64,000 bases of DNA. Origin: Pyrinomonadaceae bacterium (GTDB taxonomy: Bacteria > Acidobacteriota > Blastocatellia > Pyrinomonadales > Pyrinomonadaceae). Under the pieces are notes generated by a model. The model saw nothing but the letters and a program-made list of their open reading frames with translations. It made no database searches and was not told the DNA's origin. Position 1 is the stretch's first letter; every line of letters begins with the position of its first letter. Location: positions 5,480-69,479 of the forward strand of contig JBPCIP010000069.1 in the NCBI GenBank assembly GCA_051006195.1, given 5' to 3'. The translations under genes were made by a program, and so were the position numbers. Shown piece after piece: positions 1 to 64,000 of the stretch.

Positions 1-1031
1 GCAAGGAAGAGAACGCTACGATTATCAGGCGACCAGCGCGGGCTGCGTGCGCGGCGGTCTTGCCGGGCGGTGAGTTCGCGCCCCTTGGCGCCGCCCGCCG
101 CGTCGATCACCCAGACATGCGTGTCTTCGGCGACGCTGTCGATGGTCGTCACGTCGCGGGTCGTAGCGGTGTAAGCGATCCATCTGCCGTCGGGCGACCA
201 CGCGGGTTCGTATTCGCTGCCGCGCGTCGCGGTGATCTGGCGCACGCGCCCGTCGAGCGTGACGGCGAAGAGGTCGGAGTTGTTGACAGCATCGGGGTCG
301 GGTTCGTGGTTGGAGAGAAAGGCGATCTCGTTGCCGCGCGGATTCCAGGTGAGCGCGTGGTCGTAGTGTTGACCGGAAGTTAATTGACGCGGCGCGGCGG
401 TCTCGTCGGCGTCCGTCACCCAGACGTGCGTGCGCAACGTGTCGGAGAAGCCAGTGCGCGATTTGTATTGAATGCGATCCACCACACGCGGGTCGTCGCG
501 TCGGGCGCGCTCATCAATTGTCGCGCCGATTGCGCTCGCGTCGTTGGCTTCTTCGCTCGCGTGGATGAAGGCGAGACGGTGGCTATCGGGCGACCATGCG
601 AAGGATTCGCCCGCGTAAGGAAGATGAAAATTTGTCGAACGCACTGGCGCGACGAAGCGCGGCGGTTGTCGCTCGCGCGGGGAGATGGCCCAGAGACCGC
701 TCTGTTCGCCGCGCGTAGCGATAAAAGCCAGACGCTTGCCGTCGGGCGACCAGCGCGGGCGCGAGACGTTCCACTCGCCGCTCAGGACTTGCTGCGGTCG
801 TGCTGCTGCGGCGCGCTCGCCTCCGAGTTGGGCGCACCAGAGAGCCGTGCGCGTCGCGTTGCCCTCCGTCGTCGCCACCGTATAACAGACCGCGCTCGCG
901 TCCGGCGCGAGCTGCGCATCGCCGACGCTCGCCACCCGCAATGTGTCGGCAGGCGTCATCCCGCGCATAGCCTGTGCGACAGAAAGTTGCGCGGTGGTTA
1001 AGAGAATGCCGCAGATAAGAAACACTAGCAT
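1..1031 (-). CDS. S9-peptidase/TolB-like beta-propeller protein, N-terminal part (3' end runs off the window)
   Basis: Manual minus-strand translation from ATG 1031..1029 stays open to base 1. It gives MLVFLICGILLTTAQLSVAQA (signal peptide), then repeated WSPDG blades (RWSPDGKRLAF, AWSPDSHRLAF, AWSPDGRWIAY, RWSPDN). It is absent from the ORF track because its stop lies outside the window. The + strand ORFs 60..1001 are antisense artefacts. Confidence 0.75.
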   Translation of the reverse strand, partial: MLVFLICGILLTTAQLSVAQAMRGMTPADTLRVASVGDAQLAPDASAVCYTVATTEGNATRTALWCAQLGGERAAAARPQQVLSGEWNVSRPRWSPDGKRLAFIATRGEQSGLWAISPRERQPPRFVAPVRSTNFHLPYAGESFAWSPDSHRLAFIHASEEANDASAIGATIDERARRDDPRVVDRIQYKSRTGFSDTLRTHVWVTDADETAAPRQLTSGQHYDHALTWNPRGNEIAFLSNHEPDPDAVNNSDLFAVTLDGRVRQITATRGSEYEPAWSPDGRWIAYTATTRDVTTIDSVAEDTHVWVIDAAGGAKGRELTARQDRRARSPRWSPDNRSVLFL

Positions 1032-1070
1032 TGTGCTCCCCACCCATCGCTCCCCTCTCAGAACCATTGC

Positions 1071-1102
1071 TCTCTTCTTTGCGCCTTTGCGCCTTTGCGT
1101 GA
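1071..1102. repeat. Left arm of a 32-bp imperfect inverted repeat flanking the GxxExxY cassette
   Basis: tctcttctttgcgcctttgcgcctttgcgtga. It matches the reverse complement of 1498..1529 at about 29/32 positions by hand alignment. The arm is a tandem octamer (cctttgcg). Confidence 0.8.
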
Positions 1103-1107
1103 AAATT

Positions 1108-1487
1108 CTATAAATGATTAACCACTCTCGTAATGCCATCTTTAATCAACTCCGTACCAAAATTAACCAGCAAGCCAAGCTGTTTATCAGCTAGGCGCAA
1201 GTTAGGTCAATAAGTGCTTTTTATGTACCGGCGCAATGCTCTCTACAAGACTTTGGTTCGACAATTACCAAGCCGCCTACCATCAAGTCTGCCCGAAAGC
1301 CCATCTCCATGCGGACTGATTCATAAACGACAGGGATGGGTTGTTGTCGGACTACGTTTATGCCTCTCTTGCTTAACGCATAGGCCAAAGTCGCTTCGTA
1401 AACTGATTCGAGCAGGACGGGGCCGAGAGTTGTGTGGATTTTGTAAGCAGCATTGACGATCTCTTTGGCGAACTCGTTTTCATGCAT
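1108..1487 (-). pseudogene. GxxExxY-family small protein gene (PD-(D/E)XK-like), apparently broken by two frameshifts
   Basis: The N-terminal part MHENEFAKEIVNAAYKIHTTLGPVLLESVYEATLAYALSKRGINVVRQQPIPVVYESVRMEMGFRADL is in one frame. QSLVESIAPVHKKHLLT is in the next frame. LRLADKQLGLLVNFGTELIKDGITRVVNHL* is in the third. Together they rebuild a full-length family member. Confidence 0.7.
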
Positions 1488-1497
1488 GGGGTTTATC

Positions 1498-1529
1498 TCA
1501 CGCAAAGGCGCAAAGGGGCAAAGAAGCAA
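1498..1529. repeat. Right arm of the inverted repeat flanking the GxxExxY cassette
   Basis: tcacgcaaaggcgcaaaggggcaaagaagcaaagg, the reverse complement of the 1071..1102 arm. It abuts the stop of the decarboxylase gene at 1533. Confidence 0.8.
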
Positions 1530-1532
1530 AGG

Positions 1533-3068
1533 CTAAATGAGGTGTGCGGCTTGTTCCTGTAAGAGGTTCCATGCGCGCCCGACATGTGCTTCGGTCGTGC
1601 GGATGTTGCCGACGGCGAGGCGCAGGGTGAATTGATCGCGCAGGCGCGTGTGCGAGATGAAGAGCGAGCCGGTGGCGTTGACGTTGCTCATGAGTTGTTC
1701 GTTGAGCGCGTCGAGGCGCGCGGCGCGGTGAGTGTCCGTCTCTCCTGCTTGAGCGGGACAAGCGCGGAAGCAGACGACGCTTAAGGGGACGGGCGCGAGC
1801 AGTTCCCAACCGGGCGCGGCTTCAACCCATGAGGCGAAGAGTTGCGCGAGACGACAGTGTTCGCGGATGCGCGCGGCGAGTCCATCGTGTCCGAAGTAGC
1901 GGAGGATCATCCAGAGTTTGAGGGCGCGAAAACGGCGACCGAGTTGGACGCCGTACTCGGAACCGTTCTGCACTCCGATTGACTCCGCTTCGGGTGCGCG
2001 CAGATATTCGGGGATGAGCGAGAAGGCGCGGTGCAACACGTCCATGCGGCGGCAGTAGAGGACGGAGAGGTCGAAGGGCGTAAAGAGCCACTTGTGCGGG
2101 TTCGTGGTCAACGAATCGGCGCGCTCGCACCCGGCGAGGACGCGCGGGCGCAGTTCGGGCACGACGCCGGCAGAACCAGCATAAGCGGCATCGACGTGCA
2201 GCCAGAGTTTGTGTCGCTCGCAGATGTCGGCGATAGCAGGGACGGGGTCGATGCTGGTCGTCGAGGTCGTGCCGACGGTGGCAACGACGCAGAAGGGAAG
2301 GAAGCCGTTGCGCCGGTCGTCTTCGATGGCGTGTGCGAGCGCGGCGGCGTCCATGCGAAATTCGTCGTCGCAAGGAATTTTGCGAAGCGAGCGTTGGCCG
2401 AGGCCGAGCGCGATGACCGCTTTGTCGATGGATGAGTGCGACTGTTCGGAGGCGTAGACGCGCAGCAGGGGCAGGTCGTCGCGCCCGCTCATGCCCTGTT
2501 CGCGGATGTCGAGATGCAAGTGTTCGCGCGCGGCGGCGATGGCGTGCAGGCTGGAGACGGAAGCCGTGTCGTAGATAATGCCGGCGAACTCTGCGGGCAG
2601 GCCGATCATTTGTCGGAGCCACGAGAGGGTCACTTCTTCGAGTTCGGTGGCGGCGGGCGACGTGCGCCAGAGCAGGGCTTTGACATCGAAGGCCGCGCCG
2701 AGGAGTTCGCCGAAGATGCCGGGAGCAGAGGTGGAAGTGGCGAAATAGGCGAAAAAGGAGGGATGACTCCAGTGCGTCAGCGCAGGCACGATCAAACGAT
2801 CCACGTCGGCGAGAATCGCATCCATCGACTCACCTTCGGCGGGCGGCGCGGCGGGCAGTTGCTCGATAAGCGTGCGCGGCTTGACCTGCGCGAGCACGGG
2901 GCGCGCTTCGATGTCGGTGAAATAATCGCTGATCCAGTCGATGAGCGCGTGGCCGTAGCGACGAAAATCCTCCGCGCTCATGTCGCCTGTGGGCGGCGCG
3001 ATGCCTTGCAATTCGCTCTCACTTTGCTTCATGCCAGGCATTGTAACGGGGAACGGTGCGGGCGTCAT
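1533..3068 (-). CDS. PLP-dependent group II amino-acid decarboxylase (aromatic-L-amino-acid/tyrosine decarboxylase-like)
   Basis: 511-aa ORF. It has HVDAAYAGSA and the SLTTNPHKWLF PLP-lysine motif typical of DDC-type decarboxylases. The exact start is uncertain (Met at 3068, 3041 or 3032). Confidence 0.85.
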   Translation of the reverse strand: MTPAPFPVTMPGMKQSESELQGIAPPTGDMSAEDFRRYGHALIDWISDYFTDIEARPVLAQVKPRTLIEQLPAAPPAEGESMDAILADVDRLIVPALTHWSHPSFFAYFATSTSAPGIFGELLGAAFDVKALLWRTSPAATELEEVTLSWLRQMIGLPAEFAGIIYDTASVSSLHAIAAAREHLHLDIREQGMSGRDDLPLLRVYASEQSHSSIDKAVIALGLGQRSLRKIPCDDEFRMDAAALAHAIEDDRRNGFLPFCVVATVGTTSTTSIDPVPAIADICERHKLWLHVDAAYAGSAGVVPELRPRVLAGCERADSLTTNPHKWLFTPFDLSVLYCRRMDVLHRAFSLIPEYLRAPEAESIGVQNGSEYGVQLGRRFRALKLWMILRYFGHDGLAARIREHCRLAQLFASWVEAAPGWELLAPVPLSVVCFRACPAQAGETDTHRAARLDALNEQLMSNVNATGSLFISHTRLRDQFTLRLAVGNIRTTEAHVGRAWNLLQEQAAHLI

Positions 3069-3101
3069 TGAGACGTGCGATAAAATTTTTTCACCCGAAG
3101 A

Positions 3102-4043
3102 TTACGCCGCAAGTTCATCAAGCGGAGGAAACTTGTGCTGTTTGCGTCCGGGCGGGCCGTCGAATTTCTTGGAGGTCTTATAGAGTTCAAAATGGCCGTC
3201 GGCGGCGGCGGGCGCGCAGCGCGTGCGCAAGGCTTGCATCTCTGCGGCGGGCATGGGCGCGAAATCGCGCGCGATGCGTAAGTTTTGCCGCAAGACTTTG
3301 AGCGAGTCGATGCCGGAGACGGTGGTGGCGACGGGGAGACTCATGGCATAACGCAGTGCTTCCGTGGCCGTCACGGCTCGTCGTTTGATGGGGTCGCCTT
3401 CGCCGCCCATGCTCTTCATGCCGAGCGGGGCGATGCCGCGTCGCATCACCTCGGGCAAAACCTGTTGCTCGAAACTGCGGAAGGTGGCGTCGAAACAGTT
3501 TAAGGGAAACTGGCAGGTGTCGAACGGGTAATCGTGCGCCAGCATCTTGAGATGGATCGCCGGGTCTTTGTGCCCGGTGAAGCCGACGAAGCGTACTTTG
3601 CCTTCGCGCCGCGCCTGTTCGAGCGCTTCGATCACGCCGCCAGCGGCAAAGTGCAAATCGGGATCATTATCGTGGACTACTTCGTGTACTTGCCAGAGGT
3701 CGAGGTGATCCGTGCGCAGGCGTTTGAGCGATTCTTCCAGTTGGCGCATGGCGACTTTACGGTCGCGCCCGTGCGTGCAGACTTTCGACATGAGAAAGAC
3801 CTGATGGCGGCGATTCTCTAAAGCCTCGCCCATCAACTCTTCGCTCCGCCCGTCGTGATATTCCCATGCATTGTCCATGAAAGTGACGCCCGCATCAATC
3901 GCTTCGTGGACGATTTGTAAACATTCGCGCTTGCCCTTCACCGACCCCAGATGAGAACCGCCGAGCGCGAGCGCCGAGACTTCGACGCCCGTGCGCCCCA
4001 ACATCCTGCGCGGAATCTCACCGGAAATTTTGCTGTGACTCAT
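3102..4043 (-). CDS. Aldo/keto reductase family oxidoreductase
   Basis: MSHSKISGEIPRRMLGRTGVEVSALALGGSHLG... has a typical AKR N-terminus and length. GGAG lies 6 nt upstream of ATG 4043, so the longer ORF start at 4112 is unlikely. Confidence 0.85.
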   Translation of the reverse strand: MSHSKISGEIPRRMLGRTGVEVSALALGGSHLGSVKGKRECLQIVHEAIDAGVTFMDNAWEYHDGRSEELMGEALENRRHQVFLMSKVCTHGRDRKVAMRQLEESLKRLRTDHLDLWQVHEVVHDNDPDLHFAAGGVIEALEQARREGKVRFVGFTGHKDPAIHLKMLAHDYPFDTCQFPLNCFDATFRSFEQQVLPEVMRRGIAPLGMKSMGGEGDPIKRRAVTATEALRYAMSLPVATTVSGIDSLKVLRQNLRIARDFAPMPAAEMQALRTRCAPAAADGHFELYKTSKKFDGPPGRKQHKFPPLDELAA

Positions 4044-4158
4044 GACACACTCCTTACACAAATATCGGCTATGAGTTGATTGAATGCTGAACGGTGGGAA
4101 GCAGTATGCCATAGCTAAAGCGTGGCGGAAAGAACATAAGTCGAGCGGCGGTAAAACT

Positions 4159-4193
4159 AAAACGGGAGGCTCGCTATGTGAGCCTCCCGTTTT
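4159..4193 (-). terminator. Intrinsic terminator hairpin downstream of the stress-protein gene
   Basis: aaaacgggaggctc-gctatgt-gagcctcccgtttt: a perfect 14-bp stem flanked by A/T runs on both sides, so it could act in both directions. Confidence 0.75.
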
Positions 4194-4217
4194 GCTTTAC
4201 GTCAAAGTCCGTCGTGT

Positions 4218-4889
4218 TTAGCGATAGACGTTTTCGCCGCGATGCGTTTTGAATTCGTTCTCGAAGTAAGTAGCGTCTTCGTCGCTGCGCGCGTTGACGC
4301 CCATCACGATGCCGCCTTCCTTGAGGCCGCTCTCATATGCTTTCGCACGATCTTCAGGGATGCCTGAGCCGATCAGCGCGCCGATGAGTCCGCCGGTCGC
4401 GCCGCCAGCGCCCGCGCCCGCGAGCGCGGCCAGCAACGGCCCCGCCACGATGAGACCCAGGCCCGGCAAAACAACGGATGTGCCGATGGCCGCAATGGCT
4501 CCGAGCACCGCGCCTGTCGTGCCGCCGATGGCCGAACCCACGCCCGCGCCTTCGAGCGCCTTGCTGCCGAGTTCCGAGTCAGGCGCGTCATCCCCAAAAT
4601 GGGTTTTGCGCGTCTCGTCCGACATCATTAAATTGACATCATCGTTGCTGTAGCCGCGCGTCGATAGCGAACCGTAAGCGCGCTCTGCGCTTTCACGATC
4701 GCGGAAGAGTCCCGTCACCATACGGTTTGAACCTTGCCGCGCCGCGCCCGTCGCACTTTCCGCCGCGCCTTCCGCGCGCAACGAACTGTTTCCAGTCACC
4801 GTGCCGGTGGCTTCCTTGATGTCGCCTTTGGCGCGTTGACCGAAGGCTGAAACTTCTTCGCCGATACTGTCTCTTTTGTTATCGTCCAT
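4218..4889 (-). CDS. CsbD-like / general-stress protein with a glycine-zipper membrane segment
   Basis: N-terminal KGDIKEATGTVTGNSSLRAEG (CsbD-like). Middle part FRDRESAERAYGSLSTRGYSNDDV (YflT/GSP17M-like). Then a Gly/Ala-rich hydrophobic stretch. Confidence 0.6.
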   Translation of the reverse strand: MDDNKRDSIGEEVSAFGQRAKGDIKEATGTVTGNSSLRAEGAAESATGAARQGSNRMVTGLFRDRESAERAYGSLSTRGYSNDDVNLMMSDETRKTHFGDDAPDSELGSKALEGAGVGSAIGGTTGAVLGAIAAIGTSVVLPGLGLIVAGPLLAALAGAGAGGATGGLIGALIGSGIPEDRAKAYESGLKEGGIVMGVNARSDEDATYFENEFKTHRGENVYR

Positions 4890-5276
4890 TTTATGTCCCC
4901 TCTCGAAATTTGTGTGATGGACTATGATGAGTCCGCAGTTAGGTTAATGCCTGTACCTGGTTGAAAAGCGCCGAATAAACCTGAGCACGTCCGGCAGCAA
5001 TAATGTGCAGAACTTTTATTTATTCAAACAGTGTCGCACGAACTATTCACGTATGGCTGAAACACTGTGTACGATTTCGCATCCTGAAAATTGCTGCCAA
5101 CGGTGAAGTGGCAAAGATTGTGCCGCACTATAGTAAAGGTGCGTCGGACGGGAAGCGATCCGCACCCCCTCAACCTCTATCGGATTAAATTTTTTCTGTC
5201 AGTCATTGCCCTACGAGCTATGCTATAAGACACGCGTCGAAAAATCTTGTGAGGTCGCCAGGCGGGATTTTATTCC

Positions 5277-5304
5277 TCGACATAGCGCGCTAAATCGGTA
5301 TAAT
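5277..5304 (+). promoter_or_regulatory. Candidate sigma70-type promoter for the NSS transporter operon
   Basis: TCGACA (5277-5282), 16 nt, TATAAT (5299-5304) in a GC-poor intergenic region. This implies a ~235-nt leader. Pattern match only. Confidence 0.3.
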
Positions 5305-5545
5305 GCGCGAGTTATTCCTGCATTCATCATCGGCGATTTTTAAGATTTAGATAAGGACTCGACGCACAACGGAACGGACGATCAGTTACGTGCGCCGCAT
5401 CTTGCCCGCGCCTTGTTGTCGTGTCCGCTTTCGACTTTCCCGGCGTGTTGTGGCTGTCACTGTTTTTTGCAGTTGCCGCCAGTGAAATGTCGCCAGTTCG
5501 CCGGATGATTCAAGGCTATACTATGATGAGGAGCGCCCTTTTGTT

Positions 5546-7267
5546 ATGGCAAACAAAGATGACAACGGCATAGACCTAAACCCGATCCCCGATTTCCCTT
5601 ACGATAAGGATGTCGTTGACAGGGAAGGTTGGGCTTCGCAACTCGGCCTCGTGCTGGCGATGGCCGGGAACGCCGTCGGGTTGGGCAACTTCCTGCGCTT
5701 TCCGGCGCTCGCGGCGCGAAACGGAGGCGGGACTTTCATGATCCCGTACTTCATCGCGTTCCTGCTGCTCGGCATCCCGCTCATGTGGATCGAGTGGGGC
5801 ATCGGGCGCTACGGCGGCAAGTACGGCTATTCCACTTCGCCCGGTATGTTCGAGAAGATGTGGGCCAACCCGCTCGCGAAATACCTCGGCGCGCTCGGCG
5901 TCTTCATCCCGCTCGCCTTCGTCATCTTCTACACCTACATTGAATCGTGGACGCTCGGCTACGCCGTCCTCTCGTTCGCCGGACAGATGCCGAGCATCGC
6001 GGGGCAGAGTCCCGATCAGGCGTTCAAGACGATGGGCGATTATCTGGGTGCGTATCAGGGCACGAACAACGGGCTGGCGTGGTCGGGCAGCATCGTCGGC
6101 ATGATCTTCTTCGCCATCACGCTCTTCGTCAACATCTTCGTCATCTCGAAGGGCATCGCGGGCGGCATCGAGCGCATGGCGAAGATCGGCATGCCGCTCT
6201 TGATCCTCTTCGCGATCATCGTCGGCATCCGCGTCCTCTCGTTGCCCGGCGCGATGGGCGGCGTGGCCTTCGTCTGGAACCCGGACTTCTCGCGCATCAC
6301 GGACGGCGCGGTCTGGCTCGCCGCCGCCGGGCAAATCTTCTTCACGCTCTCGCTCGGCACGGGTTCGATCCAGACCTTTGCGAGTTATCTGAAAGAGACC
6401 GACGACATCGTGCTGACGGGCTTGGCGACTTCCTCGATGAACGAATTTTGCGAAGTCATCCTCGGCGGCTCGATTGCGATCCCGGCGGCGACGGCCTTCT
6501 ACGGCGCGGGCGCGGCCACGGCCATTGCCAACTCCGGCACGTTCAACCTCGGCTTCCAGACGATGCCCGCCGTCTTCTCCGGTCTCCCCGGCGGCGCGCT
6601 CTTCGGCGGCATCTGGTTCACGCTGCTGTTCTTCGCCGGCATCACCTCATCGCTCGCGCTGGCGCAGCCCGCGATGGCCTTCCTGCAAGACGAGTTGAGG
6701 ATGACTCGGCAGCGGGCGGCAATGGTCGTCGGCGCGATCATCTTCGTTGCCGTGCTGCCGATCATCATGTTCCTGCAATACGGCTACCTCGACGAGTTCG
6801 ACTTCTGGTCGGGCGAGTTCCTGCTGCTCGTCTTCGCGCTGATCGAGACGATCCTTTTCTTCTGGGTGTTCGGCGGGCACAAGGCTTGGGATGAGATCAA
6901 GAAGGGGCAGCAGATTCCGCTCCCGCGCTTCTTCTACCCGATCATGAAGTACGTCGTGCCGATCTTCATCAGCCTGATTCTGTTCAAGGGTATCATTGAC
7001 TCGCTCGTCCCGCGCCTGCTCTCGCAGAAGTGGGTTGACCTGCCCGGCTGGAGTAAGGCGACGGCCTCTTTCGGCGACCGTTTCATGTACGAGTTCGGTC
7101 TCCACGGGCGCGAGTTGGTGGCGAATGCGGCCATCGCTGAGCAGTCCGGCTATCGCTGGGCGGCGCGCATCGAGATGATCATCCTTTGCGCCGTCGTGAT
7201 GGCGCTCACCGGGTACGCCTGGAACAAATACAGACGCTCAGAGAGAGGAGGGGCACACGCACAATGA
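5546..7267 (+). CDS. Neurotransmitter:sodium symporter (NSS/SNF, LeuT-like) family transporter
   Basis: GNAVGLGNFLRFPALAARNGGGTFMIPYFIAFLLLGIPLMWIEWGIGRYGG is the NSS signature region. The protein has multiple TM segments. Confidence 0.9.
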   Translation: MANKDDNGIDLNPIPDFPYDKDVVDREGWASQLGLVLAMAGNAVGLGNFLRFPALAARNGGGTFMIPYFIAFLLLGIPLMWIEWGIGRYGGKYGYSTSPGMFEKMWANPLAKYLGALGVFIPLAFVIFYTYIESWTLGYAVLSFAGQMPSIAGQSPDQAFKTMGDYLGAYQGTNNGLAWSGSIVGMIFFAITLFVNIFVISKGIAGGIERMAKIGMPLLILFAIIVGIRVLSLPGAMGGVAFVWNPDFSRITDGAVWLAAAGQIFFTLSLGTGSIQTFASYLKETDDIVLTGLATSSMNEFCEVILGGSIAIPAATAFYGAGAATAIANSGTFNLGFQTMPAVFSGLPGGALFGGIWFTLLFFAGITSSLALAQPAMAFLQDELRMTRQRAAMVVGAIIFVAVLPIIMFLQYGYLDEFDFWSGEFLLLVFALIETILFFWVFGGHKAWDEIKKGQQIPLPRFFYPIMKYVVPIFISLILFKGIIDSLVPRLLSQKWVDLPGWSKATASFGDRFMYEFGLHGRELVANAAIAEQSGYRWAARIEMIILCAVVMALTGYAWNKYRRSERGGAHAQ

Positions 7268-7443
7268 CTCTAATGATCGGAATGATTTTAATATCGTTGC
7301 AGGCCACCGGCGTGACGACAGGCCGGGCGGCGGAACCTGTGCAAATGACCACCGGCGGCTGGGTCTTTATGATCGGCGCGTGGACGTTTATCCTGACGCT
7401 GGTCTATTACACCTTCTCCAAAGTCCTGCGCGGCGGTAAGTAA
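7264..7443 (+). CDS. Small membrane protein, MetS-like NSS transporter small subunit
   Basis: 59 aa, hydrophobic C-terminal half (GGWVFMIGAWTFILTLVYYTF). Its ATG overlaps the transporter stop (ATGA), which suggests translational coupling. Confidence 0.55.
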   Translation: MTLMIGMILISLQATGVTTGRAAEPVQMTTGGWVFMIGAWTFILTLVYYTFSKVLRGGK

Positions 7444-7469
7444 ACGACGCATGAGCGGCGGCGTCTTTT

Positions 7470-7512
7470 AATTTCGGTTCGGGCGATGGTTGACCTTGCC
7501 CGAACCGAAATT
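7470..7512. repeat. Hairpin (14-bp perfect stem) after the transporter operon
   Basis: aatttcggttcggg (7470-7483) pairs with cccgaaccgaaatt (7499-7512), 15-nt loop. It covers the annotated start of ORF 7486. Confidence 0.7.
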
Positions 7513-7527
7513 CTATTTGCGCCGTCC

Positions 7528-8175
7528 ATGCACATAATTCAACCGCCCACGATTAAATTGACTGGAGCGAACAGTTTCAATATGCCGAGCGCCAAGATCA
7601 AGATCGCCAGACAGACGGGTTCCGGCCAACTCCCCGCCGACGCCAGCCGCCTGCTCGAACTCATCATCGCTGAGATCGAGTCGCCCGTAGACACGCAGAA
7701 ACTGCTCGACAAATTCCCCCCGACCGACAGTTGCCACGAAGAGTCGCTCCGCTTCCTGAAGGCCAAAGACCGCGCGCAACGCCGCGCCGACTTCGTCGCG
7801 AACGAGGCTCTGTGGTGGCGCAAGTACGGCTGGTTCATGGCGCGCATCGTCGGGTTGTTCGGGCTGCTCGTCTTCGCCTTCGCCATGTCTGTGCGCGGCG
7901 CGGGCGTGGATTTCATCACCTTCGCCCTGCTCGGCGCTGCCGGGTACTATTTGCTGCTGATGACGGTCTCGAACATTCGCTACCGCGAAAAAAACAAGAA
8001 GCGGCGCAAACTGCTCGAACGCGAGCAGCAACAGTACCAGCGCGCCATCTTAGCGGTGGCCGCTTCACTCCTGAAAAAATTTCAAGTTGACCCGTCGCTC
8101 TACCCCATCGCCAAGCCAAGAAGCGGTGCGGGACTCATCGAGCGCGAAGACGGCTATTTCATTCCGGTTGAATGA
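7528..8175 (+). CDS. Hypothetical membrane protein (two predicted TM helices)
   Basis: ORF 7486..8175. The first codons lie inside the hairpin, so Met at 7528 or 7582 is the more likely start. No recognisable motif. Confidence 0.5.
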   Translation: MHIIQPPTIKLTGANSFNMPSAKIKIARQTGSGQLPADASRLLELIIAEIESPVDTQKLLDKFPPTDSCHEESLRFLKAKDRAQRRADFVANEALWWRKYGWFMARIVGLFGLLVFAFAMSVRGAGVDFITFALLGAAGYYLLLMTVSNIRYREKNKKRRKLLEREQQQYQRAILAVAASLLKKFQVDPSLYPIAKPRSGAGLIEREDGYFIPVE

Positions 8176-8187
8176 TTCGGTGATTCG

Positions 8188-9600
8188 ATGAGACGGAAAA
8201 TTATTTACAGTTTGCTCCTGTTAGCGACGCTCTCGCTGGCGACACGGACGATTTTCGCGAGCGGTGAAGCGGGAGAAGCGGGCGGCGCAGGTCATGGTCT
8301 CAACCCGTTCGTGCTCATTGGCGTCGCGCTCGTTTTGCTGATCGCTAAACTCGGCGGCGAGTTGTTCGAGCGTTTCGGTCAGCCAGCCGTGCTCGGCGAG
8401 TTGATCGGCGGGATGATCGTCGGCAACCTTGTGTTATTTGGCGTTACGGCCATCGAACCGCTGAAAACTGATGTGGTCATCGGCGCGCTCGCGGAGATCG
8501 GCGTCATCCTGCTGCTGTTTGAGGTGGGGCTGGAATCGAATCTCGGCGAGATGCTCGAAGTCGGCTGGTCGTCGCTGCTGGTGGCGACAGCAGGCGTGAT
8601 TGCGCCCTTCTTTCTCGGCTGGGGCGTGGCCGCTTATTTCATTCCTGACGAAGCGCAACTCGGCCATATCTTCATCGGCGCGACGCTCTGTGCCACATCG
8701 GTCGGCATCACGGCGCGCGTGCTGAAGGATATGGGCAAACTCAATACGCGCGTCGCCCGCATCGTGCTCGGCGCGGCGGTGATTGACGACGTGCTCGGCC
8801 TGATTATCCTCGCCGTCGTGCAGGGCGCGATTCAGGCGACCGCCACGGGCACTTCGCTTTCACTCCTGAGCGTCGGCATCATCACGCTCAAGGCCGTCGG
8901 CTTTCTCGTCGTCGCGCTCCTCGTCGGGCGATTCCTCGTGCCGTATCTCTTTCAAGGCGCGGGCAAACTCGAAGGGCGCGGCGTGTTGCTGGCCTTAGCG
9001 GTTGCGCTCTGTTTCGTGTTGTCGTGGGCGGCAGCCGGGATAGGTCTGGCCGCCATCGTCGGCGCGTTCGCCGCCGGGTTGTTGCTGGAAGAAGCGCACA
9101 TCGAGCGCATGCCCGGTCGCACGAAACATGATTTACATGAACTGCTCACGCCGCTGACCACCATCCTCGTCCCCATCTTCTTCGTCCTGATGGGTCTCAA
9201 GGTTGACCTCAGCACCTTCGCACGCCTCGACATTCTCGGCTTCGCGGCGGCGCTGACGCTGGTCGCGATCATCAGTAAACAGGTCTGCTCGCTGGCGGTC
9301 ATTGATCGCGGCATTAATCGTCTCGCCGTCGGCCTCGGCATGATCCCGCGCGGCGAAGTCGGCCTCATCTTCGCCGGTATCGGCGCGACCCTCATGCTCC
9401 CGAACGCGCAGGGCATCAATGAACCCGTCATCGGCAGCGCCACCTTCGCCGCCGTCGTCATCATGGTCATCATCACCACGCTCGTCACCCCGCCGCTGCT
9501 CAAGTGGTCGCTCGCGCGCACGCCTTCCGCACCCGACGAACCGCTCCCCGACGCCGAACGAGTGTTGGCCGACGAAGCCGCCGAACGCACGACTCGATAG
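8188..9600 (+). CDS. Cation:proton antiporter (CPA2 / Kef-type Na+/H+ exchanger family)
   Basis: 470 aa, about 12 TM segments, typical sodium/hydrogen exchanger family sequence (LGELIGGMIVGN..., GLIFAGIG). Confidence 0.8.
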   Translation: MRRKIIYSLLLLATLSLATRTIFASGEAGEAGGAGHGLNPFVLIGVALVLLIAKLGGELFERFGQPAVLGELIGGMIVGNLVLFGVTAIEPLKTDVVIGALAEIGVILLLFEVGLESNLGEMLEVGWSSLLVATAGVIAPFFLGWGVAAYFIPDEAQLGHIFIGATLCATSVGITARVLKDMGKLNTRVARIVLGAAVIDDVLGLIILAVVQGAIQATATGTSLSLLSVGIITLKAVGFLVVALLVGRFLVPYLFQGAGKLEGRGVLLALAVALCFVLSWAAAGIGLAAIVGAFAAGLLLEEAHIERMPGRTKHDLHELLTPLTTILVPIFFVLMGLKVDLSTFARLDILGFAAALTLVAIISKQVCSLAVIDRGINRLAVGLGMIPRGEVGLIFAGIGATLMLPNAQGINEPVIGSATFAAVVIMVIITTLVTPPLLKWSLARTPSAPDEPLPDAERVLADEAAERTTR

Positions 9601-9633
9601 TTCGCGACGGGGAATTACACGCGAGCCTGCGTC

Positions 9634-11028
9634 TCAGTCGGCCAGAGACGCACGCGCCGCCGCTAATGCTTCCGCGACCCGCGCGGGCGAGGTGCCGCCC
9701 GTCTGCGACTTCGTGGCGAGCGTGCTCTCCAGCGAGAGCGCGTCATAAACATCCGCTTCGATGAGCGGCGAAAACGTGTGCATCTCTGTGAGCGCGAGGT
9801 CGTGAAGTTCCGCACCGCGCTCGATGGCGTGGAGCACGATGCGTCCGACCGCCGCGTGCGCTTCGCGGAAGGGCACGCCTTTGCGCGCGAGGTAATCGGC
9901 GAGTTCGGTGGCGTTCATGTATCCGCGTGTGGCCGCGTCGCGCGCGTGCGCTTCGTGCAAGCGGATGTTACCGAGCACTGTCGCCGCTACTTCGAGCGAA
10001 GTCCGCACCGTGTCCGCCACGTCGAAGACCGCTTCCTTGTCCTCCTGCATGTCTTTGTTATAAGCCAGTGGCAAGCCTTTCATTAACGCGAAGAGCGACA
10101 TCGTGTGGCCGAAGACGCGCGCGGACTTGCCGCGCATGAGTTCGAGCGCGTCCGGGTTCTTCTTCTGCGGCATCAAACTCGACCCGGTGGAGATGGCGTC
10201 GTTCAACTCAAGAAAGCCGAACTCGGTCGTCGCGTAGATGATGATGTCCTCGGCGAGGCGCGACAGGTGAACCATGATGAGACTCGCCGCGCTCGCAAAT
10301 TCGATGCAGAAATCACGGTCGCTCACGGCATCAAGACTGTTGCGGGAAACATCTGTAAAACCGAGAGCGCGGGCAACTTCTTCACGGTTGACGGGGTAGC
10401 TCGTCCCGGCAAGGGCGGCGGAGCCGAGCGGAAGGACGTTCGTGCGTCGCCGCGCGTCGGCGAGTCGTGCCCGGTCGCGCGCGAGCATCTCGAAATAAGC
10501 GAGACACCAGTGCGCCCACAAGACGGGCTGCGCCCGTTGCAGATGCGTGTAGCCGGGCAGCACTGCCTCCGCGTGCGCTTCCGCCAGATCGAGCAACGCG
10601 CTTTGCGCCGCGCGAATTCGTGCTGCGATCAGATCGATTTCATCGCGCAACCAGAGCCGCAAGGCCGTCGCCACTTGATCGTTGCGGCTCCGGCCCGCAT
10701 GGAGTTTGCGCCCCGCTTCGCCGACGAGCGCGATGAGCCGCGCTTCGATGAACGAATGCACGTCCTCAGCATTCGCATCGTCGAAAAAGTCTGCCCCGCT
10801 CTCACTTTGCGCGAGCAGCGTTTCGAGCCCTTTCTTGATCGCTCGCGCTTCCGTCTCAGTCAAGGCTCCTGCTGCGCGCAAACTTTCCGCGTGCGCGGCG
10901 CTCGCCCTCACGTCCGCCGCGAACAGCCTCCGGTCGAAATTGAACGAGCGATTGTAAGCCGCAAACCCCGCTTCGGGTCGCCCCGTGAATCGCCCGCCCC
11001 ATAAATTGTTTTCGTCGCCCATGTTCAC
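9634..11028 (-). CDS. argH: Argininosuccinate lyase
   Basis: LWGGRFTG N-terminus and the fumarate-lyase signature TGSSLMPQKKNPDALE. Confidence 0.95.
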   Translation of the reverse strand: MNMGDENNLWGGRFTGRPEAGFAAYNRSFNFDRRLFAADVRASAAHAESLRAAGALTETEARAIKKGLETLLAQSESGADFFDDANAEDVHSFIEARLIALVGEAGRKLHAGRSRNDQVATALRLWLRDEIDLIAARIRAAQSALLDLAEAHAEAVLPGYTHLQRAQPVLWAHWCLAYFEMLARDRARLADARRRTNVLPLGSAALAGTSYPVNREEVARALGFTDVSRNSLDAVSDRDFCIEFASAASLIMVHLSRLAEDIIIYATTEFGFLELNDAISTGSSLMPQKKNPDALELMRGKSARVFGHTMSLFALMKGLPLAYNKDMQEDKEAVFDVADTVRTSLEVAATVLGNIRLHEAHARDAATRGYMNATELADYLARKGVPFREAHAAVGRIVLHAIERGAELHDLALTEMHTFSPLIEADVYDALSLESTLATKSQTGGTSPARVAEALAAARASLAD

Positions 11029-11129
11029 CTCGAAAATTGAAAAAAAATCGCTTTGCCCGCCCCCGTTCTAATGACACCAGTTCGCCTTGCCTCTCGCAAC
11101 CAAACTTTCGCTGGTCGTGCCCGCGCCAG

Positions 11130-11158
11130 TTGATTTGATGCAACCAGCGTGCTATTTT
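11130..11158 (+). promoter_or_regulatory. Candidate promoter of the argR-arg operon
   Basis: TTGATT (11130-11135), 17 nt, TATTTT (11153-11158). Pattern match only. Confidence 0.3.
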
Positions 11159-11196
11159 ATGCATCCATGCGAAAGTTATGCAAATTTTTCGCATAG
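11157..11196. promoter_or_regulatory. Candidate ArgR operator (ARG-box-like AT-rich imperfect palindromes)
   Basis: ttATGCATccATGCGAAAgttATGCAAAtttTTCGCATa. It includes the 17-bp imperfect palindrome ATGCAAATTTTTCGCAT, overlaps or follows the putative -10, and sits in the argH/argR divergent region. Confidence 0.35.
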
Positions 11197-11205
11197 AAAG
11201 TGAAA

Positions 11206-11622
11206 ATGGTTAAAGACGAACGACAGCACAAATTGTTGAATTTGATTCGCGCGAAGCCGGTCAGCACGCAGGGTGAATTGGCGGAGCGTCTGGAGCGAGC
11301 GGGTTTTGCCGCGACGCAGTCGAGCATCTCGCGCGATTTGGAAGAGCTGGGCGTAGTCAAACGGCGCGGGCGTTATGTCGTCCCGCAGGCGACAAACGGC
11401 GCGGCGCGGCGCGGGCTGGTGAGTTTGGACACGGCGGGCGACGCGCTCGTGGTCGCGCGGTGCGAGCCGGGGATGGCGTCGGCGGTGGCGGTGGAGATCG
11501 ACCGCGCCCCCATCGACGAAATCGTCGGGACGCTCGCGGGCGAAGACACCATTTTTATCGCCGTGACGGAGCGCAGGGCACAACGCGCGGCGATCAAAAA
11601 AATCTGGGACATATTTTCCTAA
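11206..11622 (+). CDS. argR: Arginine repressor
   Basis: [44 protein letters not shown] (winged-helix ArgR N-domain) plus the C-terminal oligomerisation domain ([11 protein letters not shown]). A GTG at 11200 is an alternative start. Confidence 0.9.
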
Positions 11623-11638
11623 GCGAGAGCGAAGCGAG

Positions 11639-12844
11639 ATGAAGCAGATCAAGAAAATCGTGTTGGCCTATTCGGGCGGTCTGGATACGTCCGTGATGTT
11701 GCGCTGGCTCAAAGAGCGATATGGCTGTGAGGTCGTCTGCTACTGCGCCGATGTCGGGCAGGGCGAAGAACTCGACGGGTTGGACGAGAAGGCGCGCGCG
11801 ACGGGCGCATCGAAACTCTACGTCGAAGATTTGCGCGAAGCGTTTGTCACAGACTACGTGTGGGCGGCGGTGAAAGCCAACGCGGTTTATGAGGGCGTCT
11901 ATCTGCTCGGCACGTCGCTGGCTCGCCCCATCATCGCGCAGCGGCAGATCGAGATCGCGCGCCGGGAAGGCGCGGACGCGGTGGCGCACGGCGCAACGGG
12001 CAAGGGCAACGATCAAGTGCGTTTCGAGTTGACTTATTACGCGCTGGAGCCGGACATCAAAGTCGTCGCCCCGTGGCGCGAGTGGGAGTTCAAAGGCCGG
12101 AGCGACCTCATCGCCTATGCGGAGCAACATCAAATTCCCGTAACAGCGACGCACGCCAAACCTTATTCGACCGACCGCAACTTGATGCATGTCTCCTATG
12201 AAGGCGGCATCCTCGAAGACCCGTGGGCCGAGCCGCCCCCGGACATTTTCCAGATGACGAGTGCGCCGGAAAATGCCCGCGACGCAGCCGAGTACGTTGT
12301 CGTCGGGTTTGAACAGGGCGTGCCGGTGAGCGTGGGCGGCGAGCGGATGGGCGCGGTCGCGCTGCTCGAAAAGCTGAACGCGACGGGCGGCGCGCACGGC
12401 ATCGGTCGCGTCGATCTGGTGGAAAATCGTTTTGTCGGGATGAAGTCGCGCGGCGTGTACGAGACGCCGGGCGTGACGATCCTGCAAGCGGCGCATCGCG
12501 CGCTCGAATCGATCACGATGGATCGGGAAGTGCTGCGTTTGCGCGATTCGTTGAGTTTGAAGTTTGCGGAGAGCGTCTACTACGGCTTCTGGTTTGCGCC
12601 GGAGACGGAATTGATGCGACGCATGATCGACGAGACACAGCGGGATGTGACGGGCGAAGTGCGCCTCAAACTTTATCGCGGGAACGCCACAGTTGTCGGA
12701 CGCCGCGCTCCGCGCTCGCTCTACAACGAACGGCTCGCGACTTTTGAGGCCGACACCGTCTACAACCAGCGCGACGCCGAAGGCTTTATCAAATTGAACG
12801 CATTGCGGCTGCGCTCGCTGGCGCAAGTCGGACGGCAAAGGTGA
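11639..12844 (+). CDS. argG: Argininosuccinate synthase
   Basis: [11 protein letters not shown] signature, 401 aa. Confidence 0.95.
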
Positions 12845-12969
12845 GCCGTCTGTTTACCCAACAGCGGATGAGAAGGTCGGTACGCGGCAACCGTCGGGCG
12901 TCTGAAATCTGATCTCAGATGCGAAATGTCGGATGAATAAGTTTCGGGAGCAGAAGAGGAGCTTGGTCA

Positions 12970-14097
12970 ATGTCGAACATCGCGGAGAAGATCGAAGGCA
13001 GGCAGTTGAAGGTGGTCGAGGCGGACAAAGTCGGCTCGGCGACTTCGCCGCTCAACTTGGCGAAGACGCTGGCGGTGATTGGTGCGTCGGACAAACCGCG
13101 CGCGGGCGATGTGGTGGTGGTGCGGGCGCTGAGCGATAGCGCGACGTATAACCAGTTGGAACTGGCGACGGGGCGGCTAGCGAAGATCAATCCGGGCGAT
13201 GTGCTCGTCGGTGTGCTCGGCAGCCGCCGCGCGTTGAAAGGCTTCGTCGGCGACGTGCCCGCGAGCATCGAAGCGGGCGACGAATTGCACCTGTTGAACA
13301 TGGGCGGCGTCATCGGACATTGCACGGGACATCATTCGAGTTTGAGCGATGCGATTCGCGTCGAAGTTGTCGGCCTCGTCTGTGATGCAGAGGCGCGGGT
13401 GCGAAACATCGCGGACGCCGCGTTGCCGCCCCGCGAAAGTTTGGGCGCGAGCGCGCCGCTCGTCCTCATCGCGGGCGCGTGCATGAACAGCGGGAAGACT
13501 TTTGCTGCGACGGAATTGATCCGGCAGGCGACGCGCACCGGCATGAAGGTGGCGGCGGGGAAACTGTCGGGCGTCGCGTGTCTGCGAGACACTTTGAACA
13601 TGGCCGATCACGGTGCGGTGGCGACGGCGAGTTTTCTCGATTGCGGCTTGCCTTCGACCGTCGGCATAGGCGATCTCGCGCCCGTGGCGAAAGCCATCAT
13701 CGCCAAATTGAACGAGAGCGCGCCCGACCTGATCGTGATCGAACTCGGCGACGGCATCCTCGGCGGCTACTCGGTCGAATCCGTCTTCGCGGATGTAGAG
13801 TTGCGCGCGGCGATGGCCGCGCTCATCTACTGCGCATCGGACTACGTCGGCGCGTGGGGCGGCATCGAGTTGTTTCGGCGGCGCGGCTTGACCGTTGATC
13901 TCGTCGCGGGTTCGGTGACGGATTCACAGATGGGCGAAGACTACATCACCGAGGAGTTTGGCGTCGCGGCGGGTAATGCACGCAGGGACGGGACGCGCCT
14001 GTTCGAGATCGTGCGAGAGAAAATTTCAAGTTTCAGGTCTCAAGTTTCAGGTTCGCCGAGCGCGCATGTGCTTGAGCCTGTTTTGATCGAAACCTGA
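12970..14097 (+). CDS. Uncharacterised P-loop protein (BioD/CobQ/DUF1611-like Walker A) embedded in the arginine operon
   Basis: 375-aa ORF with coding-like GC3. The N-terminal ~150 aa look beta-rich. LVLIAGACMNSGKTFAATEL (aa 164-183, nt ~13459-13518) has the G-x5-GKT form seen in BioD/CobQ/Pta-N/DUF1611 folds. DLIVIELGDG is a possible Walker B. Function unknown. Confidence 0.6.
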   Translation: MSNIAEKIEGRQLKVVEADKVGSATSPLNLAKTLAVIGASDKPRAGDVVVVRALSDSATYNQLELATGRLAKINPGDVLVGVLGSRRALKGFVGDVPASIEAGDELHLLNMGGVIGHCTGHHSSLSDAIRVEVVGLVCDAEARVRNIADAALPPRESLGASAPLVLIAGACMNSGKTFAATELIRQATRTGMKVAAGKLSGVACLRDTLNMADHGAVATASFLDCGLPSTVGIGDLAPVAKAIIAKLNESAPDLIVIELGDGILGGYSVESVFADVELRAAMAALIYCASDYVGAWGGIELFRRRGLTVDLVAGSVTDSQMGEDYITEEFGVAAGNARRDGTRLFEIVREKISSFRSQVSGSPSAHVLEPVLIET

Positions 14098-14160
14098 ATC
14101 TTGCTGATAAAGTCGAAAATCCTGAACCTTCAAACATGAACCTTCAAACATGAAACTCAA
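14027..14160. repeat. Short-period tandem/inverted repeat tract spanning the X/argC junction
   Basis: caagtttcaggtct + caagtttcaggtt (14027-14053); the inverted copy aacctgaatcttg (14091-14103); then gaaccttcaaacat x2 + gaaactcaaaat (14125-14160), which runs into the argC start. Confidence 0.7.
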
Positions 14161-15181
14161 AATCGGCATCTTCGGCGGGTCGGGGTATGGCGGCGCGGAA
14201 CTGCTGCGCATCCTGCTGGCACGCGCCGATGTGGAAGTCTCGTTCGTGACGGCGAATGAGCATGCGGGCAAGTTGGTCGGCGAAGTGCATCGCAACCTTC
14301 ACGGCTTGACGGGACTGCGTTTCATCGCTGCGCCGGAAGAATTGGAGAGGCTCGCTGAACTCGACTGCGTATTTCTGGCGTTGCCGCACGGGCAGGCTTT
14401 GGAGATCGCGCCGCGCGTGCCCGCGAGCGTGAAGGTGGTTGACCTGTCGGGCGATTTTCGTCTGCGCGATGCGCGGGAGTTTAGAGAGTATTACGGGCGC
14501 GAGCACACGGCGACACAGTTGCAGCGCGAGTTCGTCTACGGGTTGACGGAGACGAACCGGGAGGCGATCAAGCGGGCGCGGCTCGTCAGCAATCCCGGTT
14601 GTTTCGCCACGGCGACGCTGCTCGGCCTCGCGCCGCTCGTCGCGCGTGCTCAGTTGAACGGCGGGCGCGTGGTCGTGGATGCGAAGACGGGTTCTTCCGG
14701 GTCGGGCGCGAAGCCGGCGGCCAACACGCACCACCCGCAACGCTCGAACTCTTTCTACGCCTACAAGCCTTTCACGCATCAACATGTGCCGGAGATCGAA
14801 CAGGAGTTGCGGCAGGTGGGCGACTGGGTGAGCGAACTGGTGTTCATGACGCATTCGCTGCCCGTGGCGCGCGGCATCTTCGCTTCCATCTACATCGAGA
14901 CGAAAGATGAATTGACGACCGTGCAGGCGCGCGACCTCTTCACGGAGTTTTACTGCGAGAGTTTCTTCATCCGCATCGTTGAAGGTTCGCCGGACATCAA
15001 CTGGGTCAAGACGACCAACTTTTGCGACCTCGGTTTCGCCGCGCGCGGGCGGCAACTGGTCGTCTTCTCGGCGCTGGATAATCTCGTTAAAGGCGCAGCG
15101 GGACAGGCCGTGCAGAACATGAATCTGATGTTTGGGTTGGACGAGCGGACGGGGCTGATGCTGTACGGCAGCAATCCATAA
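14150..15181 (+). CDS. argC: N-acetyl-gamma-glutamyl-phosphate reductase
   Basis: KIGIFGGSGYGGAELLR N-terminus and the active-site SNPGCFATA motif. Confidence 0.95.
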   Translation: MKLKIGIFGGSGYGGAELLRILLARADVEVSFVTANEHAGKLVGEVHRNLHGLTGLRFIAAPEELERLAELDCVFLALPHGQALEIAPRVPASVKVVDLSGDFRLRDAREFREYYGREHTATQLQREFVYGLTETNREAIKRARLVSNPGCFATATLLGLAPLVARAQLNGGRVVVDAKTGSSGSGAKPAANTHHPQRSNSFYAYKPFTHQHVPEIEQELRQVGDWVSELVFMTHSLPVARGIFASIYIETKDELTTVQARDLFTEFYCESFFIRIVEGSPDINWVKTTNFCDLGFAARGRQLVVFSALDNLVKGAAGQAVQNMNLMFGLDERTGLMLYGSNP

Positions 15182-15185
15182 AACA

Positions 15186-15220
15186 GTGATGGATGACGGG
15201 TGATAAGTGACGAGATCAGA
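15186..15220. repeat. Tandem heptamer tract (5 units, GTGAnnn type) between argC and argD
   Basis: gtgatgg atgacgg gtgataa gtgacga gatcaga. TGA recurs every 7 nt, so all three frames are closed. No inverted partner was seen. Confidence 0.7.
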
Positions 15221-15273
15221 AATTGTTGACGCTGCTCGCAGGTCATGCCCGGGAGATCAAGATTGAAGATAAA

Positions 15274-16461
15274 ATGACAAAGGCAATGACAACTTTCGAC
15301 GACATCGCCGCGCGCGAGGATGAATTTCAACTGGCGACATACAGGAAGATGCGTCTGGCGGCGGCACGCGGGCGGGGCGCGTGGATCGAAACGCAGGGGG
15401 GCGAGCGTTATCTGGACCTCTACGGTGGGCACGCCGTGGCGGCGACGGGGCATTGCCACCCGCACGTCGTCGAAGCGATCCGGGCGCAGGCCGGAGAGTT
15501 GTTGTTCTACTCGAACCTCGTTTATTCCGAGGTGCGCGCCAGCGCGGCTGAGCGGTTGGTGAACTGCGCGCCGGAAGGCATCGCCAAAGTTTTCTTCTGC
15601 AATTCGGGGACGGAGGCGAACGAGAACGCGATGCGGATGGCGCGGATGGCGACCGGGCGCGAGGGCGTCATCACGTTCACAGGGAGCTTTCACGGGCGCA
15701 CGGCGGACTCCATCAGCGCGACGTTTCTGGGCAAGTACCGCGACCTCGGACGACCGAACGTGCCCGGCCATGTGTGCGCGGAATTCGGTTCGATGGCCTT
15801 GGTCGCCGCGCTCGCCGACCACACCATCGCCGCCGTGATGCTTGAGCCGATTCAATCGATGGCGGGCGTGAGGCAGGCTCCGCCGGAATTTTATCTCGCG
15901 TTGCGCGAGTTGTGCGACGAGCGCGGGATGCTTTTGATCTATGACGAGGTGCAGACTGGACCGGGGCGCACGGGCGAATGGTTCTTCGCGGGCGGCGCAG
16001 CGGGCGGCGGGGCGGTGCCGGACATCATCACGCTGGCGAAGGCTCTGGGGAGCGGCGTGCCCGTCGGCGCGTGCCTGACGAATGCTGCCGTCGCATCGCG
16101 CATCAAAGAGAACGACCTCGGCACGACCTTCGGCGGCGGGATGCTGGCGATGGCGGCGGTGGGCGCGACGCTTGAAGCGATGGAAAGCGATGGGATGTTA
16201 GAGAACGCGCGCGACATCGAGCGACACTTGCGCGAGTCTCTCAAGAACCTGCCGCAAGTGGCGCGGGTGCGCGGCGCGGGGTTGTTGCTCGGCATCGAAT
16301 TTACGGATGAGATCGCCGCGAAGGTTCATCAGGCGTTGCTCGAAGAGCACATCATCACGGGCACTTCGAGCGACGCCCGCGTGCTGCGACTATTGCCCCC
16401 GCTCTGTGTGCGGCAGGAGGAAATTGACCTGTTTGTTGACGCGCTCGGACGCGTGTTGTAG
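15274..16461 (+). CDS. argD: Acetylornithine (or succinylornithine) aminotransferase, class III
   Basis: LIYDEVQTGPGRTG and ITLAKALGSG (PLP lysine). Start taken at MTKAMTTFDD. Confidence 0.9.
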   Translation: MTKAMTTFDDIAAREDEFQLATYRKMRLAAARGRGAWIETQGGERYLDLYGGHAVAATGHCHPHVVEAIRAQAGELLFYSNLVYSEVRASAAERLVNCAPEGIAKVFFCNSGTEANENAMRMARMATGREGVITFTGSFHGRTADSISATFLGKYRDLGRPNVPGHVCAEFGSMALVAALADHTIAAVMLEPIQSMAGVRQAPPEFYLALRELCDERGMLLIYDEVQTGPGRTGEWFFAGGAAGGGAVPDIITLAKALGSGVPVGACLTNAAVASRIKENDLGTTFGGGMLAMAAVGATLEAMESDGMLENARDIERHLRESLKNLPQVARVRGAGLLLGIEFTDEIAAKVHQALLEEHIITGTSSDARVLRLLPPLCVRQEEIDLFVDALGRVL

Positions 16462-16486
16462 TTCTCCCCGGCCATTTTGAACTCAG

Positions 16487-16981
16487 GTGAAACATATGGC
16501 CTTCACTGTGCGCCGGGCGAGGCGCGAGGATAATGAAGCCATCGGACGAATGCATGTGGCATCCATCAGAGAGCTGTGCCGCGAGCATTACAGCCCCGAT
16601 CAGATCGAAGCCTGGGCCGCGCCGCGTCAGGCTGAATTTTACGTTGAAGCGATTGAGCGCAAAGAGTTCTATGTCGCGGAAGACGACGAGGGCATCATCG
16701 GCTTCGGGATATTGAATCAAACGGGTGGCGAGGTCGAAGCCGTTTATGTTCATCCGCAGGCAGCGCAGCGCGGCGTGGGGCTGGAACTATTAAACATGTT
16801 GGAAGGGTGTGCGCGCGAATTGGGCTTGAGGTCGTTGCGGCTGTGCGCCTCTCTGAATGCCGTGCCGTTTTACGAGCGCGCGGATTACGTCCGGCAGCAG
16901 GATACGTCGCACCGACTGGCGAGCGGAGTTGAGATACCGTGCGTCTTGATGTTGAAGGAACTGGAGAGAAGCGCGGACTGA
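16487..16981 (+). CDS. GNAT family N-acetyltransferase (candidate short N-acylglutamate synthase by context)
   Basis: 164 aa with the acetyl-CoA motif VHPQAAQRGVGLELL. The role is inferred only from its position between argD and argF'. Confidence 0.7.
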   Translation: MKHMAFTVRRARREDNEAIGRMHVASIRELCREHYSPDQIEAWAAPRQAEFYVEAIERKEFYVAEDDEGIIGFGILNQTGGEVEAVYVHPQAAQRGVGLELLNMLEGCARELGLRSLRLCASLNAVPFYERADYVRQQDTSHRLASGVEIPCVLMLKELERSAD

Positions 16982-16989
16982 ACAGTAAC

Positions 16990-18018
16990 ATGAAGGCTAT
17001 GCCGAAAAATTTCCTGACAACTGCCGATTGGACACGCGACGAGCTAGAGCGTTTGCTCGAAGCGGCGGCGCGGTTCAAGCGCGGCGAAGATTCATCGAAG
17101 CCACTCGCGGGTAAGTCCGTCGCGCTGGTCTTTTTTAACCCTTCTTTACGCACGCGCGCTTCGATGCAGGTCGGGATTTATGAACTCGGCGGCAATCCGG
17201 TCGTGCTCGAACCGGGTGGGACGAGCTGGACGCTCGAACACCGCGACGGCATCGTGATGGACGGCGACAAGACGGAGCACGTCGCGGAATTTGTGCGCGT
17301 GCTCGGTCGGTATTGCGCGGCGATTGGCGTGCGCACCTTCGCGGCGTTGCAGAATTGGAAAGAGGAGCGGCGCGATCCGGTGCTCGCGGCATTCGCGCGC
17401 CACAGCGAAGTGCCGGTCATCAATCTCGAATCGGCGATGCACCACCCGTGTCAGGCGCTCGCGGACATGTTGACCATCAGGGAGAAACTCGGCGCGGGGC
17501 CGAAGCGCGTCCTCCTCACCTGGGCGTGGCATCCGAAGGCTTTGCCGATGGCCGTGCCGAACAGTTTCGCGCTCGCGGCGGTGCAGTTGGGGCACGAGTT
17601 GACCATCGCGCACCCGCCCGGCTACGAACTCGACGACGAGCTGATCGGGCAACTCAACGAGCGGGCGTTTGACGCGGGCACAAGCGTCAACGTCACAAAC
17701 GACGTGGAAGCGGCCTTCGACGGCGCACAAGTGGTCTACGCGAAGAGTTGGGGCAGCAAGATGTTCTACGGCTCGCCCGAAGATGACATCGAGACGCGCA
17801 CCGAGTATCGCCGCGATTGGATCGTGGACGCGGCGAAGATGCAACGCACCGGCGGCGGCATCTTCATGCACTGTCTCCCCGTGCGCCGCAACGTGATCGT
17901 GACGGACGACGTGATCGATTCCGCCGCGTCGGTGGTGATCGATGAAGCCGAGAACCGTTTGCATGTGCAGAAAGCTGTTTTGGCGAATGCGGATTTCGGA
18001 TTGCGGAATGCGGATTGA
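16990..18018 (+). CDS. argF': N-acyl-L-ornithine (acetyl/succinyl) carbamoyltransferase, ArgF'-type
   Basis: FFNPSLRTRAS, HHPCQALAD, VYAKSWGS (in place of the DxWxSMG of classical OTC) and FMHCLPVRRN match the AOTCase/SOTCase subfamily. Acyl specificity was not determined. Confidence 0.8.
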   Translation: MKAMPKNFLTTADWTRDELERLLEAAARFKRGEDSSKPLAGKSVALVFFNPSLRTRASMQVGIYELGGNPVVLEPGGTSWTLEHRDGIVMDGDKTEHVAEFVRVLGRYCAAIGVRTFAALQNWKEERRDPVLAAFARHSEVPVINLESAMHHPCQALADMLTIREKLGAGPKRVLLTWAWHPKALPMAVPNSFALAAVQLGHELTIAHPPGYELDDELIGQLNERAFDAGTSVNVTNDVEAAFDGAQVVYAKSWGSKMFYGSPEDDIETRTEYRRDWIVDAAKMQRTGGGIFMHCLPVRRNVIVTDDVIDSAASVVIDEAENRLHVQKAVLANADFGLRNAD

Positions 18019-18069
18019 AGAAATTCAATTTGTTTTTAATCCGCATTCTGCAATCCGAAATCCGCAATT
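17986..18069. repeat. 31-bp-stem palindrome built of heptamers (GCGGATT type) at the argF'/argB junction
   Basis: aatgcggatttcggattgcggaatgcggatt (17986-18016) pairs with aatccgcattctgcaatccgaaatccgcaatt (18038-18069), 2-3 mismatches. The left arm encodes the argF' C-terminus (ANADFGLRNAD*). Confidence 0.85.
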
Positions 18070-18078
18070 GGAGGAGCG

Positions 18079-18966
18079 ATGAGCCAGCCGCGACTTGATC
18101 TGTTGCGCGAAGCCTTGCCGTACATTCAGCGGTTCAAAGGCAAAACTTTCGTCGTCAAAATCTCCGGCAAGCTGACGGAGGATCACGAGAATCTGCGTTC
18201 GCTCTGTGAAGAATTGGCACTGATGCATCAGGTCGGCATTCGTCTGTGCGTCGTACACGGGGGCGGCAAGCAGTTAACGGAACTCGCGGAGCAGATGGGC
18301 GTCGAGCAGACGATCATCAATGGCCGGCGCGTGACGAACGATGCGACGCTCGATATGGCGAAAATGATCTTCGCCGGAAAAATCAACATCGACATTCTGG
18401 CCGCGTTGCGCAATCACGGCGTGGATGCCGTCGGCTTGTCGGGCATCGACGGAAACATCGTGCATGCCGAACGCCGCCCGCCGAAAGATTTAATCAATCA
18501 GGAGACCGGCGCACAAGAGCGAGTCGATTTCGGGCACGTCGGCGATGTGTTGGAAATCGACGATCGGCTGTTGCGGGTGCTGCTCGATCACGAGTATCTG
18601 CCGGTCGTCTCACCGCTCGGTGCGGACGCCGCAGGCCGCGTCTACAACATTAACGCCGACACCATCGCCGCCGAGATCGCCGTGCGTCTGGAGGCGGAGA
18701 AATTGATTTTGCTGAGCGACGTGGATGGGTTGTACCTGCGTCCCGGCGAATCCGCGACGAAACTCTCGCGCCTCACCGTTGACGAAGTGACGAAACTTCT
18801 CAGCGACGGCGTCGCCACCGGGGGCATGATCCCGAAACTGCAAAACATCACCGAACTGCTTCATCGCGGCGTCCGCAGCGCGCATATCATCAAAGGTAGT
18901 TTGCGCAACACTTTGCTCTCCGAAGTCTTCACCGACGAAGGCACGGGCACGATGATCGTCGCGTAA
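18079..18966 (+). CDS. argB: Acetylglutamate kinase
   Basis: VVKISGK, VVHGGG and GGMIPK motifs, 295 aa. Confidence 0.95.
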   Translation: MSQPRLDLLREALPYIQRFKGKTFVVKISGKLTEDHENLRSLCEELALMHQVGIRLCVVHGGGKQLTELAEQMGVEQTIINGRRVTNDATLDMAKMIFAGKINIDILAALRNHGVDAVGLSGIDGNIVHAERRPPKDLINQETGAQERVDFGHVGDVLEIDDRLLRVLLDHEYLPVVSPLGADAAGRVYNINADTIAAEIAVRLEAEKLILLSDVDGLYLRPGESATKLSRLTVDEVTKLLSDGVATGGMIPKLQNITELLHRGVRSAHIIKGSLRNTLLSEVFTDEGTGTMIVA

Positions 18967-19001
18967 AAAAGTGGAGAGCAGCAGGGGCGAAGGGCGACAG
19001 T

Positions 19002-19226
19002 TGCGGCGTCTCCGTCCTCAACTCGACGGGTGCGGAGATCGCGCGTTTCGGCAATGCGCCCGGCAGCCTCATCTCCCCGTTCAACTCACCGGCCAACGCC
19101 GCCTTCGATAAGCACGGCTCGCTCCTCGTGACGAATCACACTTTCGTGTTTCCCGGAAACGAGAGCGTCCTCAGCGTGTTCGTTGACGACAAAGAGTCGC
19201 CGCTCGTGAAACCGTCGCTTCCCTGA
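19002..19226 (+). pseudogene. Orphan 3' fragment of a beta-propeller (SMP-30/gluconolactonase/NHL-like) gene
   Basis: An open frame with no start codon reads ...GVSVLNSTGAEIARFGNAPGSLISPFNSPANAAFDKHGSLLVTNHTFVFPGNESVLSVFVDDKESPLVKPSLP*. It resembles the last blade of such proteins. Confidence 0.35.
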
Positions 19227-19290
19227 AGCAGCAAGAGAGTTTTATTCTTTCGACAGGCGCGACGGTTGCGAACCGCGCGCCTGTTGTGCA

Positions 19291-20451
19291 ATGAAGAACC
19301 TTCAATTCAAACCAGGACAAAAAGGCGACGGCAGGCTTAAGCGGAAGTTGAGCGGCTTCGCCCGGCATTTATGGGACGAGTGGACGCGCCTCGCGCTGCC
19401 CGTGGCAAACGCTGCTGTCGTCGTCGCCGTCTCCGGCGGCGCGGACTCGACCGCGCTGCTGCTGGCCTGCGATGAGTTGCTCAAGTCGCGCCGGCTCGCG
19501 TTGAAGTTGATCGTGGCGCACCTGAATCACGAATTGCGCGGGGCGGCGGGCGCGGCGGATGCGCGTTGGGTCGGGGAGTTGGCGGGCGGGTTGGGATATG
19601 AAGTGGCGTCGGGGCGCGCGGCGGTGAAGCAGCGAGCGCGAGAAACGCGGGATAATTTGGAGCAGGCGGCGCGGCGCGAGCGTTACGAATTTCTGGCGCG
19701 GGTGGCGCGCGAGTGGGGAGCGCGTGCAGTTGTCGTGGCTCACACATTGGACGATCAAGCGGAGACGGTGTTGCTGGCATTGCTGCGCGGAAGCGGAGCG
19801 GAAGGATTGAGCGGGATGAGCGTGGCGCGCACACTCGATGCGCGGGGCGATGGTCTGCTGTTGGTGCGCCCGTTGCTCAATTGGGCACGGCGGTCGGAGA
19901 CAGGGAAGTACTGCGCGGCGCGGGGCGTCGTCGTGCGCGCGGACGAGATGAACGAGGACGAGAAATTTTCGCGTGTGCGGGTGCGCCGACAGTTGTTGCC
20001 ATTGTTGGAAACTTTCAACCCGCGCGCGGCGGAAACGCTGGCCCGCACCGCCGAACTGTTGAGAGCGGATGCGGAAGCGTTGCAAGCACAGGCCGCGGCT
20101 TTGTTGGCGGAAGCTTCTCAGCTTTCAGCGAGAACATTGGGAGCGAAGAGCAACGAGAGCGACGCGCAGTTGAATGATGAGGATGCTGCGATGCGGCACC
20201 CGCCGGCGTTGAACGTCGAAGTGCTGCGCGGGGCGGAGGTGGCCTTGCGCAGGCGGGCGTTGCGGCAGTGGATCGCGGCAGGGCGCGGGAGTTTGCGGCG
20301 CGTGGAGTCGGTGCATGTGGCGGCAGTCGAAAAATTGCTGGAGGCGGGGCGGGGCGGGCGCGTGGCGCAGTTGCCGGGCGGGAGCATGGTGGAGCGGCGG
20401 AGCGGGCTGTTGTTGTTTCATCAGCAGCGGATTCGGGCGGGGAAGAGTTGA
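19291..20451 (+). CDS. tilS: tRNA(Ile)-lysidine synthase
   Basis: PP-loop VAVSGGADSTALLL; conserved tilS-hpt-ftsH order. Confidence 0.9.
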   Translation: MKNLQFKPGQKGDGRLKRKLSGFARHLWDEWTRLALPVANAAVVVAVSGGADSTALLLACDELLKSRRLALKLIVAHLNHELRGAAGAADARWVGELAGGLGYEVASGRAAVKQRARETRDNLEQAARRERYEFLARVAREWGARAVVVAHTLDDQAETVLLALLRGSGAEGLSGMSVARTLDARGDGLLLVRPLLNWARRSETGKYCAARGVVVRADEMNEDEKFSRVRVRRQLLPLLETFNPRAAETLARTAELLRADAEALQAQAAALLAEASQLSARTLGAKSNESDAQLNDEDAAMRHPPALNVEVLRGAEVALRRRALRQWIAAGRGSLRRVESVHVAAVEKLLEAGRGGRVAQLPGGSMVERRSGLLLFHQQRIRAGKS

Positions 20452-20553
20452 AAAAGGTGCAGGAGAGATTTAGAATCGAAAATGTCGCACATGGCTGCTC
20501 ACATTTCGCGGGCGGCCATTGCTTTTCACGGACGGTTTTCGAGGCGGAACAAA

Positions 20554-21060
20554 ATGGCTGAAGGCATTCTGGAAATTCACAGTGCGGCGGAGATCGCAGG
20601 GCGTGTCGAGACGCTCGCGACTGACATCTCGCAGGCTTATGCGGGGCGTGAATTGACCGTGCTCGGCGTGGCGGAAGACGGTTTTATGTTTATCGCAGAT
20701 CTCTTGCGCCGCATCGATATGCCGCTACGGACGGCCTTCGTGCGCTACGATCATCGCTCGCTCGGCGGCGTGCAGGATTTGCACTTCAGCACTCAGTTGG
20801 ACTTGACGCGGCGCGACGTATTGCTCGTCGAAGGCGTGATGGAGACCGGCGTGACGCAGGAATATCTCGTCAAGCAACTCGAATCGCGCGGGGCGGCGAG
20901 CATCAAGTTGTGCGTGCTCGTCGATAAAGTTGATCGCCGGCGGGTCGCGCTCGAACCCGACTGGCGGGCGTTTGAGACGCACGAGGATTACGTCTTCGGT
21001 TATGGTCTGGGCTTTCAGGAGCGGTGGCGGAATTTACCGTTTCTGGCGCGTCCTGCTTGA
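20554..21060 (+). CDS. hpt: Hypoxanthine phosphoribosyltransferase-like protein
   Basis: Type I PRTase layout. The PRPP loop reads VLLVEGVMETGVT (the usual form is VEDIxDTG). Start taken at MAEGILEI. Conserved context. Confidence 0.75.
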   Translation: MAEGILEIHSAAEIAGRVETLATDISQAYAGRELTVLGVAEDGFMFIADLLRRIDMPLRTAFVRYDHRSLGGVQDLHFSTQLDLTRRDVLLVEGVMETGVTQEYLVKQLESRGAASIKLCVLVDKVDRRRVALEPDWRAFETHEDYVFGYGLGFQERWRNLPFLARPA

Positions 21061-21260
21061 GAAGTATTGGCGCGATGTTTGGTGTTTGACGGCAAGGCGA
21101 GCGGGACTGAGAGGCGCAACGCGGCGCGCACCGCAAGCATCTCAAGATGGCGTCGTAGAGAGCCGGGTTTATAAAGGGCGTCAGCATGTGCGCTCCCTTT
21201 TCCGGCAGGTAGCGAGCGAGAGGATTTGTGTGGGAGAGACAACGGATGCCGAAATGAGTT

Positions 21261-23216
<1,956 letters not shown>

Positions 23217-23251
23217 GTAAGACAAGAGGAAAGCAGTAAAGGGGTATTTAG

Positions 23252-23286
23252 AAGGGGAAGGGGAGAATATCCCTTTCCCCTTTTTT
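23252..23286 (+). terminator. Intrinsic terminator of ftsH
   Basis: aaggggaagggg-agaatat-ccctttcccctt followed by a T6 run. Confidence 0.8.
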
Positions 23287-23403
23287 CATCTTTATCGTCA
23301 GCGTCAAACATCTGTTCGCAGAGGCTCTGTGATAGTTGTCAGGATCGGTGTAAGGCATTTAATTTTGAGCGCGTAGCAGACCACTGTTTCTAAATCAGTT
23401 CTT

Positions 23404-23658
23404 ATGACATTGGGACACTCGAAAATCGTTGGTCCAGCACATACCCTCGATGTTTATTGGCTTTCAAGCAAGTTGCCCGAAAGTGTCTGTCCCAATCTTG
23501 TAAGGACTGATTTAGAACTTCCGGCTCGTACCGGACACAAACTTTACGAATTTGGCTTTGTCGGCGCGCAGCCAGGTCGCTGGCGGGTTTGGGCTGTAAA
23601 CTCTAACGGTGACGAGGGGCCAAAATCTCAGTGGTGGGGATTCCGCTACACACAATGA
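23404..23658 (+). CDS. Hypothetical small protein (possible Fn3-like fragment) in a GC-poor islet
   Basis: 84-aa ORF ending ...GRWRVWAVNSNGDEGPKSQWWGFRYTQ. GC is lower than in the flanks. No assignable family. Confidence 0.35.
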   Translation: MTLGHSKIVGPAHTLDVYWLSSKLPESVCPNLVRTDLELPARTGHKLYEFGFVGAQPGRWRVWAVNSNGDEGPKSQWWGFRYTQ

Positions 23659-23704
23659 TAATTGCCAGCGTAAGAGAGAAGACGCGCGGAGCGCGTAAGG
23701 GAGC

Positions 23705-23992
23705 TTACATTGATTTCCAGTCCGCGCCCGCCATTAAACCGGCGACGGATAAATCTTCATCTATCTCAGGCCAGTGTAAGCTCGTGCCGCCGCCGCCGAT
23801 CTCACAGCGCGCCCGTTGCTCCGGTGTCGCTTCCCTTAACAATGGAAACCAGATGAGCGGCACGCTGACGATGCGTCCGTCGGTGAGTAACACGCGCATC
23901 ATCTCGTCGTCAAACTCGACCGTCTTGGCGAGGGCTGAGGTCGGCACATACGCCCGCGCTGAATCACGGTTGTTCTTCGCTAAAGTGCTCAT
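23705..23992 (-). CDS. DUF2442 domain protein
   Basis: MSTLAK...VEFDDEMMRVLLTDGRIVSVPLIWFPLLREATPEQRARCEIGGGGTSLHWPEIDEDLSVAGLMAG matches the DUF2442 pattern. The start is uncertain. Confidence 0.7.
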   Translation of the reverse strand: MSTLAKNNRDSARAYVPTSALAKTVEFDDEMMRVLLTDGRIVSVPLIWFPLLREATPEQRARCEIGGGGTSLHWPEIDEDLSVAGLMAGADWKSM

Positions 23993-24209
23993 TCCAAGCC
24001 TCCAGAAATTGCGCCCGGTGTTGCCCGACGAGATATTCGATTTCATTCAGCTCGCGCCCTCTGAAACCGTAATTGAAAGCTAACCCGATGGGATCGAGCC
24101 AGAACTTAGCTTCGTTCTCCGCCGCTTTGATGTGAATGTGCGGCGGCTCTTGTCCCTCGTTACTGAAAAAGAAGAAGCGAAGGCGGCCTGCTCGCAACAC
24201 CGTCGGCAT
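23964..24209 (-). CDS. DUF4160 domain protein
   Basis: FFFFSNEGQEPPHIHIKAAENEAKFWLDP is the characteristic DUF4160 N-terminus. It is paired with the DUF2442 gene, as is commonly seen. Confidence 0.75.
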   Translation of the reverse strand: MPTVLRAGRLRFFFFSNEGQEPPHIHIKAAENEAKFWLDPIGLAFNYGFRGRELNEIEYLVGQHRAQFLEAWNEHFSEEQP

Positions 24210-24347
24210 ACTGTTATCTTAGGCGGTGAAATTATCATACGCAAGCGGTCTCGCGGTGATAGTCTTTGCGCTTTTGGTCTATCAACCAATGAATAATGCA
24301 ATTGAAGGGTTTACCGGCCATTGTGCACACCGCGAGGTAGCCGCTTG

Positions 24348-25214
24348 ATGACGCCCGCCCGCGAATGGCAACTTGCACGTCGCACGCTCGCGTTGGGCGG
24401 GCGCACGCTCATCATGGGCGTCTTAAATGTGACGCCGGATAGCTTCAGCGATGGCGGGCGATTTTACGATCCTGGAAAGGCCGTCGCACATGCCGAAGAG
24501 ATGTTGAGTGCGGGCGCGGACATCATCGACATCGGCGGCGAATCAACGAGGCCGGGCGGCGAAGCGGTGAGTGCGGATGAAGAGTTGCGGCGCGTCCTCC
24601 CCGTCGTCGAACGATTAGCTAAATTGCCGAACGTCGTCGTCTCCATCGACACGACGAAGGCGGAAGTGGCTCGCGCCGCGCTTGACGCCGGGGCGGAGAT
24701 CATCAACGACATCTCCGCACTCCGGTTCGATGCGCAGGTCGCGGATGAAGCGGCGCGTAGCAGCGCAGGACTCGTGCTCATGCACTCGCGCGGCACACCG
24801 GATACCTTGCATCAACTTCCGCCCGTCGCCGAGATTGTCGCGGAGGTGGTCAACAGTCTGCGCCGCAGCATCGCGTTGGCGGAACAGCATGGCGTTTCGC
24901 GCGCCGCCATCGCCATTGATCCCGGCATCGGCTTCGGCAAAAGTCAGGCGCAGAATGTGGAGTTGCTCGCGCGGCTGGCTCATTTAAAGCGGGAGTTCGC
25001 GGATTTGCCGCTCCTCGTCGGCACGTCGCGCAAGTCGTTCATCGGGAGATTGCTTGACAATGCTGCTATCGAAGACCGGCTGCACGGCACGATGGCGACA
25101 ATCACGGCAGCCATCCTGCATGGGGCGGATATCGTCCGCGTCCACGACGTGCGCGCCGCCGTCGAAACTGCGCGTGTGGCGGATGCAATAAAAGCCGTGG
25201 CTCGTGAATCGTGA
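24348..25214 (+). CDS. folP: Dihydropteroate synthase
   Basis: IMGVLNVTPDSFSDGG, DIGGESTRPG, GTSRKSFIG. The ATG at 24348 is preferred over the upstream TTG at 24321. Confidence 0.93.
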   Translation: MTPAREWQLARRTLALGGRTLIMGVLNVTPDSFSDGGRFYDPGKAVAHAEEMLSAGADIIDIGGESTRPGGEAVSADEELRRVLPVVERLAKLPNVVVSIDTTKAEVARAALDAGAEIINDISALRFDAQVADEAARSSAGLVLMHSRGTPDTLHQLPPVAEIVAEVVNSLRRSIALAEQHGVSRAAIAIDPGIGFGKSQAQNVELLARLAHLKREFADLPLLVGTSRKSFIGRLLDNAAIEDRLHGTMATITAAILHGADIVRVHDVRAAVETARVADAIKAVARES

Positions 25215-25247
25215 ATAGAACAAAACATGTCTTCACCTATTCACGAT
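25203..25247. repeat. Heptamer-based hairpin at the folP 3' end
   Basis: Tandem cgtgaat cgtgaat (25203-25216). atcgtgaatag (25208-25218) pairs with ctattcacgat (25237-25247). The folP stop codon is the TGA of the second heptamer. Confidence 0.7.
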
Positions 25248-25323
25248 GGTTGTTTGACACGCTTTGCCTGCGAATCGTATCGTGCGGCGTTTGTAGTTGG
25301 CGTCAGTCGGGAAAGGTTGTGAA

Positions 25324-25881
25324 ATGAAGTTTGCATTAAAACTCTGTCGCGGGGTGGCGTTGTCGGCCTTGCTGGTTTGTGTGTCGGGCTTTACTGAATG
25401 TTACAAGCCGGTGACGAAGAGCGGGTTGCCCACGCATATTCGCACAGTGGCTGTCCCGGCTTTTCAGAATCAGGCGTTGCGCTACAAGATCGAGTCGCGT
25501 TTTACGGAGGCCGTCTCGAACGAGATCATCCGGCGCGGGCAGGGCTTGCGCGTGCAGAGCGAGCCGGAGGGCGCGGACGCGGTAATCGATGGCGTCATCC
25601 GCAACTTCGCTTTCGCCGGCGTGCTGCTCGACGAACGCGGGCGGGCGCGCATCTTCGAGGTGACGATTACCGGCGCGGTGACGGTGCGCGATCAAGTACA
25701 GAACCGCGTGCTCTATGATAATCAGAACTACGTCTATCGCGGCGAGTTCGAGTTTACGAACGACCCGCGCACCTTCTTCAATGAAGAAGACCCGGCGGTG
25801 CAGCGCATGGCGCGCAACTTCGCCGAGTCGCTGGTCTCAACGCTCGTCAACGGCTTTGGCGTCAATGAAGAAAAGAAATGA
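25324..25881 (+). CDS. lptE: LPS-assembly lipoprotein LptE-like
   Basis: Signal peptide plus VAVPAFQNQALRYKIESRFTEAVSNEIIRRG...DAVIDGVI pattern. It lies immediately upstream of holA, the classical lptE-holA order. Confidence 0.65.
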   Translation: MKFALKLCRGVALSALLVCVSGFTECYKPVTKSGLPTHIRTVAVPAFQNQALRYKIESRFTEAVSNEIIRRGQGLRVQSEPEGADAVIDGVIRNFAFAGVLLDERGRARIFEVTITGAVTVRDQVQNRVLYDNQNYVYRGEFEFTNDPRTFFNEEDPAVQRMARNFAESLVSTLVNGFGVNEEKK

Positions 25882-26879
25882 GCACGCTGACACGCGAAGC
25901 ATTGCGGCGCGAGTTGAAGGAAAAGCGCGTCGCGCCGCTCTACCTGCTCCACGGGGCGGAAGACTTTTTGCGTGATTTGGCCGCGCGTCGCATCTCGGAC
26001 GAAGCGTTGCGCGGCGCGAATTTGCGCGAGTTCAACGAAGCGAGTTTCAGCCTTGCCAGCATGGATGTGCAGCAGGCGATTGCCGCCGCCGAGCAGCTTC
26101 CCATGATGGCTGAACGTCGCGTCGTGCGCATCACGGACTTCGCCAAACTGAAGGAGGGGGATGAGGGCGCGCTCCTGCGCTATCTGGCGCGCCCGGCGAC
26201 CAGTTCCGTCGTCATCTTCATCGCGGATGAACTGGACAAGCGGCGCAAGCTGTCGAAGACGTTGATGGAGGCTTGCGTGAGCGTCGAATTCGCGCCGCTC
26301 TCAGACAACGAATTGAGCGTGTGGGCGCGCGATTATCTGAAGAAGTTGAAAGCCGGGGCCGATGAGCGCACGCTCCGGCAGATCATCGGGCTGGTGGGCA
26401 CAAGCGTGCGACGGCTCGCCAATGAGTTGAATAAACTGGCGACCGCCGCGTTGCCCGGCGGACTCATCACGATGGAGTTGGTGGAAACGCTGGGTGTTCG
26501 TTCGCGCGAGTTATCGAATTTTGAATTGACGGATCATCTGGTAGCCGGAGACCGCAGACGTGCGCTGCAAACCCTGCAACGCTTGCTCGACGACGGCGCG
26601 GAACCAGTGATGCTCGTCGGGCTGATCGCGAGCAGTTATCACCGCCTCGCCCTCGCCAAAGAATTGATGTCGGGCGGGAAGCCGAAAGAGGAAGTTTTCC
26701 GGCTCGTCCCGATGCCCTACGGCAAGCGCGAAGATTTTCTCGCCACCGCCCGCCGCACCGACGCGGCAGACCTCACGCGCCGCCTCGCGCGCATCGCCTC
26801 CGCCGATCTCGCCATCAAAACCTCACTCGGCACGCCCCGCCTCCAACTCGAACTGCTTATCTGTGAACTGTCCGGCTAA
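25878..26879 (+). CDS. holA: DNA polymerase III delta subunit
   Basis: 333 aa, APLYLLHGAEDFL N-terminus. Its ATGA overlap with the lptE stop suggests coupling. Confidence 0.85.
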   Translation: MSTLTREALRRELKEKRVAPLYLLHGAEDFLRDLAARRISDEALRGANLREFNEASFSLASMDVQQAIAAAEQLPMMAERRVVRITDFAKLKEGDEGALLRYLARPATSSVVIFIADELDKRRKLSKTLMEACVSVEFAPLSDNELSVWARDYLKKLKAGADERTLRQIIGLVGTSVRRLANELNKLATAALPGGLITMELVETLGVRSRELSNFELTDHLVAGDRRRALQTLQRLLDDGAEPVMLVGLIASSYHRLALAKELMSGGKPKEEVFRLVPMPYGKREDFLATARRTDAADLTRRLARIASADLAIKTSLGTPRLQLELLICELSG

Positions 26880-26913
26880 CCCGAAGCGAAGTGCGGCTGC
26901 ATTATTTCATCCG

Positions 26914-27351
26914 TTAGAAATCCAGCGGCTTCAAGTCCGGCTCGACCCACGACTGTTTTGCTTCTCCTGACTCAATGCGCTCGCGGCTGTAATACTCGAA
27001 GACGAGACGTGAATGGTCGTAAACGGTGAGCAGTTCGTTGGCCTGTTCCGTGAGCGAGTGGGTGGTTTCCGCCCGGTCGAGAAAGTGGCGCACGAGCTTG
27101 AGCCAGAAGCGGGTGAGCGTTTCGTGGTAGCCATCGGAGTTGTGATGTTTGGTGAAGCGATGCAAGCCTGCACGCATGCGTTCCACGGCTGCCGGGGCGG
27201 GCAGTTGAGACAGATACCAGAAGGCGACGGTGAGATGTGCGTGATGGTTGAATTCGGAAGGCTCGATGCTACAGGACTCGAAATTCTGCACTAATTGCTC
27301 AATCTCTGCGAGGTCGTGAAAATAATTTTGCTCGCGGCCTGTGACGTTCAT
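26914..27351 (-). CDS. Conserved hypothetical protein
   Basis: 145-aa ORF with coding-like composition (…DGYHETLTRFWLKLVRHFL…). No family recognised. Confidence 0.55.
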   Translation of the reverse strand: MNVTGREQNYFHDLAEIEQLVQNFESCSIEPSEFNHHAHLTVAFWYLSQLPAPAAVERMRAGLHRFTKHHNSDGYHETLTRFWLKLVRHFLDRAETTHSLTEQANELLTVYDHSRLVFEYYSRERIESGEAKQSWVEPDLKPLDF

Positions 27352-27383
27352 CTTTCACCTCCGGGGTAGAACCGAAATAAAAG

Positions 27384-27420
27384 CAGCGAGGCGGATCGAA
27401 TTGCTCGATCCGCCTCGCTG
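27384..27420 (-). terminator. Intrinsic terminator of rpsT
   Basis: cagcgaggcggatcga-attgc-tcgatccgcctcgctg, followed on the minus strand by cttttatttc. Confidence 0.75.
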
Positions 27421-27446
27421 TCGTCAAGTCGTTTGAAAAAAAAGTG

Positions 27447-27716
27447 TTACTGCGCGCCGATTTGGTTGACGCGGGTGGTCAGCCGCGATTTATAACGCGC
27501 GGCGGCGTTTCTGTGCAGGACGCCTTTTTGCACGGACTTATCAATGGATGAAATTGTCTGTGACAGCACGGCCTGAAGCGCGTCTTTATCGCCTACGGTG
27601 ATGGCGGCGCGCAGTTTCTTGATTTCCGTGCGTAGACGGGTGCGATTGCTGCGATTGATCGATTTGCGCCGTTCGTTCTGGCGCATACGCTTTTCGGCTG
27701 ATTTATGATTAGGCAT
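27447..27716 (-). CDS. rpsT: 30S ribosomal protein S20
   Basis: MPNHKSAEKRMRQNERRKSINRSNRTRLRTEIKKL..., 89 aa. The longer ORF start at 27944 is rejected. Confidence 0.95.
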   Translation of the reverse strand: MPNHKSAEKRMRQNERRKSINRSNRTRLRTEIKKLRAAITVGDKDALQAVLSQTISSIDKSVQKGVLHRNAAARYKSRLTTRVNQIGAQ

Positions 27717-27809
27717 CTTCTGAAACTCCGTCGGAAATCCAAAGAACTTGTAATGCTGATGGGCTGCGCTGGCGACAATCAGCAATTTGGCTGTCAGCGC
27801 AAAAGGCAA

Positions 27810-27838
27810 AGTATAGGTATCAGGAGTGGCTGTGTCAA
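27810..27838 (-). promoter_or_regulatory. Candidate sigma70-type promoter of rpsT
   Basis: On the minus strand: TTGACA (27838-27833), 17 nt, TATACT (27815-27810), about 90 nt upstream of the rpsT ATG. Confidence 0.5.
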
Positions 27839-28011
27839 GGTGCGGCGTTCGGCAAGCGGGCGAGCAACCGCCCGACTTCGTTGACACATGTGGGGGCATG
27901 TAGTAGCGTTTTACCTGCAATATGCCGAAACCGAAATTGCTCACCTGCCGCCGCTCCTGACTCCTGCGATAATGAACCTCCGCCCACGATTAAGGAGATA
28001 ACAAGCTCACT

Positions 28012-28965
28012 TTGAAGAAAATCGAACTACCGCCACGAGGAATTGAAACGCTCTTCGGCGTCCACGACCAGAACATCAAACATCTGGAATCATTGCTCGA
28101 CGTGCGCATCGACGCGCGCGGTCAGGATTTGACCATTGACGGCGACCCGAAAGATGTCGCCACGGTCGAGAAGATACTCGAAGACTTCACCGCGCTTTTC
28201 ACCGAAGGTAAAACCTTCACCGACCGCGAACTGCGCGAAGCCTTCGCCCAGATCGCCGAAGACCGCGCTTATTCGCTGCGCGACTATTTCACCAAAGCGC
28301 GCTTCAACCCGGCGGGCAAAAAACAGGTCGCGCCCAAGTCCGCCAACCAACGCCACTACATCGAGGCCATCCAAAATAAAGATGTCGTCTTTGGCGTCGG
28401 CGTGGCTGGGACTGGGAAGACCTATTTGGCTGTGGCGATGGCGATACAGGCGTTGATGCAGAAGCAGGTGAGCCGCATCGTGCTGGCGCGCCCGGCTGTG
28501 GAAGCGGGCGAGAAGTTGGGTTTCCTGCCGGGCGATTTGCAGGACAAGGTTGACCCTTACCTGCGCCCGCTCTACGACGCGCTCTTCGATTTGATCGAAG
28601 CCGAACGCGTCACGAAGCTCCTGGAGAAGCGCGTCATCGAAGTCGCGCCGCTCGCCTTCATGCGGGGTCGCACACTTGCAGATGCTTTCATCATCCTCGA
28701 CGAAGCGCAGAACACGACGAGCGAGCAGATGAAGATGTTTCTCACGCGCATCGGCTTCGGCTCGAAGGCCGTCATCACGGGCGACGTGACGCAGATCGAT
28801 TTGCCGACGGGCAAACGCAGCGGCCTCGTCGAAGCCGAGCGCATCCTTTCCAAAGTCGAAGGCATCGAGTTCGTTTATTTCACGGATAAAGATGTCGTGC
28901 GCCATCGCCTCGTGCAACTGATCATCAGGGCTTACGAAAATCATTCGAGCAAGAGCGGTTTGTGA
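28012..28965 (+). CDS. phoH: PhoH-family ATPase (PhoH/YbeZ)
   Basis: TTG start with AAGGAG 15 nt upstream. Walker [15 protein letters not shown], Walker [10 protein letters not shown]. Confidence 0.92.
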
Positions 28966-28966
28966 T

Positions 28967-31024
28967 ATGCCAATCGAAACGATTTTCCCACTTGCAGGTG
29001 CATGGCTCTGGAGCAATTACGGAAAGAGCCTTGCCGGTAAAGTCTTTGATGCAGGCAAGGAAAAATGGGACGAGTCGAAGTGGGAAACTGCCGCCAGAGC
29101 CTATCGCGCAAAAATCATCAAGCAATACGACTCGATGCAAATTATGGGCATGGTCAAGCCTGTGCCGCTCGATGACATTTTCACCGAGGCTTACATGCTG
29201 GATAAGCCCACCGCCTACGGGCGGTTCGACATCGAAGACTTGAAACAGAAGTCCGCCGCAGACCCGGATGCGCCGCCGCACGCGGAACGAATCAACGGAT
29301 TGAAACTGGTCAGGGATACAGGCAACCTCTTTATCCTGGGGAAGCCGGGCGCGGGTAAAACAACTTTCCTCAAATATATCGCCCTCAAAGCCGCCGAGCA
29401 GTTACTAGATAAAGTCCCGATCTTCATTTCGCTCAAACAATGGGCTGATTCCGGCGTAGAGTTGTTGCCCTTCATCGCAGGGCGTTTCGACATTTTCGAC
29501 TTTCCCGTAGCGCAGCCGTTTGTCGAGGAACTATTGAAATCGGGCGGCGCGATTGTGTTGTTCGACGGCCTTGATGAAGTCAATCAGGAGGACGGGCAAA
29601 GGGACAAGCAAACGCGCGCGATGAACAATTTCATCGAGAAGTATGACCGGACGCAATGCCTCATCACCTGCCGCATCGCCGCCAGCGATTATTCCTTCGA
29701 GCCATTCGCTTACGTCGAGATCGCCGACTTCACCGAAGCGCAGATTCACACGTTTGTCCGCAACTGGTTTCGTAAAGGGGGGAAGAAAGACGAAGAAACC
29801 AGCGCTAAATTTCTGTCTGAGTTTGCGAGGGACGACAACAAAGGCTTGCGCGATCTGGCGCGCACGCCGCTGCTTTTGACGTTGCTGTGTCTGGCCTTCA
29901 ACGAGACGCTGACCATTCCGCCGCGACGGGTTGAAATTTACGAGGAAGCGTTGGACGCACTGTTGAAGAAATGGGACTCGTCACGAAGGATTAAGCGCGA
30001 CGAAGTTTATCGCAAGCTGTCGCTGGGTCATAAAGAGAACATGCTGGCGAGTATCGCGGCGGAGACGTTTGAACGAAACGAATATTTCATCCCGCAGGCG
30101 GAACTGGAAAGACGCATCACGGCTTACGTCAGGAACGTGCCGCCGCACGACGCGAACGAAGCGACCGACGGAGAAGCGATTCTCAAAGCGATTGAGGCGC
30201 AACACGGCATTTTCGTAGAGCGCGCCCGCGCGGTGTATTCCTTTTCGCACCTGACTTTTCAGGAATACTTTACGGCGAAGTATATTGTTGCTAATGCGTC
30301 CAAAGGCACGTTGACGAATCTGGTCAAAGAGCATTGCGCGGACGGGCGTTGGCGTGAAGTGTTCCTGTTGACGACAAGTTTGTTGCCGGATGCCAGCCAT
30401 TTTATGACGGCCTTCCGGCGCAGCGTGGATAATTTTCTCGAAGAGGATGAAAAGCTGCGGGAATTGTTGGCTTGGGCGGATAACAAATCGGCTTCAATTC
30501 AAGCTGATCCCTGGTTAGTGAGACCGTACTATTTGTACATAGAGATTTACTATCGAAGCCGAAACCGCGCCCTCGCCCTCGACCGCGCCCTCGCCCTCGA
30601 CCTCGCCCTCGACCGCGCCCTCGCCCTCGACCTCGCCCTCGACCTCGCCCTCGCCCGCGCCCTCGACCTCGCCCGCGCCCTCGACCTCGCCCGCGACCTC
30701 GCCCTCGCCCGCGCCCGCGACTTGGGATTGAACGAGTTTGCAAAAGAATTAGCCGCGCTCTCGTTACCAACCGACACCTCTCCTACCGCAGAGTGGCAGG
30801 TGTTCGCGGATAAATTGCGAGCCTTGATGATCAAGCACAGGGACATCGGGCATGATTGGAATTTAACCGATCCACAGGAAGCGCGATTGGCTGATTACCT
30901 CAACGCCACGCGCTTGCTGCAAGATTGTTTGGAGTTGGCTGTGATCTCGCCGGATGAAAAGAAGGCGATGCTAAACAGTTTGTATTTGCCACCGGCTCAG
31001 GCAGAGGATGGGCAAAATGCCTGA
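28967..31024 (+). CDS. NACHT-domain STAND NTPase with a C-terminal [A/D][L/R] dipeptide-repeat tract
   Basis: Walker A ILGKPGAGKTTFLKYIAL, Walker B IVLFDGLDEV, and downstream TPLLLTLLCLAF and FSHLTFQEYFTAKYI typical of NACHT modules. A short ~35-aa hydrophobic/amphipathic N-terminus precedes the NTPase. Confidence 0.85.
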   Translation: MPIETIFPLAGAWLWSNYGKSLAGKVFDAGKEKWDESKWETAARAYRAKIIKQYDSMQIMGMVKPVPLDDIFTEAYMLDKPTAYGRFDIEDLKQKSAADPDAPPHAERINGLKLVRDTGNLFILGKPGAGKTTFLKYIALKAAEQLLDKVPIFISLKQWADSGVELLPFIAGRFDIFDFPVAQPFVEELLKSGGAIVLFDGLDEVNQEDGQRDKQTRAMNNFIEKYDRTQCLITCRIAASDYSFEPFAYVEIADFTEAQIHTFVRNWFRKGGKKDEETSAKFLSEFARDDNKGLRDLARTPLLLTLLCLAFNETLTIPPRRVEIYEEALDALLKKWDSSRRIKRDEVYRKLSLGHKENMLASIAAETFERNEYFIPQAELERRITAYVRNVPPHDANEATDGEAILKAIEAQHGIFVERARAVYSFSHLTFQEYFTAKYIVANASKGTLTNLVKEHCADGRWREVFLLTTSLLPDASHFMTAFRRSVDNFLEEDEKLRELLAWADNKSASIQADPWLVRPYYLYIEIYYRSRNRALALDRALALDLALDRALALDLALDLALARALDLARALDLARDLALARARDLGLNEFAKELAALSLPTDTSPTAEWQVFADKLRALMIKHRDIGHDWNLTDPQEARLADYLNATRLLQDCLELAVISPDEKKAMLNSLYLPPAQAEDGQNA
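30565..30726 (+). repeat. Hexanucleotide (G[AC]CC[TG]C) tandem repeat inside the NACHT gene
   Basis: About 27 units encode RALALDRALALDLALDRALALDLALDLALARALDLARALDLARDLALARARDL. All six frames are open here, which produces the artefactual GRGRGR/ARARSR minus-strand ORFs. Confidence 0.9.
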
Positions 31025-31029
31025 GGCGG

Positions 31030-31458
31030 ATGATGATTGAAGTCGTCAACCGTCAGCGCAAGCTGCCGCTTGATTGCGAATGCTGGGAAGCGTTTGCGGC
31101 GAAAGCGTTGAAAGTTGCTCCTGCTCGCGGCGTGGGCGTGACCGTCGCGTTCGTGTCAGACCGCGCGATGCGGGAACTCAATTGGCGTTGGCGCGGCAAG
31201 CGCGGGACGACCGATGTGTTGTCGTTTCCGGCGGAGCAGGCGGAGTTTGAAAAGTTGACGGGGGCGACGCTCGGCGATGTGGTAATTTCGGTCGAGCGGG
31301 CGGAGAAACAGGCAGCAGAGCATAATTTGAGTTTTGAGAGGGAAGTGGAACAATTGATCTTGCACGGCGTGCTCCACCTGTGCGGGCACGATCACGAAAC
31401 TGATGACGGCGAAATGAACGCGCTCGAACTGCGCTTGCGCCGTCGTCTTGGAATATAA
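31030..31458 (+). CDS. ybeY: rRNA maturation endoribonuclease YbeY
   Basis: HGVLHLCGHDHE zinc motif, 142 aa. Confidence 0.95.
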   Translation: MMIEVVNRQRKLPLDCECWEAFAAKALKVAPARGVGVTVAFVSDRAMRELNWRWRGKRGTTDVLSFPAEQAEFEKLTGATLGDVVISVERAEKQAAEHNLSFEREVEQLILHGVLHLCGHDHETDDGEMNALELRLRRRLGI

Positions 31459-31477
31459 TGAAGAGTAATCAATAGTA

Positions 31478-31546
31478 AGTAGTCAGCAGCCAGTAGAAAA
31501 GCGGTGTTTTTCCTGTCTGGCTAGCGGCTACTGGCTACTGACTACT
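31478..31546. repeat. Heptamer-based palindrome (AGTnAGn type) between ybeY and corC-like
   Basis: agtagtcagcagccagtag (31478-31496) pairs with ctactggctactgactact (31528-31546), 1 mismatch, 31-nt loop. Confidence 0.85.
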
Positions 31547-31553
31547 GACCGTT

Positions 31554-32876
31554 ATGGAAATTGAGATAGGGATCACTGGTTTGCTGCTCGTCGCGCTGGC
31601 GTTTCTGGCGTCGATTGATATGGCGTTCGGCGAGTTGAGCGATGTCGGGCTGCGCCGTTTGATCGGGGAGGCGGAGGACGAACGCCCGACCGCCGCGACG
31701 ACTTTTCTCAGCGAGATACTGGAAAGCCGTTCGCGTTTTCGCTTTACGCTCGCCGTCTCCATCCTGCTCTTAGTCGTCACGATCTCCGTCCTCGTCACCT
31801 CCATCATCTCTCAATTGATTTATCGCGCGCCGCAGGCGCAAGCGTTTCCTTATCCCGGCTTTCTCCTGTTGGCCGCCGCCGCCAGCGTCACGCTGACGGG
31901 ACTCGCGCGCCAGATCATTCCGCGCTTCATCGCTTCGAGCAACCCGGAGGCGACGCTGGTTCGCCTGTTGCCCATCCTGCGCCCTTTCTATCGCACGCTC
32001 TCGGTCGTCGCTTTTTCGTGGCACAGGTCGTTTGACCGCCCGCGTCGCAGCGAGCATGTGACCGAGATCGGCGCGGCGGAGGATGAAGACGATAACGGCG
32101 ACGACTTGCAGGCGTTGATCGATGTGGGCGAAGAGGAGGGCATTCTCGAAGAAGAAGAGGGCGAACTGATCCACTCGATCATCGAGTTTGGCGACACGCG
32201 CGTCAGCGAAGTGATGACGCCGCGCACGGAGATTGCCGCCATCCCGATCACTTCGACGGTGCGCGAGGTGCGCGACCGCGTCGTTGAATCGAAATATTCG
32301 CGCCTGCCCGTCTATCGCGATCAAATCGACAACATCGAAGGCATCATCTACGTGCGCGATCTGCTGCAATGCTGGGTGGAGGGGCGCGAGGATGATTCGA
32401 TCCAATCGCTCATTCGGCCTACGCTGTTCGTGCCAGCGACGAAGCCCGTCGCCGAACTGCTTGAAGAGATGCAAAAGAAGCACGCGCAACTCGCAATGGT
32501 GATCGATGAATATGGCGGCGTTGCGGGACTGGCGACGGTCGAAGATATACTGGAAGAGATCGTCGGGGAGATCGAAGACGAAGATACCGGCCTTGAAGAA
32601 GTCGTCGAGATCGTCGAAGCGAGCGACGGTTATTACGATGTGCTCGGTTCAACCGAAGTGGACAAGATCGAACGACTCTTCGAGTTTGAGTTTGAGGAAG
32701 ACGACGACGTGACAACCATCGCCGGTCTCGTCATCGGCGAACTCGGCTATGTGCCGCGTCCCGGAGAGCATCTCAGCTTTCGCGGCCTCGACGTGGAAGT
32801 GCTGGAAGCGGACGAGCGGCGCATCAATCGCCTGCGCCTGCGCCGCGTGGCAGCAAAGGCGGCGGAAGTAGAATAA
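31554..32876 (+). CDS. CNNM/CorC-HlyC family protein (DUF21 TM domain + CBS pair + CorC_HlyC)
   Basis: 440 aa, N-terminal TM domain, CBS-pair region (VSEVMTPRTEI...), C-terminal transporter-associated domain. Classical phoH-ybeY-corC neighbourhood. Confidence 0.85.
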   Translation: MEIEIGITGLLLVALAFLASIDMAFGELSDVGLRRLIGEAEDERPTAATTFLSEILESRSRFRFTLAVSILLLVVTISVLVTSIISQLIYRAPQAQAFPYPGFLLLAAAASVTLTGLARQIIPRFIASSNPEATLVRLLPILRPFYRTLSVVAFSWHRSFDRPRRSEHVTEIGAAEDEDDNGDDLQALIDVGEEEGILEEEEGELIHSIIEFGDTRVSEVMTPRTEIAAIPITSTVREVRDRVVESKYSRLPVYRDQIDNIEGIIYVRDLLQCWVEGREDDSIQSLIRPTLFVPATKPVAELLEEMQKKHAQLAMVIDEYGGVAGLATVEDILEEIVGEIEDEDTGLEEVVEIVEASDGYYDVLGSTEVDKIERLFEFEFEEDDDVTTIAGLVIGELGYVPRPGEHLSFRGLDVEVLEADERRINRLRLRRVAAKAAEVE

Positions 32877-32970
32877 AGTTAAACAAAAACGTTTGACCGC
32901 GAGGCGCGCAGTGATGAAATAAGAGTTGCTTAACTTTCATCATTCCGCGTCCTTCGTTTATATTGTCGGC

Positions 32971-34107
32971 ATGGCGAAAAAGAAGAGTAAGTACCTGCGC
33001 GGGCGGCGCATTGACCCGAAGCCCATCACGGCTGAGATCGCGCTCGCGGACTTGATTGATGAAACTTTTCTGGCTTACAACGCGGCGCGACTGCGCGAGG
33101 CGTGCCAGTTGTTCACGCAGAAGATGTTGGAGCCGGACGTAACGGTGGGCGTCTCGATCACGGGCGCACTCACGCCCGCCGGATTGGGCATCTCCGCCTT
33201 GATCCCCCTGATGCGCGCGGGCTTCATCGACTGGATCATCACCACCGGCGCGAACCTCTATCACGACACGCATTTCGGCATCGGCCTCTCGCTTCATCAA
33301 GGCAACACGAGCGTCTCCGACATCACGCTGCGCGAAGAAGAAGTGGTGCGCATCTACGACATCTTCTTCGATTATTCGGTGCTGCTCGACACCGATGAGT
33401 TCTTTCGTCGCATCATCGAAGGCGAAGAATTTCAAAGGCCGATGTCCACGGCGGAATTTCATCACCTCTGCGGTCGCTATGTGCGCGAGCGCGAGCTAAA
33501 ACTCGGACTCGAATACAAGTCGCTCCTGGCTGCTGCCTACGAGTTCGGCGTGCCGCTCTACACTTCTTCGCCCGGCGATTCGAGCATCGGCATGAACGTG
33601 GCGGCGAAGGCTTTGCAGGGCAATAAACTGGCCTTCGACCCGTCGCTCGACGTGAACGAAACCGCCTCGATCGTGCTGGCCGCCAAGCGCGGCGCGATTC
33701 ATGGCAAAGGCGACCGTGGGCGCAAGCACGGCGGGCGAAGCGCGGTCTTCATCCTCGGCGGCGGCTCGCCCAAAAATTTCCTGCTCCAAACCGAGCCGCA
33801 GATACAGGAAGTGCTCGGCATCGACGAACGCGGCCACGACTTCTTTTTACAAATCACGGACGCCCGACCCGACACGGGAGGCCTCTCCGGCGCGACGCCC
33901 GGCGAAGCGGTCTCGTGGGGGAAAGTTGACCCGGAACGTTTGCCGGACGCCGTTGTGTGCTATGTTGATGCGACCGTGGCCCTGCCGTTGCTGACGGCTT
34001 ATGCATTAGCGCGACACGAACCGCGCGAGTTGAAACGTCTGTATGAACGGCGCGGCGAGTTGATGAATCTGCTGCTGTCGGAATATGAAAAATCCGAGAG
34101 ACGATAA
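32971..34107 (+). CDS. Deoxyhypusine synthase-like (DHS family) protein
   Basis: [11 protein letters not shown]...[14 protein letters not shown]...[15 protein letters not shown] is the DHS-family NAD-binding pattern. Confidence 0.75.
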
Positions 34108-34113
34108 AAGCAG

Positions 34114-34183
34114 TGACGAGTGACAGGTGACAAGATTGAAGCAATGCTGTTCTGACCCGTTACTTGTCACCTGTCACTCGTCA
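34114..34183. repeat. Heptamer-based palindrome (GTGACnn type), perfect 21-bp stem
   Basis: tgacgagtgacaggtgacaag (34114-34134) pairs with cttgtcacctgtcactcgtca (34163-34183), 28-nt loop. Confidence 0.9.
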
Positions 34184-34199
34184 TTTCTGAAGAGAAATC

Positions 34200-34676
34200 A
34201 TGGGGAAGAAGATCACTGATGACCAGCCGCGCGTTTATTTCGATTGCTCGAAATGTCCGGCGTTCTGCTGCGGGCTGTATGAGCGGATTCAAGTGACCAA
34301 ACGCGATCTGAATCGACTGGCGAAACACTTCGGGGTGTCGGTCGAGACGGCGACGAAGCGTTATACGAAGATGTGGGACGGGAAGGAGCGCGTGCTTAAG
34401 CGCACGCCCGACCCCATCCTGGGGACGGCCTGCCAGTTTCTCGATCATGAGACGCGTGGTTGCACGATCTACCACGCCCGCCCACAGGTATGTCGCGAAT
34501 ATCCGGATCGCGTGCGTTGCGTCTACTATGACGTGCTGCAATTCGAGCGGCGACAGCAGGACGATCAGAGCGTGCTGCCTCTTTTTCAAATCACCTTCCG
34601 CGAAGTGGAAGAGAAGGTAGTCACAGACGACGACGGCAGCGAAAAAATCTTGGAATGGAAAACTAAGAAACGGTGA
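34200..34676 (+). CDS. YkgJ-family cysteine-cluster protein (CxxCxxCC, UPF0153)
   Basis: FDCSKCPAFCCGLYERIQV plus later Cys residues (GCTIYHARPQVCREYP). Confidence 0.8.
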   Translation: MGKKITDDQPRVYFDCSKCPAFCCGLYERIQVTKRDLNRLAKHFGVSVETATKRYTKMWDGKERVLKRTPDPILGTACQFLDHETRGCTIYHARPQVCREYPDRVRCVYYDVLQFERRQQDDQSVLPLFQITFREVEEKVVTDDDGSEKILEWKTKKR

Positions 34677-34730
34677 GTGGTAAATGGTGAATGGACAAAG
34701 CCTGTCCTCACCATTTACCACTCACCGTTT
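34668..34730 (+). terminator. Heptamer-based (GGTnAnT) hairpin, 23-bp perfect stem plus inner 5-bp stem, then a T-run
   Basis: aaacggtgagtggtaaatggtga (34668-34690) pairs with tcaccatttaccactcaccgttt (34708-34730). The ykgJ-like stop codon is the TGA of the first heptamer. Confidence 0.85.
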
Positions 34731-34762
34731 TCTATTCACCAGTGTGGAGGCGTGTGAAGAAG

Positions 34763-34987
34763 ATGCAGGATTTATTGGCGAAGATAGTCGGCCAGCGCAT
34801 CGATGTTTTTTGTGGTGGCGCGTCGAGTTTGCGCGGCGAAGTGGTGAAGGTCGAAGGTGGAGTGTTGCACCTGAAGGATACGGAAGGCACAGTGTGTTAC
34901 GTGGCGACGGAGAAGATCATCGCGGTTTGGGAAACGCCTGAAGAGAACGAGCACCGCGCGGGCTTCATCGCGGGCACACCGAAGTAG
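34763..34987 (+). CDS. Hypothetical small protein (74 aa, possibly Sm/SH3-like)
   Basis: MQDLLAKIVGQRIDVFCGGASSLRGEVVKVEGGVLHLKDTEGTVCYVATEKIIAVWE. Start chosen downstream of the hairpin. Confidence 0.5.
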   Translation: MQDLLAKIVGQRIDVFCGGASSLRGEVVKVEGGVLHLKDTEGTVCYVATEKIIAVWETPEENEHRAGFIAGTPK

Positions 34988-35022
34988 CCGAGACCGCGCC
35001 GCAATATCGATAGCACAAAATT

Positions 35023-35060
35023 AACAGGCCGACGCTTGAGATTCGTCAAGCGTCGGCCTG
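35023..35060. terminator. Bidirectional terminator hairpin between convergent genes
   Basis: acaggccgacgcttga-gattcg-tcaagcgtcggcctgt, a perfect 16-bp stem. Confidence 0.8.
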
Positions 35061-35082
35061 TCGTCTTTATAAGAACGTCGAA

Positions 35083-35691
35083 TTAGTCGGCCAGAGTCGA
35101 GACGGGGAGCGGCACGCGGCGGTATCCGGTGATGCGGCTCGTCCAGTATTCGTTGAACGGCGAATAGGTGACGCCCTGGCTCGTCGAGGCGTGATAAAAA
35201 CCGTTGGCGTCGGCGACGATGCCGACGTGCTTGAGATTGTTGAAGAAGACGAGCGTGCCGAACTGGCGCTTCTCATCCTCGCTCACGGGGGCGAAACTCG
35301 ACCAGAAGCCGCGCGCGCTGCCACGCTCGAAGTTCACTCCGGCTGATTGAAAGACGCTCCAGACGAAACCGGAGCAATCGAACACGCGCGGTCCCGAACT
35401 GCCGTAGACATAGGGCGAACCGATGCGGGTATCAATCGCAGCCATCATCATCTGATTGAACTCGAACAGGCGCGGCGCGATGAGTCTGGGTTTGAAGATT
35501 TCAGGCGCGGGACTTGCAGCTTCGGAGACGAGAAAAACATCGTTCTCCAAACGATTCGAGCCATCGGGTTGAGTTGCCTGAGTAACCTGCCGGGGGCGGG
35601 ATGAATCAATTTGTGCTACTGCACTGGCGGCAAACAGGAAGAGAGCAATACACGCGAGCAGCGTGCGGGGAAACAAATTTTTAACAGACAT
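35083..35691 (-). CDS. NlpC/P60 (C40) family cell-wall peptidase, secreted
   Basis: Signal peptide, then GSPYVYGSSGPRVFDCSGFVWSVF with the catalytic Cys, and a later His. Confidence 0.85.
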   Translation of the reverse strand: MSVKNLFPRTLLACIALFLFAASAVAQIDSSRPRQVTQATQPDGSNRLENDVFLVSEAASPAPEIFKPRLIAPRLFEFNQMMMAAIDTRIGSPYVYGSSGPRVFDCSGFVWSVFQSAGVNFERGSARGFWSSFAPVSEDEKRQFGTLVFFNNLKHVGIVADANGFYHASTSQGVTYSPFNEYWTSRITGYRRVPLPVSTLAD

Positions 35692-36021
35692 AGAGAGGGG
35701 CGCGTCATGCTCCTTAATTCAAAATCACAAATTGCTTTTGGGAACTTCTAAGGGTAAGAAGGTGTGCTGCATTTTGTGCAGCAAAAACATCTTACAGACG
35801 TAACCGGAATCCAACAAGAGGCAATGTGACTGTTTTGTGACAGGGCATAAAGGCAAATCGACCAGTGAACCGAAACTAACCACAAGACAACATACGAATT
35901 GAATCAACTTGAACGAAATATAGAGAGTTAGTACGCCGCCTGGCTAAATAATAGATGCATTTACGCGGTTTGCCTCAAAGAAGCTGAATGATTTCATGTG
36001 CGTTCATGTTAGCATGCGCCA

Positions 36022-37479
36022 TTGGATGAGGATGGGGAGTTGATGTTATTCATCGAAAGCAACAGTCTCGATTACTTGATAGACGGTGCGACGCGCACGT
36101 TTTTGCTGGAGCAATTGCAGGAGCGGGGATACATGCCGTTGATTCGCTCGGCGCGTTTGCATTTGTATGAGTTGGCATCGATGGGGGCGGAGGATCGTGC
36201 GCGTGGGATGGAGCGGGCGGTGGCGGCGCGGGTGGATGGCGCGGGCGATCCTCCTTACGTGCGCGGCGACCTTTTCTGCGTGGAAGACTACGCGCACTTC
36301 CTGCTCTTTAGCGATTCGATGGGCACGGGCGACGCAGTGCGCGCCGGGATCATTTACGCAGGGGAGATGCCGGAATCGTCCGAAAAGCTGGATGCTTTTT
36401 GTCGCAGCATAAGCGAAGCCATCGAAACGGCGCGCGGCGGCGTAAACGGTGCGGGGAACGGCGTTAATAGTCCGCCTGTGCCGTTCACAGTCGGGTGGCA
36501 AAGGCGCGAGCGGGGCGCGTCCGAGAGTTTTCAACGCTTCGCGGCGACAGCAGCAGAAGAAGCGTCGCCCGCCAACATGCGCGGCGAGATGAATGAGGGC
36601 TGGCTGAGAACGGCGGGGATGCTCGAAGACGCGCAGGCGCGCCGGTTTTTGCGCCGTCTCAGCGAGGCTCATCGGGAAGGGCGCGGTTTGTCGCTCACCG
36701 CAGGTGATGAAAGCGTGTCGGAAGCGTTGCTCAACAAACTGGCGGAAGCGAATTTGTTGAAGCGCGAGATTCTGGTCAGTTGCCGCAAAGACGGGCGCGC
36801 ACTATTTCGTTTGCCGTCGCCCGACGCCTTCTCCGTTCTAAGCGGGAGCAACGCCATCTGTAGCGAATGCGGCGCGGCCATCGCCGACGAGAAGGCCGAA
36901 GAGATCACTGTGCCGACCCCTCTGACCACAACTCTCCTGCAAGACGGCGCGTGGCTCGCCACGCACCTGCGCGCCATCCTCTCCGATCTCGGCGTGCCCG
37001 ACAAACAGATCGTCTCGCCGATTATGTCCGGCGACGGCGAGGTGCGCCTGCTGGCAAACGTCTGCGGCGAGGCGTTTCTCTTCCTCATGCACGACGGCGA
37101 CTGGACGATGGCGCAAGCCCGCCGCGCGCTCGACGAACACGGTAAAATCGGAAGTCCTCATCTCGTCCTGATTGCGACGGGACAAATTCAAGCCGAAGCG
37201 CGGCAACGCCTGCGCGAACACGCGCGGCGGCGCGCACAGCAGGGCGGGCAGGAACTTGAATTAATTCTCATTGAAGGCGTTGACGCGGTGGCTGCCGAAC
37301 TGCAACCAGCCTTCGAGCGCGTCTCGGCCAAAGTGATTTCAGAAGAGTTGTGGGAACTCGATACGAGCCTCGGCATGAGCGCCGGGCAGTTGCTTGCCAC
37401 GCGCTTTCGCTTGCTGCAACGACCCGGCGCGCGCTCCGGCAGCATCGACGGTAGTCTCCCTGTCGAGCAGCCGGCTTGA
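36022..37479 (+). CDS. Hypothetical protein (485 aa)
   Basis: Long ORF with coding-like composition after a 330-bp GC-poor spacer. A possible winged-helix-like stretch, one CSECG motif, and a C-terminal alpha/beta region. No family recognised. The start is uncertain (TTG 36022 or ATG 36043). Confidence 0.55.
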   Translation: MDEDGELMLFIESNSLDYLIDGATRTFLLEQLQERGYMPLIRSARLHLYELASMGAEDRARGMERAVAARVDGAGDPPYVRGDLFCVEDYAHFLLFSDSMGTGDAVRAGIIYAGEMPESSEKLDAFCRSISEAIETARGGVNGAGNGVNSPPVPFTVGWQRRERGASESFQRFAATAAEEASPANMRGEMNEGWLRTAGMLEDAQARRFLRRLSEAHREGRGLSLTAGDESVSEALLNKLAEANLLKREILVSCRKDGRALFRLPSPDAFSVLSGSNAICSECGAAIADEKAEEITVPTPLTTTLLQDGAWLATHLRAILSDLGVPDKQIVSPIMSGDGEVRLLANVCGEAFLFLMHDGDWTMAQARRALDEHGKIGSPHLVLIATGQIQAEARQRLREHARRRAQQGGQELELILIEGVDAVAAELQPAFERVSAKVISEELWELDTSLGMSAGQLLATRFRLLQRPGARSGSIDGSLPVEQPA

Positions 37480-37492
37480 GTTCTAAGCGGAT

Positions 37493-37548
37493 AAGTTTCA
37501 GGCCGCAAGTTTTGAGCAAAGAACTTGAAAGCAGAAACTTGAAATTCG
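37493..37548. repeat. 14-nt-period direct plus inverted repeat tract
   Basis: aagtttcaggccgc aagttttgagcaaa | gaacttgaaagcag aaacttgaaattcg. caagttt/aaacttg and aagtttc/gaaactt can pair. Confidence 0.65.
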
Positions 37549-37641
37549 ATCAGCAGTTGACAACCGTTAGCCTCGCAAGCGAATCTTAGGACAAGTCCGC
37601 TCCCATCGGACCCGCCACCACGCGAAGGGTTTTACGGAAAA

Positions 37642-39018
37642 ATGAAAACAATTGCCGTCTTGTTGCTATTCATCTTTGCCTTCGTCCCCGCGAAGGCGCA
37701 GGAGCAGTCGCAGTCTCCCGCTTCGACTCAAGTTGGTCGCCCGCGCCGCAGCGTCTTAAACGCACCCGTTCAGCAGGAACAAAAACCGGTCGTGCCCGCG
37801 CCAACCGCCATCGCGCCGTTAAAAGTTCCGATGCAACAACCGGCGACGAGCACTTCATCCGGCGCACCGCCTGTTACGAACGCTGGTCCGACGCAATCCG
37901 TCATGGGCGCGTCTCCAGCGACAACTCCCGTCGTCGTGCCCATCTTTACAGCGTTGAAGCCCGCGCCCGCGATCAGTCCGAACAAGATTCGCGCGCGTAT
38001 CGCGGAATCGCAGCGGCTCTTCAAGACGCGCGTGACGCCCACAGCGATGAATCCCGCGCTCAACTTCGTGACGCTCGCTGTGCTCGCGCACGATTCGTCG
38101 CAGATTCACCAGTTGACGCTCGCCAAGCAAGTGTTCCTCAAAAAAGATACGGAAATGACGGTGGCCTCTTCGCTCGGCGACTTCCTGCGCGTGCGCGTCG
38201 TGCGTCCGAATTACGTCAACACTGCCATCATCGTCTCCGATCTCACGGGGCAGCAACTCACGCCGCTTCTCGTCGAGTATCCGATTGAGAAATTCGGCAG
38301 GTATCGCGAGACGGCTTATTACACTTCGGCGCATCCCGCGCTGCTCTCGCCCGAACTCGTCAAGACCGGACAAACCTATGTCCGCACGATGGTTGATCTG
38401 GCCGCGAAGCGACTCAAAGACAAAGGGCATCACATGACGCCCGAAATGCTGGACATGGCCGAGCGCCTGTGTCTGGTCGAACACGTTGACCACCAACGAT
38501 TCCGCACCGAGTCGCGCCGCGCGCTCTACGAAGAAGTCTATGCGCTCTACGCGCTCAATGAACTGGACACCTATCGCTATTCTGTCAGCACCGCCGGCGC
38601 GGGCGGCATGGTGCAGATGATCCCCTGGACGTATCAAATGCTGCGCCAGCGTTACCCGGCGGTCGGTCTCAACCCGGATTTCGTCTTCGGCATGCGCAAT
38701 CACGGCAACGCCCTCGAAGCGATGTTGCTCTACATCCGCGACACTTGGAACGATCTGCTGCTCAGACCCGACATCACCGACGCGCTCGCCACCGGCATCG
38801 CCACGCCCGCTGATTTGATCGCCGCCGGTTACAATTCCAACCCGGCGAAACTCGCCGGTTACATCCGGCGCGGCGGCGCGGCGTGGCGCACCCTCATCCC
38901 GCGCGAGACGCAGATGTATCTCCAGATTTATCAGTCGTTGGAAAGCTTGACTCCGATCAAAGCGCGGGCGAAACAAAAAGAAGCGACCGCCGCTGCGTCT
39001 GAAGAAGTTAAGAATTAA
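37642..39018 (+). CDS. Secreted protein with a lytic-transglycosylase-like C-terminal region
   Basis: Signal peptide, Pro/Ala-rich linker, and AGGMVQMIPWTY resembling the SLT GLMQ motif. Weak assignment. Confidence 0.45.
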   Translation: MKTIAVLLLFIFAFVPAKAQEQSQSPASTQVGRPRRSVLNAPVQQEQKPVVPAPTAIAPLKVPMQQPATSTSSGAPPVTNAGPTQSVMGASPATTPVVVPIFTALKPAPAISPNKIRARIAESQRLFKTRVTPTAMNPALNFVTLAVLAHDSSQIHQLTLAKQVFLKKDTEMTVASSLGDFLRVRVVRPNYVNTAIIVSDLTGQQLTPLLVEYPIEKFGRYRETAYYTSAHPALLSPELVKTGQTYVRTMVDLAAKRLKDKGHHMTPEMLDMAERLCLVEHVDHQRFRTESRRALYEEVYALYALNELDTYRYSVSTAGAGGMVQMIPWTYQMLRQRYPAVGLNPDFVFGMRNHGNALEAMLLYIRDTWNDLLLRPDITDALATGIATPADLIAAGYNSNPAKLAGYIRRGGAAWRTLIPRETQMYLQIYQSLESLTPIKARAKQKEATAAASEEVKN

Positions 39019-39027
39019 CAAACATTT

Positions 39028-39102
39028 GAGCAGCAGAGGGCGAGCCGTCAGCAGTCGAGCCACACGTGGCCTTGTCTGCTGACGGCTCGCCCTCCGCTGC
39101 TC
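39028..39102. terminator. 27-bp-stem bidirectional hairpin between convergent genes
   Basis: gagcagcagagggcgagccgtcagcag pairs with ctgctgacggctcgccctccgctgctc (1 mismatch). T-run after it on the + strand. Confidence 0.85.
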
Positions 39103-39113
39103 GCCGCTTTTCC

Positions 39114-40970
39114 TCAATCGCCGTATTGCAGGGTGTCTCCCAGCGGTAAGTCGGGGACGGCCTCATCAGGCGAGCGGTCGGCGTATTGGAGTTTGTAGAG
39201 TTTCCAGTAGAGGCCGCGTCCGGCGAGCAGTTGCTGGTGCGAGCCTTGTTCGCGGATTTCGCCGTGGTGCAGGACGATGATGCGGTCGGCGCGTTGGATG
39301 GTAGACAGGCGATGCGCGACGAGAATCGAGGTGCGGTTGCGCATCACGCGTTCGATGGCTTGTTGAATGAGTTGCTCGGTTTCAGTATCGATTGAACTCG
39401 TCGCTTCGTCGAGGACGAGCAGCGCCGGGTCGAAGGCCAGCGCCCGGGCGAAACTGATCAATTGTTTTTGTCCCACGGAGAGTCCTGCGCCGCGCTCTCG
39501 CACCTCAGCCCGGTAGCCTGCGGGCAGGCGCTCGATGAACTCGTTGGCATGTACTTCACCCGCCGCCCACCGGATGCGCTCATCCGGCATTGCGGCGCGA
39601 CCGAGGCGGATGTTGCTCTCAACTGTGCCGCTGAAAAGAAACACGTCCTGCAAGACGACCGCGAAATTTTCGCGCAGCGCCCGCAAGTCCCACTCGCGCA
39701 CGTCCACGCCGTCCAGCAGCACGCGCCCGCGCTGCACGTCGTAGAAGCGCATGAGCAGATTCGTGATCGTCGTCTTGCCCGACCCGGTGTGGCCGACGAG
39801 CGCGACCGACTGACCGGGTTCGACCGCGAACGACACATCTTTCAGCACCCAATCCTCGCCCTTGTAAGCGAACCAGACGTTCTCGAATTCGATGCGGCCT
39901 TCGGCCCTTCCGGTCTTCTGCGGCTGGGCGGGCGTCGTGATGGCGATGGGCACATCGAGCGTTTTGAAGAGGCGGTGCGAAGCGACCATCGCGGCTTGCA
40001 GCACGTTGTACTTATCCGAGATGTCGCGGATGGGCTGAAAGAGAGCCTGCGAATATTGAATGAAGGCGACGAGCGCGCCGAGCGTGAGCACCGCCGGCGC
40101 GCCGGGTGTGTTCCCCAACACGCGGTAGCCACCGTACCAGACGATGAGCGCGATGCCGACCGCGCCGATCAAATCGACGAGCGGGAAAAAGACCGCATAG
40201 TAAAAGACCGTCTCGATGTTGGCGCGGCGATAATCGTCGTTGAGCTCGTGGAACTTATGAAACGACTTCGCCTCGCGGTTGAAAATCTGGACGGTCTGCG
40301 CGCCCGACAGGTGCTCCTGCAAAAACGAGTTGATGCGGGCGATGCGCGTGCGCACCATGTCGTAGCCGCGCCGCGCATGTTTGCGAAACCATGAAGTGGC
40401 GGCGAAGAGCAGCGGGACGGTGATGAGCGTGACGAGCGTGAGCCGCCAGTCCATCCAGAGCATGATGCCGATGATGATGAAGATCGTGACCAGATCGCCG
40501 AGCACATCCGTGACGCCCGAAGTGAACAATTCGTTGAGCGCATCAACGTCGGAAGTCAGGCGCGTCATGATGCGCCCGACCGGGTTGCGGTCGAAGTAAG
40601 CCACTTCCTGATGTTGCAGTTTCCCGTAAAGCTCCCCGCGCAGATCGTACATTACGCGCTGCCCGACGGTGTTGAGCAACACCGATTGCACGTATGAAAA
40701 GAGGAAGACGAGCAGACGCACGCCGAGCGCGGCCATCGCCAGCCACACGAGACCGGCGGGGATGCCGGGGATGATGTACCAGTCGATGGCATACTGGGTG
40801 AACTTCGGTTGCAAGACCGCCAACCCGTTCAGGGCAAGCGTCAGGGCGAGCGCGGGGAAGAGCAGGCGCGTGTAAGGCTTCAGGTAGCGCAGCAAGCGGC
40901 GCGCGATCTGCGCGTCGTAAGTTTTGCCGATGGCCTCTTCTTCGTGAAATTGTTGAACTGCGGTTGCCAT
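39114..40970 (-). CDS. ABC exporter, fused permease/ATPase (MsbA/MdlB-like)
   Basis: Six-TM N-domain, Walker [10 protein letters not shown], signature LSVGQKQ, Walker [10 protein letters not shown]. Confidence 0.9.
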
Positions 40971-40988
40971 GCTTAAAATGTCCGGTCG

Positions 40989-41450
40989 TTATAAAGTCGT
41001 CTTGAAATTCATGCCGGCGTCTCCCGCCGTGATTTTGTCGAGCGCGTCCCGCGTTGGGAAATGAAGACAGAAGCCGAAGGCGGCGATGATGAACGAATGA
41101 AGCGCATAGGATAGCCCGGTCACAAGATAGGCGGTGAAGCCGAGGATAGCAGTCGCTTCGCACATGGCGAAGGCGATGACATAAGCGGTCGTGCCGAGAT
41201 CGAGGCGACGCTCTGCCGCCGCCTGAGCCAGCAGCCTGCGCTTCACCAGAAACGAGAGCAGAAAAGTCATGAAGCCGATTGAGCCAAGTACCCACGCGAG
41301 CGTGTGATTGCCATCCGCGTTTGCCACCGGGCGAATGACGCGCGCCACGACGAAGAAAAACACGAGCGACATGACCTGTGCGCCCCAGATGATCAGCAAC
41401 CCGCGCCTGCGCGCGGCGGCGGTTGCCGTAGCAGGTTTTTCGTTCATCAT
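40989..41450 (-). CDS. Hypothetical membrane protein (4 TM) between the two ABC exporter genes
   Basis: MMNEKPATATAAARRRGLLIIWGAQVMSLVFFFVV... is hydrophobic throughout. Confidence 0.55.
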   Translation of the reverse strand: MMNEKPATATAAARRRGLLIIWGAQVMSLVFFFVVARVIRPVANADGNHTLAWVLGSIGFMTFLLSFLVKRRLLAQAAAERRLDLGTTAYVIAFAMCEATAILGFTAYLVTGLSYALHSFIIAAFGFCLHFPTRDALDKITAGDAGMNFKTTL

Positions 41451-41512
41451 CTTTCGCTCCGGCCTTTCTTTTCTCAAACAAAATCGCTCGGCTCTGGAAG
41501 CGTCTCCAAAAC

Positions 41513-43255
41513 TTAACTGGCTGCGAGTTCCTCTTCCAGCAGTTGCCGCTCGTAGAGCGCGGCATATTCGCCGCCGCGCGTGAGCAGTTCGTCGTGCGTG
41601 CCGCGTTCGATGATGCGGCCTTCGTCGAGCACGCAGATGAGATCGGCGTCTCGCACCGTCGAGATGCGGTGCGAGACGATCAGACTCGTGCGCTCACGCA
41701 TCACGCCGCGCAGTTGCGCGAGGATTTTCTCTTCAGTGTAAGTGTCAACCGCCGAGAGCGCGTCGTCGAGGATCATGATGCGCGGCTGGCGCAGGACGGC
41801 GCGGGCAATCGCCGTGCGTTGCTTCTGCCCTCCTGAGAGCGTGATGCCGCGCTCGCCGACGAGCGTCTCGAAGCCGGCGGGGAAGCCGCGAATGTCATCG
41901 CTCAAGCCCGCGATCTCCGCCGCCCATTCCACCTCGGCGCGTTCGACATGCTCCACCCCGAAGGCGATGTTTTCGGCGAGCGATTCGCTGAAGAGGAAAG
42001 TCTCCTGCGGGACGTACCCTATCGCGGCACGCAACTGCGCGAGCGGGTAATCGCGCACCGGCACGTCGTCGATAAGGACTGTGCCCCGCGGCGCGTCCAT
42101 CAAGCGCGGGAGCAGATTCATCAAAGTAGACTTGCCCGTTCCCGTGCGCCCGACGAAAGCCACGGTCTGGCCGGCTTCGATGACGAGGTTGATATCTTCA
42201 AGGACGGGCGGCAAATGTTCACTGTAGCTGAAAGTCAGGTGACGAAATTCGATGCGCCCCTTGATCGACACTTGCTCGCGTGCGTCTGCTTCGTCCGTGA
42301 TAGTAGGCTTGATGGCAAAGATGGCGTTCATGCGTTTCAAACTCGCCGTCCCGCGCTGGTAAAGATTGACGACGTAACCGAGCGCGATGAGCGGCCAGAC
42401 AAGGCGCGTGAGATACAGATTGAACTCTGTGAACTGCCCGACTGTGATTTGTCCGTTGACGGCCAGCACGCCGCCGTACCAGAGAATCAAGACGAAGCCC
42501 AACCCGATCAAAAATTGCAAGAGCGGGCGCATCGCCGCGTCGATCCTGACGAGGCTTAGATTGCGTTCGGCGTATTCGCGGTTGAGTTGTTTGAAGATCG
42601 CGATCTCCGATTCTTCCTGCGCGTAGGCGCGCACGACGCGGACGCCCGTAAAATTCTCCTGCGCGCGGGCGGAAATCTGTGCGAAGAAATCCTGAATCTT
42701 CTCAAAACGCACATGCACCTGTTGCCCGAAAAACTTCACCGTCAAGGAGACGAGCGGCATCGTCACGAAAAGCAAAAGCGTCAGGCGCACACTGATGCGC
42801 AGCATCAAGGGCAGGATGAAGATGACGACGAAGACGGTTTGCAACGTGTACATGATCATCGGCCCGGCGAGCTGGCGCACGGCGGCGAGGTCGTTCGTCG
42901 CGCGAGCCATCAAATCGCCCGTCCGGTTGGACTGGAAGAAGGAGAGCGGCAGTTGTTGCAGATGGCGATAAAAGTCTTGTCGCAGATCGTATTCGACGTG
43001 GCGCGACATGCCAATAAGTATGCGCCGCTGCAAAAACAAAAACACGCCGCTCACCAGACTGACGCCCAGAATGATCAGCGCGTAACTCAACAGTTTCGCC
43101 CACGTCACATCCGCGCGCAGCCCATCGACGGCACGCCCCACGAGCAGCGGGATAAACAACCCGATCACGACCGAGGCCAGAATGCACACGATTCCCGCGA
43201 TCAGCTCTTTTTGATAAGGGCGAAAATAGCGGGTGAATTTTTTCAGATCATCCAT
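41513..43255 (-). CDS. ABC exporter, fused permease/ATPase (MdlA-like), probable heterodimer partner
   Basis: Walker [10 protein letters not shown], signature LSGGQKQR, Walker [10 protein letters not shown]. Confidence 0.9.
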
Positions 43256-43426
43256 AACGGAAATCGGCGTTCGTCTCTTAACTCAAGTTTGACTTGGCGG
43301 CAGTTTGATCTCGCTTATGATGCGCGATCTTTCTGGCCAAAGCCAAACGCGGAAATGAACGGCGCGAAATTTCGTATTGTAAAGCAACTTGGTGGCGAAT
43401 GTATGCCGCCGGGAGATAAGCAAAAA

Positions 43427-43493
43427 GGGGAGGGGAAAAGGGAAAAGGGAAAGGATGAATCATTCTCCTTTCCCTTTTCCCTTTTCCCCTCCC
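43427..43493. terminator. Near-perfect 66-nt palindrome (GGGAAAA tandem units) downstream of the GGDEF gene
   Basis: ggggaggggaaaagggaaaagggaaagga-tgaatcattc-tcctttcccttttcccttttcccctccc. Confidence 0.85.
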
Positions 43494-43500
43494 GCCTGCC

Positions 43501-45276
43501 CTAAGCGGTGGGTGTGTTGAGCGTTACGTCGCTCTCTACGACGGGCAGCATCAGCGCCGGGGTGTCGAACATTTCGTCGCTGACTTCCGTTTGCGGAGTC
43601 GGCGGGGTGTTGATGCGGTTGCGGCCTGTGTGTTTGGATTCGTAGAGCGCGCGATCCGCCGCCGTTACAAGTTGATCGCGCGAAGTGGCGTGGAGCGGAA
43701 ACGTGCTGAGGCCGAAGGAGGCCGTGATGTGGCCGATGCCCGGCACTTCCGTCGTCTCTAATCGTGAGCGCAAGCGTTCGGCGACGATTAACGCCCCTTC
43801 GAGGTTCGCCTGCGGGAGGATGACTGCAAATTCTTCGCCCCCGTAACGCGCCGCCGTATCCACGCCGCGCAGTTCGTCGCGCAGCAGGTCGGCGAGGAAC
43901 CGCAGGGCGGCATCGCCCGCGTCGTGGCCGTGGGTATCATTGACGCGTTTGAAGTGATCGATGTCGAGCATGATCAACGAGAGGGGTTGGCGCATTCGGG
44001 TCGCCAGACGCAAGTCGCGCTCTAGCTGCATCTCGAAAGAGCGGCGGTTGAGGCATCCCGTCAAACCGTCGGTTAAAGCCAACTGTTGCATCTGCGTAAA
44101 CAGGCGCGCGTGATTGACGGCGACGGCCACCTGATCGGCCACCGTGCGCAGGAGCAGCAACTCGTTCTCTTGCCAGACGCGATGCGGATCGTCCGAACAG
44201 ACTAGCAGCACGCCCATCGAACGCGCCTGATAGAGCAGCGGCACGACAGCTAACGGGCGCGTCTCATCTTCGGTTTGCGCCAACGATCCTCTCTGTTCGT
44301 CGAGCACGTAATGCTTGAGACGGCGGGCGAGTTGAGTATGATAGGCGTAGAGGTCGTTGACGAGCGCGCCGCGTTCCTCTTCATTCGGGGGGCCGTCGCG
44401 GAAATAGCATTTCATCACCGCCGACTCGTCGTTTTCGCCTTCGATGTGCAGGCCGCTGAACTGCACGCCGAGCGCCCGGCCAACCTCATCGACTGTTGTT
44501 TGCAGCACGCTCGGAAGCGAGAGCGAACTCCGAATCGCCGACGCGATGCGATTGATGGCGACTTCGCGGGCGGCCTGTTCTTGCAGCAGCCGCGCCAGTT
44601 TGGTGGTGACGGAGACGGTCAGTTGCAGCGAAGTGGCCTTCGGCATGCAAGTGCGCACGGCTTGCGAGAAGGCTCCCGACTGCTCGAAGCGTTCCGCCGT
44701 CACGCGCGCCATTAAATATTCCAGAGCCGAATAGACGATGTCCGGCTCGAACGTCCAGATAACTTCATCCTCCGTAGCCGTTCCCGTCCCGTCCGTCGCC
44801 TGCCCTTTCAGGGAGACGAGCAGGGCGGAGAAGCGCGCATCGGCGATGACAATGAAATGCTCGTTGTCGTCCCCCTGAGACAGGCGCGACATGAGCATCG
44901 ACTCGCGCACCTCATCCAGAAACCGCATTTCATTGTAGGCGTCCTCGGGGGCGACGAAAAAGAAGGCATGGCGCGCGGCACGACCGACTTTCAACACATG
45001 TTCCGCGGAGCGCGGCGAACGCTCAACCTGCAAAGGCAAACTCTCCACCACCAACGCCGCCAAATTGTTCTCCAAAACCACGTCCTCAAAATAGCGATGA
45101 AGTTGCGCGATTGTCTGTTCCGCGCAACGCACCGGCGTAAGCTGGCGTGAATGTTGAGAAAGTAGGGCTTGGTAGAGAGAAAGCATGAGACCTGATGACC
45201 GGGATGGCGCAGACGAGGCTCGCTTATGGGGAATTGCGATGTGCAATTCAGACGCCTGAGAAGACGGCGTAGACAA
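43501..45276 (-). CDS. Diguanylate cyclase (N-terminal sensor region + GAF + GGDEF)
   Basis: RYGGEEFAVILP active site, GLTGCLNRRSF, and an upstream GAF-like region. The start is uncertain. Confidence 0.88.
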   Translation of the reverse strand: MSTPSSQASELHIAIPHKRASSAPSRSSGLMLSLYQALLSQHSRQLTPVRCAEQTIAQLHRYFEDVVLENNLAALVVESLPLQVERSPRSAEHVLKVGRAARHAFFFVAPEDAYNEMRFLDEVRESMLMSRLSQGDDNEHFIVIADARFSALLVSLKGQATDGTGTATEDEVIWTFEPDIVYSALEYLMARVTAERFEQSGAFSQAVRTCMPKATSLQLTVSVTTKLARLLQEQAAREVAINRIASAIRSSLSLPSVLQTTVDEVGRALGVQFSGLHIEGENDESAVMKCYFRDGPPNEEERGALVNDLYAYHTQLARRLKHYVLDEQRGSLAQTEDETRPLAVVPLLYQARSMGVLLVCSDDPHRVWQENELLLLRTVADQVAVAVNHARLFTQMQQLALTDGLTGCLNRRSFEMQLERDLRLATRMRQPLSLIMLDIDHFKRVNDTHGHDAGDAALRFLADLLRDELRGVDTAARYGGEEFAVILPQANLEGALIVAERLRSRLETTEVPGIGHITASFGLSTFPLHATSRDQLVTAADRALYESKHTGRNRINTPPTPQTEVSDEMFDTPALMLPVVESDVTLNTPTA

Positions 45277-45396
45277 AACACAGTTTTACATGAATTAACA
45301 ATTTTGTCTATAAATATTTACGAGCAACCCGAAAGGCAACCGGAGAGAAGTTTAAATTCCCTGTCGGAAAAATTTTATCTGCTGAAATATAAAGAT

Positions 45397-45822
45397 TTAG
45401 TGTAATTTGAGGTAAGTCGTCAAAGCCGTCGCGACGAGCGAGTTGGAGTCATTTGAAACTTCTACGGAAACAGTGGCGATGCGGCGTCCGGCGCGAAGCA
45501 CGCGGGCGTGGGCGGTTAATTTGTCCCCGCTGGTGGCCGGTCTCAGGTAATGAAGCGTGAGATCGACGGTGACGGTCTGTTCTTCCGCTTCGAGCATTGA
45601 AATGACGGCGAAGGCGGAGGCCGTATCGACCAGCGAGGCGAGCGCACCGCCGTGAATGATGCCGCCGAAACGCTCCAACTCGGGCCGGGCATTCATCGAC
45701 AGAGATGCTGTGCCGCGCGCGGCGTGCTCAAATTCGATGCCGAGCAGACGAGCGTAAGGGATGCTGGCGAACGCTTCGCGCAGTTGGCTTATCTTTTCGC
45801 TTGTCAGAGGAATTTCACTCAA
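45397..45822 (-). CDS. PaaI/hotdog-fold thioesterase
   Basis: GIIHGGALASLVDTASAF motif. The proposed TTG start overlaps the YbjQ stop (TTGA). The upstream part of ORF 45397..46017 overlaps ybjQ and is rejected. Confidence 0.75.
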   Translation of the reverse strand: MSEIPLTSEKISQLREAFASIPYARLLGIEFEHAARGTASLSMNARPELERFGGIIHGGALASLVDTASAFAVISMLEAEEQTVTVDLTLHYLRPATSGDKLTAHARVLRAGRRIATVSVEVSNDSNSLVATALTTYLKLH

Positions 45823-46232
45823 GAGTTGTATATTCCGGTCGTCTCCGTTGAGGCGACGACGACTGCCGTGCCGTAGGCGAGCACTTCTGTAACGCCCGCC
45901 GCGACCTCCGTCGCATCGTAACGCGCGCTCACGATGGCGTTGGCTCCGAGTTCCGTGGCGTGTTGGATCATGATCTCGAACGCCTCGCGGCGGGTCTGTT
46001 CGCAGAGATTCGTCCACGCGGTAATGTTGCCGCCCACAAGCATCTGAAAGAACGCGCCCGTGTTGACGACGATGGAGCGCGAACGCACGACGATGCCGCG
46101 CACGATGCCGAGGTTGCGTGTGATGTGAAAGCCGGGAAGTTCCAGCGCAGTCGTGACCATATGGGGCGAGACGGAGTAGCGCGGTTCGCTGATCTCGTAA
46201 GGCGTGCGTGGTTGGAGGGGATCGTGGCTCAT
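45819..46232 (-). CDS. YbjQ/UPF0145 family protein
   Basis: ITRNLGIVRGIVVRSRSI...EAFEIMIQHATELGANAIVSARYD is the family pattern. Confidence 0.85.
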   Translation of the reverse strand: MSHDPLQPRTPYEISEPRYSVSPHMVTTALELPGFHITRNLGIVRGIVVRSRSIVVNTGAFFQMLVGGNITAWTNLCEQTRREAFEIMIQHATELGANAIVSARYDATEVAAGVTEVLAYGTAVVVASTETTGIYNS

Positions 46233-46268
46233 GTTTGCAGGTTCGGCTTGAAGCAGAATTGGAAACTC

Positions 46269-46745
46269 TTAGTCGTTGAAGAGAGTGGGCTGCGCGCTTT
46301 GCTTGCCAATTTCATCGACGCCGGTTTGCGCTTCCTCCGGCACCCAACGGTGGCGGCCCAGATCGCAGCGGCCACGCGCGTTGAACTCGACGCCTTCGGC
46401 TTCGAGCATCCGCTGCTGTTTGTCCAGCGGCAGCAGGACGCGACCCGTGGAACAGGCCCCCTGCGCGTTGATGACGCGATGCCATGGCACGGATTCGTCC
46501 GCCGCATGCATGACGAAGCCGACGGTGCGCGCTGTATATCCCGCGCCGAGAATCTCCGCCAGTTGGCCGTAAGTCATCACTTGCCCCGGAGGGATGCGGC
46601 GCACGATCTCGAAGACGCGTTCGTTGTAGCCCGGCTCATCAATCATGGCCGGATCGCTAAGGAAAGGCTTCAGAGGTTTTTCGCCGCCGCTTCGTTTGGG
46701 TTTCGTGTCCATCGTTTTTTGCCCGTCCGGCTGTGCTCGCGCCAC
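46269..46745 (-). CDS. Alkyltransferase-like (ATL) protein: MGMT DNA-binding domain without the active-site Cys
   Basis: IPPGQVMTYGQLA...VPWHRVIN: PWHRV replaces the PCHRV of O6-alkylguanine transferases. Confidence 0.8.
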   Translation of the reverse strand: MARAQPDGQKTMDTKPKRSGGEKPLKPFLSDPAMIDEPGYNERVFEIVRRIPPGQVMTYGQLAEILGAGYTARTVGFVMHAADESVPWHRVINAQGACSTGRVLLPLDKQQRMLEAEGVEFNARGRCDLGRHRWVPEEAQTGVDEIGKQSAQPTLFND

Positions 46746-46811
46746 CCAAGCGCGCCACTCCGCAATCGACTGTGAGCGTTGGGCCTGCGAAGCCGCAGGT
46801 TGGAAATTGAG

Positions 46812-46967
46812 TCAGGTATTCGTCGCATCGCGCAGGCACATCTCGGCCAGAAAGCGCGTGCGTAAATCCGGACTCGCCAGCAACTCGATCAATTGCGGAA
46901 TCGAATGCTGCGCCATTCGCGCGCGTTCTACCGCGAAGGTCTTGCGTTTCTCGACGGATAACTTCAT
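46812..46967 (-). CDS. Possible 51-aa ORF with a HEAT-repeat-like sequence
   Basis: Manual translation gives MKLSVEKRKTFAVERARMAQHSIPQLIELLASPDLRTRFLAEMCLRDATNT*. It is below the ORF-track cutoff and fills the gap between the cupin and ATL genes. Confidence 0.3.
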   Translation of the reverse strand: MKLSVEKRKTFAVERARMAQHSIPQLIELLASPDLRTRFLAEMCLRDATNT

Positions 46968-46976
46968 CGGGATATT

Positions 46977-47375
46977 TCAGATATGTTCGAGGTCGGCGAC
47001 GGTGCGATGATTTTGCCGGTCGCCCGTGTTGAGTGTCGTCTTCGGCTCAAGCAGGAGCACATGCGCTTCATCCTCCGCGACCGGCAGATGCTCGACGCCT
47101 CTGGGAATAATGGCAAATTCGCCCTCCGCCAGTTGGAGATCACGGTCTCTCAGCTTGATGGTCAGATGGCCTTTAACGACGAGAAACAATTCGTCTTCCG
47201 TATCGTGCTTATGCCAGACGAACTCGCCTTTCAGCTTCACCAGCTTGACGTAAGAATCGTTCAACTCGCCCGCGATCTTCGGACTCCAATGACCTTGAAA
47301 AAGATTGAACTTCTCGGCGAGATTGACTACCTCCATTTCAGCGCACTCCTCCATTAACGTGGTGTGAATCTCCAT
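46977..47375 (-). CDS. Cupin domain protein
   Basis: WHKHDTEDELFLVVKGHLTI...IPRGVEH is the cupin motif pair. Start taken at MEIHTT, 2 nt after the upstream stop. Confidence 0.8.
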   Translation of the reverse strand: MEIHTTLMEECAEMEVVNLAEKFNLFQGHWSPKIAGELNDSYVKLVKLKGEFVWHKHDTEDELFLVVKGHLTIKLRDRDLQLAEGEFAIIPRGVEHLPVAEDEAHVLLLEPKTTLNTGDRQNHRTVADLEHI

Positions 47376-47377
47376 TA

Positions 47378-48025
47378 TCAATCCAATGTGCGCAGGACGG
47401 CGCGTGCCGGAGCGCCGTCGCCGCTGCCCGCCGCGATCTTCAAAGGCAGGCACATCAATTCGTAGACGCCCGCCGCCACTCCATGTAAATCCAACCCTTC
47501 GACGATGATAATGCCTGCTGAGAGCAGCCTCATGTGCGTCTCGAAAGTGTCGGATTTAAACTTCTCGACGGACAAATAGTCGATCCCGACGAGCCGCACG
47601 CCGCGTTCGACGAGCGCGCCTGCCGCTTCCGCCGTGAGATAAGTATAGTCCTCGCGAAACGCATTGCCGTTGTCACGCCAGAAAGCGGAGTTGCGCGTTT
47701 TGAAGAGCACGCGCGTCGTGCCCGCGGGTACGTTCTCAGTGACATGGCTGGCCTCAATTGCCTGCGCCGTTTCCGCGAGTTCCACGACGCGCGCTTCACC
47801 GATGAGAACGTCGAGCGACATCGCGGCAATCGTCGGCGCGTCCGGGATGAAATGCGCGGGGGCGTCGGCGTGTGTGGCCGTGTGTGCGCCGAAACGCAAG
47901 AGCGTCACATTGGCCGCATCGCCGCGTGCCAGGGCCGACCACGAAACGATCTCCAAACCGGGGTCGCCGGGATAAATTGGCGTCGTCTCCGGCGAGATGG
48001 CGACGCTGATGTCGTAAATAGGCAT
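47378..48025 (-). CDS. Cyclase-family protein / kynurenine formamidase-like
   Basis: GAHTATHADAPAHF matches the HxGTHxDxPxH cyclase motif. Confidence 0.8.
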   Translation of the reverse strand: MPIYDISVAISPETTPIYPGDPGLEIVSWSALARGDAANVTLLRFGAHTATHADAPAHFIPDAPTIAAMSLDVLIGEARVVELAETAQAIEASHVTENVPAGTTRVLFKTRNSAFWRDNGNAFREDYTYLTAEAAGALVERGVRLVGIDYLSVEKFKSDTFETHMRLLSAGIIIVEGLDLHGVAAGVYELMCLPLKIAAGSGDGAPARAVLRTLD

Positions 48026-48030
48026 AAATT

Positions 48031-48095
48031 AAGTGATAAGTGATGAGTAAGGACGAAAGCATTGTCTTTGACGCAGCACTCATCACTCATCACTT
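48031..48095. repeat. Heptamer-based palindrome (GTGATnA type) in a divergent intergenic region
   Basis: aagtgataagtgatgagt (48031-48048) pairs with actcatcactcatcactt (48078-48095), 1 mismatch. It lies between two divergent gene starts, so it terminates neither gene. Confidence 0.85.
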
Positions 48096-48235
48096 CGTCA
48101 TGGTACTGGCAGCTTTCGAGGACTGTCAACGCGGTTTCCTTTACGACTGCCGACTTCTTGCGACGTTGATCGTCGTGCGTTAGCATCTCGGAGCAGATGT
48201 TGATGCGGTAATCCTGAAGTCTCCTTGAGAGACGT

Positions 48236-49087
48236 TTGCGAGAAGGCGGGAGGCTGAGAGTCATTTCGACGTTTGACGAAATTAAAAGCGCGCCGCGCGT
48301 GGCGGCGTCGAGTTATTTGAACTCGGCGCCGCTGATATGGAGTTTTGCGCGCGGTGAGAGGGCGAGGGAAGTGCGTCTGCTGACGGATGCCGCCCCGTCG
48401 CGTTGCGCCGACATGCTCGCGCGCGGCGAGGTCGAGGCTGCGCTCGTGCCGGTCATCGAGTATCAGCGTCTGCCGGAAGTGGCGGTCGTCGAAGGCGTGT
48501 GTGTGGGCGCACGGCGCGCCGTGCGCAGCGTCGTGCTGGCGACGCGATGCGCTGATTTGAAAGAAGTTCGCACGCTCGCGCTCGACGAATCCTCGCGCAC
48601 GTCCGTCGCGCTCGTGCAGATCATTTTTCGTGAATTTTTAGAACGTGAGATCACCACTGCGCCCGCCTCGCCGGATGTGCGGGCGATGCTGGCGACGCAC
48701 GATGCCGCGCTCATTATCGGCGACCCGGCGATGACTTTCGCCCGCGAAAATTTGCGCGTGTACGATCTCGCGCTGCTGTGGCGCGAGTTCACGGGCCTTG
48801 GCTTCGTCTTCGCGATGTGGATGGCGCACGAGTCGGCGTTCGAGGCGGTGCGCGAAATTGATTTCGCGGGCGCGCGTGACGAGGGGTTAGCCAACTTGGA
48901 AGAGATTGTCGCGCAGTACGAGCAGGAACTGAGTTTGCCGCGCGAGGAACTGCGCTCTTACCTGATGGAGAACATCTGTTTCGACTTGAACGCGGACATG
49001 CGCGCCGGTCTCGAACTGTATTTCAAACTCGCGTACAAGCACGGACTCACAGCGTCGCAGCGTCCTCTGAAGCTGCTCGGCGGTTAG
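48236..49087 (+). CDS. mqnA: Chorismate dehydratase MqnA (futalosine pathway)
   Basis: SSYLNSAPL, DAALIIGDPAM and GLGFVFAMW are typical of the MqnA/MqnD SBP-like family. The start is uncertain. Confidence 0.8.
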   Translation: MREGGRLRVISTFDEIKSAPRVAASSYLNSAPLIWSFARGERAREVRLLTDAAPSRCADMLARGEVEAALVPVIEYQRLPEVAVVEGVCVGARRAVRSVVLATRCADLKEVRTLALDESSRTSVALVQIIFREFLEREITTAPASPDVRAMLATHDAALIIGDPAMTFARENLRVYDLALLWREFTGLGFVFAMWMAHESAFEAVREIDFAGARDEGLANLEEIVAQYEQELSLPREELRSYLMENICFDLNADMRAGLELYFKLAYKHGLTASQRPLKLLGG

Positions 49088-49154
49088 CTGGCGTCTCAAA
49101 GAAAGCGCGCCGCGTGGCGTATAATGACTTGAATTTACGAATCTCAAATTTGAG

Positions 49155-50330
49155 ATGTCAGATTTTTACTCATTGGCAATCAATCTTATGACGGATATTC
49201 AACCAATTCTCGACCGCACGCTCGGCGGCGAGCGACTGACGGCGGAAGATTGCGCCGCGTTGCTAGAGTCGGATGATTTCGTTCGCATCGGCCTCGCCGC
49301 CGACGAGATGCGGAAGCGCCGGCATCCCACGAACGTCGTCACCTACATCATCGACCGCAACATCAATTACACGAACGTCTGCAACGTCGTCTGCACTTTC
49401 TGCGCCTTCTACCGTCGCCCCGGCAAACCCGATACCTACGTCCGCACCGTCGCCGAGATTTGCGAGAAGATCGATGAGACCATCGCGCTCGGCGGCACGG
49501 GCATCCTGATGCAGGGCGGCCTCCATCCCGACTTCGGCCTCGAATGGTATGAAGACCTTCTGCGCACGCTCCACGCGAAGTACCCGCAGATGCAACTGCA
49601 CAGCTTTTCGCCGCCGGAGATTCACAACCTTCATCTCATCACGAAACTTTCTTACGAAGAGATTTTGGAGCGTTTGAAAGACGCCGGACTGTCGAGCCTG
49701 CCCGGCGGCGGCGGGGAGATTCTCGATGACGAAGTGCGCAAACGCGTCTCGACGAAATGCACGACCGACGAATGGCTCGCCGTGATGCGCGCCGTGCATC
49801 GCGTGGGCCTGCGCTCGACGGCGACGATGATGTTCGGCATCGGCGACAACCTCACGCACCGCGTCCGCCACCTCCAGCGCATCCGTGATCTGCAAGACGA
49901 AACCGGGGGCTTCACGGCCTTCATCCCGTGGACGTTCCAACGCGAGAACACCGCGCTCGGTCGCCGCATCAAAGACGAACCGACCGGCATCGACTATCTC
50001 AAGATGCTCGCCGTCTCGCGCCTCTTCCTCGACAACGTCGAAAACTTTCAATCCTCCTGGCTTACGCAGGGGCTTCGGCTCGGACAAGTCGCCCTTCGCT
50101 TCGGCGCGAACGACATGGGTTCCATCATGATCGAAGAGAACGTCGTCTCCGCCGCCGGCGCGCACAACGAAGCCGATGAGCGCATGCTCCGCTACCTCAT
50201 CCGCACCGCCGGCTTCCGCCCGCAGCAACGCGACATTCTCTACAACCACATCAACCGCGACGCATCAACCGACGCGGACGCGAGCGATTCCGCGACCCTG
50301 CGCGAACTGAGCGTTGCATTCGCTGATTGA
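49155..50330 (+). CDS. Radical SAM menaquinone biosynthesis enzyme (MqnC/MqnE family)
   Basis: IIDRNINYTNVCNVVCTFCAFYR (CxxxCxxC), adjacent to mqnA. MqnC and MqnE cannot be told apart by eye. Confidence 0.85.
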   Translation: MSDFYSLAINLMTDIQPILDRTLGGERLTAEDCAALLESDDFVRIGLAADEMRKRRHPTNVVTYIIDRNINYTNVCNVVCTFCAFYRRPGKPDTYVRTVAEICEKIDETIALGGTGILMQGGLHPDFGLEWYEDLLRTLHAKYPQMQLHSFSPPEIHNLHLITKLSYEEILERLKDAGLSSLPGGGGEILDDEVRKRVSTKCTTDEWLAVMRAVHRVGLRSTATMMFGIGDNLTHRVRHLQRIRDLQDETGGFTAFIPWTFQRENTALGRRIKDEPTGIDYLKMLAVSRLFLDNVENFQSSWLTQGLRLGQVALRFGANDMGSIMIEENVVSAAGAHNEADERMLRYLIRTAGFRPQQRDILYNHINRDASTDADASDSATLRELSVAFAD

Positions 50331-50334
50331 GCGA
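50152..50334 (+). repeat. Direct repeat copy 1 (functional 3' end of the mqnC/E gene)
   Basis: Aligns by hand with 51064..51247: about 10 substitutions plus one 1-nt indel over ~183 bp. Confidence 0.9.
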
Positions 50335-50426
50335 TTCAAGCTGCGAAGAAAAAGAGGTGTAACGGGTTTCGGCAGTGTCGCCGGAAAGGAGTTGTCTGAT
50401 GTGCTGTATAGCTGCAAATGCTCATC

Positions 50427-50993
50427 TTACTTGTCGAAAATCTGTTGAGCTATACATTTGAAGCCGGGCAAAATTGGCGACGTGATTTCGTCCTCACCCG
50501 TCAGCGTAGCCACGAGAGTTAAGGTGCGCTCATTCAAGCGATATATCTCCAGAGCGCGCGATTCAGGATTAGCGATCCAGTATTCCTTGACTCCGAACTT
50601 CCCGTAAACCTGACGCTTCACTTCGCGATCACGCCGCGCATTTTCTTTGCCCGGCGAGACGATTTCGATAGCCAGTGCGGGGGCTTCGGTGATGCGTTCC
50701 CCGGAGCCAATGTCGCCCACCTGCTGATTGGTGATGAAAACAAGGTCGGGAATAGCGCTATTAAAGTTATCGAAGATGACCCCCGGCGTGAGCAGTATCT
50801 CACCCACCGCCTGTTGATCCAGATATGATCTCAAAATGGCATGAAGATTTCCTAAGACACGCTGGCGTGAGAGACTGGGCGCGCGTGACACAATGAGTTC
50901 TCCTTCAAAGAGTTCATAACGGTTTTCATCTTCCGGCATCGCCTCAAGATCGGCCACCGTCAACAGCGGCTCAACTTTAGCTGACATATACAC
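50427..50993 (-). CDS. Uma2-family (DUF820) PD-(D/E)XK endonuclease
   Basis: IPDLVFI..., ALAIEIVSPGKENARRDREVKRQVYGKFGVKEYWIANP is the typical Uma2 core. GC is lower than in the flanks. Confidence 0.85.
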   Translation of the reverse strand: MYMSAKVEPLLTVADLEAMPEDENRYELFEGELIVSRAPSLSRQRVLGNLHAILRSYLDQQAVGEILLTPGVIFDNFNSAIPDLVFITNQQVGDIGSGERITEAPALAIEIVSPGKENARRDREVKRQVYGKFGVKEYWIANPESRALEIYRLNERTLTLVATLTGEDEITSPILPGFKCIAQQIFDK

Positions 50994-51063
50994 CTCCTAA
51001 TTCGCTCTCCACGCGACGAGAACATAACACGCCAGCTAGAGAAGCCTCAACGCTTTGCTACAA

Positions 51064-51247
51064 CCGCCGGCGCGCACAACGAAGCCGACGAGCGCATGCT
51101 CCGCTACCTCATCCGCACCGCCGGCTTCCGCCCGCAGCAACGCGACATCCTCTACAACCACGTCAACCGCGACGCATCAACCGCAGGCGGACGCGAGCGA
51201 TTCCGCGACCCTGCGCGAGTTGAGCGTCGCTTTTGCGGATTGAGCGA
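51064..51247 (+). pseudogene. Direct repeat copy 2: displaced, frameshifted duplicate of the mqnC/E 3' end
   Basis: It encodes ...AGAHNEADERMLRYLIRTAGFRPQQRDILYNHVNRDAST, then a 1-nt insertion, then ADASDSATLRELSVAFAD* in the next frame (split across ORFs 51096.. and 51055..). Confidence 0.85.
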
Positions 51248-51354
51248 GAAGGGAGAGACCCGGAAACTAACTCCTGCGAATTGCCGGCCCACCAAGATCG
51301 TAGACTGGGATGACAACTTTCGTGTCGCCGGTTCCCGCGCCATCGCTTTCCATT

Positions 51355-51579
51355 TTAGCCTGTAATGGCGGCCACGATGATCATCGCGATGCCGATAATC
51401 ACAGAGGCGATGACGATGGCGAGGGCGACGTTTTGATCTTCTTCGATTTCCTTGCGAAGAGAGAAAGGCGTGGCTTTTCCCATGATGAAGAAGGCGAGTC
51501 CGAACAGTGCCAGACCGATAATCGTGAAAATAGCGACCTGCAAAATTGATTGGGTCAAGGGTATCGTCTGAAAAAGCAT
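51355..51579 (-). CDS. DUF350 domain membrane protein
   Basis: 74 aa, two TM helices, ...FSLRKEIEEDQNVALAIVIASVIIGIAMII is typical of DUF350. Confidence 0.7.
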   Translation of the reverse strand: MLFQTIPLTQSILQVAIFTIIGLALFGLAFFIMGKATPFSLRKEIEEDQNVALAIVIASVIIGIAMIIVAAITG

Positions 51580-51600
51580 AGTTATCTCCGGCAGTCTATT

Positions 51601-51787
51601 CTACTTGGTAAGCCATTTACTCAATTGCCCTTCAGCCTCTTCTTGGGTGAGTGTTGCTTGAGTGTCGGCGATCTCCAACCGTGTTGTACTTTTTCGATTA
51701 CATAGAGATGGTATTGAATATCTTCCAGTGGCAATCATCAGGCAGCTTATGAAGTAAAGCCTCAACTTCTTCCTTTACGGTGCTCAT
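51601..51787 (-). pseudogene. Small antitoxin-like / addiction-module-component-like gene, disrupted by two frameshifts
   Basis: Manual translation gives MSTVKEEVEALLHKLPDDC in frame 1, LEDIQYHLYVIEKVQHG in frame 2 and LEIADTQATLTQEEAEGQLSKWLTK* in frame 3. Joined, they resemble a common ~60-aa family. Confidence 0.45.
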
Positions 51788-51881
51788 AACCTCGCTCCTT
51801 CATCTGAGAATTACGCCTCAATTTGCAGTCAATTTAACACACAAATGATTCCAAAGAAGCGTGGCTTACTATGCCCGCGCG

Positions 51882-54263
51882 TCAACGCCATTTGAAGATG
51901 CTGACGATATTGGAGAAGTCGTCGCGCCAGACCGGGCGGTCGAGGCGGCCTTCGAGTTTACGCCAGTTCGCGTTGTTGGCGAGTGTTCCCGTGTCTTCGG
52001 GGCGGCGTGCCATGACGACCCATTGAGAGGGTTCTTTGCCGCTCGTCCCGCTGGGGGCAGTGTCGTCGAAGACGAGGGAGGTTAAGTTTCGGCTGCGGGC
52101 TAAGTCGGCGACGACGGGGTGGAGGTCGAGGCTGCGGTTGGAGATGTGGAAGACGAGAAGACCGACGGGGGCGAGTTTGGAGAGATAGAGGTCGAGGGCT
52201 TCGAGGGTCATGAGGTGCGTGGGGATGGCGTCGGAACTGAAGGCGTCGAGGACGATGAGGTCGTAGTGCGCGGCGGGAGCATTGCGGAGTTGCAGGCGCG
52301 CGTCGCCGAGGGAGATACGGACGGGAGCGGCGGCGCAGTAAGAAAGATAAGTGAAATATGACGGGTCGCGCGCTATCTGAACGACGGCAGGATTGATTTC
52401 GTAGAACGTCCAGCTTTGACCTGCGCGGGCGTAGGCGGCGGTTGCGCCGGTGCCGAGGCCGACGATGGCGACGTTGCCGTTGCGGGCAGGGCGTTCGTTG
52501 AAAGCGGCGAAGACCTGACCGAGCGGCCCGGTGCGATGATAATAAGAGAGCGGGTCGCACTGGCGGTCGAGGGCGAGCGATTGTCGCCCGTGGACGGTCG
52601 TGCCGTGGTAGAGCCAATGCATGTCGCTCATGGGGTCGCGCGTGACGCGCAGGAGGCCGAAGAAGTTGCGTTCGGCGATGAGCGTCTCGGTGTTGAGCCG
52701 TGCGTGAAAACTGCTGCCGAGCATGACCGCGCCAAGCGCGAGGGCGAAACGCGAGGGGCGACGACGGAATAGATAGGCGAGGATGAGAGGCACACCCGTC
52801 ACGAGGGCGAGACTTTGCACCCACTCGATGCGAAAGCGATTGATGATGAGCGCGAGCAGGATCGTGAGTAACGCGAGGCAAGCCGGAAAACCGATGTCGA
52901 GCCAACGCTCGCGCGGTGTCGTTGTGCTCGCGTCGTTTTGCGGGCGCGGCAAGAGCAGGCAGGCGAGCAGGATGACGAGCGGATATTCGAGCGCGGAGTT
53001 GAACAGGGCGGGCGCGACGAGCGCGTTGCAGATGCCGCCGAGCACGCCGCCGACGGACATCAGCAGATAAAACTCCGCGAGATGCCGGACGGCGGGACGC
53101 TCCTCCGCCAACTGCCCGTGGCACAGCATCGCCGCGACGAAGAAAAAGAAGAGATGGAGAAAAGCGAGGAACCACGCCGGCTGCGTCGCGCCCGACAGAT
53201 ACGCGAGGACGAAGACGAGCGCAACGCCCGGCAGGATGCGCGACAGGGCGCGCGGCGGGAAAATTTGCCTGCGGGCGAAAGCGAAGACCAGCGTGAGCAG
53301 ATAGAGCGAGAGCGGGATGACCCAGAGCAGGGGGAGCGAAGCGATGTCGGTTGAGATGTAGGTCGTCACGCCGAGCATCAGACTCGACGGCACGAAGGCG
53401 AGCGCGACCCAGCGCAGGCGACGCCGCCATGAAAGCGTTCCGGTTTGTGTTGCATCAGGTTGAGCGGCTTGTGATTCTTCGTCTTCACCGTGCGGCTCTA
53501 TCCAGTCAACGACGCCTTCAGAGGGCAGGCTCGTCGCTCGTCGCTTCGTTCGTCGAAGCAATCCGAGGGCGCAGGCCGCGATGAGCAGCACGAGCAGGGC
53601 ATAGACGAATGACCAGAGACGGCTCTGCCCGCTGAGCGCAATGCCGGGTTCGAGCAGAAGCGGGTAACTCAAGAGCGCGAGGAGACTCCCCGCGTTGCTC
53701 GCCGCGTAGAGAAAATAGGGGTCGTGCGAAGATCGTTGGCGCGTCTCCGCGAACCACTTTTGGAGCAGCGGGCTGTTGGTCGAGACGGCGAAGAAGGGCA
53801 GCCCCACCGTCGTCAACAAACTCTCTAATAACCACAGCGACGGGTTGCCTTCGCCCGGCACGGAGCTGATCGTTGCCTCGGAAATGAGGATGGGAAAGCT
53901 GAGCGCGGCAAGGAGGAGCAGGAGCAGTTGCGCGATGATCTGTTGTCGCAGATTCAGCCACTTCGAGACGGCGAGCGCGTAGGCGTAACCCGCGAGCAGC
54001 ATCGCCTGAAAAAAGAGCATGCAAGTGTTCCACACGGCGGGCGTGCCGCCGAGGAGCGGCAAGAGCATCTTTGCCACCATCGGCTGCACCCAGAACAGCA
54101 GCGACGCGCTGATGAATAACGTTGCGGCGAACAAGAGCGTCAACCCGCTTGAGCGTTCCGGCATGCGTAATGGTGGGTGTGCTACTGCGGCCACTGCATT
54201 CGTTGACGCACCCACCGATGCGGGCGCAGTTGCGCGTAGAGGCCGACCTGCCAATCCATCCAT
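51882..54263 (-). CDS. Fused polytopic membrane domain / spermidine-synthase-like methyltransferase-fold protein
   Basis: About 500 aa of TM helices, then VAIVGLGTGATAAY and DLIVLDAFSSDAIPTHL (spermidine synthase family motifs). The start may be internal (MPERSSG). Confidence 0.8.
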   Translation of the reverse strand: MDGLAGRPLRATAPASVGASTNAVAAVAHPPLRMPERSSGLTLLFAATLFISASLLFWVQPMVAKMLLPLLGGTPAVWNTCMLFFQAMLLAGYAYALAVSKWLNLRQQIIAQLLLLLLAALSFPILISEATISSVPGEGNPSLWLLESLLTTVGLPFFAVSTNSPLLQKWFAETRQRSSHDPYFLYAASNAGSLLALLSYPLLLEPGIALSGQSRLWSFVYALLVLLIAACALGLLRRTKRRATSLPSEGVVDWIEPHGEDEESQAAQPDATQTGTLSWRRRLRWVALAFVPSSLMLGVTTYISTDIASLPLLWVIPLSLYLLTLVFAFARRQIFPPRALSRILPGVALVFVLAYLSGATQPAWFLAFLHLFFFFVAAMLCHGQLAEERPAVRHLAEFYLLMSVGGVLGGICNALVAPALFNSALEYPLVILLACLLLPRPQNDASTTTPRERWLDIGFPACLALLTILLALIINRFRIEWVQSLALVTGVPLILAYLFRRRPSRFALALGAVMLGSSFHARLNTETLIAERNFFGLLRVTRDPMSDMHWLYHGTTVHGRQSLALDRQCDPLSYYHRTGPLGQVFAAFNERPARNGNVAIVGLGTGATAAYARAGQSWTFYEINPAVVQIARDPSYFTYLSYCAAAPVRISLGDARLQLRNAPAAHYDLIVLDAFSSDAIPTHLMTLEALDLYLSKLAPVGLLVFHISNRSLDLHPVVADLARSRNLTSLVFDDTAPSGTSGKEPSQWVVMARRPEDTGTLANNANWRKLEGRLDRPVWRDDFSNIVSIFKWR

Positions 54264-54501
54264 CCGAACCGCCTGTATCGCATCATTCGCTCCTTAGAGA
54301 GTTGGCCGCAACAGTCAACAGTACGATGCCCGCAGCGTTGTGCGTCGTTCAAGGTAGAGAAGGCTTTCTTGAGGGCAAGCATAACACTGCTTCGCGCGCC
54401 GGGTGAATGAGCGCAGCATTATGCTGCTTCTGATTGTCTTACCGTAAACTGACTGACTACTAAATCGAAACTTACGACATTTGGACACGCAGAAAAGGCT
54501 T

Positions 54502-54577
54502 GTCCACGAAATTACACGAAACAGCACGAAACAAGGACAGCAACTTTGTGGGTTTTGCTTCGTATCGGTTCGTGGAC
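54502..54577. terminator. Imperfect repeat-built hairpin downstream of the hydrolase gene
   Basis: gtccacgaa (54502-54510) pairs with ttcgtggac (54569-54577). The loop has reiterated cacgaaa / ttcgt units. T-rich runs follow on both strands. Confidence 0.5.
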
Positions 54578-54614
54578 GAATTTTTCTTTTGTACTAATCC
54601 TTATAAGGTTCGGT

Positions 54615-55598
54615 TCAGGCGGCAGCCGGACGCGCCTGAAGAGTGGTGCGGACGAGAGCATTGAATTTTTCGGCGTGTTCCGTTTGCGGCATCATGCGGC
54701 AGCGGTCGAAAACTTCCAGACTCATGTGCGGGTTGAGACGCAGCAGTGCGGCGGCCTGTGAGACGGGAGCGATGCGATCCTGTTTGCCCCAGATGAGCGT
54801 GACGGGTTGCGTGAGGCGCGCGAAGGCTTCACGCGTGTCGGCGTTGAGGTAGCCGGAGAGGAACGCGGCGACGGCGTATTGCGCGCCGGGTAGATGGCTC
54901 GCGGTGTAGTAATGCGTGATGAGTCGCGGGGTCGCGAAGCGGCGGTCGTAGAACAGTTGCTTGCGCGCGTAGTCGCGCAAGCTGCGTTCGCTTGTCATCG
55001 CATTATAAAAGGACGCGCCGAGGACGGGCGAATGGAGCAATCCGTAGAAAGCCGCGCCGGGCAGATCGGGGCGCGCGTGAACCGATTCGATGCCGGACGG
55101 GGCCACGAGCGTAAGCGAACGCACCAGCGAGGGATGCTCGTCCGCGACACGCACGGCGAAGGCCGCGCTGAAAGAATTGGCGACGAGGTGCGTGGGGGCA
55201 TGGCGCACCTCGTCGCCGAGAAAGTCTCGGATGAGGGCGACGTAGAGGTCGGCTGAGTAAGGCGCGCTGGCCGGTTTATCGGAAAGGCCGAAGCCGAGCA
55301 GGTCGGGCGCGTAGACGCGAAAGTCTGCGGCCAGGGCGTCGAAGTTTTTACGCCACATGAAAGAGGACGCGCCCGCGCCGATGCCGTGCAAAAGCACGAG
55401 CGGTTCGTTGGCGTCCAACCCGGCCACGCGATAAAACACGCGCCCGTGCTCGAAGGCGAAAGTCCGCGCTTCGCCGCCAAGAGCGGTATCCTCCGGCTCG
55501 ATGGCTCCGCGAGAGATCGAGGCGTTCACCGCTGCGAGCGCGGCCACACTCGCGCCGCTCGCCAGCAAGCCTTTCCAAAATTTTTGTTTCACACTCAT
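54615..55598 (-). CDS. Alpha/beta hydrolase
   Basis: LVLLHGIGAGASSF and a nucleophile-elbow-like VANSFSA; 327 aa with an N-terminal signal/anchor. Confidence 0.8.
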   Translation of the reverse strand: MSVKQKFWKGLLASGASVAALAAVNASISRGAIEPEDTALGGEARTFAFEHGRVFYRVAGLDANEPLVLLHGIGAGASSFMWRKNFDALAADFRVYAPDLLGFGLSDKPASAPYSADLYVALIRDFLGDEVRHAPTHLVANSFSAAFAVRVADEHPSLVRSLTLVAPSGIESVHARPDLPGAAFYGLLHSPVLGASFYNAMTSERSLRDYARKQLFYDRRFATPRLITHYYTASHLPGAQYAVAAFLSGYLNADTREAFARLTQPVTLIWGKQDRIAPVSQAAALLRLNPHMSLEVFDRCRMMPQTEHAEKFNALVRTTLQARPAAA

Positions 55599-55608
55599 AA
55601 CAAGAGAT

Positions 55609-55658
55609 CAGAGGTTAGAGGCCAGTTGGAACTGGTTTGCACTAACCTCTAACCTCTG
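55609..55658. terminator. Heptamer-based hairpin (AGAGGTT type) downstream of the RNase E/G gene
   Basis: cagaggttagagg (55609-55621) pairs with cctctaacctctg (55646-55658); inner ccagtt/aactgg stem. It has the same heptamer as the 60819 element. Confidence 0.8.
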
Positions 55659-55661
55659 CGT

Positions 55662-58600
55662 TTAAATAAAAGCGAAGTCGAACTGTTCCTGATGAACGCG
55701 CTCGTCGCTCGTGATGTCCACCGCGCCGAGATAATCTTCGATTTCGGTGAGCACGTCGCGTTCGGTGGAGCGGAGCGCGCGGGCCACTTCCGGGTTGATG
55801 CGCAAAGTCGTTTGCTTGATGCCGTCGCCGTTCATCCCGCGCGCGAGGCGGCGCGCTTCGTCGAGGATTTCGTAGCAGACGGTTTGCGCCGACTTCACCA
55901 AACCCGCGCCCTGACAATATTGGCAAGGGCTACAGAGCGTGCGTTCGAGCGACTGCTTGACGCGTTTGCGGGTCATGATGACGAGGCCGAAGTCGTTGAA
56001 GGAAAGCACCTTCGTCGGCGACTTGTCGTCGCGCAAAGCGTCTTGCAGGGCGGCCATCACGCGGTTGCGGTTGCGTCTGTCTTCCATGTCGATGAGATCG
56101 AGCACGATGATGCCGCCGAGATCGCGCAGGCGAATCTGGCGCGCGATTTCATCGACCGCTTCCATATTCGTCCGTGTGATGGTGTCTTCGAGACGTGTGC
56201 CGCCGCGCCCGACGAACTTGCCCGTGTTCACGTCAATCGCCACCAGCGCTTCCGTCTGGTTGATGACGAGGTAGCCGCCGGATTTCAACCACACGCGCGG
56301 CTTGATCGCCTTGTCGATCTCATCCTGCACGCCGAAGGCTTCGAGGATCGGCGCTTCGCGCGTGTAGAGTTTGGCGCGAGTGACGAGGCGCGGCTGGATG
56401 CGGTTGATGAATTCAACGATGGCCTGATATTCCTCTTCGGAATCGACGCGGATGGCCGTGAAGTCGTCGGAGAGTTGATCGCGCAGAATGCGCTGCACGA
56501 GGTCGAGGTCTTTGTGCGTGAGCGTCGGGGCTTTCTGTTTCTCGGCGGTGCGGCGAATGTCGAGCCATGTGCGCACGAGATAGCGCGCGTCGTCTCGGAG
56601 GTCTTCTTCGCTGATGCCGATGCCGGCGGTGCGAACGATGAAGCCGCCCGACGGTACGTCTTCCGTCGCGCGAATGTTTTGGATCAACTTGCGCAAACGC
56701 ACCCGCTCGCTGTCGGACTCGATCTTGCGCGAGACGCCAACATGCTCGACCGTCGGCATGTAGACGAGGAACCGACCGGGCAGAGCGATGTGCGACGTGA
56801 TGCGTGCGCCTTTCGCCGCGATGGGCTCTTTCGCGATCTGGACCAGAATTTCCTGCCCTTCACGCAAAAGGTCTGTGATGAGCGGCGTGTGCCGGTCGCG
56901 CCCGCCACCGCGCCCTCCGCCGCGCCCGCCTTCATTGCGCCCGCCTTCGCCGCGCCCGCCTTCATTGCGCCCGCCTTCGCTGCGCCCGCCTTCGCTGCGC
57001 TCTGCGCCTTCGCCGTTGTTCCCACGGGGAGCGCGCTCGCCGCCACGTTCGCCGCGATCATTACGACCACCACCGCGCGAATTACGGCCTCTCGGTTCAG
57101 GTCGCCCTTCAGCACGCGATTCGGGGCGCGCTTCAGTACGCGGTTCGGGGCGCATTTCAATGGGCGGTTCCGGTCGTGCCGCCGGAGTTTCTTCAATTGC
57201 CGCCGCTTCAGACGCAAGCGGCTCGTTAACTTCTTCGGCATGACCGTTGGAACCGTCGGCTTCAACTCCGCCTTCTTCGGGTTTGCCGCCGGGGCGACGA
57301 TTGCGCCGGCGCCCGCCGCGCCGGGCAAATTCGCCGCGCGCCGGCCTGTCCGCGACCCCTGCTTCCGCGTCCGCGAGCGGCTGATTGTCCTTCAACGCTT
57401 CGGCTGCTGCGTCGTCCGGGGCATTGCCCTCGGCAGCGGCTTCCGCCGCCGCCTCGCCGGATTTGGCTTTGCCGGCGCGAGATGTCGAACCGCCCTTCGC
57501 CGCCGACTTGCCTTTCGTGGGCGGCTTCTTTGTCGTCGCCGTTGTTGTTGCTTCTTTCGTTCCGCGCGCCGAACGGCTGCTCTTTTTCTTCGCGCCAATC
57601 TCTTCCGTCGCATCGTCCGGCGTGGCGCTCGTCGTGATTGTTTCCTCCGCCGTAGTTTCATCCGGCGTCGATTCGTCGTCGGCCTTCTTGCTCTTGCCTG
57701 CGCGGCGCGACTTGCTCGCCCTGCTGCCGCGCGCCGGAGTCGCGGTTTCGCCATCCGTCAGCCTTACGCCTTCGACGGCTTTCTCCTCATCGTCGCTGAT
57801 GCGCTCGAACGATTGAGTTTCACCCGCGCTTAGCGCGGAGTCTGCGGCGTGGTCGTCCACGAATGCGGCCACTGTCGCGGCGACCGCAGGTTGAATCGCT
57901 TCAACTGTGCGCGGAGCGACATCGTGCGCGTCGTCATCGTCAGCGATGCGCTGGAAGGAAGTGTTGGCGGAGGCATTTTCGGCAGCAAACAGCGAGCCGA
58001 CTTCCGTCGCCGTGGGCGTTTCCATATCGAACTCGACGGCGTGAATTTGATCGAAGATGCGTTCCTGTAAACGCGCATCCTTGAACATCTCGCCCTCGCC
58101 CGCCGCCTCGTCATCCACGATGCGCTGGAACGATTTATCCGCTGCCCCGAAAGGCGTCTCGAACTCCTCGCGCGCCGTGAGGCGCGCTTTCACTTCATCA
58201 GCGAAACTCGTCGCCGGAGGCGTCTGGCTGCCGGCGTTCGCCGCTGCTGCCGCCGTGCCAAGTGCCTGCGGATAGTTGTCGCGCCCGCCTCTGCGACGTT
58301 TATTGCGGTCGCGTCGCCCGCCGCTCTGCCCGGTCAAGTCCGCGCCTTCATCTGAGGCGGCGGCGGCGATGATGGGTGTCGCCGGTTCGTCCTCCGCCAG
58401 CCCCACCATCGGCAGTTCGAATTCGGGCGCTTCATCCTCTTCTTCTTCATCCGCATCGAGAATCGGTTGCGCGCGTTCCTGCGCAGAGTCCATCTGGCGT
58501 TCGCGCTCAAGCCGCGAGCGTTCCAGTTTCTCGGCGGCGGCGCGAGCGGCGGAAGCAGCGTCCGCTCCCTCCGTCTTCTTCTTGTCCACGACGATGCGCT

Positions 58601-58844
58601 CGAACTCTTCCTCTTCATCGAAGAAATCTGAGACGTAGAGAAAGGCGTCGCGCTCCAGCCCGATGTCAACGAAGGCCGACTGCATCCCCGGCAGCACGCG
58701 CATGACGCGCCCCTTGTAGATGTTGCCGACGATTCCCTGCCCGTCCTCGCCGCGTTCGATATAAAACTCCGTGACCTTGCCATTCTCGATGATGGCGATC
58801 TTCTTTTCGCGCCCGTTGACGCTGACGATTAATTCTTTCGACAT
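55662..58844 (-). CDS. RNase E/G family endoribonuclease with a ~570-aa low-complexity insertion
   Basis: N-terminal S1 part ([35 protein letters not shown]). After about 570 acidic/Ala/Arg-Gly-rich residues comes the remainder ([39 protein letters not shown]...[10 protein letters not shown]...CPCCxG-like CQYCQGAG). Confidence 0.9.
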   Translation of the reverse strand: [1060 protein letters not shown]

Positions 58845-59650
58845 TAGAAAATTTTTGACTCCTGATACGACCCTCCGGCGCGTCTTCCAAAGAAAAGGGC
58901 GGTGGTCGAGGTGTGGACAGAGAGCGGGAAACGTGCGGTGCGCGCAGTTGTTCTACAGTTGCGCGGCGCGAGACGCGTTTACCTCGCATGGGAAGCGACG
59001 CCGTCACCACTACTACTATTACTGCGGCGGCGTGCGCTCTGTGCAGGTGAGATGATTTGAAATTTACGGACGACGGCGGGACGTGTGGGCAACACAAACG
59101 ACAGTTCTGCGACATAGCTGTTGAAGCGCGCCCCGCATTGCCCCGACAAGCTTTGCCCGGCATTTGGAAGCGCCGCTTCCGCTACAGCGGAAAAGCGATT
59201 TGAACTGTTCACGAGAAACTCCGTCAAGCCGCTCCGCTCGAAGCGCGCCGGGTTTCCTGACGGAGCGCGTTGGTGGCAGTTGCAGCAATGGAAAAACTTT
59301 CCGGCCTGCATGTTTCCTGCTTCCGACGAGCGTCCGCTTTCTACCCTCGCAGCTTCAACCATGCGTTCGACCGTCGCCCACTTAGCCTGCGACCTCAGTT
59401 CAAACGCGAGCGACATCAAATATCACACCGAAAGCCCGTTAGAAAACCCACCGGGCCGGAAAAACTTGCGTCTCACTTAGCCGAAGGCGCATCAGCAAAC
59501 TTCCCCGCAGAGAAGACCGTGAATACGCTGCGCCAACAGCTTGAGCGAAACGTTTGCGAGTATAACCAAGAAAATGCTCTTTGTCAGTTGTCCGCTGCCA
59601 GTTGTTCGCCGTCAGTTGCCTGTGGTTTGTGCGTCACCGAATAAAGCTGG

Positions 59651-59686
59651 AATTGACAAACTGACAATTGTCAACGGACAACGGAC
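59651..59686. repeat. Tandem heptamer tract (AAnnGAC) after rodA
   Basis: aattgac aaactgac aattgtc aacggac aacggac. It contains the palindrome gacaattgtc. Confidence 0.6.
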
Positions 59687-59689
59687 TGA

Positions 59690-60814
59690 TTAGTTGACGT
59701 AGCGCCGCAACTGGACGCTGACGGCAAAGCCGATGGCGATGAAAGTAGCGAGGACGGAGGAAAGTCCCGCGCTCATCATCGGCAGCGGCACGCCGATGAC
59801 GGGCAAGATGCCCAAAGCCATCCCGACATTGATGAAAATCTGGAAAGCGAGGCCGCCGACAATCGCCATGATGACGAGCATCCCGGCGCGGTCTGGCGCG
59901 TGCCGCGCTCCCCTCAGCAAGCGCGAAAGCAGGACGGCGTAGGCGACGAGCAAGAGGATCGAGCCGATGAAGCCGGTGCGTTCCGCCGTCACCGCGAAGA
60001 TGAAATCAGTGTGCGGTTCGGGCAGAAATTTCAGGCGGCTCTGTGAATATTCGGTCGAGCCGTTGCCCGTGCCCGCCACGCCGCCCTTGCCGACGGAGAG
60101 AATCGATTGCCACGTCTGATAGCCGTAGCCGCGTTTGTCCGCTTTCTCCGGTTCGATGATGGCTTGAATGCGCTGCTGCTGGTAATTCTTGACCTTGCCC
60201 GTTTTCACGCCGACGACGTAAGCCGCCGGGATGAGCAGGGTGCTCAGGGCGAGCGCGGCGAAGACGAGCCACATCCGCACTGACGAAAGAAAGAGCACGA
60301 CGGCGAGCAGCGGGAGATACGTGATGACCTGACCCGCATCCGGCTCGAGCAGGATCAGCCCGACGGGCAGCGCGAGAATCAGACAGCCGATGACGATCTC
60401 TCTCCAACTCAAAACACCCTGCCGGTGTTTGCCGAAGTAGTAAGCCAGCATCAACACGGTCGGAATCTTGACGAACTCCGAGGGCTGAAACTGCCCGATG
60501 ACCGGCATTTTGATCCAGCACTGCTGCCCGTTGACCCGCATCCCGATGCCGGGAATGAGGACGAGGACGAGCAGCACGAGGCCGAAAATGTAGAAGGCGG
60601 GCGCGAAGTGGACGAGTTTGCGATAGTCCGTGAAGGCCACGGCGAAGAGCGCGACGAGCGAGATCGCCAGCCCGATCAACTGCTTCTTCCAGTAGTTCTC
60701 CATCGGCTGCGCGTTGTGAATCTGCCATGTCCCGAAGAACACAATGCCCGTCGCCAGCAGCGTCAGCAGCCAGTCGAAATCCCGAAAACGGCTTTTCTCT
60801 AAAATTGCAACCAT
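59690..60814 (-). CDS. rodA: Rod shape-determining SEDS protein RodA
   Basis: FtsW/RodA/SpoVE family sequence, 374 aa, immediately downstream of PBP2. Confidence 0.92.
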   Translation of the reverse strand: MVAILEKSRFRDFDWLLTLLATGIVFFGTWQIHNAQPMENYWKKQLIGLAISLVALFAVAFTDYRKLVHFAPAFYIFGLVLLVLVLIPGIGMRVNGQQCWIKMPVIGQFQPSEFVKIPTVLMLAYYFGKHRQGVLSWREIVIGCLILALPVGLILLEPDAGQVITYLPLLAVVLFLSSVRMWLVFAALALSTLLIPAAYVVGVKTGKVKNYQQQRIQAIIEPEKADKRGYGYQTWQSILSVGKGGVAGTGNGSTEYSQSRLKFLPEPHTDFIFAVTAERTGFIGSILLLVAYAVLLSRLLRGARHAPDRAGMLVIMAIVGGLAFQIFINVGMALGILPVIGVPLPMMSAGLSSVLATFIAIGFAVSVQLRRYVN

Positions 60815-60818
60815 AAGG

Positions 60819-60897
60819 CAGAGGTTAGAGGTTAGAGGTCAGAGGTTAGAGGAAATCAGTTAGTAACTGACCTCTGACCTCTAACCTCTAACCCCTG
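60819..60897. repeat. Heptamer-based palindrome (AGAGGTT x4), 27-bp stem, at the mrdA/rodA junction
   Basis: cagaggttagaggttagaggtcagagg (60819-60845) pairs with cctctgacctctaacctctaacccctg (60871-60897), 1 mismatch. The right arm and inner stem encode the mrdA C-terminus (...GLEVRGQRSVTN*). Confidence 0.9.
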
Positions 60898-62814
60898 TTT
60901 TTGAGCGACTTCGGTTTCCGGCGCTTTGGCAGCAGCGGGCCGGGTCTTGCGATAATAGACATCGTAGACGGCTTTTGTGGCCGGGGCGGCGAACTTGCCG
61001 CCGAAGCCGACGTTTTCGATGAGGGCGATGCTGGCAATCTCAGGTTTGTAAGCGGGAGCGTAAGAGACGAACCAGGAGTGGTCTTTGTTCTCGCCCACGT
61101 CTTTGCCGAGGCCGACCACCTGCGCCGTGCCCGTCTTGCCCGCGACATCGAATTCGGCGATCTTCACCGCGCCGCCCGTGCCGCCCGCGTTCACCACCTG
61201 CCACATGCCTTCGACCACCAATTGATGATGCTCTTCAGAGATCGGGGTGAGCTTGGGATTCGGACGCTTCGGATCGAGCGGTTGATAAGTGCGCGCCGGA
61301 CGCGCCGGGCGATAGTCGGCCCTGCTCGGATCGCCAATCGCCGGAATTTCTTTCACTTCTTTCAGTAGGTGTGGAATGTAGAGTTTGCCGCCCACGCTGA
61401 TCCCCGCCACCGTGCGCAGCATCGCGAGCGGCGTCACGAAATCATAAACCTGACCGAACGAGGCGTAGACCGTGTCGATGTCCTTCCAGTCGGGGGCGCG
61501 CGGGTTGAAGCGTTTTTTGAATTCGCGCGACGGCGTCCAACTGATGAGTTCGTGCGGCAGATCGACGCCTGTGCGTTTGTTCAGGTCGTAGTCGTCCACC
61601 ATCTTCATGATGCCTTCGAGTTCCATCTTCAGCCCGAGGCGGTAGAAATAGCCGTCGCAGGAATATTTGATCGCCGTGCGCACTTCTGGCGAACCGTGAT
61701 GACCCATGCAGCGTTTGAACTTGTTGTCAACCTGAACGCCGCCGCCGCAGACGAGGTTTGAATGCTCGGTCGTGATCGCGCCCTGCTCCAAACCAGCCGC
61801 CGCCATCGGAATCTTCCACGTCGAACCCGGCGGATAGCGTCCGCGAATGGCGCGATTGTAGAGCGGGCGCTTCGAATCGTTGATGAGCGCGGCATATTCG
61901 CGCCGCCCTTCTCTGGTCGTGATGCGTTGCGAAAAGAGGTTCGGATCGAAAGTCGGGTAAGAGGCCATCGCGAGAATTTCGCCGTCGTTCGGATTGACGG
62001 AGATGATCACGCCGCGTCCGGTGGGCGAATTGCGCAGTTGTTCCTCGGCGGCTTCCTGAAGATCGAGATCGATGGTTGTGACGATGTCCTGGCCGGGCTG
62101 CGGCGGCACCAACTCGATTTCATCCTGAATGCGACCGCGACTGTCCACGACCACTTTGCGATAGCCGTCGCGCCCGCGCAGGTAATCGTCATAGGTGGCC
62201 TCCAGACCTTCCTGCCCGATGACATCGCCCGGCTTCAGATTCTTCACCTTGTATTCTTCGCGCTCCAACTGCTTCGGATTGATCTCGGCGACGTAGCCGA
62301 GCACGTGCGCCAGCACGCCGTTGTCCGGGTAACGACGCTGCGGCTGCTGTTCGACGCGAAGTTCGGGATGCTCGAAGGCCTGCCGCGCTTCGACCCATTG
62401 AATGTCGGCCATCGTCGCGTTCTGTTTGATGATGATCGACTCGAAGGCGGGCTGCGATTTGATCTGGTCGAAGCGGGAGCGCAGGATTTCGGGATCGACA
62501 TCGAGCGTGGCGGAAAGCGGCGCGACGAGCGCGCCGTAGTCTTTGCCCTTCATCTCCTCGCGCGAGAGGATGACATTATAGATGGGGCGCGAATCGACGA
62601 GGATGCGCCCCTGGCGGTCGAAGATCGTGCCGCGCTGGGCGGGGATCGGGAGCAGGCGCACGCGCTGATTCTCCGCGCGTGCGGCGTAGTACGCGCCGTT
62701 GACGACCTGCAAAAAATAGAGCCTGACGCCCAATACCGCCAGCAACGCGAAGACAATCACCTGAATGATCCGCAGCCGCACCCGCAGGTTTTGCGATTCG
62801 TCTTGAAATTTCAT
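60856..62814 (-). CDS. mrdA: Penicillin-binding protein 2 (elongasome transpeptidase)
   Basis: PPGSTWKIP (SxxK) and GKTGTAQ (KTG). The ATG at 62814 is preferred over the TTG at 62835, which lies inside the upstream hairpin. Confidence 0.92.
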   Translation of the reverse strand: MKFQDESQNLRVRLRIIQVIVFALLAVLGVRLYFLQVVNGAYYAARAENQRVRLLPIPAQRGTIFDRQGRILVDSRPIYNVILSREEMKGKDYGALVAPLSATLDVDPEILRSRFDQIKSQPAFESIIIKQNATMADIQWVEARQAFEHPELRVEQQPQRRYPDNGVLAHVLGYVAEINPKQLEREEYKVKNLKPGDVIGQEGLEATYDDYLRGRDGYRKVVVDSRGRIQDEIELVPPQPGQDIVTTIDLDLQEAAEEQLRNSPTGRGVIISVNPNDGEILAMASYPTFDPNLFSQRITTREGRREYAALINDSKRPLYNRAIRGRYPPGSTWKIPMAAAGLEQGAITTEHSNLVCGGGVQVDNKFKRCMGHHGSPEVRTAIKYSCDGYFYRLGLKMELEGIMKMVDDYDLNKRTGVDLPHELISWTPSREFKKRFNPRAPDWKDIDTVYASFGQVYDFVTPLAMLRTVAGISVGGKLYIPHLLKEVKEIPAIGDPSRADYRPARPARTYQPLDPKRPNPKLTPISEEHHQLVVEGMWQVVNAGGTGGAVKIAEFDVAGKTGTAQVVGLGKDVGENKDHSWFVSYAPAYKPEIASIALIENVGFGGKFAAPATKAVYDVYYRKTRPAAAKAPETEVAQKQGLEVRGQRSVTN

Positions 62815-62822
62815 AAAGTTAT

Positions 62823-62905
62823 TGACGAGTGACAAGCGACAAGGTTAAGAGATGCTCAGAGCGACTTTCCCTCCGGGATTTTAACTCGTCACTTGTCACT
62901 CGTCA
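62823..62905. repeat. Heptamer-based palindrome (GTGACnn type) at the mreD/mrdA junction
   Basis: tgacgagtgacaagcgacaag (62823-62843) pairs with ctcgtcacttgtcactcgtca (62885-62905), 2 mismatches, ~41-nt loop. Confidence 0.8.
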
Positions 62906-62918
62906 CCTAATCACTGCT

Positions 62919-63449
62919 CTAACGTCTGACCAGACTGCGACGCGCGGCGCGGCGGCGAAAGGCGAAATGGCGACGCTGGCGCGCGCGGTCGCTGAAAAAA
63001 ATATCGAACATGTAAAAGATGAACGTGCCCGCAATGGTGGTCGCGATGGTCTTGTAGGCCGTCGTCTCGGCGAAGGGCACGAGCGAGGGCTGTCCGAGCA
63101 TGCGATGGAGGAACACGATCACGACGGCATCGAGCGCCGCCGCCCCTGCTAAGACGGGAATTCGCGCCAGCGGGTTGTCGAGCATCACGCGCGTCACCAC
63201 CGCGACGATCAGATAGGCGATGAGCGTCTTGCTGAAACCGTTTGCGCCCAATAATCCTTTGCTGAAAAAATCCGTGGCGAGTCCGGCCACGAATCCCACG
63301 ATGAGAGCCTGCACCACATCGCGCCGCAGGGCGAAATAGGTGACGACGACGAGCGGCAGATCAAGATAAACCAGCGGCGGCCAGACGAGACGCAAATTCG
63401 TCTGCAACAACACGGCGAGAACGACACAAACGGCGATCTTCAGTCTCAT
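62919..63449 (-). CDS. mreD: Rod shape-determining protein MreD
   Basis: 176 aa, hydrophobic, between mreC and mrdA. Start at MRLKIAVCVV. Confidence 0.8.
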   Translation of the reverse strand: MRLKIAVCVVLAVLLQTNLRLVWPPLVYLDLPLVVVTYFALRRDVVQALIVGFVAGLATDFFSKGLLGANGFSKTLIAYLIVAVVTRVMLDNPLARIPVLAGAAALDAVVIVFLHRMLGQPSLVPFAETTAYKTIATTIAGTFIFYMFDIFFSDRARQRRHFAFRRRAARRSLVRR

Positions 63450-63456
63450 AAAAAAA

Positions 63457-63524
63457 GTGACAGGTGACAGATAAGAGGTGACAGGGAGAAGCACAATTTG
63501 ATTTCGTCATCTGTCACCTGTCAC
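63457..63524. repeat. Heptamer-based palindrome (GTGACAG type) at the mreC/mreD junction
   Basis: gtgacaggtgacagat (63457-63472) pairs with atctgtcacctgtcac (63509-63524). On the minus strand the arm encodes the mreC C-terminus (KAVTGDR*). Confidence 0.85.
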
Positions 63525-64000
63525 CGCTTTTTCAGTCTTCGGCAACGCATTAGGGGACGGGGTGCGCGGCGGCGGATGGTAGAGCAGCACCGCGACCTCT
63601 GCCAGCGAGTTCAAGCGCGCACTCGGTTTGACCTTGATTTCATGAGGAGACGTGGCCGACCCTTGTTTGATCTCCACCACTTCGCCGACGCTTAGGCCCG
63701 GAGGATAAATGCCGTCCTGTCCCGTCGTCACGACGATGTCGCTTTGTTTCACCACTTCCAGCCCCGACACATAACGCATGTCGAGCAAGCCGTTTTTGCC
63801 GTAACCTCTGACGGAGCCCATCGCCTGCGACGCGCCGAGTTGACCGACGATAGCGCCGGCAGCCGAGCGTTCGTCTGTAACTAAAAGCACCTGCGCCGTG
63901 ACGGGACTGACGCCGATGACGCGCCCGACGATCCCTTCGTGCGTCACGACCGGCATATCTTTTTCGATGCCGGCAGAACTGCCGCGATTGATCATCACCG
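63507..64000 (-). CDS. mreC: Rod shape-determining protein MreC (C-terminal part; 5' end outside the window)
   Basis: GSSAGIEKDMPVVTHEGIVGRVIGVSPVTAQVLLVTD...VVTTGQDGIYPPGLSVGEV is the MreC beta-barrel region. Confidence 0.9.
   Translation of the reverse strand, partial: VMINRGSSAGIEKDMPVVTHEGIVGRVIGVSPVTAQVLLVTDERSAAGAIVGQLGASQAMGSVRGYGKNGLLDMRYVSGLEVVKQSDIVVTTGQDGIYPPGLSVGEVVEIKQGSATSPHEIKVKPSARLNSLAEVAVLLYHPPPRTPSPNALPKTEKAVTGDR

Follow-up and report, generated by a model that had tools for sequence, protein, structure and literature searches.

Many gene junctions of Pyrinomonadaceae carry hairpins whose arms are built from tandem copies of a 7-nt unit, and these heptamer-arm hairpins are a lineage-wide trait of the family. 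We analysed a window of 64,000 nt (89% coding) from a Pyrinomonadaceae bacterium, a soil acidobacterium of the phylum Acidobacteriota, and surveyed 1.25 Mb of DNA from about 80 related species, in which heptamer hairpins occur at about 1–3 per 10 kb (0 to 4 per 10 kb between lineages). Each element consists of a C-poor tandem array, a loosely AT-rich loop of about 10–40 nt and the reverse-complement array. We interpret the elements as hairpin-forming heptanucleotide microsatellites that are generated and renewed in place and are probably operon-internal RNA stem-loops, a reading to which we assign about an even chance.

A sequence-only reading of the window had reported such hairpins at many gene junctions and proposed comparing their periodicity with shuffled sequence. 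Hairpins with stems of at least 13 bp were collected, those with a period-7 arm autocorrelation of at least 0.6 were assigned to the period-7 class, and periods 3 to 12 were compared. This class accounted for 11 of the 21 hairpins in the window; at every other period, zero or one hairpin reached the threshold. Sixty block-wise dinucleotide shuffles of the window yielded a mean of 3.55 hairpins, 0.22 of them period-7 (maximum 3), and the observation is confirmed as real and far above chance. All 11 period-7 arrays of at least three units in the window were intergenic, and nearly all period-5 and period-6 arrays lay inside coding sequence. The constant period and layout that the reading described extend to the survey: of 304 periodic hairpins (476 hairpins overall), 185 scored best at period 7 and 28 at the runner-up period, and array sizes are narrowly distributed, with a peak at 4–5 units (97–102 of 227 elements). 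Of 327 period-7 arrays in the survey, 282 were intergenic despite 90% coding content, and 245 of these (87%) had an inverted partner no more than 160 nt away.

Ten core sites in the window have this architecture (paired bases, autocorrelation and folding z are given for each where available):

17988–18066: heptamer hairpin of GCGGATT/TCGGATT/GCGGAAT, four units per arm, at the argF–argB junction; 28/29 bp, 0.82, −59 kcal/mol, z −9.95
31478–31546: heptamer hairpin of AGTAGTC/AGCAGCC/AGTAG, separating ybeY (31030–31458) from a CNNM/CorC transporter gene (31554–32876); 18/19 bp, 0.75, z −3.1
34114–34183: heptamer hairpin of GTGACGA GTGACAG GTGACAA, separating a deoxyhypusine-synthase-like gene from a CxxCxxCC gene; 21/21 bp, 0.79, z −7.6
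34668–34730: heptamer hairpin of GGTGAGT GGTAAAT GGTGA, between the CxxCxxCC gene, whose stop (34676) is within the 5′ arm, and a DUF6897 gene; 23/23 bp, 0.62, z −11.9
43428–43493: heptamer hairpin of GGGAAAA units, 8 nt past the stop of a GGDEF gene (43501–45276, minus strand), with an ABC transporter gene next downstream; 28/28 bp, 0.76, z −7.9
48031–48095: heptamer hairpin of GTGATAA GTGATGA between divergent genes, lying 5 nt upstream of where a cyclase gene (47378–48025, minus strand) starts; 17/18 bp, 0.91, z −6.4
55603–55658: heptamer hairpin of AGAGGTT, separating RNase E/G (stop 55662, minus strand) from an alpha/beta hydrolase gene; 14/16 bp, 0.78, z −6.0
60819–60897: heptamer hairpin of AGAGGTT, 4–5 units per arm, between pbp2/mrdA, whose ORF ends within an arm, and rodA; 27/28 bp, 0.90, −55.8 kcal/mol, z −11.3
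62823–62905: heptamer hairpin of GTGACGA GTGACAA GCGACAA at the mreD–pbp2 junction; 17/18 bp, 0.82, z −7.4
63457–63524: heptamer hairpin of GTGACAG units at the mreC–mreD junction, bordered by an A-run and a T-run; 16/16 bp, 0.89, z −6.9

RNA folding of the ten sites gave −30 to −60 kcal/mol, with z of −6 to −12 in nine and −3.1 at 31478. At 17988 the argF ORF ends within the 5′ arm, and the argB Shine–Dalgarno sequence GGAGG starts 4 nt past the 3′ arm. This hairpin is identical at every base in three independent assemblies and is thus not an assembly artefact. Six further sites are weaker, marginal or arm-only:

15186–15220, plus strand: arm-only imperfect heptamer array GTGATGG ATGACGG GTGATAA GTGACGA, filling the argC–argD spacer
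59583–59686: long-loop heptamer/14-mer hairpin (GTCAGTT GTCCGCT... against ...CAACGGA CAACGGA), directly after the rodA stop (59690, minus strand); z −2.3
14027–14160: two 14-nt-period arrays, TCAAGTTTCAGGTC x1.9 and TGAACCTTCAAACA x2.3, imperfectly inverted relative to each other, at the junction preceding argC; z −2.6
37493–37548: 14-nt-period inverted array, AAGTTTCAGGCCGC AAGTTTTGAGC against ...AAACTTGAAA, after the gene at 36022–37479; z −2.35
25196–25247: marginal member between folP (pterin-binding) and lptE, with 2–3 CGTGAAT units and a stem of 11 bp; z −1.4, not significant
12901–12945: marginal tract TCTGAAA TCTGATC TCAGATG after argG

The array at 15186–15220 is the true arm-only tract that had been described, and a search for an inverted partner found none. 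The tract at 59651–59686, also described as arm-only, instead pairs with 59583–59605 (19/23) over a 58-nt loop. Both 14-nt-period sites are inverted arrays that fold only weakly. CGTGAAT units are present at 25203–25247, but there are two on one side only; the tract after argG is a small local palindrome but not a convincing heptamer hairpin. The element with which the reading began, at 7470–7512, is a perfect 15-bp stem with a TTCGG-like internal repeat of period 5–6 and is not heptameric.

When junctions were tabulated across the survey, 152 heptamer hairpins lay between co-directional genes, 18 at convergent and 8 at divergent junctions and 2 within genes, several of the divergent assignments being gene-calling errors. 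Counted per junction, an element is present at 19% of co-directional, 11.5% of convergent and at most 5.8% of divergent junctions, and divergent (promoter) regions are avoided although they are the longest non-coding stretches. The divergent copy at 48031, to which the reading had drawn attention, is real but an exception. The upstream stop codon lies a median of 2 nt before the hairpin, and within an arm in 70 of the 152 co-directional cases; the following start codon lies a median of 11 nt after it. The elements fill the presumably transcribed spacer from the stop codon to just short of the ribosome-binding site of the next gene. Almost every junction of the argG...argC-argD...argF-argB and mreC-mreD-pbp2-rodA clusters carries one.

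A stable stem-loop just past a stop codon resembles a Rho-independent terminator, and the elements might be non-canonical intrinsic terminators or attenuators, strong stems lacking a U-tract at which transcription would stop or be throttled after each gene. Their start at stop codons, their enrichment at gene 3′ ends, their very stable stems and the A- and T-runs bordering a few of them (for example, 63457 and 60819) would agree with this. However, TTTT occurs within 10 nt downstream of only 9% of heptamer hairpins compared with 19% of other hairpins, leaving 91% without a U-tract, and their stems are long (median of 25 nt paired) and of moderate GC. The arg and mreC-mreD-pbp2-rodA clusters are co-transcribed in other bacteria, the elements abut the next ribosome-binding site, and in many relatives the genes at the equivalent junction overlap or abut. 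Ordinary GC-rich terminator-type hairpins sit elsewhere in the window, at convergent junctions (35024 and 39028) and between two co-directional minus-strand genes (4159). That simple termination does not account for the set had already been proposed, and we agree: we consider terminators or attenuators of this kind quite unlikely.

The elements also do not collapse into one REP or MITE consensus, as the reading had anticipated. The 198 heptamer hairpins comprise 85 canonical units, so there is no single consensus, and the loops showed no common motif and no conservation in the window or the survey, even among elements with one unit. The vocabulary is non-random, with GTGA in 64 of 227 units where 12 would be expected; four G3 runs occur in only 13 of 227 arms. 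G exceeds C in the 5′ arm of 85% of heptamer hairpins compared with 54% of other hairpins, and this C-poor-first polarity is present in every junction class. In 54% of elements one arm is longer than the other by at least about one unit.

Comparison of orthologous junctions, another of the proposed checks, revealed both presence and absence as well as unit turnover. Hairpins were detected at argF–argB in 46 of the 79 species, with more than ten unit families; the remaining species have a 0–10-nt spacer, and the element is therefore dispensable there. The hairpin stays at the junction while the unit changes, as it does at both junctions around the CxxCxxCC gene, and species with argB DNA 15–25% apart still have an element at the same junction. 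Among relatives, unit variants at argF–argB drift gradually.

Such a pattern could also be produced by several small mobile palindromic families (REP-like or MITE-like) whose repeated insertion at gene ends depends on a transposase encoded elsewhere in the genome. Unit families are shared by 16% of element pairs within genomes and 6.8% between genomes (2.4 times; permutation p<0.002), largely independently of distance, and the 2.4-fold sharing is not predicted by an in-place origin alone. The GTGACNN, AGAGGTT, CGTGAAT and GCGGATT families are each reused at unrelated junctions of the window, a few argF–argB families recur in clades that the argB tree does not place as each other's nearest relatives, and the two junctions beside the CxxCxxCC gene often have one common family within a species. 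Nevertheless, 84% of pairs within a genome differ in family, comparison of filled with empty argF–argB junctions shows no target-site duplication, and the GTAG/CGTC tags of REP super-families occur in only 9% of elements. The number of units, the lack of a shared loop among elements with the same unit, the unequal arms and the gradual drift weigh against mobile families as well, and we consider them quite unlikely. Drosophila Foldback (FB) transposons also have inverted arms of short tandem subrepeats, but they are kilobase-scale, mobile and eukaryotic, and there is no evidence of mobility here.

The two arms co-evolve. Of the double changes counted, 191 preserve pairing and 17 do not; a further 234 changes are single. 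The transition to transversion ratio is 3.1 for doubles and 3.5 for singles, which fits one mutation copied across arms rather than two independent hits. For 129 of the 191 doubles the variant is also found in an adjacent unit, and these could be unit-register shifts rather than point copying. Template switching is known to create and maintain hairpins (PMC8794818). The design, its statistics, its placement in the genome, its spread over the family, the turnover of units at orthologous junctions and the co-evolving arms are observations; slippage and template switching, as the steps that generate the arrays, and any effect on RNA are inferences. Arrays would arise and be remodelled locally rather than as copies of a mobile consensus: slippage would let each arm gain or lose whole units independently, and unit sequences would drift and then be replaced. 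Complementarity would be kept through the pair-preserving doubles, most simply by arm-to-arm copying (template switching in replication), with selection favouring the stem as a possible aid. Slippage is not a fast process, since unit numbers did not vary among three or four assemblies of the same species.

The same process might run without any cellular role, the elements being self-renewing palindromic microsatellites that persist where harmless. Arm mismatches comprise 86 G·U, 85 A·C and 94 transversion-type pairs; G·U and A·C are equal, with no G·U excess and no wobble filter, and selection on the sense RNA is not apparent from them. Stem complementarity is broadly spread (80–100%), arm-only and decayed copies occur, many species lack an element at a given junction, and density varies between lineages. 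Persistence over 15–25% argB divergence, the narrow size distribution, the strict polarity, the avoidance of promoter regions and the 191:17 ratio of doubles nevertheless speak against a pure mutational by-product, which we regard as possible but rather unlikely; a strong self-correcting mechanism could, however, yield most of these five patterns without selection.

In-place slippage and template switching give no reason for the 7-nt step. The register might instead be a ruler for a protein that covers one unit per subunit or domain and whose binding to an arm competes with the hairpin; candidates would be a ring-shaped regulator that binds RNA, or OB folds of the cold-shock-domain or S1 type on single-stranded RNA or DNA. 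Each CspB protein is noted to cover a single heptamer, with weak specificity for its sequence (PMC4679880), and the sharp favouring of period 7 above 6 or 8 and of arrays of about four units, the consistent polarity and the GTGA excess would suit such a protein. Yet 85 different units are hard to square with a sequence-specific binder, most arrays are held in a perfect stem that hides single-strand sites, no candidate protein is tied to the elements, and heptamer repeats of other phyla are mainly direct rather than inverted. We judge this explanation very improbable.

The reading knew of no described class of inverted heptamer arms, but one exists: Xanthomonas genomes each contain 70–75 inverted ('convergent') pairs of GGGAATC arrays, preferentially of four units and placed beside or across stop codons, with lengths that differ among related strains (Rehm et al. 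2015, PLoS One, PMC4692102). The elements described here are a many-unit version of this repeat type, their closest precedent, which has so far been described with a single unit. Both are intergenic short arrays of about four 7-nt units at or overlapping the upstream stop codon, with convergent arms able to form a stem-loop, and in both, related genomes keep the type but differ in its length and sequence. The Xanthomonas arrays use essentially a single G-rich unit, read as G-quadruplex-forming, whereas at least 85 canonical units occur in these Acidobacteriota, none of them exactly GGGAATC; 87% of arrays are paired here compared with about 75% in Xanthomonas (computed from numbers in PMC4692102). 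Cyanobacterial STRR, Nostoc GGGGA(T/C)T and Beggiatoaceae/cyanobacterial TAACTGA repeats are likewise a few tandem intergenic 7-nt units, often near gene ends, but use one or few fixed units and are mostly direct, with few inverted pairs in Nostoc and 1 of 170 sets inverted in 'Maribeggiatoa' (PMC4692102, PMC4679880). None of the units here is exactly CCCCAGT, TTGGTCA, CAACAGT, GGGGATT or TAACTGA, although 19 of 227 come within one mismatch of TAACTGA, where about 6 would be expected.

A transcribed heptamer repeat acting through a stem is known from the Haemophilus influenzae hmw1A 5′-UTR, where an (ATCTTTC)n hairpin is processed by RNase III and RNA structure feeds back on repeat-number change (PMC12721329). 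That single phase-variable locus has at least ten repeats pairing with a non-repeat G-rich arm, whereas the elements here are short arrays after stop codons with repeats in both arms, and assemblies of one species showed no variation in their copy number. Small imperfect palindromes in hundreds of copies between co-transcribed genes and at 3′ ends are also typical of the REP and BIME elements of enterobacteria and pseudomonads. REP stem-loops shield upstream mRNA from 3′ exonucleases and can set intra-operon expression ratios. REPs share one consensus across a species and carry GTAG/CGTC heads that RAYT transposases recognise (PMC3733652); the elements here have neither, and their arms are internally periodic. 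By analogy, REP-type mRNA protection and setting of expression ratios is our favoured working model. In mRNA the elements are predicted to fold into near-perfect 15–30-bp stems within operons, and these would most probably act either as a barrier against 3′ exonucleases or as a processing site for an RNase III-type (double-strand) RNase that would uncouple adjacent cistrons.

We inspected the sites of the sequence-only reading directly in the sequence and with independent repeat finders, and its central claim of palindromes with tandem-heptamer arms was confirmed. Ten heptamer hairpins, stem-loops in which each arm is a tandem array of units of about 7 nt and the second arm is the reverse complement of the first, are clear.

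Clear heptamer hairpins in the window (n = 10)
17988-18066, heptamer hairpin
31478-31546, heptamer hairpin, weakest RNA-folding z-score of the ten (-3.1)
34114-34183, heptamer hairpin
34668-34730, heptamer hairpin
43428-43493, heptamer hairpin
48031-48095, heptamer hairpin
55603-55658, heptamer hairpin
60819-60897, heptamer hairpin
62823-62905, heptamer hairpin
63457-63524, heptamer hairpin

These hairpins have 14-28 paired bases with complementarity of 88-100%, and RNA folding gave energies of -30 to -60 kcal/mol with z-scores of -6 to -12 in nine of the ten. The window holds 21 hairpins of at least 13 bp, and arm self-similarity reached at least 0.6 at period 7 in 11 of them and in 0-1 at the other periods from 3 to 12. 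Chance levels from block-wise dinucleotide shuffles of the window were 3.55 hairpins and 0.22 with period 7, so the period-7 hairpins of the window far exceed chance. All 11 period-7 arrays of at least three units lie within the non-coding 11% of the window; the period-5 and period-6 arrays are almost all located in genes. Sites at 25203, 12901, 14027-14160 and 37493, also listed in that reading, are weak members (z, -1.4 to -2.6), and the tract at 59651-59686, described there as a lone arm, has its partner at 59583-59605. No Rfam 15 family reached its gathering threshold in a scan of the whole window, and a permissive search of one window gap returned nothing credible. An assembly artefact is ruled out, because elements recur at orthologous positions in hundreds of independent assemblies.

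We extended the survey to 80 species-level genomes with an ArgB 77-94% identical to that of the window (18079-18966); their labels are Pyrinomonadaceae, Acidobacteriota or close variants, and one is merely 'uncultured bacterium'. The window and the ArgB-homologue loci of these relatives comprise 1.25 Mb, in which 476 hairpins were found. Among 304 periodic hairpins, arm periodicity was best at 7 nt in 185; next came 9 nt (28) and 8 nt (26); counted as arrays, there were 327 of period 7, 28 of period 8 and 46 of period 5. Although coding sequence makes up 90% of the survey, 282 of the 327 period-7 arrays are intergenic, and a reverse-complement partner lies at most 160 nt away for 245 of these 282 (87%). 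The elements mostly occur at 1-3 per 10 kb, with about zero in some lineages.

Arrays most often contain four to fewer than five units in both arms (97/227 and 102/227; median length, 30-31 nt), with a median paired stem of 25 nt and loop of 23 nt, and in 54% of elements one arm is longer than the other by about a unit or more. C is scarce in the 5' arm (A 30%, C 15%, G 34%, T 21%), where more G than C is seen in 85% of heptamer hairpins versus 54% of other hairpins. This polarity is the same at co-directional, convergent and divergent junctions and, because the arms are inverted, the G-rich arm comes first on either DNA strand. Speculatively, it might avoid the Rho-loading-like tract that a C-rich arm transcribed first would expose. 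We counted 85 canonical units among 198 heptamer hairpins. The choice of unit is non-random: GTGA is present in 64 of 227 units where 12 are expected, and units of the (C)AAGTTTC and AAAGGGG types are frequent too. Stop codons in every frame do not account for unit selection, as the stop-triplet content of units (51.5%, with 47.7% predicted by composition) was judged not higher than predicted; TGA and GTGA are enriched despite this.

Heptamer hairpins occupy 152 co-directional, 18 convergent and 8 divergent junctions and 2 intragenic positions (background junctions: 800 co-directional, 156 convergent and 139 divergent); intragenic elements account for 2 of 186, and several of the 'divergent' assignments are gene-calling errors. 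The median distance is 2 nt from the upstream stop codon to the hairpin and 11 nt from the hairpin end to the next start codon; in 70 of 152 cases the 5' arm contains the stop. In the window, elements punctuate the clusters argR-argG-ORF-argC-argD-GNAT-argF-argB and mreC-mreD-pbp2-rodA-rne. The argF frame (window 16939-18018, and loci L004-L083 of related genomes) enters the 5' arm, and the last 6-15 ArgF residues are heptamer-encoded and species-specific (ANADFGLRNAD*, AKLIAECGMRNAD*, KAVTSDE*). Longest-ORF starts at 34691, 62835 and 63494 fall within 3' arms and are probably mis-called.

The earlier view that simple termination is insufficient was borne out: TTTT occurs within 10 nt downstream of only 9% of the 152 co-directional elements, and the U-tract that follows the stem of an intrinsic terminator is mostly missing. 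A rival explanation is that they are terminators lacking the U-tract; however, GC-rich hairpins of the ordinary terminator kind sit at other junctions.

Other repeats and hairpins in the window
4159-4193, ordinary GC-rich non-periodic hairpin
7470-7512, hairpin with a perfect 15-bp stem (AATTTCGGTTCGGGC...) and a TTCGG-type repeat inside it
23388-23517, AT-rich inverted repeat (arms of 30 nt, 87% complementary; spacer of 70 nt) in the gap of 414 nt that follows ftsH
27384-27420, ordinary GC-rich non-periodic hairpin
30565-30721, 18/12/30-nt tandem repeat, about 8.7 copies of CCGCGCCCTCGACCTCGC, within the NACHT-domain NTPase gene 28967-31024
35024-35061, ordinary GC-rich non-periodic hairpin
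39028-39102, ordinary GC-rich non-periodic hairpin
56897-57170, 12-, 15-, 24- and 30-nt tandem repeats in the RNase E/G gene 55662-58844 (minus strand)

The four GC-rich hairpins look like conventional terminators, unlike the heptamer hairpins. Convergent junctions hold those at 39028 (-68 kcal/mol) and 35024, and that at 4159 is between co-directional genes with A/T runs alongside. The hairpin at 7470-7512, where the range given in the sequence-only reading starts, is perfect and not heptameric; it overlaps the annotated start of ORF 7486-8175, which has no Pfam match. For the inverted repeat at 23388-23517, folding is strong on either strand (z, -5.4 and -5.7); it has no heptamer structure, and Rfam gave no match. 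Of the repeats in genes, 30565-30721 lies between the NACHT and C-terminal helical domains of the NTPase, and 56897-57170 lies within a long N-terminal extension of RNase E/G, in which the catalytic domain starts at residue 688.

Orthologous junctions, a comparison that had also been proposed, carry hairpins with differing units. Of 79 species, 46 have a detected hairpin between argF and argB, with units including GCGGAAT, GTGACAA, GGGGTAA, GTCAGTN, GTGATGA, CCGTGAA, GGATGAA, GGGTGTT, GACGATG, AAGGTTC and others; in the remaining species the genes abut or overlap. The junctions on either side of the CxxCxxCC gene, which lies between the hairpins at 34114-34183 and 34668-34730, show a like pattern in metagenome relatives (63-87% protein identity). 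Three loci deserve mention. In L004, two inverted GTGACAA-type arrays (18543-18574 and 18773-18797) lie about 200 nt apart and may be a long-loop member enclosing other sequence. At the argF-argB junction of L045, an N-run and homopolymer noise stand exactly where other species carry the hairpin, and the elements appear to disturb sequencing or assembly. The organism of locus L131 is less closely related (53% protein identity) and probably belongs to another taxon; 3' of its CxxCxxCC homologue is a hairpin with arms that look like tandem 8-nt units (GGAGACAC-like), which suggests that related designs with another period may exist outside Pyrinomonadaceae.

The arms co-evolve. Across 81 species pairs with alignable arms, double changes kept pairing in 191 cases and failed to keep it in 17, and a further 234 changes affected one arm alone. 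Transition:transversion ratios are equivalent for doubles (3.1) and singles (3.5), which fits one mutation copied across arms better than two independent hits. In 129 of the 191 doubles the variant is also present in an adjacent unit, indicating that register shifts contribute. Mismatches within stems, read in the sense orientation, comprise 86 G·U, 85 A·C and 94 of transversion type. This is an unfiltered mutational spectrum without a wobble signature and, as G·U and A·C are equally frequent, gives no sign of selection on sense RNA. A rival explanation is that the elements are a pure mutational by-product; an RNA role may exist despite the wobble result, since one mismatched position in a stem of 25 bp may have no effect. 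Two elements of one genome belong to a common unit family 2.4 times as often as elements of different genomes do (16% versus 6.8%, p<0.002). In three or four same-species contigs the arms are identical, with one substitution in one loop, so turnover is not rapid at the strain scale; further look-ups at this level returned no exact protein match.

We compared the elements with known repeat classes. The sequence-only reading correctly held that they are neither one REP/MITE family nor simple terminators; it knew of no described class with heptamers as inverted arms, but one exists in the inverted GGGAATC arrays of Xanthomonas (PMC4692102). There, 70-75 pairs per genome, with about four units preferred, lie at or over stop codons, and Xcc and Xac share the repeat type but differ in their arrays (PMC4692102). 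Common to both are a 7-nt tandem unit (185/304 periodic hairpins here), convergent neighbouring arrays (245/282 paired within 160 nt), short arrays of about four units (mode 4 to <5 here) and an intergenic position near or over the upstream stop (median 2 nt). This is the closest described class, and all of its structural features are shared except the single G-quadruplex-type unit: Xanthomonas has one G-quadruplex-capable unit, whereas we find 85 canonical units. A G-quadruplex reading does not fit here, with at least four G3 runs in just 13 of 227 arms (6%). GGGAATC has no exact match among 227 units and 10 within one mismatch.

Cyanobacterial STRR and GGGGA(T/C)T repeats, and the Beggiatoaceae TAACTGA repeats, also have period 7, but mostly as direct arrays rather than inverted pairs. 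Known heptamers (STRR, GGGAATC, GGGGATT, TAACTGA, ATCTTTC and GTGATTA) have no exact match among the 227 units; for the STRR units CCCCAGT, TTGGTCA and CAACAGT, near matches are at chance level. TAACTGA is a heptamer repeated in Beggiatoaceae and cyanobacteria, and 19 of 227 units lie within one mismatch of it versus about 6 expected from shuffled versions, in counts that are not phylogenetically independent; an example is CAACTGA in three related loci (L011, L013 and L016) and at window 59583-59686. A single REP or BIME consensus palindrome is rejected, as the earlier reading had held, because units differ in 84% of within-genome pairs and loops are unrelated; just 20 of 227 elements (9%) carry a GTAG/CGTC tag close to the base of the stem. 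A further rival invokes mobile elements of many families. Loops tend generically to be rich in A on the 5' side and in T on the 3' side, and share no conserved word that would mark a common mobile core. MITEs are rejected by these unconserved loops and by the absence, on inspection, of target-site duplication at filled versus empty orthologous junctions. As for a RAYT (Y1 transposase) gene, the associate of REP/BIME elements, no transposase was found among 30 scanned window proteins (64 kb of genome). The elements thus lack the traits that define STRR, REP/BIME, MITEs and intrinsic terminators. The searchable literature yielded no account of such elements from Acidobacteriota and, given the features shared with Xanthomonas apart from the single unit, they are a many-unit version of a known but unexplained inverted-heptamer kind, new in having many units.

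The best-supported reading is that these are heptanucleotide microsatellites that form hairpins and that arise and are renewed at their present sites. Each arm would change on its own by slippage, 7 nt at a time, and arm-to-arm copying would restore complementarity; template switching is a documented route to creating and maintaining hairpins (PMC8794818). The elements would persist solely where a transcribed spacer separates a stop codon from the ribosome-binding site that follows, and would form a long near-perfect RNA stem within polycistronic transcripts. REP elements act as barriers to 3' exonucleases, and the stem may do the same. Alternatively it may be an RNase III-type processing site, as is the heptamer-repeat hairpin of H. 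influenzae hmw1A (PMC12721329). The account of origin and dynamics draws on the data of this analysis; the RNA role is what we infer.

PMC4692102 relays a 2007 result that heptameric SSRs are over-represented in many bacteria, cites tandem heptanucleotides in Calothrix, and relays the idea that 7 nt is the DNA segment held by polymerase. A rival explanation of the step is a protein ruler with a 7-nt footprint. A joint reading, which we consider rather unlikely as a whole, would see genome-wide 'operon punctuation' in Pyrinomonadaceae by several hundred self-renewing palindromic heptamer microsatellites per genome (extrapolated from 1-3 per 10 kb). Complementarity would be kept by DNA-level arm-to-arm copying and not by RNA-level compensatory selection; the 7-nt step and roughly four units would reflect a conserved molecular ruler (the replisome, an OB-fold protein or a double-strand RNase), possibly the same one behind the cyanobacterial, Xanthomonas and Beggiatoaceae heptamers; and the stems would act as signals for processing or stability that fix how strongly neighbouring cistrons are expressed relative to each other.

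The elements distort annotation, as ORFs run into arms and acquire species-specific C-terminal tails and longest-ORF starts of downstream genes fall within arms, and assemblies can break at them, as at L045. If they insulate cistrons, they would give designers of synthetic operons an existing stock of stem-loops that differ in sequence and do not recombine. With dozens of unit families, about 87% of arrays as hairpins, and orthologous sites traceable across about 80 or more sequenced species, the lineage is an unusually rich natural experiment, and these data make questions of origin (slippage step size, template switching and arm co-evolution) testable by comparative genomics.

Follow-up and report, generated by a model that had tools for sequence, protein, structure and literature searches.

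In the window, i.e., the whole 64,000-nt stretch of DNA analysed here, from a soil bacterium of the Pyrinomonadaceae (Acidobacteriota), tandem seven-nucleotide repeats lie between genes, mostly as the two inverted arms of hairpins, and many of their units contain TGA, TAA or TAG. The initial annotation proposed that such elements act as combined all-frame translational stops and RNA hairpins, and that they visibly remodel the C-termini of proteins. Do genes really end in repeat DNA, and are the stops in the arms what selection maintains or only what the repeat brings with it?

Heptamer hairpins in the window and across the lineage

The seven-nucleotide period has a simple arithmetic consequence, correctly pointed out before: since 7 = 1 mod 3, one stop trinucleotide per unit closes all three reading frames within three units. 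In the window, the first-read arm closes three frames on the + strand at seven of 15 arrays or hairpins (15186, 25203, 34109, 34668, 48028, 62823 and 63450). The elements are listed below, with gene identities checked by Pfam and homologue names; the first is on the + strand, and the hairpins are given without a strand.

15186..15213 (+ strand): array of four GTGAYNN-type heptamers without a partner, beginning 5 nt past the stop of argC (15179-15181)
17988..18066: TGCGGAT-type hairpin between argF' and argB, arms 17988-18019 and 18035-18066
25203..25246: short CGTGAAT hairpin at the folP end, with a weak predicted fold (-13.3 kcal/mol, z -2.6)
31475..31549: AGTAGYC-type hairpin between ybeY and a corC-like gene, with three frames closed on the - strand but only two on the + strand
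34109..34188: GTGACNN hairpin, 2 nt after the TAA (34105-34107) of a deoxyhypusine-synthase-like gene
34668..34730: GGTRAGT/GGTAAAT hairpin with perfect 23-nt arms, predicted fold -47.6 kcal/mol
39028..39102: stable hairpin without seven-nucleotide periodicity (lag-7 identity 0.35), first arm without a stop
43428..43493: perfect GGGAAAA hairpin after a GGDEF gene, with zero stops on either strand
48028..48097: stop-dense AAGTGAT-arm hairpin between two divergent gene starts
55609..55658: short AGAGGTT hairpin between an RNase E/G gene and a hydrolase gene
60819..60897: AGAGGTY hairpin between mrdA and rodA, predicted fold -55.8 kcal/mol
62823..62905: GTGACAA-type hairpin between mreD and mrdA
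63450..63531: GTGACAG hairpin between mreC and mreD

The sequences and coordinates named in the initial annotation were found as given, except that the 31475 element, counted there among the three-frame closers, is one frame short on the + strand. The 60819 hairpin closes two frames and the 17988 hairpin only one, the latter with a predicted RNA fold of -57.2 kcal/mol (z -11.2). The 15186 array carries five stop trinucleotides and does close three frames, but it had been listed with palindromes and is not one, because there is neither a downstream reverse-complement match of at least 6 nt nor a 3′ partner within ~240 nt. All frames are closed on both strands by the three TGA of the 34109 hairpin (predicted fold -41.7 kcal/mol; end 34188), and the next start codon lies 12 nt past its paired arm. 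As for the two exceptions described as stop-less gggaaaa elements, 43428 indeed holds GGGAAAA without stops, the only G-tract-type unit in the window, while 39028 is neither of this unit nor 7-periodic. The arrays at 14026 and 14123 were considered as a further hairpin and rejected, being 14-nt-period direct arrays that are mutually non-complementary. At one other locus, and only there, inverted tandem-octamer arms (window 1074-1102 and 1498-1526) enclose a small gene, a PDDEXK_3 ORF (E 4.7e-22), in the manner of a hairpin-bounded cassette (PDDEXK_3/PF05635).

The lineage sample comprised 69 loci around mrdA (set 1) and 9 loci around argF' as a second, independent set, i.e., 0.9 Mb from two genomic neighbourhoods. 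Hairpins were counted in 749 kb of ingroup (Pyrinomonadaceae) and 310 kb of outgroup DNA and called 7-periodic at a lag-7 identity of at least 0.7. Strong hairpins with this periodicity amounted to 118 of 226 in the ingroup vs. none of 10 in the outgroup; seven was the best period of 118 hairpins in the lineage sample, any other period of 1-3. The window itself holds 28 period-7 runs vs. 1-8 for periods 4, 5, 8, 10 and 11 (non-multiples of three). Heptamer hairpins characterise the entire Pyrinomonadaceae lineage, at 1.8-1.9 elements per 10 kb in close relatives. Dozens of families, with ~49 distinct heptamer unit types in the lineage sample, share one architecture: arms of 2-5 tandem heptamers, stems of 14-40 bp, a median loop of ~28 nt and a first arm that is G/A/T-rich and C-poor whichever strand it is on (G exceeds C there in 106 elements, the reverse holds in 8). 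Predicted RNA folds reach z-scores of -5 to -12. An Rfam scan of the window matched no family. Nested elements, families shared by neighbouring junctions and a spike of metagenome depth at the AGAGGTT array show copying between sites.

The elements occupy the short spacers between the stop of one gene and the start of the next co-directional one. The gene context of 114 elements is tandem in 103, divergent in 8 and convergent in 3, and most elements lie inside operons, directly before the next start codon. The distance from the upstream stop to the array start has a median of 4 nt (arrays begin at the stop or 0-12 nt after it), and that from the exit arm to the next start codon a median of 9 nt; the rodA ATG lies 4 nt past the second arm of the 60819 hairpin.

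A Rho-independent terminator has a short GC-rich stem with a 3-8-nt loop, and four or more T follow the stem immediately. Intrinsic terminators were rejected as an identity of the elements, because runs of at least four T follow only 18 of 103 hairpins and loops are long, and the elements are mostly intra-operon. More generally, it is hardly credible that chance or annotation has merely gathered ordinary terminators or random intergenic palindromes into an apparent class. About half of the strong hairpins in ingroup genomes have no periodicity, which fits such a collection; yet the period-7 counts in window and lineage sample, with zero in outgroups, and the fold z-scores refute it, and the rare T-runs and long loops argue the same way.

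Gene ends written by the repeat

At 109 junctions the upstream gene stops before the array in 84 (77%), inside the array in 22 and in the loop in 3. Real genes use these stops, as had been claimed from five individual cases, all of which were confirmed. Translation of folP ends at 25212-25214, where the second CGTGAAT unit provides the TGA, and that of the ykgJ-like gene (CxxCxxCC/YkgJ family; 34674-34676) at the TGA inside the first GGTGAGT unit. On the - strand, mreC runs through two units before the third TGA (63507-63509) ends it with ...KAVTGDR*. The C-terminus of argF', ...ANADFGLRNAD*, is array-encoded: the first arm of the 17988 hairpin supplies NADFGLRNAD and the stop at 18016-18018. 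The mrdA end, ...LEVRGQRSVTN*, agrees as well. The gene is translated through the whole first arm of the 60819 hairpin (..GLEVRGQRS) as described, but its stop (60856-60858) is in the loop and not in the arm.

The initial annotation suggested aligning orthologues of these genes, and the outcome bears its expectation out: tails diverge exactly at the array start and read as translated arrays. In folP, argF' and mreC alike, orthologue tails converge on AVT[S/G]D[E/K/R]*, which is the translation of GTGAC arrays. Those of folP read AVTSDE, AVTGDR or AVNRES and those of argF' KAVTSDE or ADFGLRNAD, and in most species mreC stops in unit one, two or three of the array. The mrdA tails are translated AGAGGTC arrays, RGQ(K/R)PE(A/V)RGQ or EVRGQRSEV. 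Thus C-terminal remodelling by the arrays is real.

How does it proceed? Where an array overlaps the 3′ end of a gene, at about one junction in four or five, array-encoded residues replace the native tail. Translation then ends as soon as the array offers a stop in frame, and unrelated proteins thereby receive convergent tails such as AVTSDE*. With stop-less arrays, as at mrdA, the gene runs on through the arm by 10 to >30 residues. The period and the unit of the repeat together set tail length, 0-6 residues for units with a stop and tens for units without.

For annotation this means that the last 3-35 residues of many Pyrinomonadaceae proteins are translated repeat DNA, and annotation in other lineages rich in heptamer hairpins is probably affected too. 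The tails (AVTSDE*, AVNRES*, ADFGLRNAD* and RGQRSEV repeats) are repeat-derived and should be taken neither for conserved functional motifs nor for a signal of homology. In evolutionary terms, a non-coding repeat gives unrelated proteins identical C-terminal tails.

Origin of the stops

That genes end in arrays does not make the arrays stop devices. The reading proposed initially is that ribosomes arriving in any frame or direction terminate at the foot of the hairpin and leave the stem free to fold, and that the arms were selected for this. Several counts favour it. In set 1, weighted by copies, first arms hold 599 stops vs. 450±22 under a period-preserving null, and 46% of them close all three frames vs. 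30% under that null. If each junction contributes a single element, an excess of ~2 sd is still left. Arms entered by translation carry 0.114 stops per position vs. 0.042 in exiting arms, and 62% of hairpin-followed genes vs. 15% of other genes have every frame closed in the 45 nt behind their stop. The TAAA motif at the loop start is sense-biased (33 vs. 11), and 25 of 109 genes end inside an element.

This excess is nevertheless a matter of which families are numerous. When the letters of each distinct consensus unit were permuted, 24 of 49 units contained a stop vs. 22.3 expected (P = 0.34). The copy-weighted excess is due to two families, GTGAYRR and NGTRAAT, and in the argF' set it is reversed (38 stops vs. 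57±8), the exit arms being richer. Nor is there a difference by the side that an arm faces or by strand, with 0.110 stops per position in arms facing a gene 3′ end vs. 0.115 in those facing a 5′ end, and 267 stops in sense arms vs. 270 in antisense arms. Arms that translation never enters are equally stop-dense. The 48028 hairpin lies between divergent gene starts, so that no translation reaches it, and it is stop-dense all the same. Furthermore, 77% of the upstream genes stop ahead of the array, the stop-less families AGAGGTC, AGTTTCA, TGCGGAT and GGGAAAA occupy equivalent junction positions, and mrdA reads through an entire arm. The analogous arrays of Xanthomonas also lack stops (PMC4692102). 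Arms selected as all-frame stops are accordingly unlikely. A search for selection at the RNA level gave 58 G.U-compatible arm mismatches in the sense vs. 65 in the antisense orientation, and therefore no strand signal.

It seems more probable (roughly 0.7) that the stop-rich arms are a by-product of arithmetic, chirality and family abundance rather than purpose-built stops. The 7 = 1 mod 3 relation turns any unit with a single stop into an all-frame closure. The chirality of the elements, with a C-poor, G/A/T-rich first arm, would make stop-bearing units common, and random heptamers of first-arm composition carry a stop in 46% of cases. Finally, no other families are as abundant around the mre operon as the stop-bearing GTGAYRR and NGTRAAT, by what looks like coincidence. 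On this by-product reading the stops would persist without selective maintenance at each locus, and the hairpins presumably either fold as intercistronic stem-loops in the mRNA of the operon or are selfish palindromes that the genome tolerates. A search of RNA runs for the sequence gave no match. One argument could be turned against this reading: stop codons contain every base except C, so selection for stops could itself have produced the C-poor chirality.

Another origin of the stops would be seeding on the spot. Slippage might duplicate a heptamer that contains or follows the stop codon, so that the array inherits its stop trinucleotides; the stop region would be favoured because a 7-nt duplication there, and nowhere earlier in the gene, leaves the protein frame unshifted. 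The start of arrays at the stop or 0-12 nt after it agrees with this, as do a same-phase stop 7 or 14 nt downstream of 11 of the 22 in-array stops and the many arrays that begin with the AG of a TAG stop (T/AGTGATG, T/AGCTGTT, the slash marking the array start). Nevertheless, a matching inverted arm must arise as well, and unit families recur at unrelated junctions and genes (GTGAC at folP, argF', mreC and mreD). Neighbouring junctions share families and elements are nested in one another, which points to copying between sites and not to birth on the spot, and strain-level metagenome contigs over three elements display no 7-nt insertion or deletion. Local seeding is, for these reasons, quite unlikely.

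The distances between stop, hairpin and start allow a further idea, which we regard as improbable. Given medians of 4 and 9 nt, a folded stem would bring the stop and the next start codon side by side at its base, so that stop, hairpin and start might form one translational coupling module, in which a terminating ribosome re-initiates across a stem that is not unwound, in a manner likened to the shunting of ribosomes on the leader of cauliflower mosaic virus. The role of stop-rich first arms would then be to make ribosomes of any frame terminate at the take-off point. Start codons 3′ of hairpins are preceded by a Shine-Dalgarno-like sequence in 1% of cases vs. 19% in control genes. In sum, the statistics go against selection for the stops themselves, and no new translational device is revealed.

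Comparison with known repeats

Our literature search found no description of heptamer hairpins in Pyrinomonadaceae or Acidobacteria. Among known palindromes of operon spacers are REP/BIME elements and MITEs, which can stabilise the upstream mRNA and sometimes extend a C-terminus. Each REP family has a single conserved consensus and is associated with a RAYT transposase, and MITEs are marked by a conserved interior and by target-site duplications. In contrast, copies of the same unit family in the window share only the heptamer, their loops being unrelated, and no target-site duplication was seen at the elements.

Seven is the dominant period of long repeats in some bacterial lineages, and these heptamers are intergenic, as presented in PMC4679880 and PMC4692102 for the cyanobacterial STRR sequences and for the long simple-sequence repeats studied by Mrazek et al. 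(2007). In those accounts the repeats differ from the present elements in forming direct arrays of few units per genome, and no link to a hairpin architecture or to protein C-termini is described there.

Marine Beggiatoaceae, cyanobacteria and Bacteroidetes carry direct repeats of the heptamer TAACTGA (MacGregor, 2015; PMC4679880). Forward copies place stops in all three frames and hence lie at ORF ends; in 13 cases they overlap the upstream gene's stop codon, and the genes downstream are often without a Shine-Dalgarno sequence (PMC4679880). The seven-mod-three stop point is thus not new, since it has already been published for these repeats. Both systems are intergenic heptamer arrays with all-frame closure, which here extends to 46% of set-1 first arms and 7 of 15 window sites and not to all families. 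The TAACTGA system differs in its single unit, in its direct repeats (one inverted of 170) and in having no long hairpin (PMC4679880); the TAACTGA unit is absent from the unit list of our lineage sample, in which arrays are inverted pairs.

A close likeness is provided by the inverted GGGAATC heptamer array pairs of Xanthomonas campestris and X. axonopodis (Rehm et al., 2015; PMC4692102). [quoted passage not shown] Their position is conserved between species and their length varies, which we count as a further likeness (PMC4692102). Of this set of traits, tandem units, convergent pairs with the G-rich arm first and placement near stops were all found in Pyrinomonadaceae, but a single G-tract unit was not. 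Xanthomonas has one G-quadruplex-prone, stop-less unit per genome (PMC4692102), whereas Pyrinomonadaceae have ~50 unit types, mostly without G-tracts and many with TGA, TAA or TAG, and their arrays, as a further difference, demonstrably encode protein tails.

Period-seven hairpins in the window and its relatives

In the window (G+C 59.4%), about 13 intergenic elements, either hairpins or arrays, have a period of 7 nt. In the hairpins both arms consist of tandem 7-nt units, the first arm being read first and the exit arm second.

Heptamer units and window positions of the elements built from them
GTGACNN: 15186, 34109, 62823 and 63450
TGCGGAT: 17988
CGTGAAT: 25203
GGTRAAT: 34668
AGTAGYC: 31475
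GGGAAAA: 43428
AAGTGAT: 48031
AGAGGTY: 55609 and 60819

There are 28 period-7 runs in the window vs. 1–8 for other periods not divisible by three. Most elements are predicted to fold into extremely stable RNA structures (−27 to −58 kcal/mol, z-scores −5 to −12), and no Rfam family matched anywhere in the window. The initial annotation was confirmed in its observation as a whole, but the supposed palindrome at 15186 is an array without inverted partner, the sequence at 39028 is not heptameric, and at 31475, where closure of all frames had been claimed, just two are closed on the plus strand. Two other structures were noted: a hairpin after ftsH (23236–23276; GGGGAAGGGGAG...CCCTTTCCCCTTTTTT, then a T-run), which looks like an ordinary intrinsic terminator, and two perfect direct arrays of 14-nt period (14021–14053 and 14123–14154; TCAAGTTTCAGGTC, TGAACCTTCAAACA), which flank a spacer before argC and share no complementarity.

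The lineage was sampled through mrdA neighbourhoods from public genomes, close relatives being Pyrinomonadaceae and Blastocatellia metagenome-assembled genomes, and hairpins were called with a purpose-written finder in 749 kb of ingroup and 310 kb of outgroup DNA. Seven was the best period in 118 of the 226 strong ingroup hairpins, each other period accounting for 1–3, and in none of the 10 strong hairpins of the outgroup. With PBP2 identity of at least 70%, relatives carry 1.8–1.9 elements per 10 kb; in the 60–69% class the density is 0.8, and four loci have none. One junction holds different units in different species, and neighbouring junctions of one genome tend towards a common unit family (e.g., 62823 and 63450 of the window, or, in mrdA-neighbourhood loci, L013 8262 and 9242, L027 4016 and 5006, L029 8305 and 9287), a pattern suggestive of local copying, or gene conversion, among elements. 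Some elements lie inside loops of others, as in the nested or compound cases L011 9241–10005, L042 9162–9296 and L008 944–1058, a GTGAC-hairpin loop holding either a CGTAAAT hairpin or an AGTTTCA-type half-array. At the AGAGGTT array of the window (60776–60922) the depth of metagenome contigs rises about five-fold, and contigs are interrupted there, their flanks being unrelated; the source communities therefore contain multiple copies of this array type.

Protein tails encoded by the arrays

It had been proposed that several genes end inside the repeats, and the identities of the five genes concerned are backed by Pfam and homologue names. Sequence checks showed that folP stops with the TGA in its second CGTGAAT unit, the CxxCxxCC/YkgJ-family gene within GGTGAGT, and mreC (..KAVTGDR*) with the third TGA; ..ANADFGLRNAD* is the C-terminus of argF' (N-acetylornithine carbamoyltransferase). 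The end given for mrdA (PBP2), ..LEVRGQRSVTN*, is also correct, except that its stop sits in the loop.

When orthologues of argF', folP, mreC and mrdA were compared, the tails past the conserved ends read as translated arrays. ArgF' is conserved through ..NRLH(V/A)QKA(V/I)(L/M), beyond which 120 proteins have 97 different tails, among them KAVTSDE and KAVTGDE from GTGAC arrays and ADFG(L/M)RNA(D/E) from TGCGGAT arrays. FolP is conserved through ..ARIADAI(K/R) and then ends AVTSDE, AVTSDK, AVTGDR or AVNRES (the last being GCC GTG AAT CGT GAA TCG TGA read in frame); in array-less lineages it ends RAASLT. In most species the mreC stop falls within the first three units of a GTGAC or GTAAAT array. 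Conservation of mrdA extends as far as ..VYYRKTR; the tails that follow have 12 to ~60 residues and include in-frame AGAGGTC arrays (RGQ(K/R)PE(A/V)RGQ, EVRGQRSEV), and in L017 and L044 the mrdA ORF continues across the arm and then a loop of 85 nt. The same tail is thus reached by unrelated proteins, with the unit setting tail length, and the comparison supports a remodelling of C-termini by arrays.

Placement of the elements and the question of selected stops

The elements lie mostly between co-directional genes (103, vs. 8 divergent and 3 convergent). Of 109 junctions, 84 have the upstream stop ahead of the array (median gap 4 nt), 22 have it within the first array and three within the loop; the median distance from the exit arm to the first in-frame start codon of the following gene is 9 nt. 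These distances might be taken for a module coupling stop, hairpin and start, which we consider improbable. A Shine-Dalgarno-like tetramer precedes 1% of genes downstream of hairpins vs. 19% of control genes (other genes of the sample, with rough start calls), and Shine-Dalgarno use seems rare across the lineage as a whole. The 5′ flanks are A-rich and the 3′ flanks T-rich; canonical terminators are ruled out, since a run of at least four T occurs in just 18/103 and the median loop is ~28 nt. Across all ingroup loci the elements are strongly chiral: purines prevail in the first arm whichever strand is read, and G exceeds C there in 106 of the 118 heptamer hairpins, with the reverse in eight (76 and 18, respectively, for non-periodic hairpins of the same genomes).

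The arms had been interpreted as combined all-frame stops and RNA hairpins. That interpretation is supported in part: the underlying arithmetic holds, as do the finding that real genes use stops in the arrays and the remodelling of tails; a selected all-frame stop is not supported. As a description, frame closure is strong: within 45 nt past the stop every reading frame is closed in 62% of hairpin-followed genes vs. 15% of others. At 15 window sites the first arm closes all three frames in seven, two in two, one in two and none in four. Weighted by copies, the mrdA set has a stop excess, with 0.114 stops per position in first arms vs. 0.042 in exit arms, and 599 first-arm stops vs. 450±22 expected when the columns of each array are permuted; with one element per junction the excess is ~2 sd. 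Its source is two superfamilies, GTGAYRR (40 copies) and NGTRAAT (27 copies). Among distinct consensus units, however, 24/49 contain a stop vs. 22.3 expected from permuting the letters of each unit (P = 0.34), and in an independent set, argF' neighbourhoods of nine other genomes dominated by the AGTTTCA family, the effect is reversed (38 first-arm stops vs. 57±8, with richer exit arms). Moreover, stop density is no different in arms facing a gene's 3′ end (0.110 per position) and 5′ end (0.115 per position), and first-arm stops are as frequent in sense (267) as in antisense (270). We see no sign that the stops are a target of selection.

Relation to known repeat systems

Within the window, inverted tandem-octamer arms (1074–1102 and 1498–1526; CTTTGCGC) enclose a ~395-nt loop with an ORF of the PDDEXK_3 family (GxxExxY-type nuclease; E = 4.7e-22). 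This cassette differs from the heptamer hairpins in its period of 8 and its opposite chirality (pyrimidine-first arm); it would be a related version of the hairpin design that carries a gene. [quoted passage not shown] In the light of these precedents the architecture is already known in kind. Our literature search found no paper on such elements in Acidobacteria; what is new here is the many unit families, how densely the elements occur, and that they demonstrably rewrite protein tails.

Follow-up and report, generated by a model that had tools for sequence, protein, structure and literature searches.

We found that a NACHT-NCH2 STAND NTPase gene lies between phoH and ybeY in the window (the whole 64,000-nt stretch of DNA analyzed), where it represents a single, old, and precise insertion, with gain and loss not separated by neighbor-joining trees of the flanking genes. 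The linkage of the gene to phoH and ybeY is lineage specific and limited to one clade of soil Acidobacteria within the Pyrinomonadaceae. We lean toward the explanation that an NLR-like sensor, whose function is predicted, was gained once at this junction and would have borrowed a housekeeping operon for its expression.

Position of the NACHT Gene

The following features define the locus:

28012..28965, + strand: phoH (PhoH/YbeZ-type ATPase), upstream in the operon; Pfam PhoH, 327 bits
28963..28969, + strand: phoH stop/NACHT start junction, TGA-t-ATG, 1-nt gap
28967..31024, + strand: NACHT-NCH2 STAND NTPase gene, 685 aa, ATG start
31030..31458, + strand: ybeY (rRNA maturation endoribonuclease); Pfam YbeY, 110 bits; TIGR00043, 116.6 bits
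31554..32876, + strand: corC/CNNM-type gene; Pfam CNNM, CBS, and CorC_HlyC

An earlier note on this DNA had described a 685-aa open reading frame separated from phoH by 1 nt and from ybeY by 5 nt, and the coordinates and junction sequences agreed. A single base separates the TGA of phoH from the NACHT ATG (ttgTGAtATGcca); at the other end, the NACHT TGA has its last base at 31024, and ybeY starts with an ATG at 31030 (gccTGAggcggATGATG). The TGA-t-ATG junction suggests that translation of the NACHT gene is coupled to that of phoH. The 1-nt gap recurred at 10 of the 22 genome-scan loci, and at locus L013 the two genes overlapped by 1 nt. A promoter and terminator scan gave no signal beyond the shuffled expectation. 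Judging from this absence, the two short gaps, and the recurrence of the 1-nt gap, the NACHT gene is most probably cotranscribed with phoH. The spacing was not uniform among relatives: in several of them a repeat-filled spacer of 300–690 nt preceded ybeY, and elsewhere about 300 nt separated phoH from the NACHT gene.

The neighbors of the NACHT gene were all housekeeping genes (folP, lptE, holA, rpsT, phoH, ybeY, corC, and DS), and its GC3 (0.67) was slightly lower than theirs (0.75 ± 0.04). The open reading frame list of the window held no mobile-element genes beside it, and searching the window for tRNAs and for Rfam families gave no match in either case. The phoH gene of the window is without an intein; inteins were frequent in the phoH genes of relatives. 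In Bacillus, a lineage-specific 7TM-HD gene (yqfF/pgpH) occupies the same slot. By that comparison, an additional cotranscribed gene would be tolerated at the phoH-ybeY junction; the two proteins belong to unrelated families.

The Protein Is a NACHT STAND NTPase

Within the 685-aa protein, the following elements were recognized:

29000..29023, + strand: N-terminal motif A12-W13-L-W15-x-x-Y18-G19 (WxWxxYG), inside an N-terminal module of about 30 aa (28967-29056)
29057..29296, + strand: pre-NACHT region, residues 31–110, conserved N-terminal signature of the NACHT module; on average 72% identical to the window sequence
29330..29776, + strand: NACHT P-loop NTPase core; Pfam NACHT, motifs invariant in 54 sequences, Foldseek
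29339-29365, + strand: Walker A GKPGAGKTT (G125-KPGAGK131-TT), invariant in 54 homologs
29558-29581, + strand: Walker B LFDGLDEV with D-G-L-D-E signature (L198-F-D200-G-L-D-E204-V), invariant in 54 homologs
30236..30283, + strand: winged-helix signature YSFSHLTFQEYFTAKY, Y424 to Y434 invariant or nearly so, with a conserved His
30572..30760, + strand: hypervariable Leu-alternating tract, residues 536–598 (ALDLALDRALALD...), from TRF, entropy, and autocorrelation
30794..30991, + strand: NCH2 (NACHT C-terminal helical domain 2), residues 610–675; Pfam PF22727, 49.9 bits (threshold 27)

The protein is a true NACHT STAND NTPase related to the NLRs. The Pfam NACHT model matched residues 122–270 with 58 bits against a gathering threshold of 26.7 (E = 1.3e-15), and NLRC4, NLRP3, and NOD2 were the top Foldseek matches (E ~1e-5, probability 1.0), RFC and ORC ranking lower, for a query model of moderate quality (mean pLDDT 66) and at low TM-scores (0.3). 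The family assignment of the earlier note was thus upheld, and the reassignment to a non-NACHT P-loop family, which it had named as a possible refutation, did not materialize in the HMM and structure searches. A sequence search of the PDB returned generic P-loop matches and a weak stretch of NLRP3, with nothing closer. We take the winged-helix signature to resemble the NLR-type motif FxHxxFQE[FY]. Its FSHLTFQEYF stretch and the TCR sensor motif were kept throughout the 54 aligned homologs, among which 85% of positions 270–470 were conserved. The protein also carries both elements of the NACHT definition quoted in Kibby et al., namely a Walker A GxxxxGK[ST] and a Walker B with a D[GAS]hDE signature. 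Since more than 120 full-length homolog clusters exist at 64–80% identity, the gene is certainly real.

A Short N-terminal Peptide and a Helical C-terminus

The N-terminus had been described as short and lacking a recognizable effector, and this held: Pfam, PADLOC, and NCBIfam gave no match N-terminal of residue 92, and hence no recognizable effector or adaptor domain. Residues A12, W13, W15, and G19 were invariant across the 54 homologs. The WxWxxYG peptide was common to at least one third of the nearest family representatives, a strict match being present in 56 of the best 150. A six-frame search of the window and 85 loci for W.W..[YFW]G found NACHT N-termini only, except for two unrelated internal chance matches. 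An amyloid-signaling NLR, in which the motif would be paired with an adjacent effector gene, was considered and rejected, as the neighboring genes were without a second copy. The motif is also present in Chloroflexota homologs and is therefore older than the insertion at phoH|ybeY. The predicted peptide had a pLDDT below 55. Our guess is that this peptide, the sole candidate for an output module, has a putative role of that kind.

At the DNA level, the Leu-alternating tract contains a tandem repeat at 30565-30721 (period 18 nt, 8.7 copies, 89% matches by TRF). Its translation shows a period-2 hydrophobic autocorrelation, and among homologs it reached an entropy of 2.28 bits and varied in length from 38 to 102 aa. 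Such a tract ahead of NCH2 was a family-wide, slippage-prone feature. AF2 modeled it as helical hairpins (pLDDT 68–98), a confidence that may be overprediction in an Ala/Leu-rich low-complexity tract. NCH2 was modeled as three helices (pLDDT about 87–98), was annotated on all 120 homologs among the matches listed, and is presumed to be the sensor or regulatory end of the protein; residues 599–675 were on average 70% identical to the window sequence. The confident C-terminal model (tract plus NCH2, all helical, pLDDT 85.8) had no significant PDB neighbor in Foldseek (best E = 0.86), and Pfam found no TPR, WD40, LRR, or HEAT repeat C-terminal of the NTPase. The earlier account of the C-terminus was therefore right about a real repeat tract without a TPR, WD40, or LRR sensor, but it had overlooked the NCH2 domain that follows.

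Orthologs Occupy One Site in One Clade

All 22 species-level Pyrinomonadaceae genomes with an ortholog of at least 63% identity shared the order folP-lptE-holA-x-rpsT-phoH-NACHT-ybeY-corC-DS. This set included two complete chromosomes, and many metagenome contigs showed the same arrangement. A synteny survey of phoH-ybeY had been proposed for dating the insertion, and it pointed to an old event at a single site. The orthologs were 63–78% identical and had diverged in step with the neighboring genes, with a mean pairwise identity of 0.76 for the NACHT core, 0.77 for YbeY, and 0.69 for CorC. They were monophyletic in 200 of 200 bootstraps, and the NACHT tree was star-like. The reading frame was intact in 21 of the 22 genomes, the exception (L023) being frameshifted just upstream of the tract; a more distant homolog (L030) had a frameshift inside it, and both could be artifacts of assembling a GC-rich repeat. 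None of the 58 loci at 51% identity or below had phoH, ybeY, or corC within 6 kb.

The empty site, in which phoH abuts ybeY, was found in contigs with 87–90% identical PhoH, one of which (L148) had the full flanking gene order. The contiguity of phoH and ybeY that the earlier note had taken as normal therefore holds in the nearest lineage without the NACHT gene. The gene was also absent from all 120 metagenome loci with adjacent phoH and ybeY, which were chosen for that adjacency by design. Neighbor-joining trees of the flanking genes gave three roughly equidistant lineages and so did not separate gain from loss. Because an equally close lineage has a NACHT-less operon, the gene is dispensable and was gained once, and it is not part of the core phoH-ybeY-corC operon.

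These results revise the view of the locus as an unusual insertion. It is a single lineage-specific gain, but an old one that is fixed across 22 or more species-level genomes rather than a peculiarity of this one. The opposite possibility raised with it, a conserved and ancient operon member, is correct insofar as the gene is fixed in its clade with a core evolving as slowly as YbeY, but not beyond, as a close lineage is without it.

Relation to Known bNACHT Systems

The wider family is of conflict or defense type. Its distant homologs (33–51% identity) were patchily distributed over phyla, including Chloroflexota, Cyanobacteria, Saprospiraceae, and Thiotrichaceae, and CHAT, EAD7, death-like, or HTH modules took the place of their N-termini. 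Among the best 150 matches (38–74% identity) there were representatives with an N-terminal CHAT, EAD7, bDLD1, or AAA_35. The distant homologs adjoined HNH, HepT, DUF559, AAA_15/21, and other STAND genes, and in these heterogeneous contexts no conserved partner gene was found. In Table S1 of Kibby et al. ("Bacterial NLR-related proteins protect against phage"), clade 6 comprises NACHT+NCH2 fused to TIR, caspase, HEPN, Schlafen, EAD, or HTH, and plain NACHT+NCH2 without an N-terminal domain is also entered. The CHAT, EAD7, and bDLD1 relatives and these clade 6 effectors bore out the defense-type classification of the earlier note. Its remark on an unusually minimal domain set was not sustained, given the plain NACHT+NCH2 entries and the effector-less precedent of clade 14.

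As judged by its NACHT+NCH2 architecture, the family is already catalogued, filed by Kibby et al. under bNACHT clade 6; we infer this placement from the architecture and the families in near relatives. The domain order is the same: pre-NACHT signature, NACHT (PF05729), winged helix, helical region, and NCH2 (PF22727). Over nearly its full length, the protein is 33–51% identical to proteins of Chloroflexota and Cyanobacteria, and the HTH-like N-terminal extension of the cyanobacterial homologs resembles the HTH+NACHT+NCH2 entry of Table S1. In contrast to clade 6, it has a WxWxxYG peptide of about 30 aa in place of an N-terminal effector or adaptor domain, and its gene is fixed in a housekeeping operon and conserved across a clade rather than patchy. 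The Escherichia coli systems bNACHT25 and bNACHT32 (REase-NACHT-NCH1, DnaJ-mediated phage sensing; PMC12169576) belong to the same clade 6 in Kibby's table and likewise have a short helical C-terminal domain and no repeat sensors. However, they carry NCH1 instead of NCH2, need an N-terminal PD-(D/E)XK nuclease effector for defense, and lie outside any housekeeping operon. Clade 14 bNACHTs, in which no effector domain can be discerned, are described as protecting cells from phage (PMC12169576). In that clade, bNACHT01, bNACHT02, and bNACHT12 are short and effector-less like the protein here, yet phage defense has been reported for them, so that function is compatible with a minimal domain set. 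They differ in clade and in having a short C-terminal SNaCT domain. SNaCT shows rapid diversification; in the protein here, by contrast, NCH2 is conserved and variation is confined to the linker tract.

The cutoffs of curated defense models were far from reached (NCBIfam EruA, 44 bits vs. 1000; DS8, 31.8 vs. 790), and PADLOC gave only a partial match to PDC-S60 (E = 1e-11), so that these matches were weak and at the level of NACHT. The neighborhood is not a defense island, and the orthologs were distributed syntenically rather than by rapid turnover, whereas the wider family is patchy with variable contexts. NCH2 and the whole core were strongly conserved rather than diversifying, which counts against reading the protein as a defense sensor, and retention at one conserved site across a clade is atypical for defense genes. 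About a third of STAND clades (198 of 589) have been classed as defense associated (PMC13581612). Our literature searches found no paper joining "ybeY" and "NACHT" and nothing relevant on domesticated defense genes.

Origin and Possible Function

Under the explanation that we favor, the source would be a gene pool widespread among filamentous Chloroflexota, Cyanobacteria, and Bacteroidota, from which the ancestor of a Pyrinomonadaceae subclade would have made one acquisition. The gene would have landed exactly at the phoH|ybeY junction and been inherited there, with the operon as a source of steady expression and not the sign of a common biochemical pathway. By analogy with the working of NACHT/STAND proteins in general, the all-helical C-terminus (Leu-alternating tract plus NCH2) would keep the NTPase ADP-bound and off, until the C-terminal region detects a trigger, which would be a molecule from a phage or a host component in a perturbed state. 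Binding of the trigger would lead to nucleotide exchange and oligomerization, and the oligomers would cluster the WxWxxYG peptides, which are sited where relatives have CHAT protease, death-like, EAD, or HTH modules. The clustered peptides might then form the output, in that they disturb the membrane or recruit a partner whose gene lies elsewhere.

The operon position could instead reflect a shared function, with the protein acting in the PhoH/YbeY pathway, in stoichiometry with PhoH, as a guard of PhoH, YbeY, or rRNA maturation or as an NTP-driven regulator. We regard this as rather unlikely, though a serious competitor. It would fit the TGA-n-ATG coupling to phoH conserved at 10 of the 22 loci, the YbeY-like conservation of the core with NCH2 at about 70% mean identity to the window sequence, the absence of defense neighbors, and the precedent of bNACHT25, a clade 6 protein that senses infection through the host housekeeping protein DnaJ (PMC12169576). 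However, the association is confined to one clade (0 of 58 distant homologs), the entire architecture including the N-terminal motif is older than the insertion, the same operon runs without the gene in an equally close lineage, and several relatives have the long spacers before ybeY or after phoH. A more elaborate version, in which a captured NLR-like switch became a hard-wired guard or NTP-gated regulator of PhoH/YbeY and WxWxxYG an undescribed minimal output module acting only on oligomerization, seems to us more doubtful again.

We consider it very improbable that the gene is a decaying or neutral passenger, kept since its removal would disturb ybeY expression. The frameshifts in L023 and L030 and the complete lack of the gene in one lineage would agree with decay, but the frameshifts are possibly assembly errors, the frame is otherwise intact, the NTPase motifs are all invariant, and 85% of positions 270–470 are conserved. 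Least credible is a recent mobile or defense-island insertion peculiar to the genome of the window. The lower GC3 and the patchy wider family speak for it, but the site and orientation were identical in the 22 species-level genomes, two complete chromosomes among them, the orthologs had diverged to 63–78% identity alongside their neighbors, and neither flanking mobile-element genes nor a tRNA were found in the window; the synteny survey refuted it.

Bacterial relatives of defense-type NLRs are usually mobile, patchy, and short-lived. In contrast, the gene described here is held at a single site in an operon of essential genes across a clade and evolves at a rate as low as that of YbeY. Since the carriers found are metagenome-assembled genomes of uncultured organisms, the case has limited practical value. 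Nevertheless, the equally close NACHT-less lineage represents a natural control, and the case bears on the domestication of NLR-like sensors and on operon embedding as mere constitutive expression. A further question that it raises is how much an N-terminal peptide of about 30 aa could achieve when a STAND switch has no other output.

Gene Position and Protein Identity

An earlier note had placed a 685-aa NACHT NTPase gene between phoH and ybeY, with gaps of 1 and 5 nt, and the ORF list, Pfam and the junction sequences all agreed with this placement. The genes concerned were as follows.

28012-28965, +, phoH, 317-aa ORF (Pfam PhoH, 327 bits)
28967-31024, +, NACHT-NCH2 gene, 685 aa, ATG start (ORF list, Pfam)
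31030-31458, +, ybeY, 142-aa ORF (Pfam YbeY, 110 bits)
31554-32876, +, corC, 440-aa ORF for a CNNM-CBS-CorC_HlyC protein (Pfam)

The phoH/NACHT junction read TGA-t-ATG and the NACHT/ybeY junction TGA-ggcgg-ATG. Judged from sequence, phoH, the NACHT gene and ybeY are very probably expressed together. A consensus scan of 27.3-34.3 kb found promoter- and terminator-like sites in numbers not above those in shuffled sequence. The GC content of the NACHT gene (0.549) was lower than that of 21 other window ORFs (0.606 +/- 0.022), and its GC3 was 0.673 (0.655 for residues 1-530) against 0.751 +/- 0.040; the GC3 of ybeY was similarly low (0.671).

The gene product is a genuine NACHT-NCH2 STAND NTPase, and the identity proposed in the earlier note was thereby upheld. 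Pfam placed the NACHT domain at residues 122-270 (58 bits, threshold 26.7) and NCH2, "NACHT C-terminal helical domain 2", at residues 610-675 (49.9 bits, threshold 27). Walker A (G125-KPGAGK131-TT), the NACHT-type Walker B (D200-G-L-D-E204), the TCR sensor motif and the winged-helix signature FSHLTFQEYF showed no variation across 54 aligned homologues. The top PDB matches of the AlphaFold2 model, which was of moderate quality (mean pLDDT 66), were NLRC4, NLRP3 and NOD2, above clamp-loader and ORC ATPases. A non-NACHT P-loop family was excluded. From defence-specific libraries came only weak, partial matches, namely PADLOC PDC-S60 (E=1e-11) and NCBIfam EruA (44 bits, cut-off 1000).

Synteny and Distribution

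Searching 5.8 billion proteins gave over 120 full-length clusters with the NACHT+NCH2 architecture (64-80% identity), which, where named, belonged to Pyrinomonadaceae, Blastocatellia or Acidobacteriota. Three homologue contigs of 0.8-6.3 Mb had the same order as the window, folP-lptE-holA-x-rpsT-phoH-NACHT-ybeY-corC-DS (DS being the gene following corC). Scanning one genome per GTDB species gave 80 loci, whose neighbours were checked by tblastn with the window's flanking proteins. At the loci with at least 63% identity to the window NACHT protein, phoH was immediately upstream in all cases (22/22), and ybeY and corC lay downstream wherever the contig extended. The remaining 58 loci, at most 51% identical, came from Chloroflexota, Cyanobacteria, Saprospiraceae and other Bacteroidota, Thiotrichaceae and two Pyrinomonadaceae paralogues, and none had phoH, ybeY or corC within 6 kb. 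The earlier note was therefore right that the gene sits within phoH-ybeY, but the insertion it considered unusual is the regular arrangement among these close homologues. Ten of the 22 loci had 1 nt between the phoH stop and the NACHT start, and one (L013) had a 1-nt overlap; between NACHT and ybeY the distance ranged from -11 to 688 nt.

Where relatives have 500-690 nt between NACHT and ybeY, a 21-nt tandem array (about 9-12 copies, about 70-75% matches) filled the spacer (L001 8135-8458, L015 2958-3312, L019 8143-8561); no convincing ORF was found in these three arrays, and the window, with its 5-nt gap, lacks the array. One intein (Intein_splicing/LAGLIDADG; 675-1111 aa span) was present in phoH at 12 of the 22 carrier loci, and probably two in L024 (intein loci: L001/L013, L003/L026, L004, L006, L007, L009, L011, L017, L021, L022 and L024). 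None occurred in the window phoH (28012-28965) or in near-full-length phoH of contigs lacking the NACHT gene.

Single Acquisition and the Empty Site

Across 19 genomes, mean pairwise identity was 0.76 for the NACHT core (residues 1-530), 0.77 for YbeY, 0.69 for CorC, 0.84 for DS and 0.87 for PhoH. NACHT distances correlated with those of the downstream genes (Mantel r=0.31, p=0.012), a modest correlation owing to the star-like radiation. In the NACHT tree the orthologues formed one clade in 200/200 bootstraps; closest to them outside it were L027, a Pyrinomonadaceae paralogue located elsewhere in the genome, and L029, an Anaerolineae protein. This monophyly, with conservation in step with the neighbours, points to a single acquisition that was then inherited under purifying selection. 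The gene was gained once, exactly between phoH and ybeY, and its NTPase motifs are still intact across a Pyrinomonadaceae subclade.

Metagenome contigs were searched with a gapped degenerate DNA pattern (PhoH C-terminal motif DVVRH[RK]LV and YbeY motif DVLSF, 216-276 nt apart) that matched only direct phoH-ybeY adjacency, giving 120 loci. Nine of these encoded a PhoH 84-90% identical to that of the window; NACHT carriers showed 83-96%. One contig, L148, had the complete order folP-lptE-holA-x-phoH-ybeY-corC-DS without the NACHT gene. In most of these empty-site contigs the ybeY ATG followed the phoH stop by a few nucleotides (e.g. 'tag CG ATGATCGAG'), the extremes being a short overlap (L094, L152) and about 24-26 nt (L180), and no NACHT remnant was visible at their phoH-ybeY junctions. 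Over YbeY+CorC+DS, identity to the main carrier group was 0.70 for the empty lineage (L148, L160) and 0.69 for the most divergent carrier, L014. Neighbour-joining trees of the flanking genes separated carriers plus the empty lineage from more distant Acidobacteria in 200/200 replicates; carriers were monophyletic in 8/200, and L014 grouped with the empty lineage in 112/200. A clean empty site in an equally close lineage thus indicates that the insertion was precise and old. The gene is dispensable, having been never gained or cleanly lost in a close relative.

Terminal Modules and the Wider Family

The dipeptide-like tract described in the earlier note was present, but the NCH2 domain had been overlooked. 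In the window the tract is encoded by an 18-nt DNA tandem repeat (30565-30721, 8.7 copies, 89% matches). Among the 54 homologues it was the most variable region (entropy 2.28 bits, core 0.4-0.5) and 38-102 aa long, with a strict period-2 hydrophobic pattern and an L/A/D/R composition preserved; several relatives had their own in-frame DNA repeats there (periods 6, 12 and 18 nt). Since homologues from Chloroflexota, Thiotrichaceae, Bacteroidota and cyanobacteria carry a like tract before NCH2, it is a family feature. A confident AlphaFold2 model of residues 470-685 (pLDDT 85.8, pTM 0.79; no significant PDB neighbour) showed short antiparallel helices running into a three-helix NCH2, and helices in such Ala/Leu-rich sequence may be over-predicted. 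Frameshifts occurred just upstream of the tract in a Pyrinomonadaceae orthologue (L023, ~7570-7650) and inside it in a more distant Thiotrichaceae homologue (L030, ~7611-7740), reflecting either true inactivation by slippage or assembly error in GC-rich repeat DNA.

At the N-terminus, A12, W13, W15 and G19 were invariant within residues 1-30 of the 54-homologue alignment, and 56 of the 150 nearest representatives had a strict W-x-W-x-x-[YFW]-[GS] in their first 120 residues, with degenerate forms in more. Chloroflexota homologues away from phoH also carry this motif, so it is a family module older than the insertion. It occupies the place of relatives' effectors or adaptors. When the window and 85 loci were searched in all six frames, no neighbouring gene contained it, and this speaks against a partner of the amyloid or adaptor type in the vicinity. 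With 11-18 residues, the hydrophobic part falls short of a standard transmembrane helix, and AlphaFold2 confidence was low over the peptide.

Exhaustive searching of 1.84 billion cluster representatives with HMMER gave 2,491 relatives (E<=1e-30). Among the best 150 (38-74% identity), some had an N-terminal CHAT protease, EAD7, bacterial death-like domain 1 or an extra AAA_35 ATPase before NACHT-NCH2; cyanobacterial homologues had an HTH-like extension. NACHT+NCH2 architectures are filed under clade 6, with N-terminal TIR, caspase, EACC2, EAD4, EAD8, HTH, HEPN, Schlafen or nothing, and the clade includes the experimentally antiphage bNACHT25 and bNACHT32 (Kibby et al. Table S1, bioRxiv 10.1101/2022.07.19.500537). 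Neighbours of distant homologues were mixed (HNH, HepT toxin, DUF559, AAA_15/21, other STAND ATPases, plain metabolic genes), and no conserved partner gene was found beside them. On an Anaerolineae chromosome (L031, 4118-11302), a motif-bearing homologue was fused to a second AAA_16/nSTAND-type ATPase (1285 aa) and flanked by an AAA_15/AAA_21 ATPase and another STAND/AAA_35 ATPase in a defence-island-like cluster.

Other Features of the Window

Many intergenic spacers contained long hairpins (arms 18-32 nt, 87-100% complementary, 10-36 nt apart), located at 31475-31549, 43428-43493, 17988-18066, 60819-60897, 63450-63531, 48031-48095 and also 34672-34741. Each arm consisted of tandem copies of a 7-nt unit that varied by site (e.g. 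GGGAAAA/TTTCCCT, AGAGGTT/AACCTCT, TGCGGAT/ATCCGCA), and equally built hairpins occurred between genes of relatives. They are possibly terminator-like or REP-like, though oddly constructed. Just upstream of folP, two short ORFs of 113 and 81 aa overlap (23705-24209, -); judged by eye, they resemble a DUF2442/DUF4160-type pair and might thus form a toxin-antitoxin-like module.

Possible Function

Proteins of this type have been catalogued before, and NACHTs lacking an effector have precedents. The fixed operon context appears unreported, as no paper in the collection searched names both ybeY and NACHT; the WxWxxYG peptide may be undescribed as a recurrent N-terminal module. Since no other family member shows linkage to phoH or ybeY, and a close lineage does without the gene, we infer that the operon position is chiefly a source of constitutive expression. 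The chief alternative, which we consider fairly unlikely, is that the protein is genuinely tied in function to PhoH/YbeY, as guard or regulator; conserved translational coupling, the unusually slow evolution of the NACHT gene and the bNACHT25-DnaJ precedent still speak for it. The protein itself would work as an NLR-like switch: sensing would fall to the C-terminal helical region, the NTPase would oligomerize and the N-terminal peptide would provide the output, perhaps by perturbing membranes or recruiting a partner upon oligomerization.

Follow-up and report, generated by a model that had tools for sequence, protein, structure and literature searches.

The locus described here raises the question of whether a predicted nuclease gene, lying between two ends of the same host gene, got there by its own means. 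In the 64-kb window (the whole stretch of DNA that was analysed), a direct repeat of the 3' end of mqnC, 183 nt in one copy, 184 nt in the other and 94% identical, brackets one Uma2 gene. The initial annotation proposed that a cassette had arrived with a replacement 3' end for its target gene and that Uma2 genes might be mobile or homing-like. The reading that we prefer, with a probability of roughly 60%, is that a relic cassette of the integron type, spread by ordinary recombination among related soil bacteria and not self-moving, accounts for the Uma2 gene behind mqnC. The features of the locus are the following:

49155-50330, + strand: mqnC (cyclic dehypoxanthinyl futalosine synthase), intact; TIGR03699, with Radical_SAM and CofH_C domains
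50152-50334, + strand: copy 1, the functional last 179 nt of mqnC plus stop codon and 4 nt
50335-50426, no strand: spacer 1, between the convergent mqnC and Uma2 genes; conserved in L081, collinear in L162 and L165
50427-50987, - strand: Uma2/DUF820 gene of the PD-(D/E)XK family, 186 aa, intact; PF05685, E = 3.5e-32
50988-51063, - strand: spacer 2, with the Uma2 ribosome-binding site and 5' region, preceded by the last ~20 nt of an attC site (L' box to R' box)
51064-51247, + strand: copy 2, an mqnC 3' end that is 5'-truncated, lacks a start codon and has a +1 insertion near 51184; a gene fragment
51248-51881, - strand: lineage-specific filler of the gap between mqnC and the 793-aa gene, including a DUF350 gene (51355-51579; PF03994, E = 6e-14)
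51882-54263, - strand: gene for a 793-aa membrane protein without a Pfam match, the conserved right-hand neighbour

The host gene, at first left as mqnC or mqnE, is mqnC, a gene of vitamin-K2 synthesis: it scores 486 bits against TIGR03699 (cutoff 428) and stays under the cutoff of the MqnE model. Its start in the public record is probably annotated at 49188 (MTDIQ...), and the window MqnC is 100% identical to P0121 over 380 aa. Exact-protein look-ups with the window MqnC and Uma2 proteins, each with two start codons, and with P0001 returned no record. In related genomes the 793-aa gene bounds a variable gap on the right. Searches of the 80 species-level mqnC loci (L001-L080) by tblastn and blastn gave no match to the filler in this gap, and the alignments of the window to L162-L165 skip it. 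No tRNA or tmRNA genes that could serve as integration targets are present within the window, and a scan of 50100-51900 gave no sigma-70 promoters or intrinsic terminators.

The repeat lies where the initial annotation had placed it, and alignment gives the same differences that had been counted by hand, namely 10 substitutions and the 1-nt insertion in copy 2. Of the substitutions, eight are synonymous, one replaces I with V and the tenth is next to the indel; the distribution over the three codon positions is 2/0/8. The Nei-Gojobori method gives dS = 0.225 and dN = 0.015, or a dN/dS of 0.07. In 100,000 random placements that kept the observed transition/transversion mix, eight or more synonymous changes arose with P = 0.0008, and the substitutions are thus not random with respect to codon position. 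Both copies share the C-terminal end ...DSATLRELSVAFAD followed by the stop codon, as first described, with the small correction that the repeat extends 4 nt beyond the stop codon (TGAGCGA). The DNA between the copies is indeed GC-poorer, at 0.50-0.55 versus about 0.61-0.65 in mqnC. Neither a second repeat of this kind nor a further Uma2 gene occurs in the whole 64-kb window.

The same architecture, with the same right-hand junction between spacer 2 and copy 2, is found in three further loci, L081, L162 and L165. Below, the window is denoted W, L081 is K and L162/L165 are M, with 1 for the cassette-proximal and 2 for the cassette-distal copy. The three loci come from independent assemblies of other samples (Logan, ENA and JGI, respectively), and the sequence of K comprises 1031 nt only. 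They bear on the suspicion that strain variants of the mqnC end had been misjoined in a metagenome-assembled genome. The window does come from such a genome, and in L082, which represents the same strain, the sequence breaks 19 nt before the repeat. However, four independent assemblies from different samples agree in order and junction, the copies in L162 and L165 (76-82% identity) are too divergent for graph tangles, and the contigs of these two loci, 60 kb and 3.9 kb long, cover the whole structure. An assembly artefact is excluded.

Since the junction is common to the four filled lineages, it arose once, in a single founding event. Between W and L162/L165, the dS of Uma2 is 0.62-0.67; the flanking genes give 0.39-0.45 (mqnC body), 0.48-0.53 (760-aa gene) and 0.57-0.61 (mqnA). 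The arrangement is therefore older than the split of at least three Pyrinomonadaceae lineages, and Uma2 has been kept under purifying selection throughout (dN/dS about 0.2 against the L162, L165 and L081 orthologs).

While the Uma2 gene has stayed intact, the distal mqnC copy has fared differently from lineage to lineage. In L162 and L165 it is a decayed, truncated pseudogene: M1 and M2 differ by 17 nonsynonymous changes and two 1-nt insertions, and the 3' end is truncated, as under neutral decay. In L081, K1 is of the W/M type, whereas K2, an uninterrupted ORF, belongs to another allele type and runs into the native flank of that type. K1 agrees with W1 and W2 at 52-53 of 56 positions and with K2 at only 47 of 57, and by eye its last ~33 nt are identical to M1 of L165. 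K2 has an intact frame and a dN/dS of 0.06-0.14 against functional alleles, and it continues into an L011-type flank that includes the R' box (0 of 500 shuffles). Translation of copy 2 gives small ORFs, of 89 aa in W and 48 aa in K and broken in M; these are unconserved and were therefore rejected as a gene.

In the window, the TDADA tail of W1 is also found in the functional alleles P0128 and P0130, and the tail of W2 is of the V...TAG type, as in the L162/L164 clade. Almost every variant state of W2 recurs in functional alleles of other lineages. These shared states and the low dN/dS support the view, already put forward in the initial annotation, that the copies diverged in two lineages under selection; copy 2 in W appears to act like a functional mqnC 3' end of a different lineage that was only recently fragmented. 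A recent tandem or target-site duplication in situ, followed by neutral divergence of the non-functional copy, would produce the direct-repeat geometry and would fit the observation that W1 and W2 are mutual closest relatives among the available alleles. However, a dS of 0.225 predicts about a dozen nonsynonymous changes in a neutral copy, and two are observed, while the share of synonymous differences (8 of 10) is at odds with random placement. The structure is, moreover, common to lineages with dS of about 0.4-0.6, and the duplication is therefore not recent. This origin, which the initial annotation had also discounted, is highly improbable.

The only gene in the 729 bp between the copies is, as noted from the start, the Uma2/DUF820 gene on the opposite strand. 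It is preceded by AGGAGG, and residues 14-179 of its product match positions 2-168 of the 172 in the PF05685 profile, which places it within the family. Its relatives in the PDB (9y1l, 6okh and 3ot2) are all uncharacterised, and it matches the PADLOC entry PDC-S03 (1e-32). In the papers retrieved Uma2 figures as a predicted endonuclease only, and neither a biochemical test nor cleavage data were found for any Uma2 protein. Uma2/DUF820 is a large family without known function, and the mqnC locus is no proof of its self-mobility. On the preferred reading, the predicted nuclease would be cargo and not the agent of movement, and it may possibly be a defence gene.

The origin of this cargo is indicated by its closest relatives. 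Close orthologs of the window Uma2 (73-77% aa identity) are single-ORF units between ~100-nt attC sites. In L083-L087 the repeats that flank them are organised as R''/L''/L'/R' and show compensatory pairs, and in L084-L087 the unit ends in an attC site at its 3' end. The arrays run on the same strand with sites one ORF apart: in L085 the + strand has eight attC sites between 37 and 8163 and twice shows the order attC-Uma2-attC, L086 has attC-Uma2-attC, and L087 has five sites, one of them inverted. Other members of the arrays are methyltransferase ORFs, DUF5615 ORFs and two paired ORFs that resemble a toxin-antitoxin system. Acidobacteria are known to have chromosomal integrons whose attC sites are taxon-specific (Ghaly et al. 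2021, PMC8352920). On these grounds, the visible mobility of the clade to which the mqnC-linked Uma2 belongs is of the known integron kind, that of attC-bounded cassettes in arrays.

The window gene retains the 5' boundary of such a cassette. A cassette-upstream profile, built solely from the upstream regions of the cassette-borne Uma2 genes of L083-L087, has its sole window match at 51069-50992 on the - strand (E = 0.0013). The boundary lies at the R' box (G/TT) of the preceding attC, and the sequence is collinear from the L' box (CGG/TT) through GCG/TTGAGG to the ribosome-binding site. Spacer 2 meets copy 2 at the L' box (reverse complement ...GCGCCGGCGG/TTGTAGCAAAGCG/TTGAGGCTTC...). Downstream of Uma2, spacer 1 may hold a degraded attC 3' arm with R' box (reverse complement ...CCGAAACCCGTTACACC), as judged from a by-eye comparison and a marginal match of W spacer 1 to the L011 attC and flank (29 versus 18.7 +/- 3.4, reached in 5 of 500 shuffles); both the attC covariance model and an nhmmer downstream profile miss it. 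An intact attC, including one at the 3' end of the window Uma2, was not detected anywhere in the window by the covariance model R1 with filters off (best E = 2.4, spurious). The model and profile scans also picked up a stray attC half-site at 8146-8177.

In other lineages attC sites adjoin mqnC itself: in L011 (E = 1e-6) and L166 (E = 5e-4) they follow its stop codon at a distance of 12-15 nt. The 820 kb of mqnC loci contain three attC matches, each of them on the downstream side of the gene. In agreement with the initial annotation, no integron integrase or tyrosine recombinase was found in the window or the fetched loci, either with an IntI1 probe or in a scan for the HxLRH motif. The 8 L083 and 2 L087 ORFs that were scanned contain no recombinase domain; the array flanks are short, and an integrase may lie farther away. 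Since no integrase was found near them, the arrays may be integrase-less clusters.

Empty sites are provided by the 80 species-level mqnC loci, which have neither a Uma2 homolog nor a second mqnC tail, and by L163/L164 and L166/L167, which also lack Uma2. The uninterrupted mqnC 3' region that the initial annotation had suggested looking for is thus present in relatives as close as L164, which falls within a filled clade: its mqnC-body dS to filled L162 is 0.094, versus 0.151 between filled L162 and L165. The site is therefore polymorphic for presence and absence among close relatives. The proximal ~45 nt of spacer 1 in L162/L165 match the native flank of empty L164 (score for L162 of 52 versus 18.5 +/- 3.4 in shuffles, 0 of 500). 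Copy 1 is continuous with the mqnC body, both copy-plus-flank junctions persist, and the filled allele retains all of the empty-site sequence; therefore there is no disrupted homing target.

These observations bear on whether the cassette is self-mobile or homing-like, inserting at mqnC with its own replacement 3' end and driven by Uma2 or an unseen recombinase. The polymorphism between L162 and L164, the different alleles at the proximal and distal mqnC ends in W and K, and an intact, selected Uma2 in every filled locus are all compatible with such movement. However, the one shared junction points to one founding event, no integrase was found, and a homing target would stay undestroyed in an allele that keeps all empty-site sequences. 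The Uma2 dS is not below that of the flanking genes but equal or slightly above (0.62-0.67 versus 0.39-0.61), and there is therefore no sign of recent spread. Moreover, about 75 of the 80 metagenome Uma2 loci have neither mqnC nor a bracketing gene-end repeat, and the orthologs occupy at least four separate contexts, each conserved over several contigs, or attC arrays. Three candidate bracketing repeats among the 80 loci were rejected, being paralogous RHH antitoxin genes (L118), FtsX-type permease N-termini (L093) and attC sites (L085). Nothing thus ties the nuclease to movement, and we regard self-mobility as improbable.

We instead prefer a relic integron-type cassette that was spread by homologous recombination. 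On this reading, mqnC and the conserved gene for the 760-793-aa membrane protein enclose a small variable region with attC sites, and the cassette occupies one end of it. From the one junction, where the microhomology is about 8-12 nt, we reconstruct a unique illegitimate event in the distant past, which would have joined the attC 3' arm (L' box) upstream of Uma2 to a similarly GC-rich internal site of mqnC and so left the final ~180 nt of the gene as a direct repeat. Comparison by eye suggests that the duplicated unit also took in a short flank and the attC R' box. After this event, which precedes the split of the filled lineages, Uma2 remained under purifying selection, and the functionless copy 2 was free to decay, as it has done in L162 and L165.

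The duplication puts mqnC homology on either side of the cassette. Recombination between a filled and an empty allele with the right crossover in copy 2 would therefore swap in the mqnC end and flank of the other parent, either through two crossovers with linear DNA or by way of a 912-bp circle that is looped out and then re-integrated in the Campbell manner. Such a crossover would account for a copy 2 in W with almost only synonymous differences from copy 1 and a single fresh frameshift, and for the unbroken ORF of copy 2 in L081, whose allele type is foreign. The W data fit either import of the cassette or import of the flank. Spread of the mqnC-linked copy thus needs only homologous recombination. 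The proposal that the cassette brought a replacement 3' end and displaced the native one survives in part, with support from the two allele types in L081 and the native flank of K2; recent arrival as a unit does not, given the one shared junction and a Uma2 dS equal to that of the flanking genes.

An alternative history starts from a resident cassette, in which copy 2 was overwritten from copy 1 by gene conversion and the 3' part of copy 1 was later replaced by the allele of a related strain, making copy 1 the foreign end. The last 180 nt of W1 have 12-16 mismatches to the L166/L167 clade versus 21-24 to the L162-L165 clade, whereas the relation is reversed in the mqnC body (129-140 versus 90-100); W1 also has four unique derived synonymous states, while W2 retains more widespread ones. 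However, the first 100 nt of W2 are likewise nearer the L166/L167 clade, and the foreign flank in K is on the distal, not the proximal, copy. The switch in ancestry near position 965 of mqnC, where the repeat starts, is not significant, since the pattern of M-like and N-like sites is patchy along the whole gene. Two events are required, against one for a crossover in copy 2, and we consider this history unlikely.

A bolder possibility combines the duplicated arm with the nuclease. The duplicated mqnC arm would make the Uma2 cassette a self-targeting mobile unit that needs no recombinase: a 912-bp circle would be looped out between the mqnC ends, leaving an intact gene, and the circle or linear DNA would enter related genomes at mqnC in a RecA-dependent manner, displacing the native end each time, and Uma2 would stimulate the process by cutting the empty alleles. 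If true, a biological role would be demonstrated for a Uma2 protein for the first time, and a duplicated gene end would stand in for the intron or intein of a homing-like cycle, but we hold this to be improbable as a whole.

Under the preferred reading of a relic cassette, the locus is a clean natural example of how a gene-end duplication can keep an essential gene whole beside an insertion. Recombination between filled and empty alleles can repeatedly refresh a pseudogene fragment and so mimic purifying selection, which calls for caution in dN/dS-based inference on gene fragments. One Uma2 clade is now placed in Acidobacterial integron cassette arrays, and the multi-copy, patchy distribution of these genes is therefore explained by a known mechanism. 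This placement agrees with the PDC-S03 entry of PADLOC, which is an untested defence candidate.

The locus shares features with several known systems. Like the cassettes of sedentary chromosomal integrons and CALIN, the Uma2 orthologs are attC-bounded single-ORF units in same-strand arrays, the window gene keeps its 5' boundary as an attC L'-R' remnant with a conserved 5' region, and attC sites adjoin mqnC in other lineages. In contrast to these cassettes, no attC belonging to the window copy can be recognised and no integrase lies nearby. A 183-nt duplication in an adjacent gene is not a product of integron recombination, and a separate illegitimate event is therefore needed.

Genomic islands that tyrosine recombinases insert through attP/attB recombination at the 3' ends of tRNA, tmRNA or protein genes likewise keep the target intact by a second 3' end and leave a displaced partial copy at the far end. 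Here, however, there is no site-specific recombinase, the 729 bp between the copies hold Uma2 alone, the repeat is 183 nt of diverged sequence and not a short identical core, and a single founding junction across the four filled lineages takes the place of recurrent integration.

Free-standing homing endonuclease genes include the seg and mob genes of phages, and I-Ssp6803I is a homing enzyme of the PD-(D/E)XK type. The resemblance lies in a short gene for a nuclease that some close relatives carry at a given intergenic site and others lack, with flanking markers that seem to be co-converted. The window locus differs in having no destroyed target site, one insertion event and no excess similarity of Uma2 between lineages (dS 0.62-0.67 versus 0.39-0.61 for the flanks).

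Campbell-type integration, by a single crossover, of a circle that carries a 3'-terminal gene fragment, familiar from the duplications made by suicide vectors, yields the same order of an intact gene, an insert and a 5'-truncated gene end. The two copies may be chimeric alleles of donor and recipient, as in W and K, and the insert can be excised via the direct repeats; a double crossover from linear DNA gives the same product. The 912-bp unit differs from such vectors in being natural, in lacking replication or transfer functions and in being known here from linear sequence.

The window derives from a metagenome-assembled genome of Pyrinomonadaceae (Acidobacteriota). The initial annotation described a repeated mqn 3′ end on both sides of a Uma2 gene, and this arrangement is present. 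Its host gene, given there as mqnC/E, is mqnC, which scores above the cutoff of its own model; the mqnE alternative is rejected, the MqnE model scoring below its cutoff. The features of the locus are as follows:

49155-50330, + strand: mqnC (TIGR03699, 486 bits against a cutoff of 428)
50152-50334, + strand: copy 1, the last 179 nt of mqnC with the stop codon, plus 4 nt
50335-50426: spacer 1, 92 nt between copy 1 and Uma2
50427-50987, − strand: Uma2 (PF05685, E = 3.5e-32; RBS AGGAGG)
50988-51063: spacer 2, 76 nt between Uma2 and copy 2
51064-51247, + strand: copy 2, a recurrence of the copy 1 sequence

The two copies are the sole long repeat in the 64-kb window, which contains no second Uma2 gene. 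Shorter repeats are an 18-nt tandem repeat, CCGCGCCCTCGACCTCGC, at 30565-30721 (8.7 copies, 89% matches; a period of 12 or 30 is also readable) and an 18-nt inverted repeat at 48031-48048/48078-48095 (94% complementary, arms 29 nt apart), which is intergenic between a cyclase gene and mqnA.

Several other assemblies share the locus. L082 (JGI) is the same strain as the window, and its contig ends 19 nt short of the repeat. L081 (Logan, SRR13378641) is 1031 nt long and runs from the last 56 nt of mqnC through a Uma2 gene with 90% amino acid identity to that of the window and into a full second mqnC end. L162 (ENA) and L165 (JGI) span the whole structure on longer contigs, with a Uma2 of about 80% identity. 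Spacer 2 meets copy 2 (slash) at the same junction in all four lineages (the window, L081, L162 and L165), ...CAACGCTTTGCTAC(N2)/CCGCC..., indicating that the structure arose once. An assembly artefact, or a structure unique to the window genome, is ruled out by its presence with the same junction in L081, L162 and L165.

The two copies in the window differ by 10 substitutions, at codon positions 2/0/8, and by one extra nucleotide, inserted into copy 2 near 51184. The mostly synonymous pattern noted initially is real: 8 of the 10 changes are synonymous (dS = 0.225, dN = 0.015), and random placement produces at least 8 with P = 0.0008. If copy 1 accepted only synonymous changes and copy 2 evolved neutrally, about 39% of the differences should be synonymous (our estimate from site counts). 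At the observed dS, roughly a dozen nonsynonymous changes would be expected and only two are seen, so neutral divergence in situ is rejected.

Nearly all states that distinguish the window copies are polymorphisms also found in functional alleles. The copy 1 tail, '...NHINRD..TDADASDS', is that of P0128/P0130, and the nearly pristine copy 2 has a tail, 'V...STAG', of the type found in the L162/L164 clade. Copy 2 of L081 has an intact frame, differs mostly synonymously from functional alleles (dN/dS 0.06-0.14), is placed with L005/L010 outside the clade of the window and L162/L165, and runs on into an L011/L014-type flank that includes the motif GCGTTAAACC/TCATTTCC (0/500 shuffles). Its copy 1 matches the window copies at 52-53 of 56 positions and its own copy 2 at 47 of 57; the last ~33 nt are identical to copy 1 of L165 (compared by eye). 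In the window, L081 and L162/L165, the flank after copy 1 is of the type that follows mqnC in L164, where Uma2 and the second end are lacking (L162/L165 versus L164, 0/500 shuffles). These functional-allele states and the foreign flank support, for the window and L081, the original proposal that the copies are two alleles, each of which evolved in its own lineage as a working gene. Copy 2 of L162/L165 is as expected of an old fragment: it has 76-82% identity to copy 1, 17 nonsynonymous differences and two 1-nt insertions, and lacks the last ~12 nt.

Orthologs of the Uma2 (50-77% amino acid identity) are found in a number of further contexts; each is conserved between contigs, and a gene-end duplication is seen in none. 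In L083-L087, the Uma2 gene has on either side a ~100-nt repeat with the order R'' (RYCTAAC), spacer, L'' (GAACCGG), variable centre, L' (CCGGTTAA), spacer, R' (GTTAGRY), whose consensus fold contains compensatory pairs. By sequence and fold, we identify these repeats as attC sites and the enclosed Uma2 genes as integron cassettes. The sites form same-strand arrays with one ORF per attC. L085 has eight (37-8163), among which lie two Uma2 cassettes and a toxin-antitoxin-like ORF pair (translations read by eye); L086 has attC-Uma2-attC (61-912); and L087 has five, one inverted. Acidobacteria are known to carry chromosomal integrons whose attC sites are taxon-specific (PMC8352920).

A profile built solely from the regions upstream of these cassette-borne Uma2 genes has a single match in the window, at 51069-50992 (−; E = 0.0013), extending from the L' box through the R' box to the RBS. 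Spacer 2 is thus, as judged from this match, the 5′ boundary of a cassette and includes ~20 nt from the end of the preceding attC. It meets copy 2 at the L' box (reverse complement ...GTGCGCGCCGGCGG/TTGTAGC...), where the mqnC sequence resembles, by eye, a GC-rich attC arm, for example GTGCGCCCGG/TTAATTC; this is consistent with microhomology-mediated illegitimate joining. The window has no intact attC, and an attC relic downstream of Uma2 is a marginal match (5/500 shuffles). No integrase was found in the window or in the examined flanks of the other loci, including the L083-L087 arrays. Elsewhere in the window, the 5′ half of the attC profile has an isolated match (AATCATTCAACCGGAATGAAATAGC; nhmmer E = 0.014) at 8146-8177 (−), between ORFs 7486-8175 and 8188-9600, and this may be another relic.

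In 80 species-level mqnC loci, neither a Uma2 homolog nor a second mqnC end was present downstream of the gene. In L163/L164, mqnC is followed directly by a conserved gene for a 760-aa membrane protein (793 aa in the window). The mqnC-body dS between empty L164 and filled L162 is 0.094, and that between filled L162 and L165 is 0.151. Other small genes occupy this gap in L166 (a 158-aa ORF) and L167 (methyltransferase and He_PIG), and the window has DUF350. In L011 (E = 1e-6) and L166 (E = 5e-4), a minus-strand attC site begins 12-15 nt past the mqnC stop. Predicted sites in the gap are:

L011 7165-7263, − strand
L166 5494-5578, − strand
L007 6453-6561, − strand
L010 7182-7285, − strand, weak

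Across the 820 kb of mqnC loci there are only three attC hits, and every one lies downstream of mqnC; the gap is therefore a small cassette-bearing variable region in Pyrinomonadaceae. A short dispersed sequence, CTAAATCGAAACTTACGAnATTnGGACA, occurs upstream of the 793-aa gene (window 54458-54490), in L081 about 35 nt past copy 2 (1002-1029, reverse complement), and on the 3′ side of mqnC in two further species (L006 7215-7287, L042 2964-3005).

Between the window and L162/L165, dS is 0.39-0.45 for the mqnC body, 0.48-0.53 for the 760/793-aa gene, 0.57-0.61 for mqnA and 0.62-0.67 for Uma2, whose dN/dS is ~0.2. Uma2 has diverged alongside its neighbours and been maintained by selection; the cassette is old, and this comparison with flanking genes holds no signature of recent horizontal spread.

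A suggestion that Uma2 is mobile or homing-like is not supported, given the single junction, the old Uma2 and the retained empty-site sequence. The homing model does not stand up to logic, since the filled allele keeps every sequence of the empty allele, and nothing in the data analysed links the Uma2 nuclease to the rearrangement. Integron cassettes often carry defence or toxin-antitoxin genes, which makes a defence role for Uma2 plausible. The window Uma2 matches PADLOC PDC-S03 (E = 5e-32), a candidate defence family only, and the entries for its closest solved structures (9y1l, 6okh, 3ot2) all describe uncharacterised proteins. Uma2 proteins are predicted PD-(D/E)XK nucleases, expanded in cyanobacteria and Thermus, whose nuclease role in the literature is a prediction without an assay (PMC3424549, PMC1274311, PMC9403480).

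A second Uma2 lineage (63-72% amino acid identity) is found in L106 (2309-4042), L088, L117 and L123, which share a downstream flank. In L106, the gene immediately upstream of Uma2, in the same orientation, is a CofH/MqnE-like radical-SAM gene (36% identical to MqnC), and L088 has the same Uma2-proximal upstream flank. The repeated association with futalosine-type radical-SAM genes may be due to chance. More distant relatives (about 34-39%) occur as 2-3 paralogs in tandem, repeating every 590-640 nt (L143 1127-2680; L156 277-1403; L159 3717-5528).

We favour, with a probability of about 0.6, a single ancient event of duplication and insertion involving a now decayed integron cassette, later reshuffled by homologous recombination. 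The duplication supplies mqnC homology on either side of the cassette. Recombination between a filled and an empty haplotype would need two crossovers, one at any point in mqnC and the other inside copy 2, and would yield mqnC with the donor's end, followed by Uma2 and a copy 2 derived mostly from the functional end of the other parent, running on into the native flank of that parent. Looping out of a 912-bp circle between the repeats and Campbell re-integration would give the same product. Either route would explain the old Uma2, the single junction and the “young” copy 2 in the window and L081 versus the decayed one in L162/L165. A switch of ancestry in the window's mqnC near the repeat start is suggestive only, and the imported copy may be copy 2 or instead copy 1. 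The processes invoked are all known.
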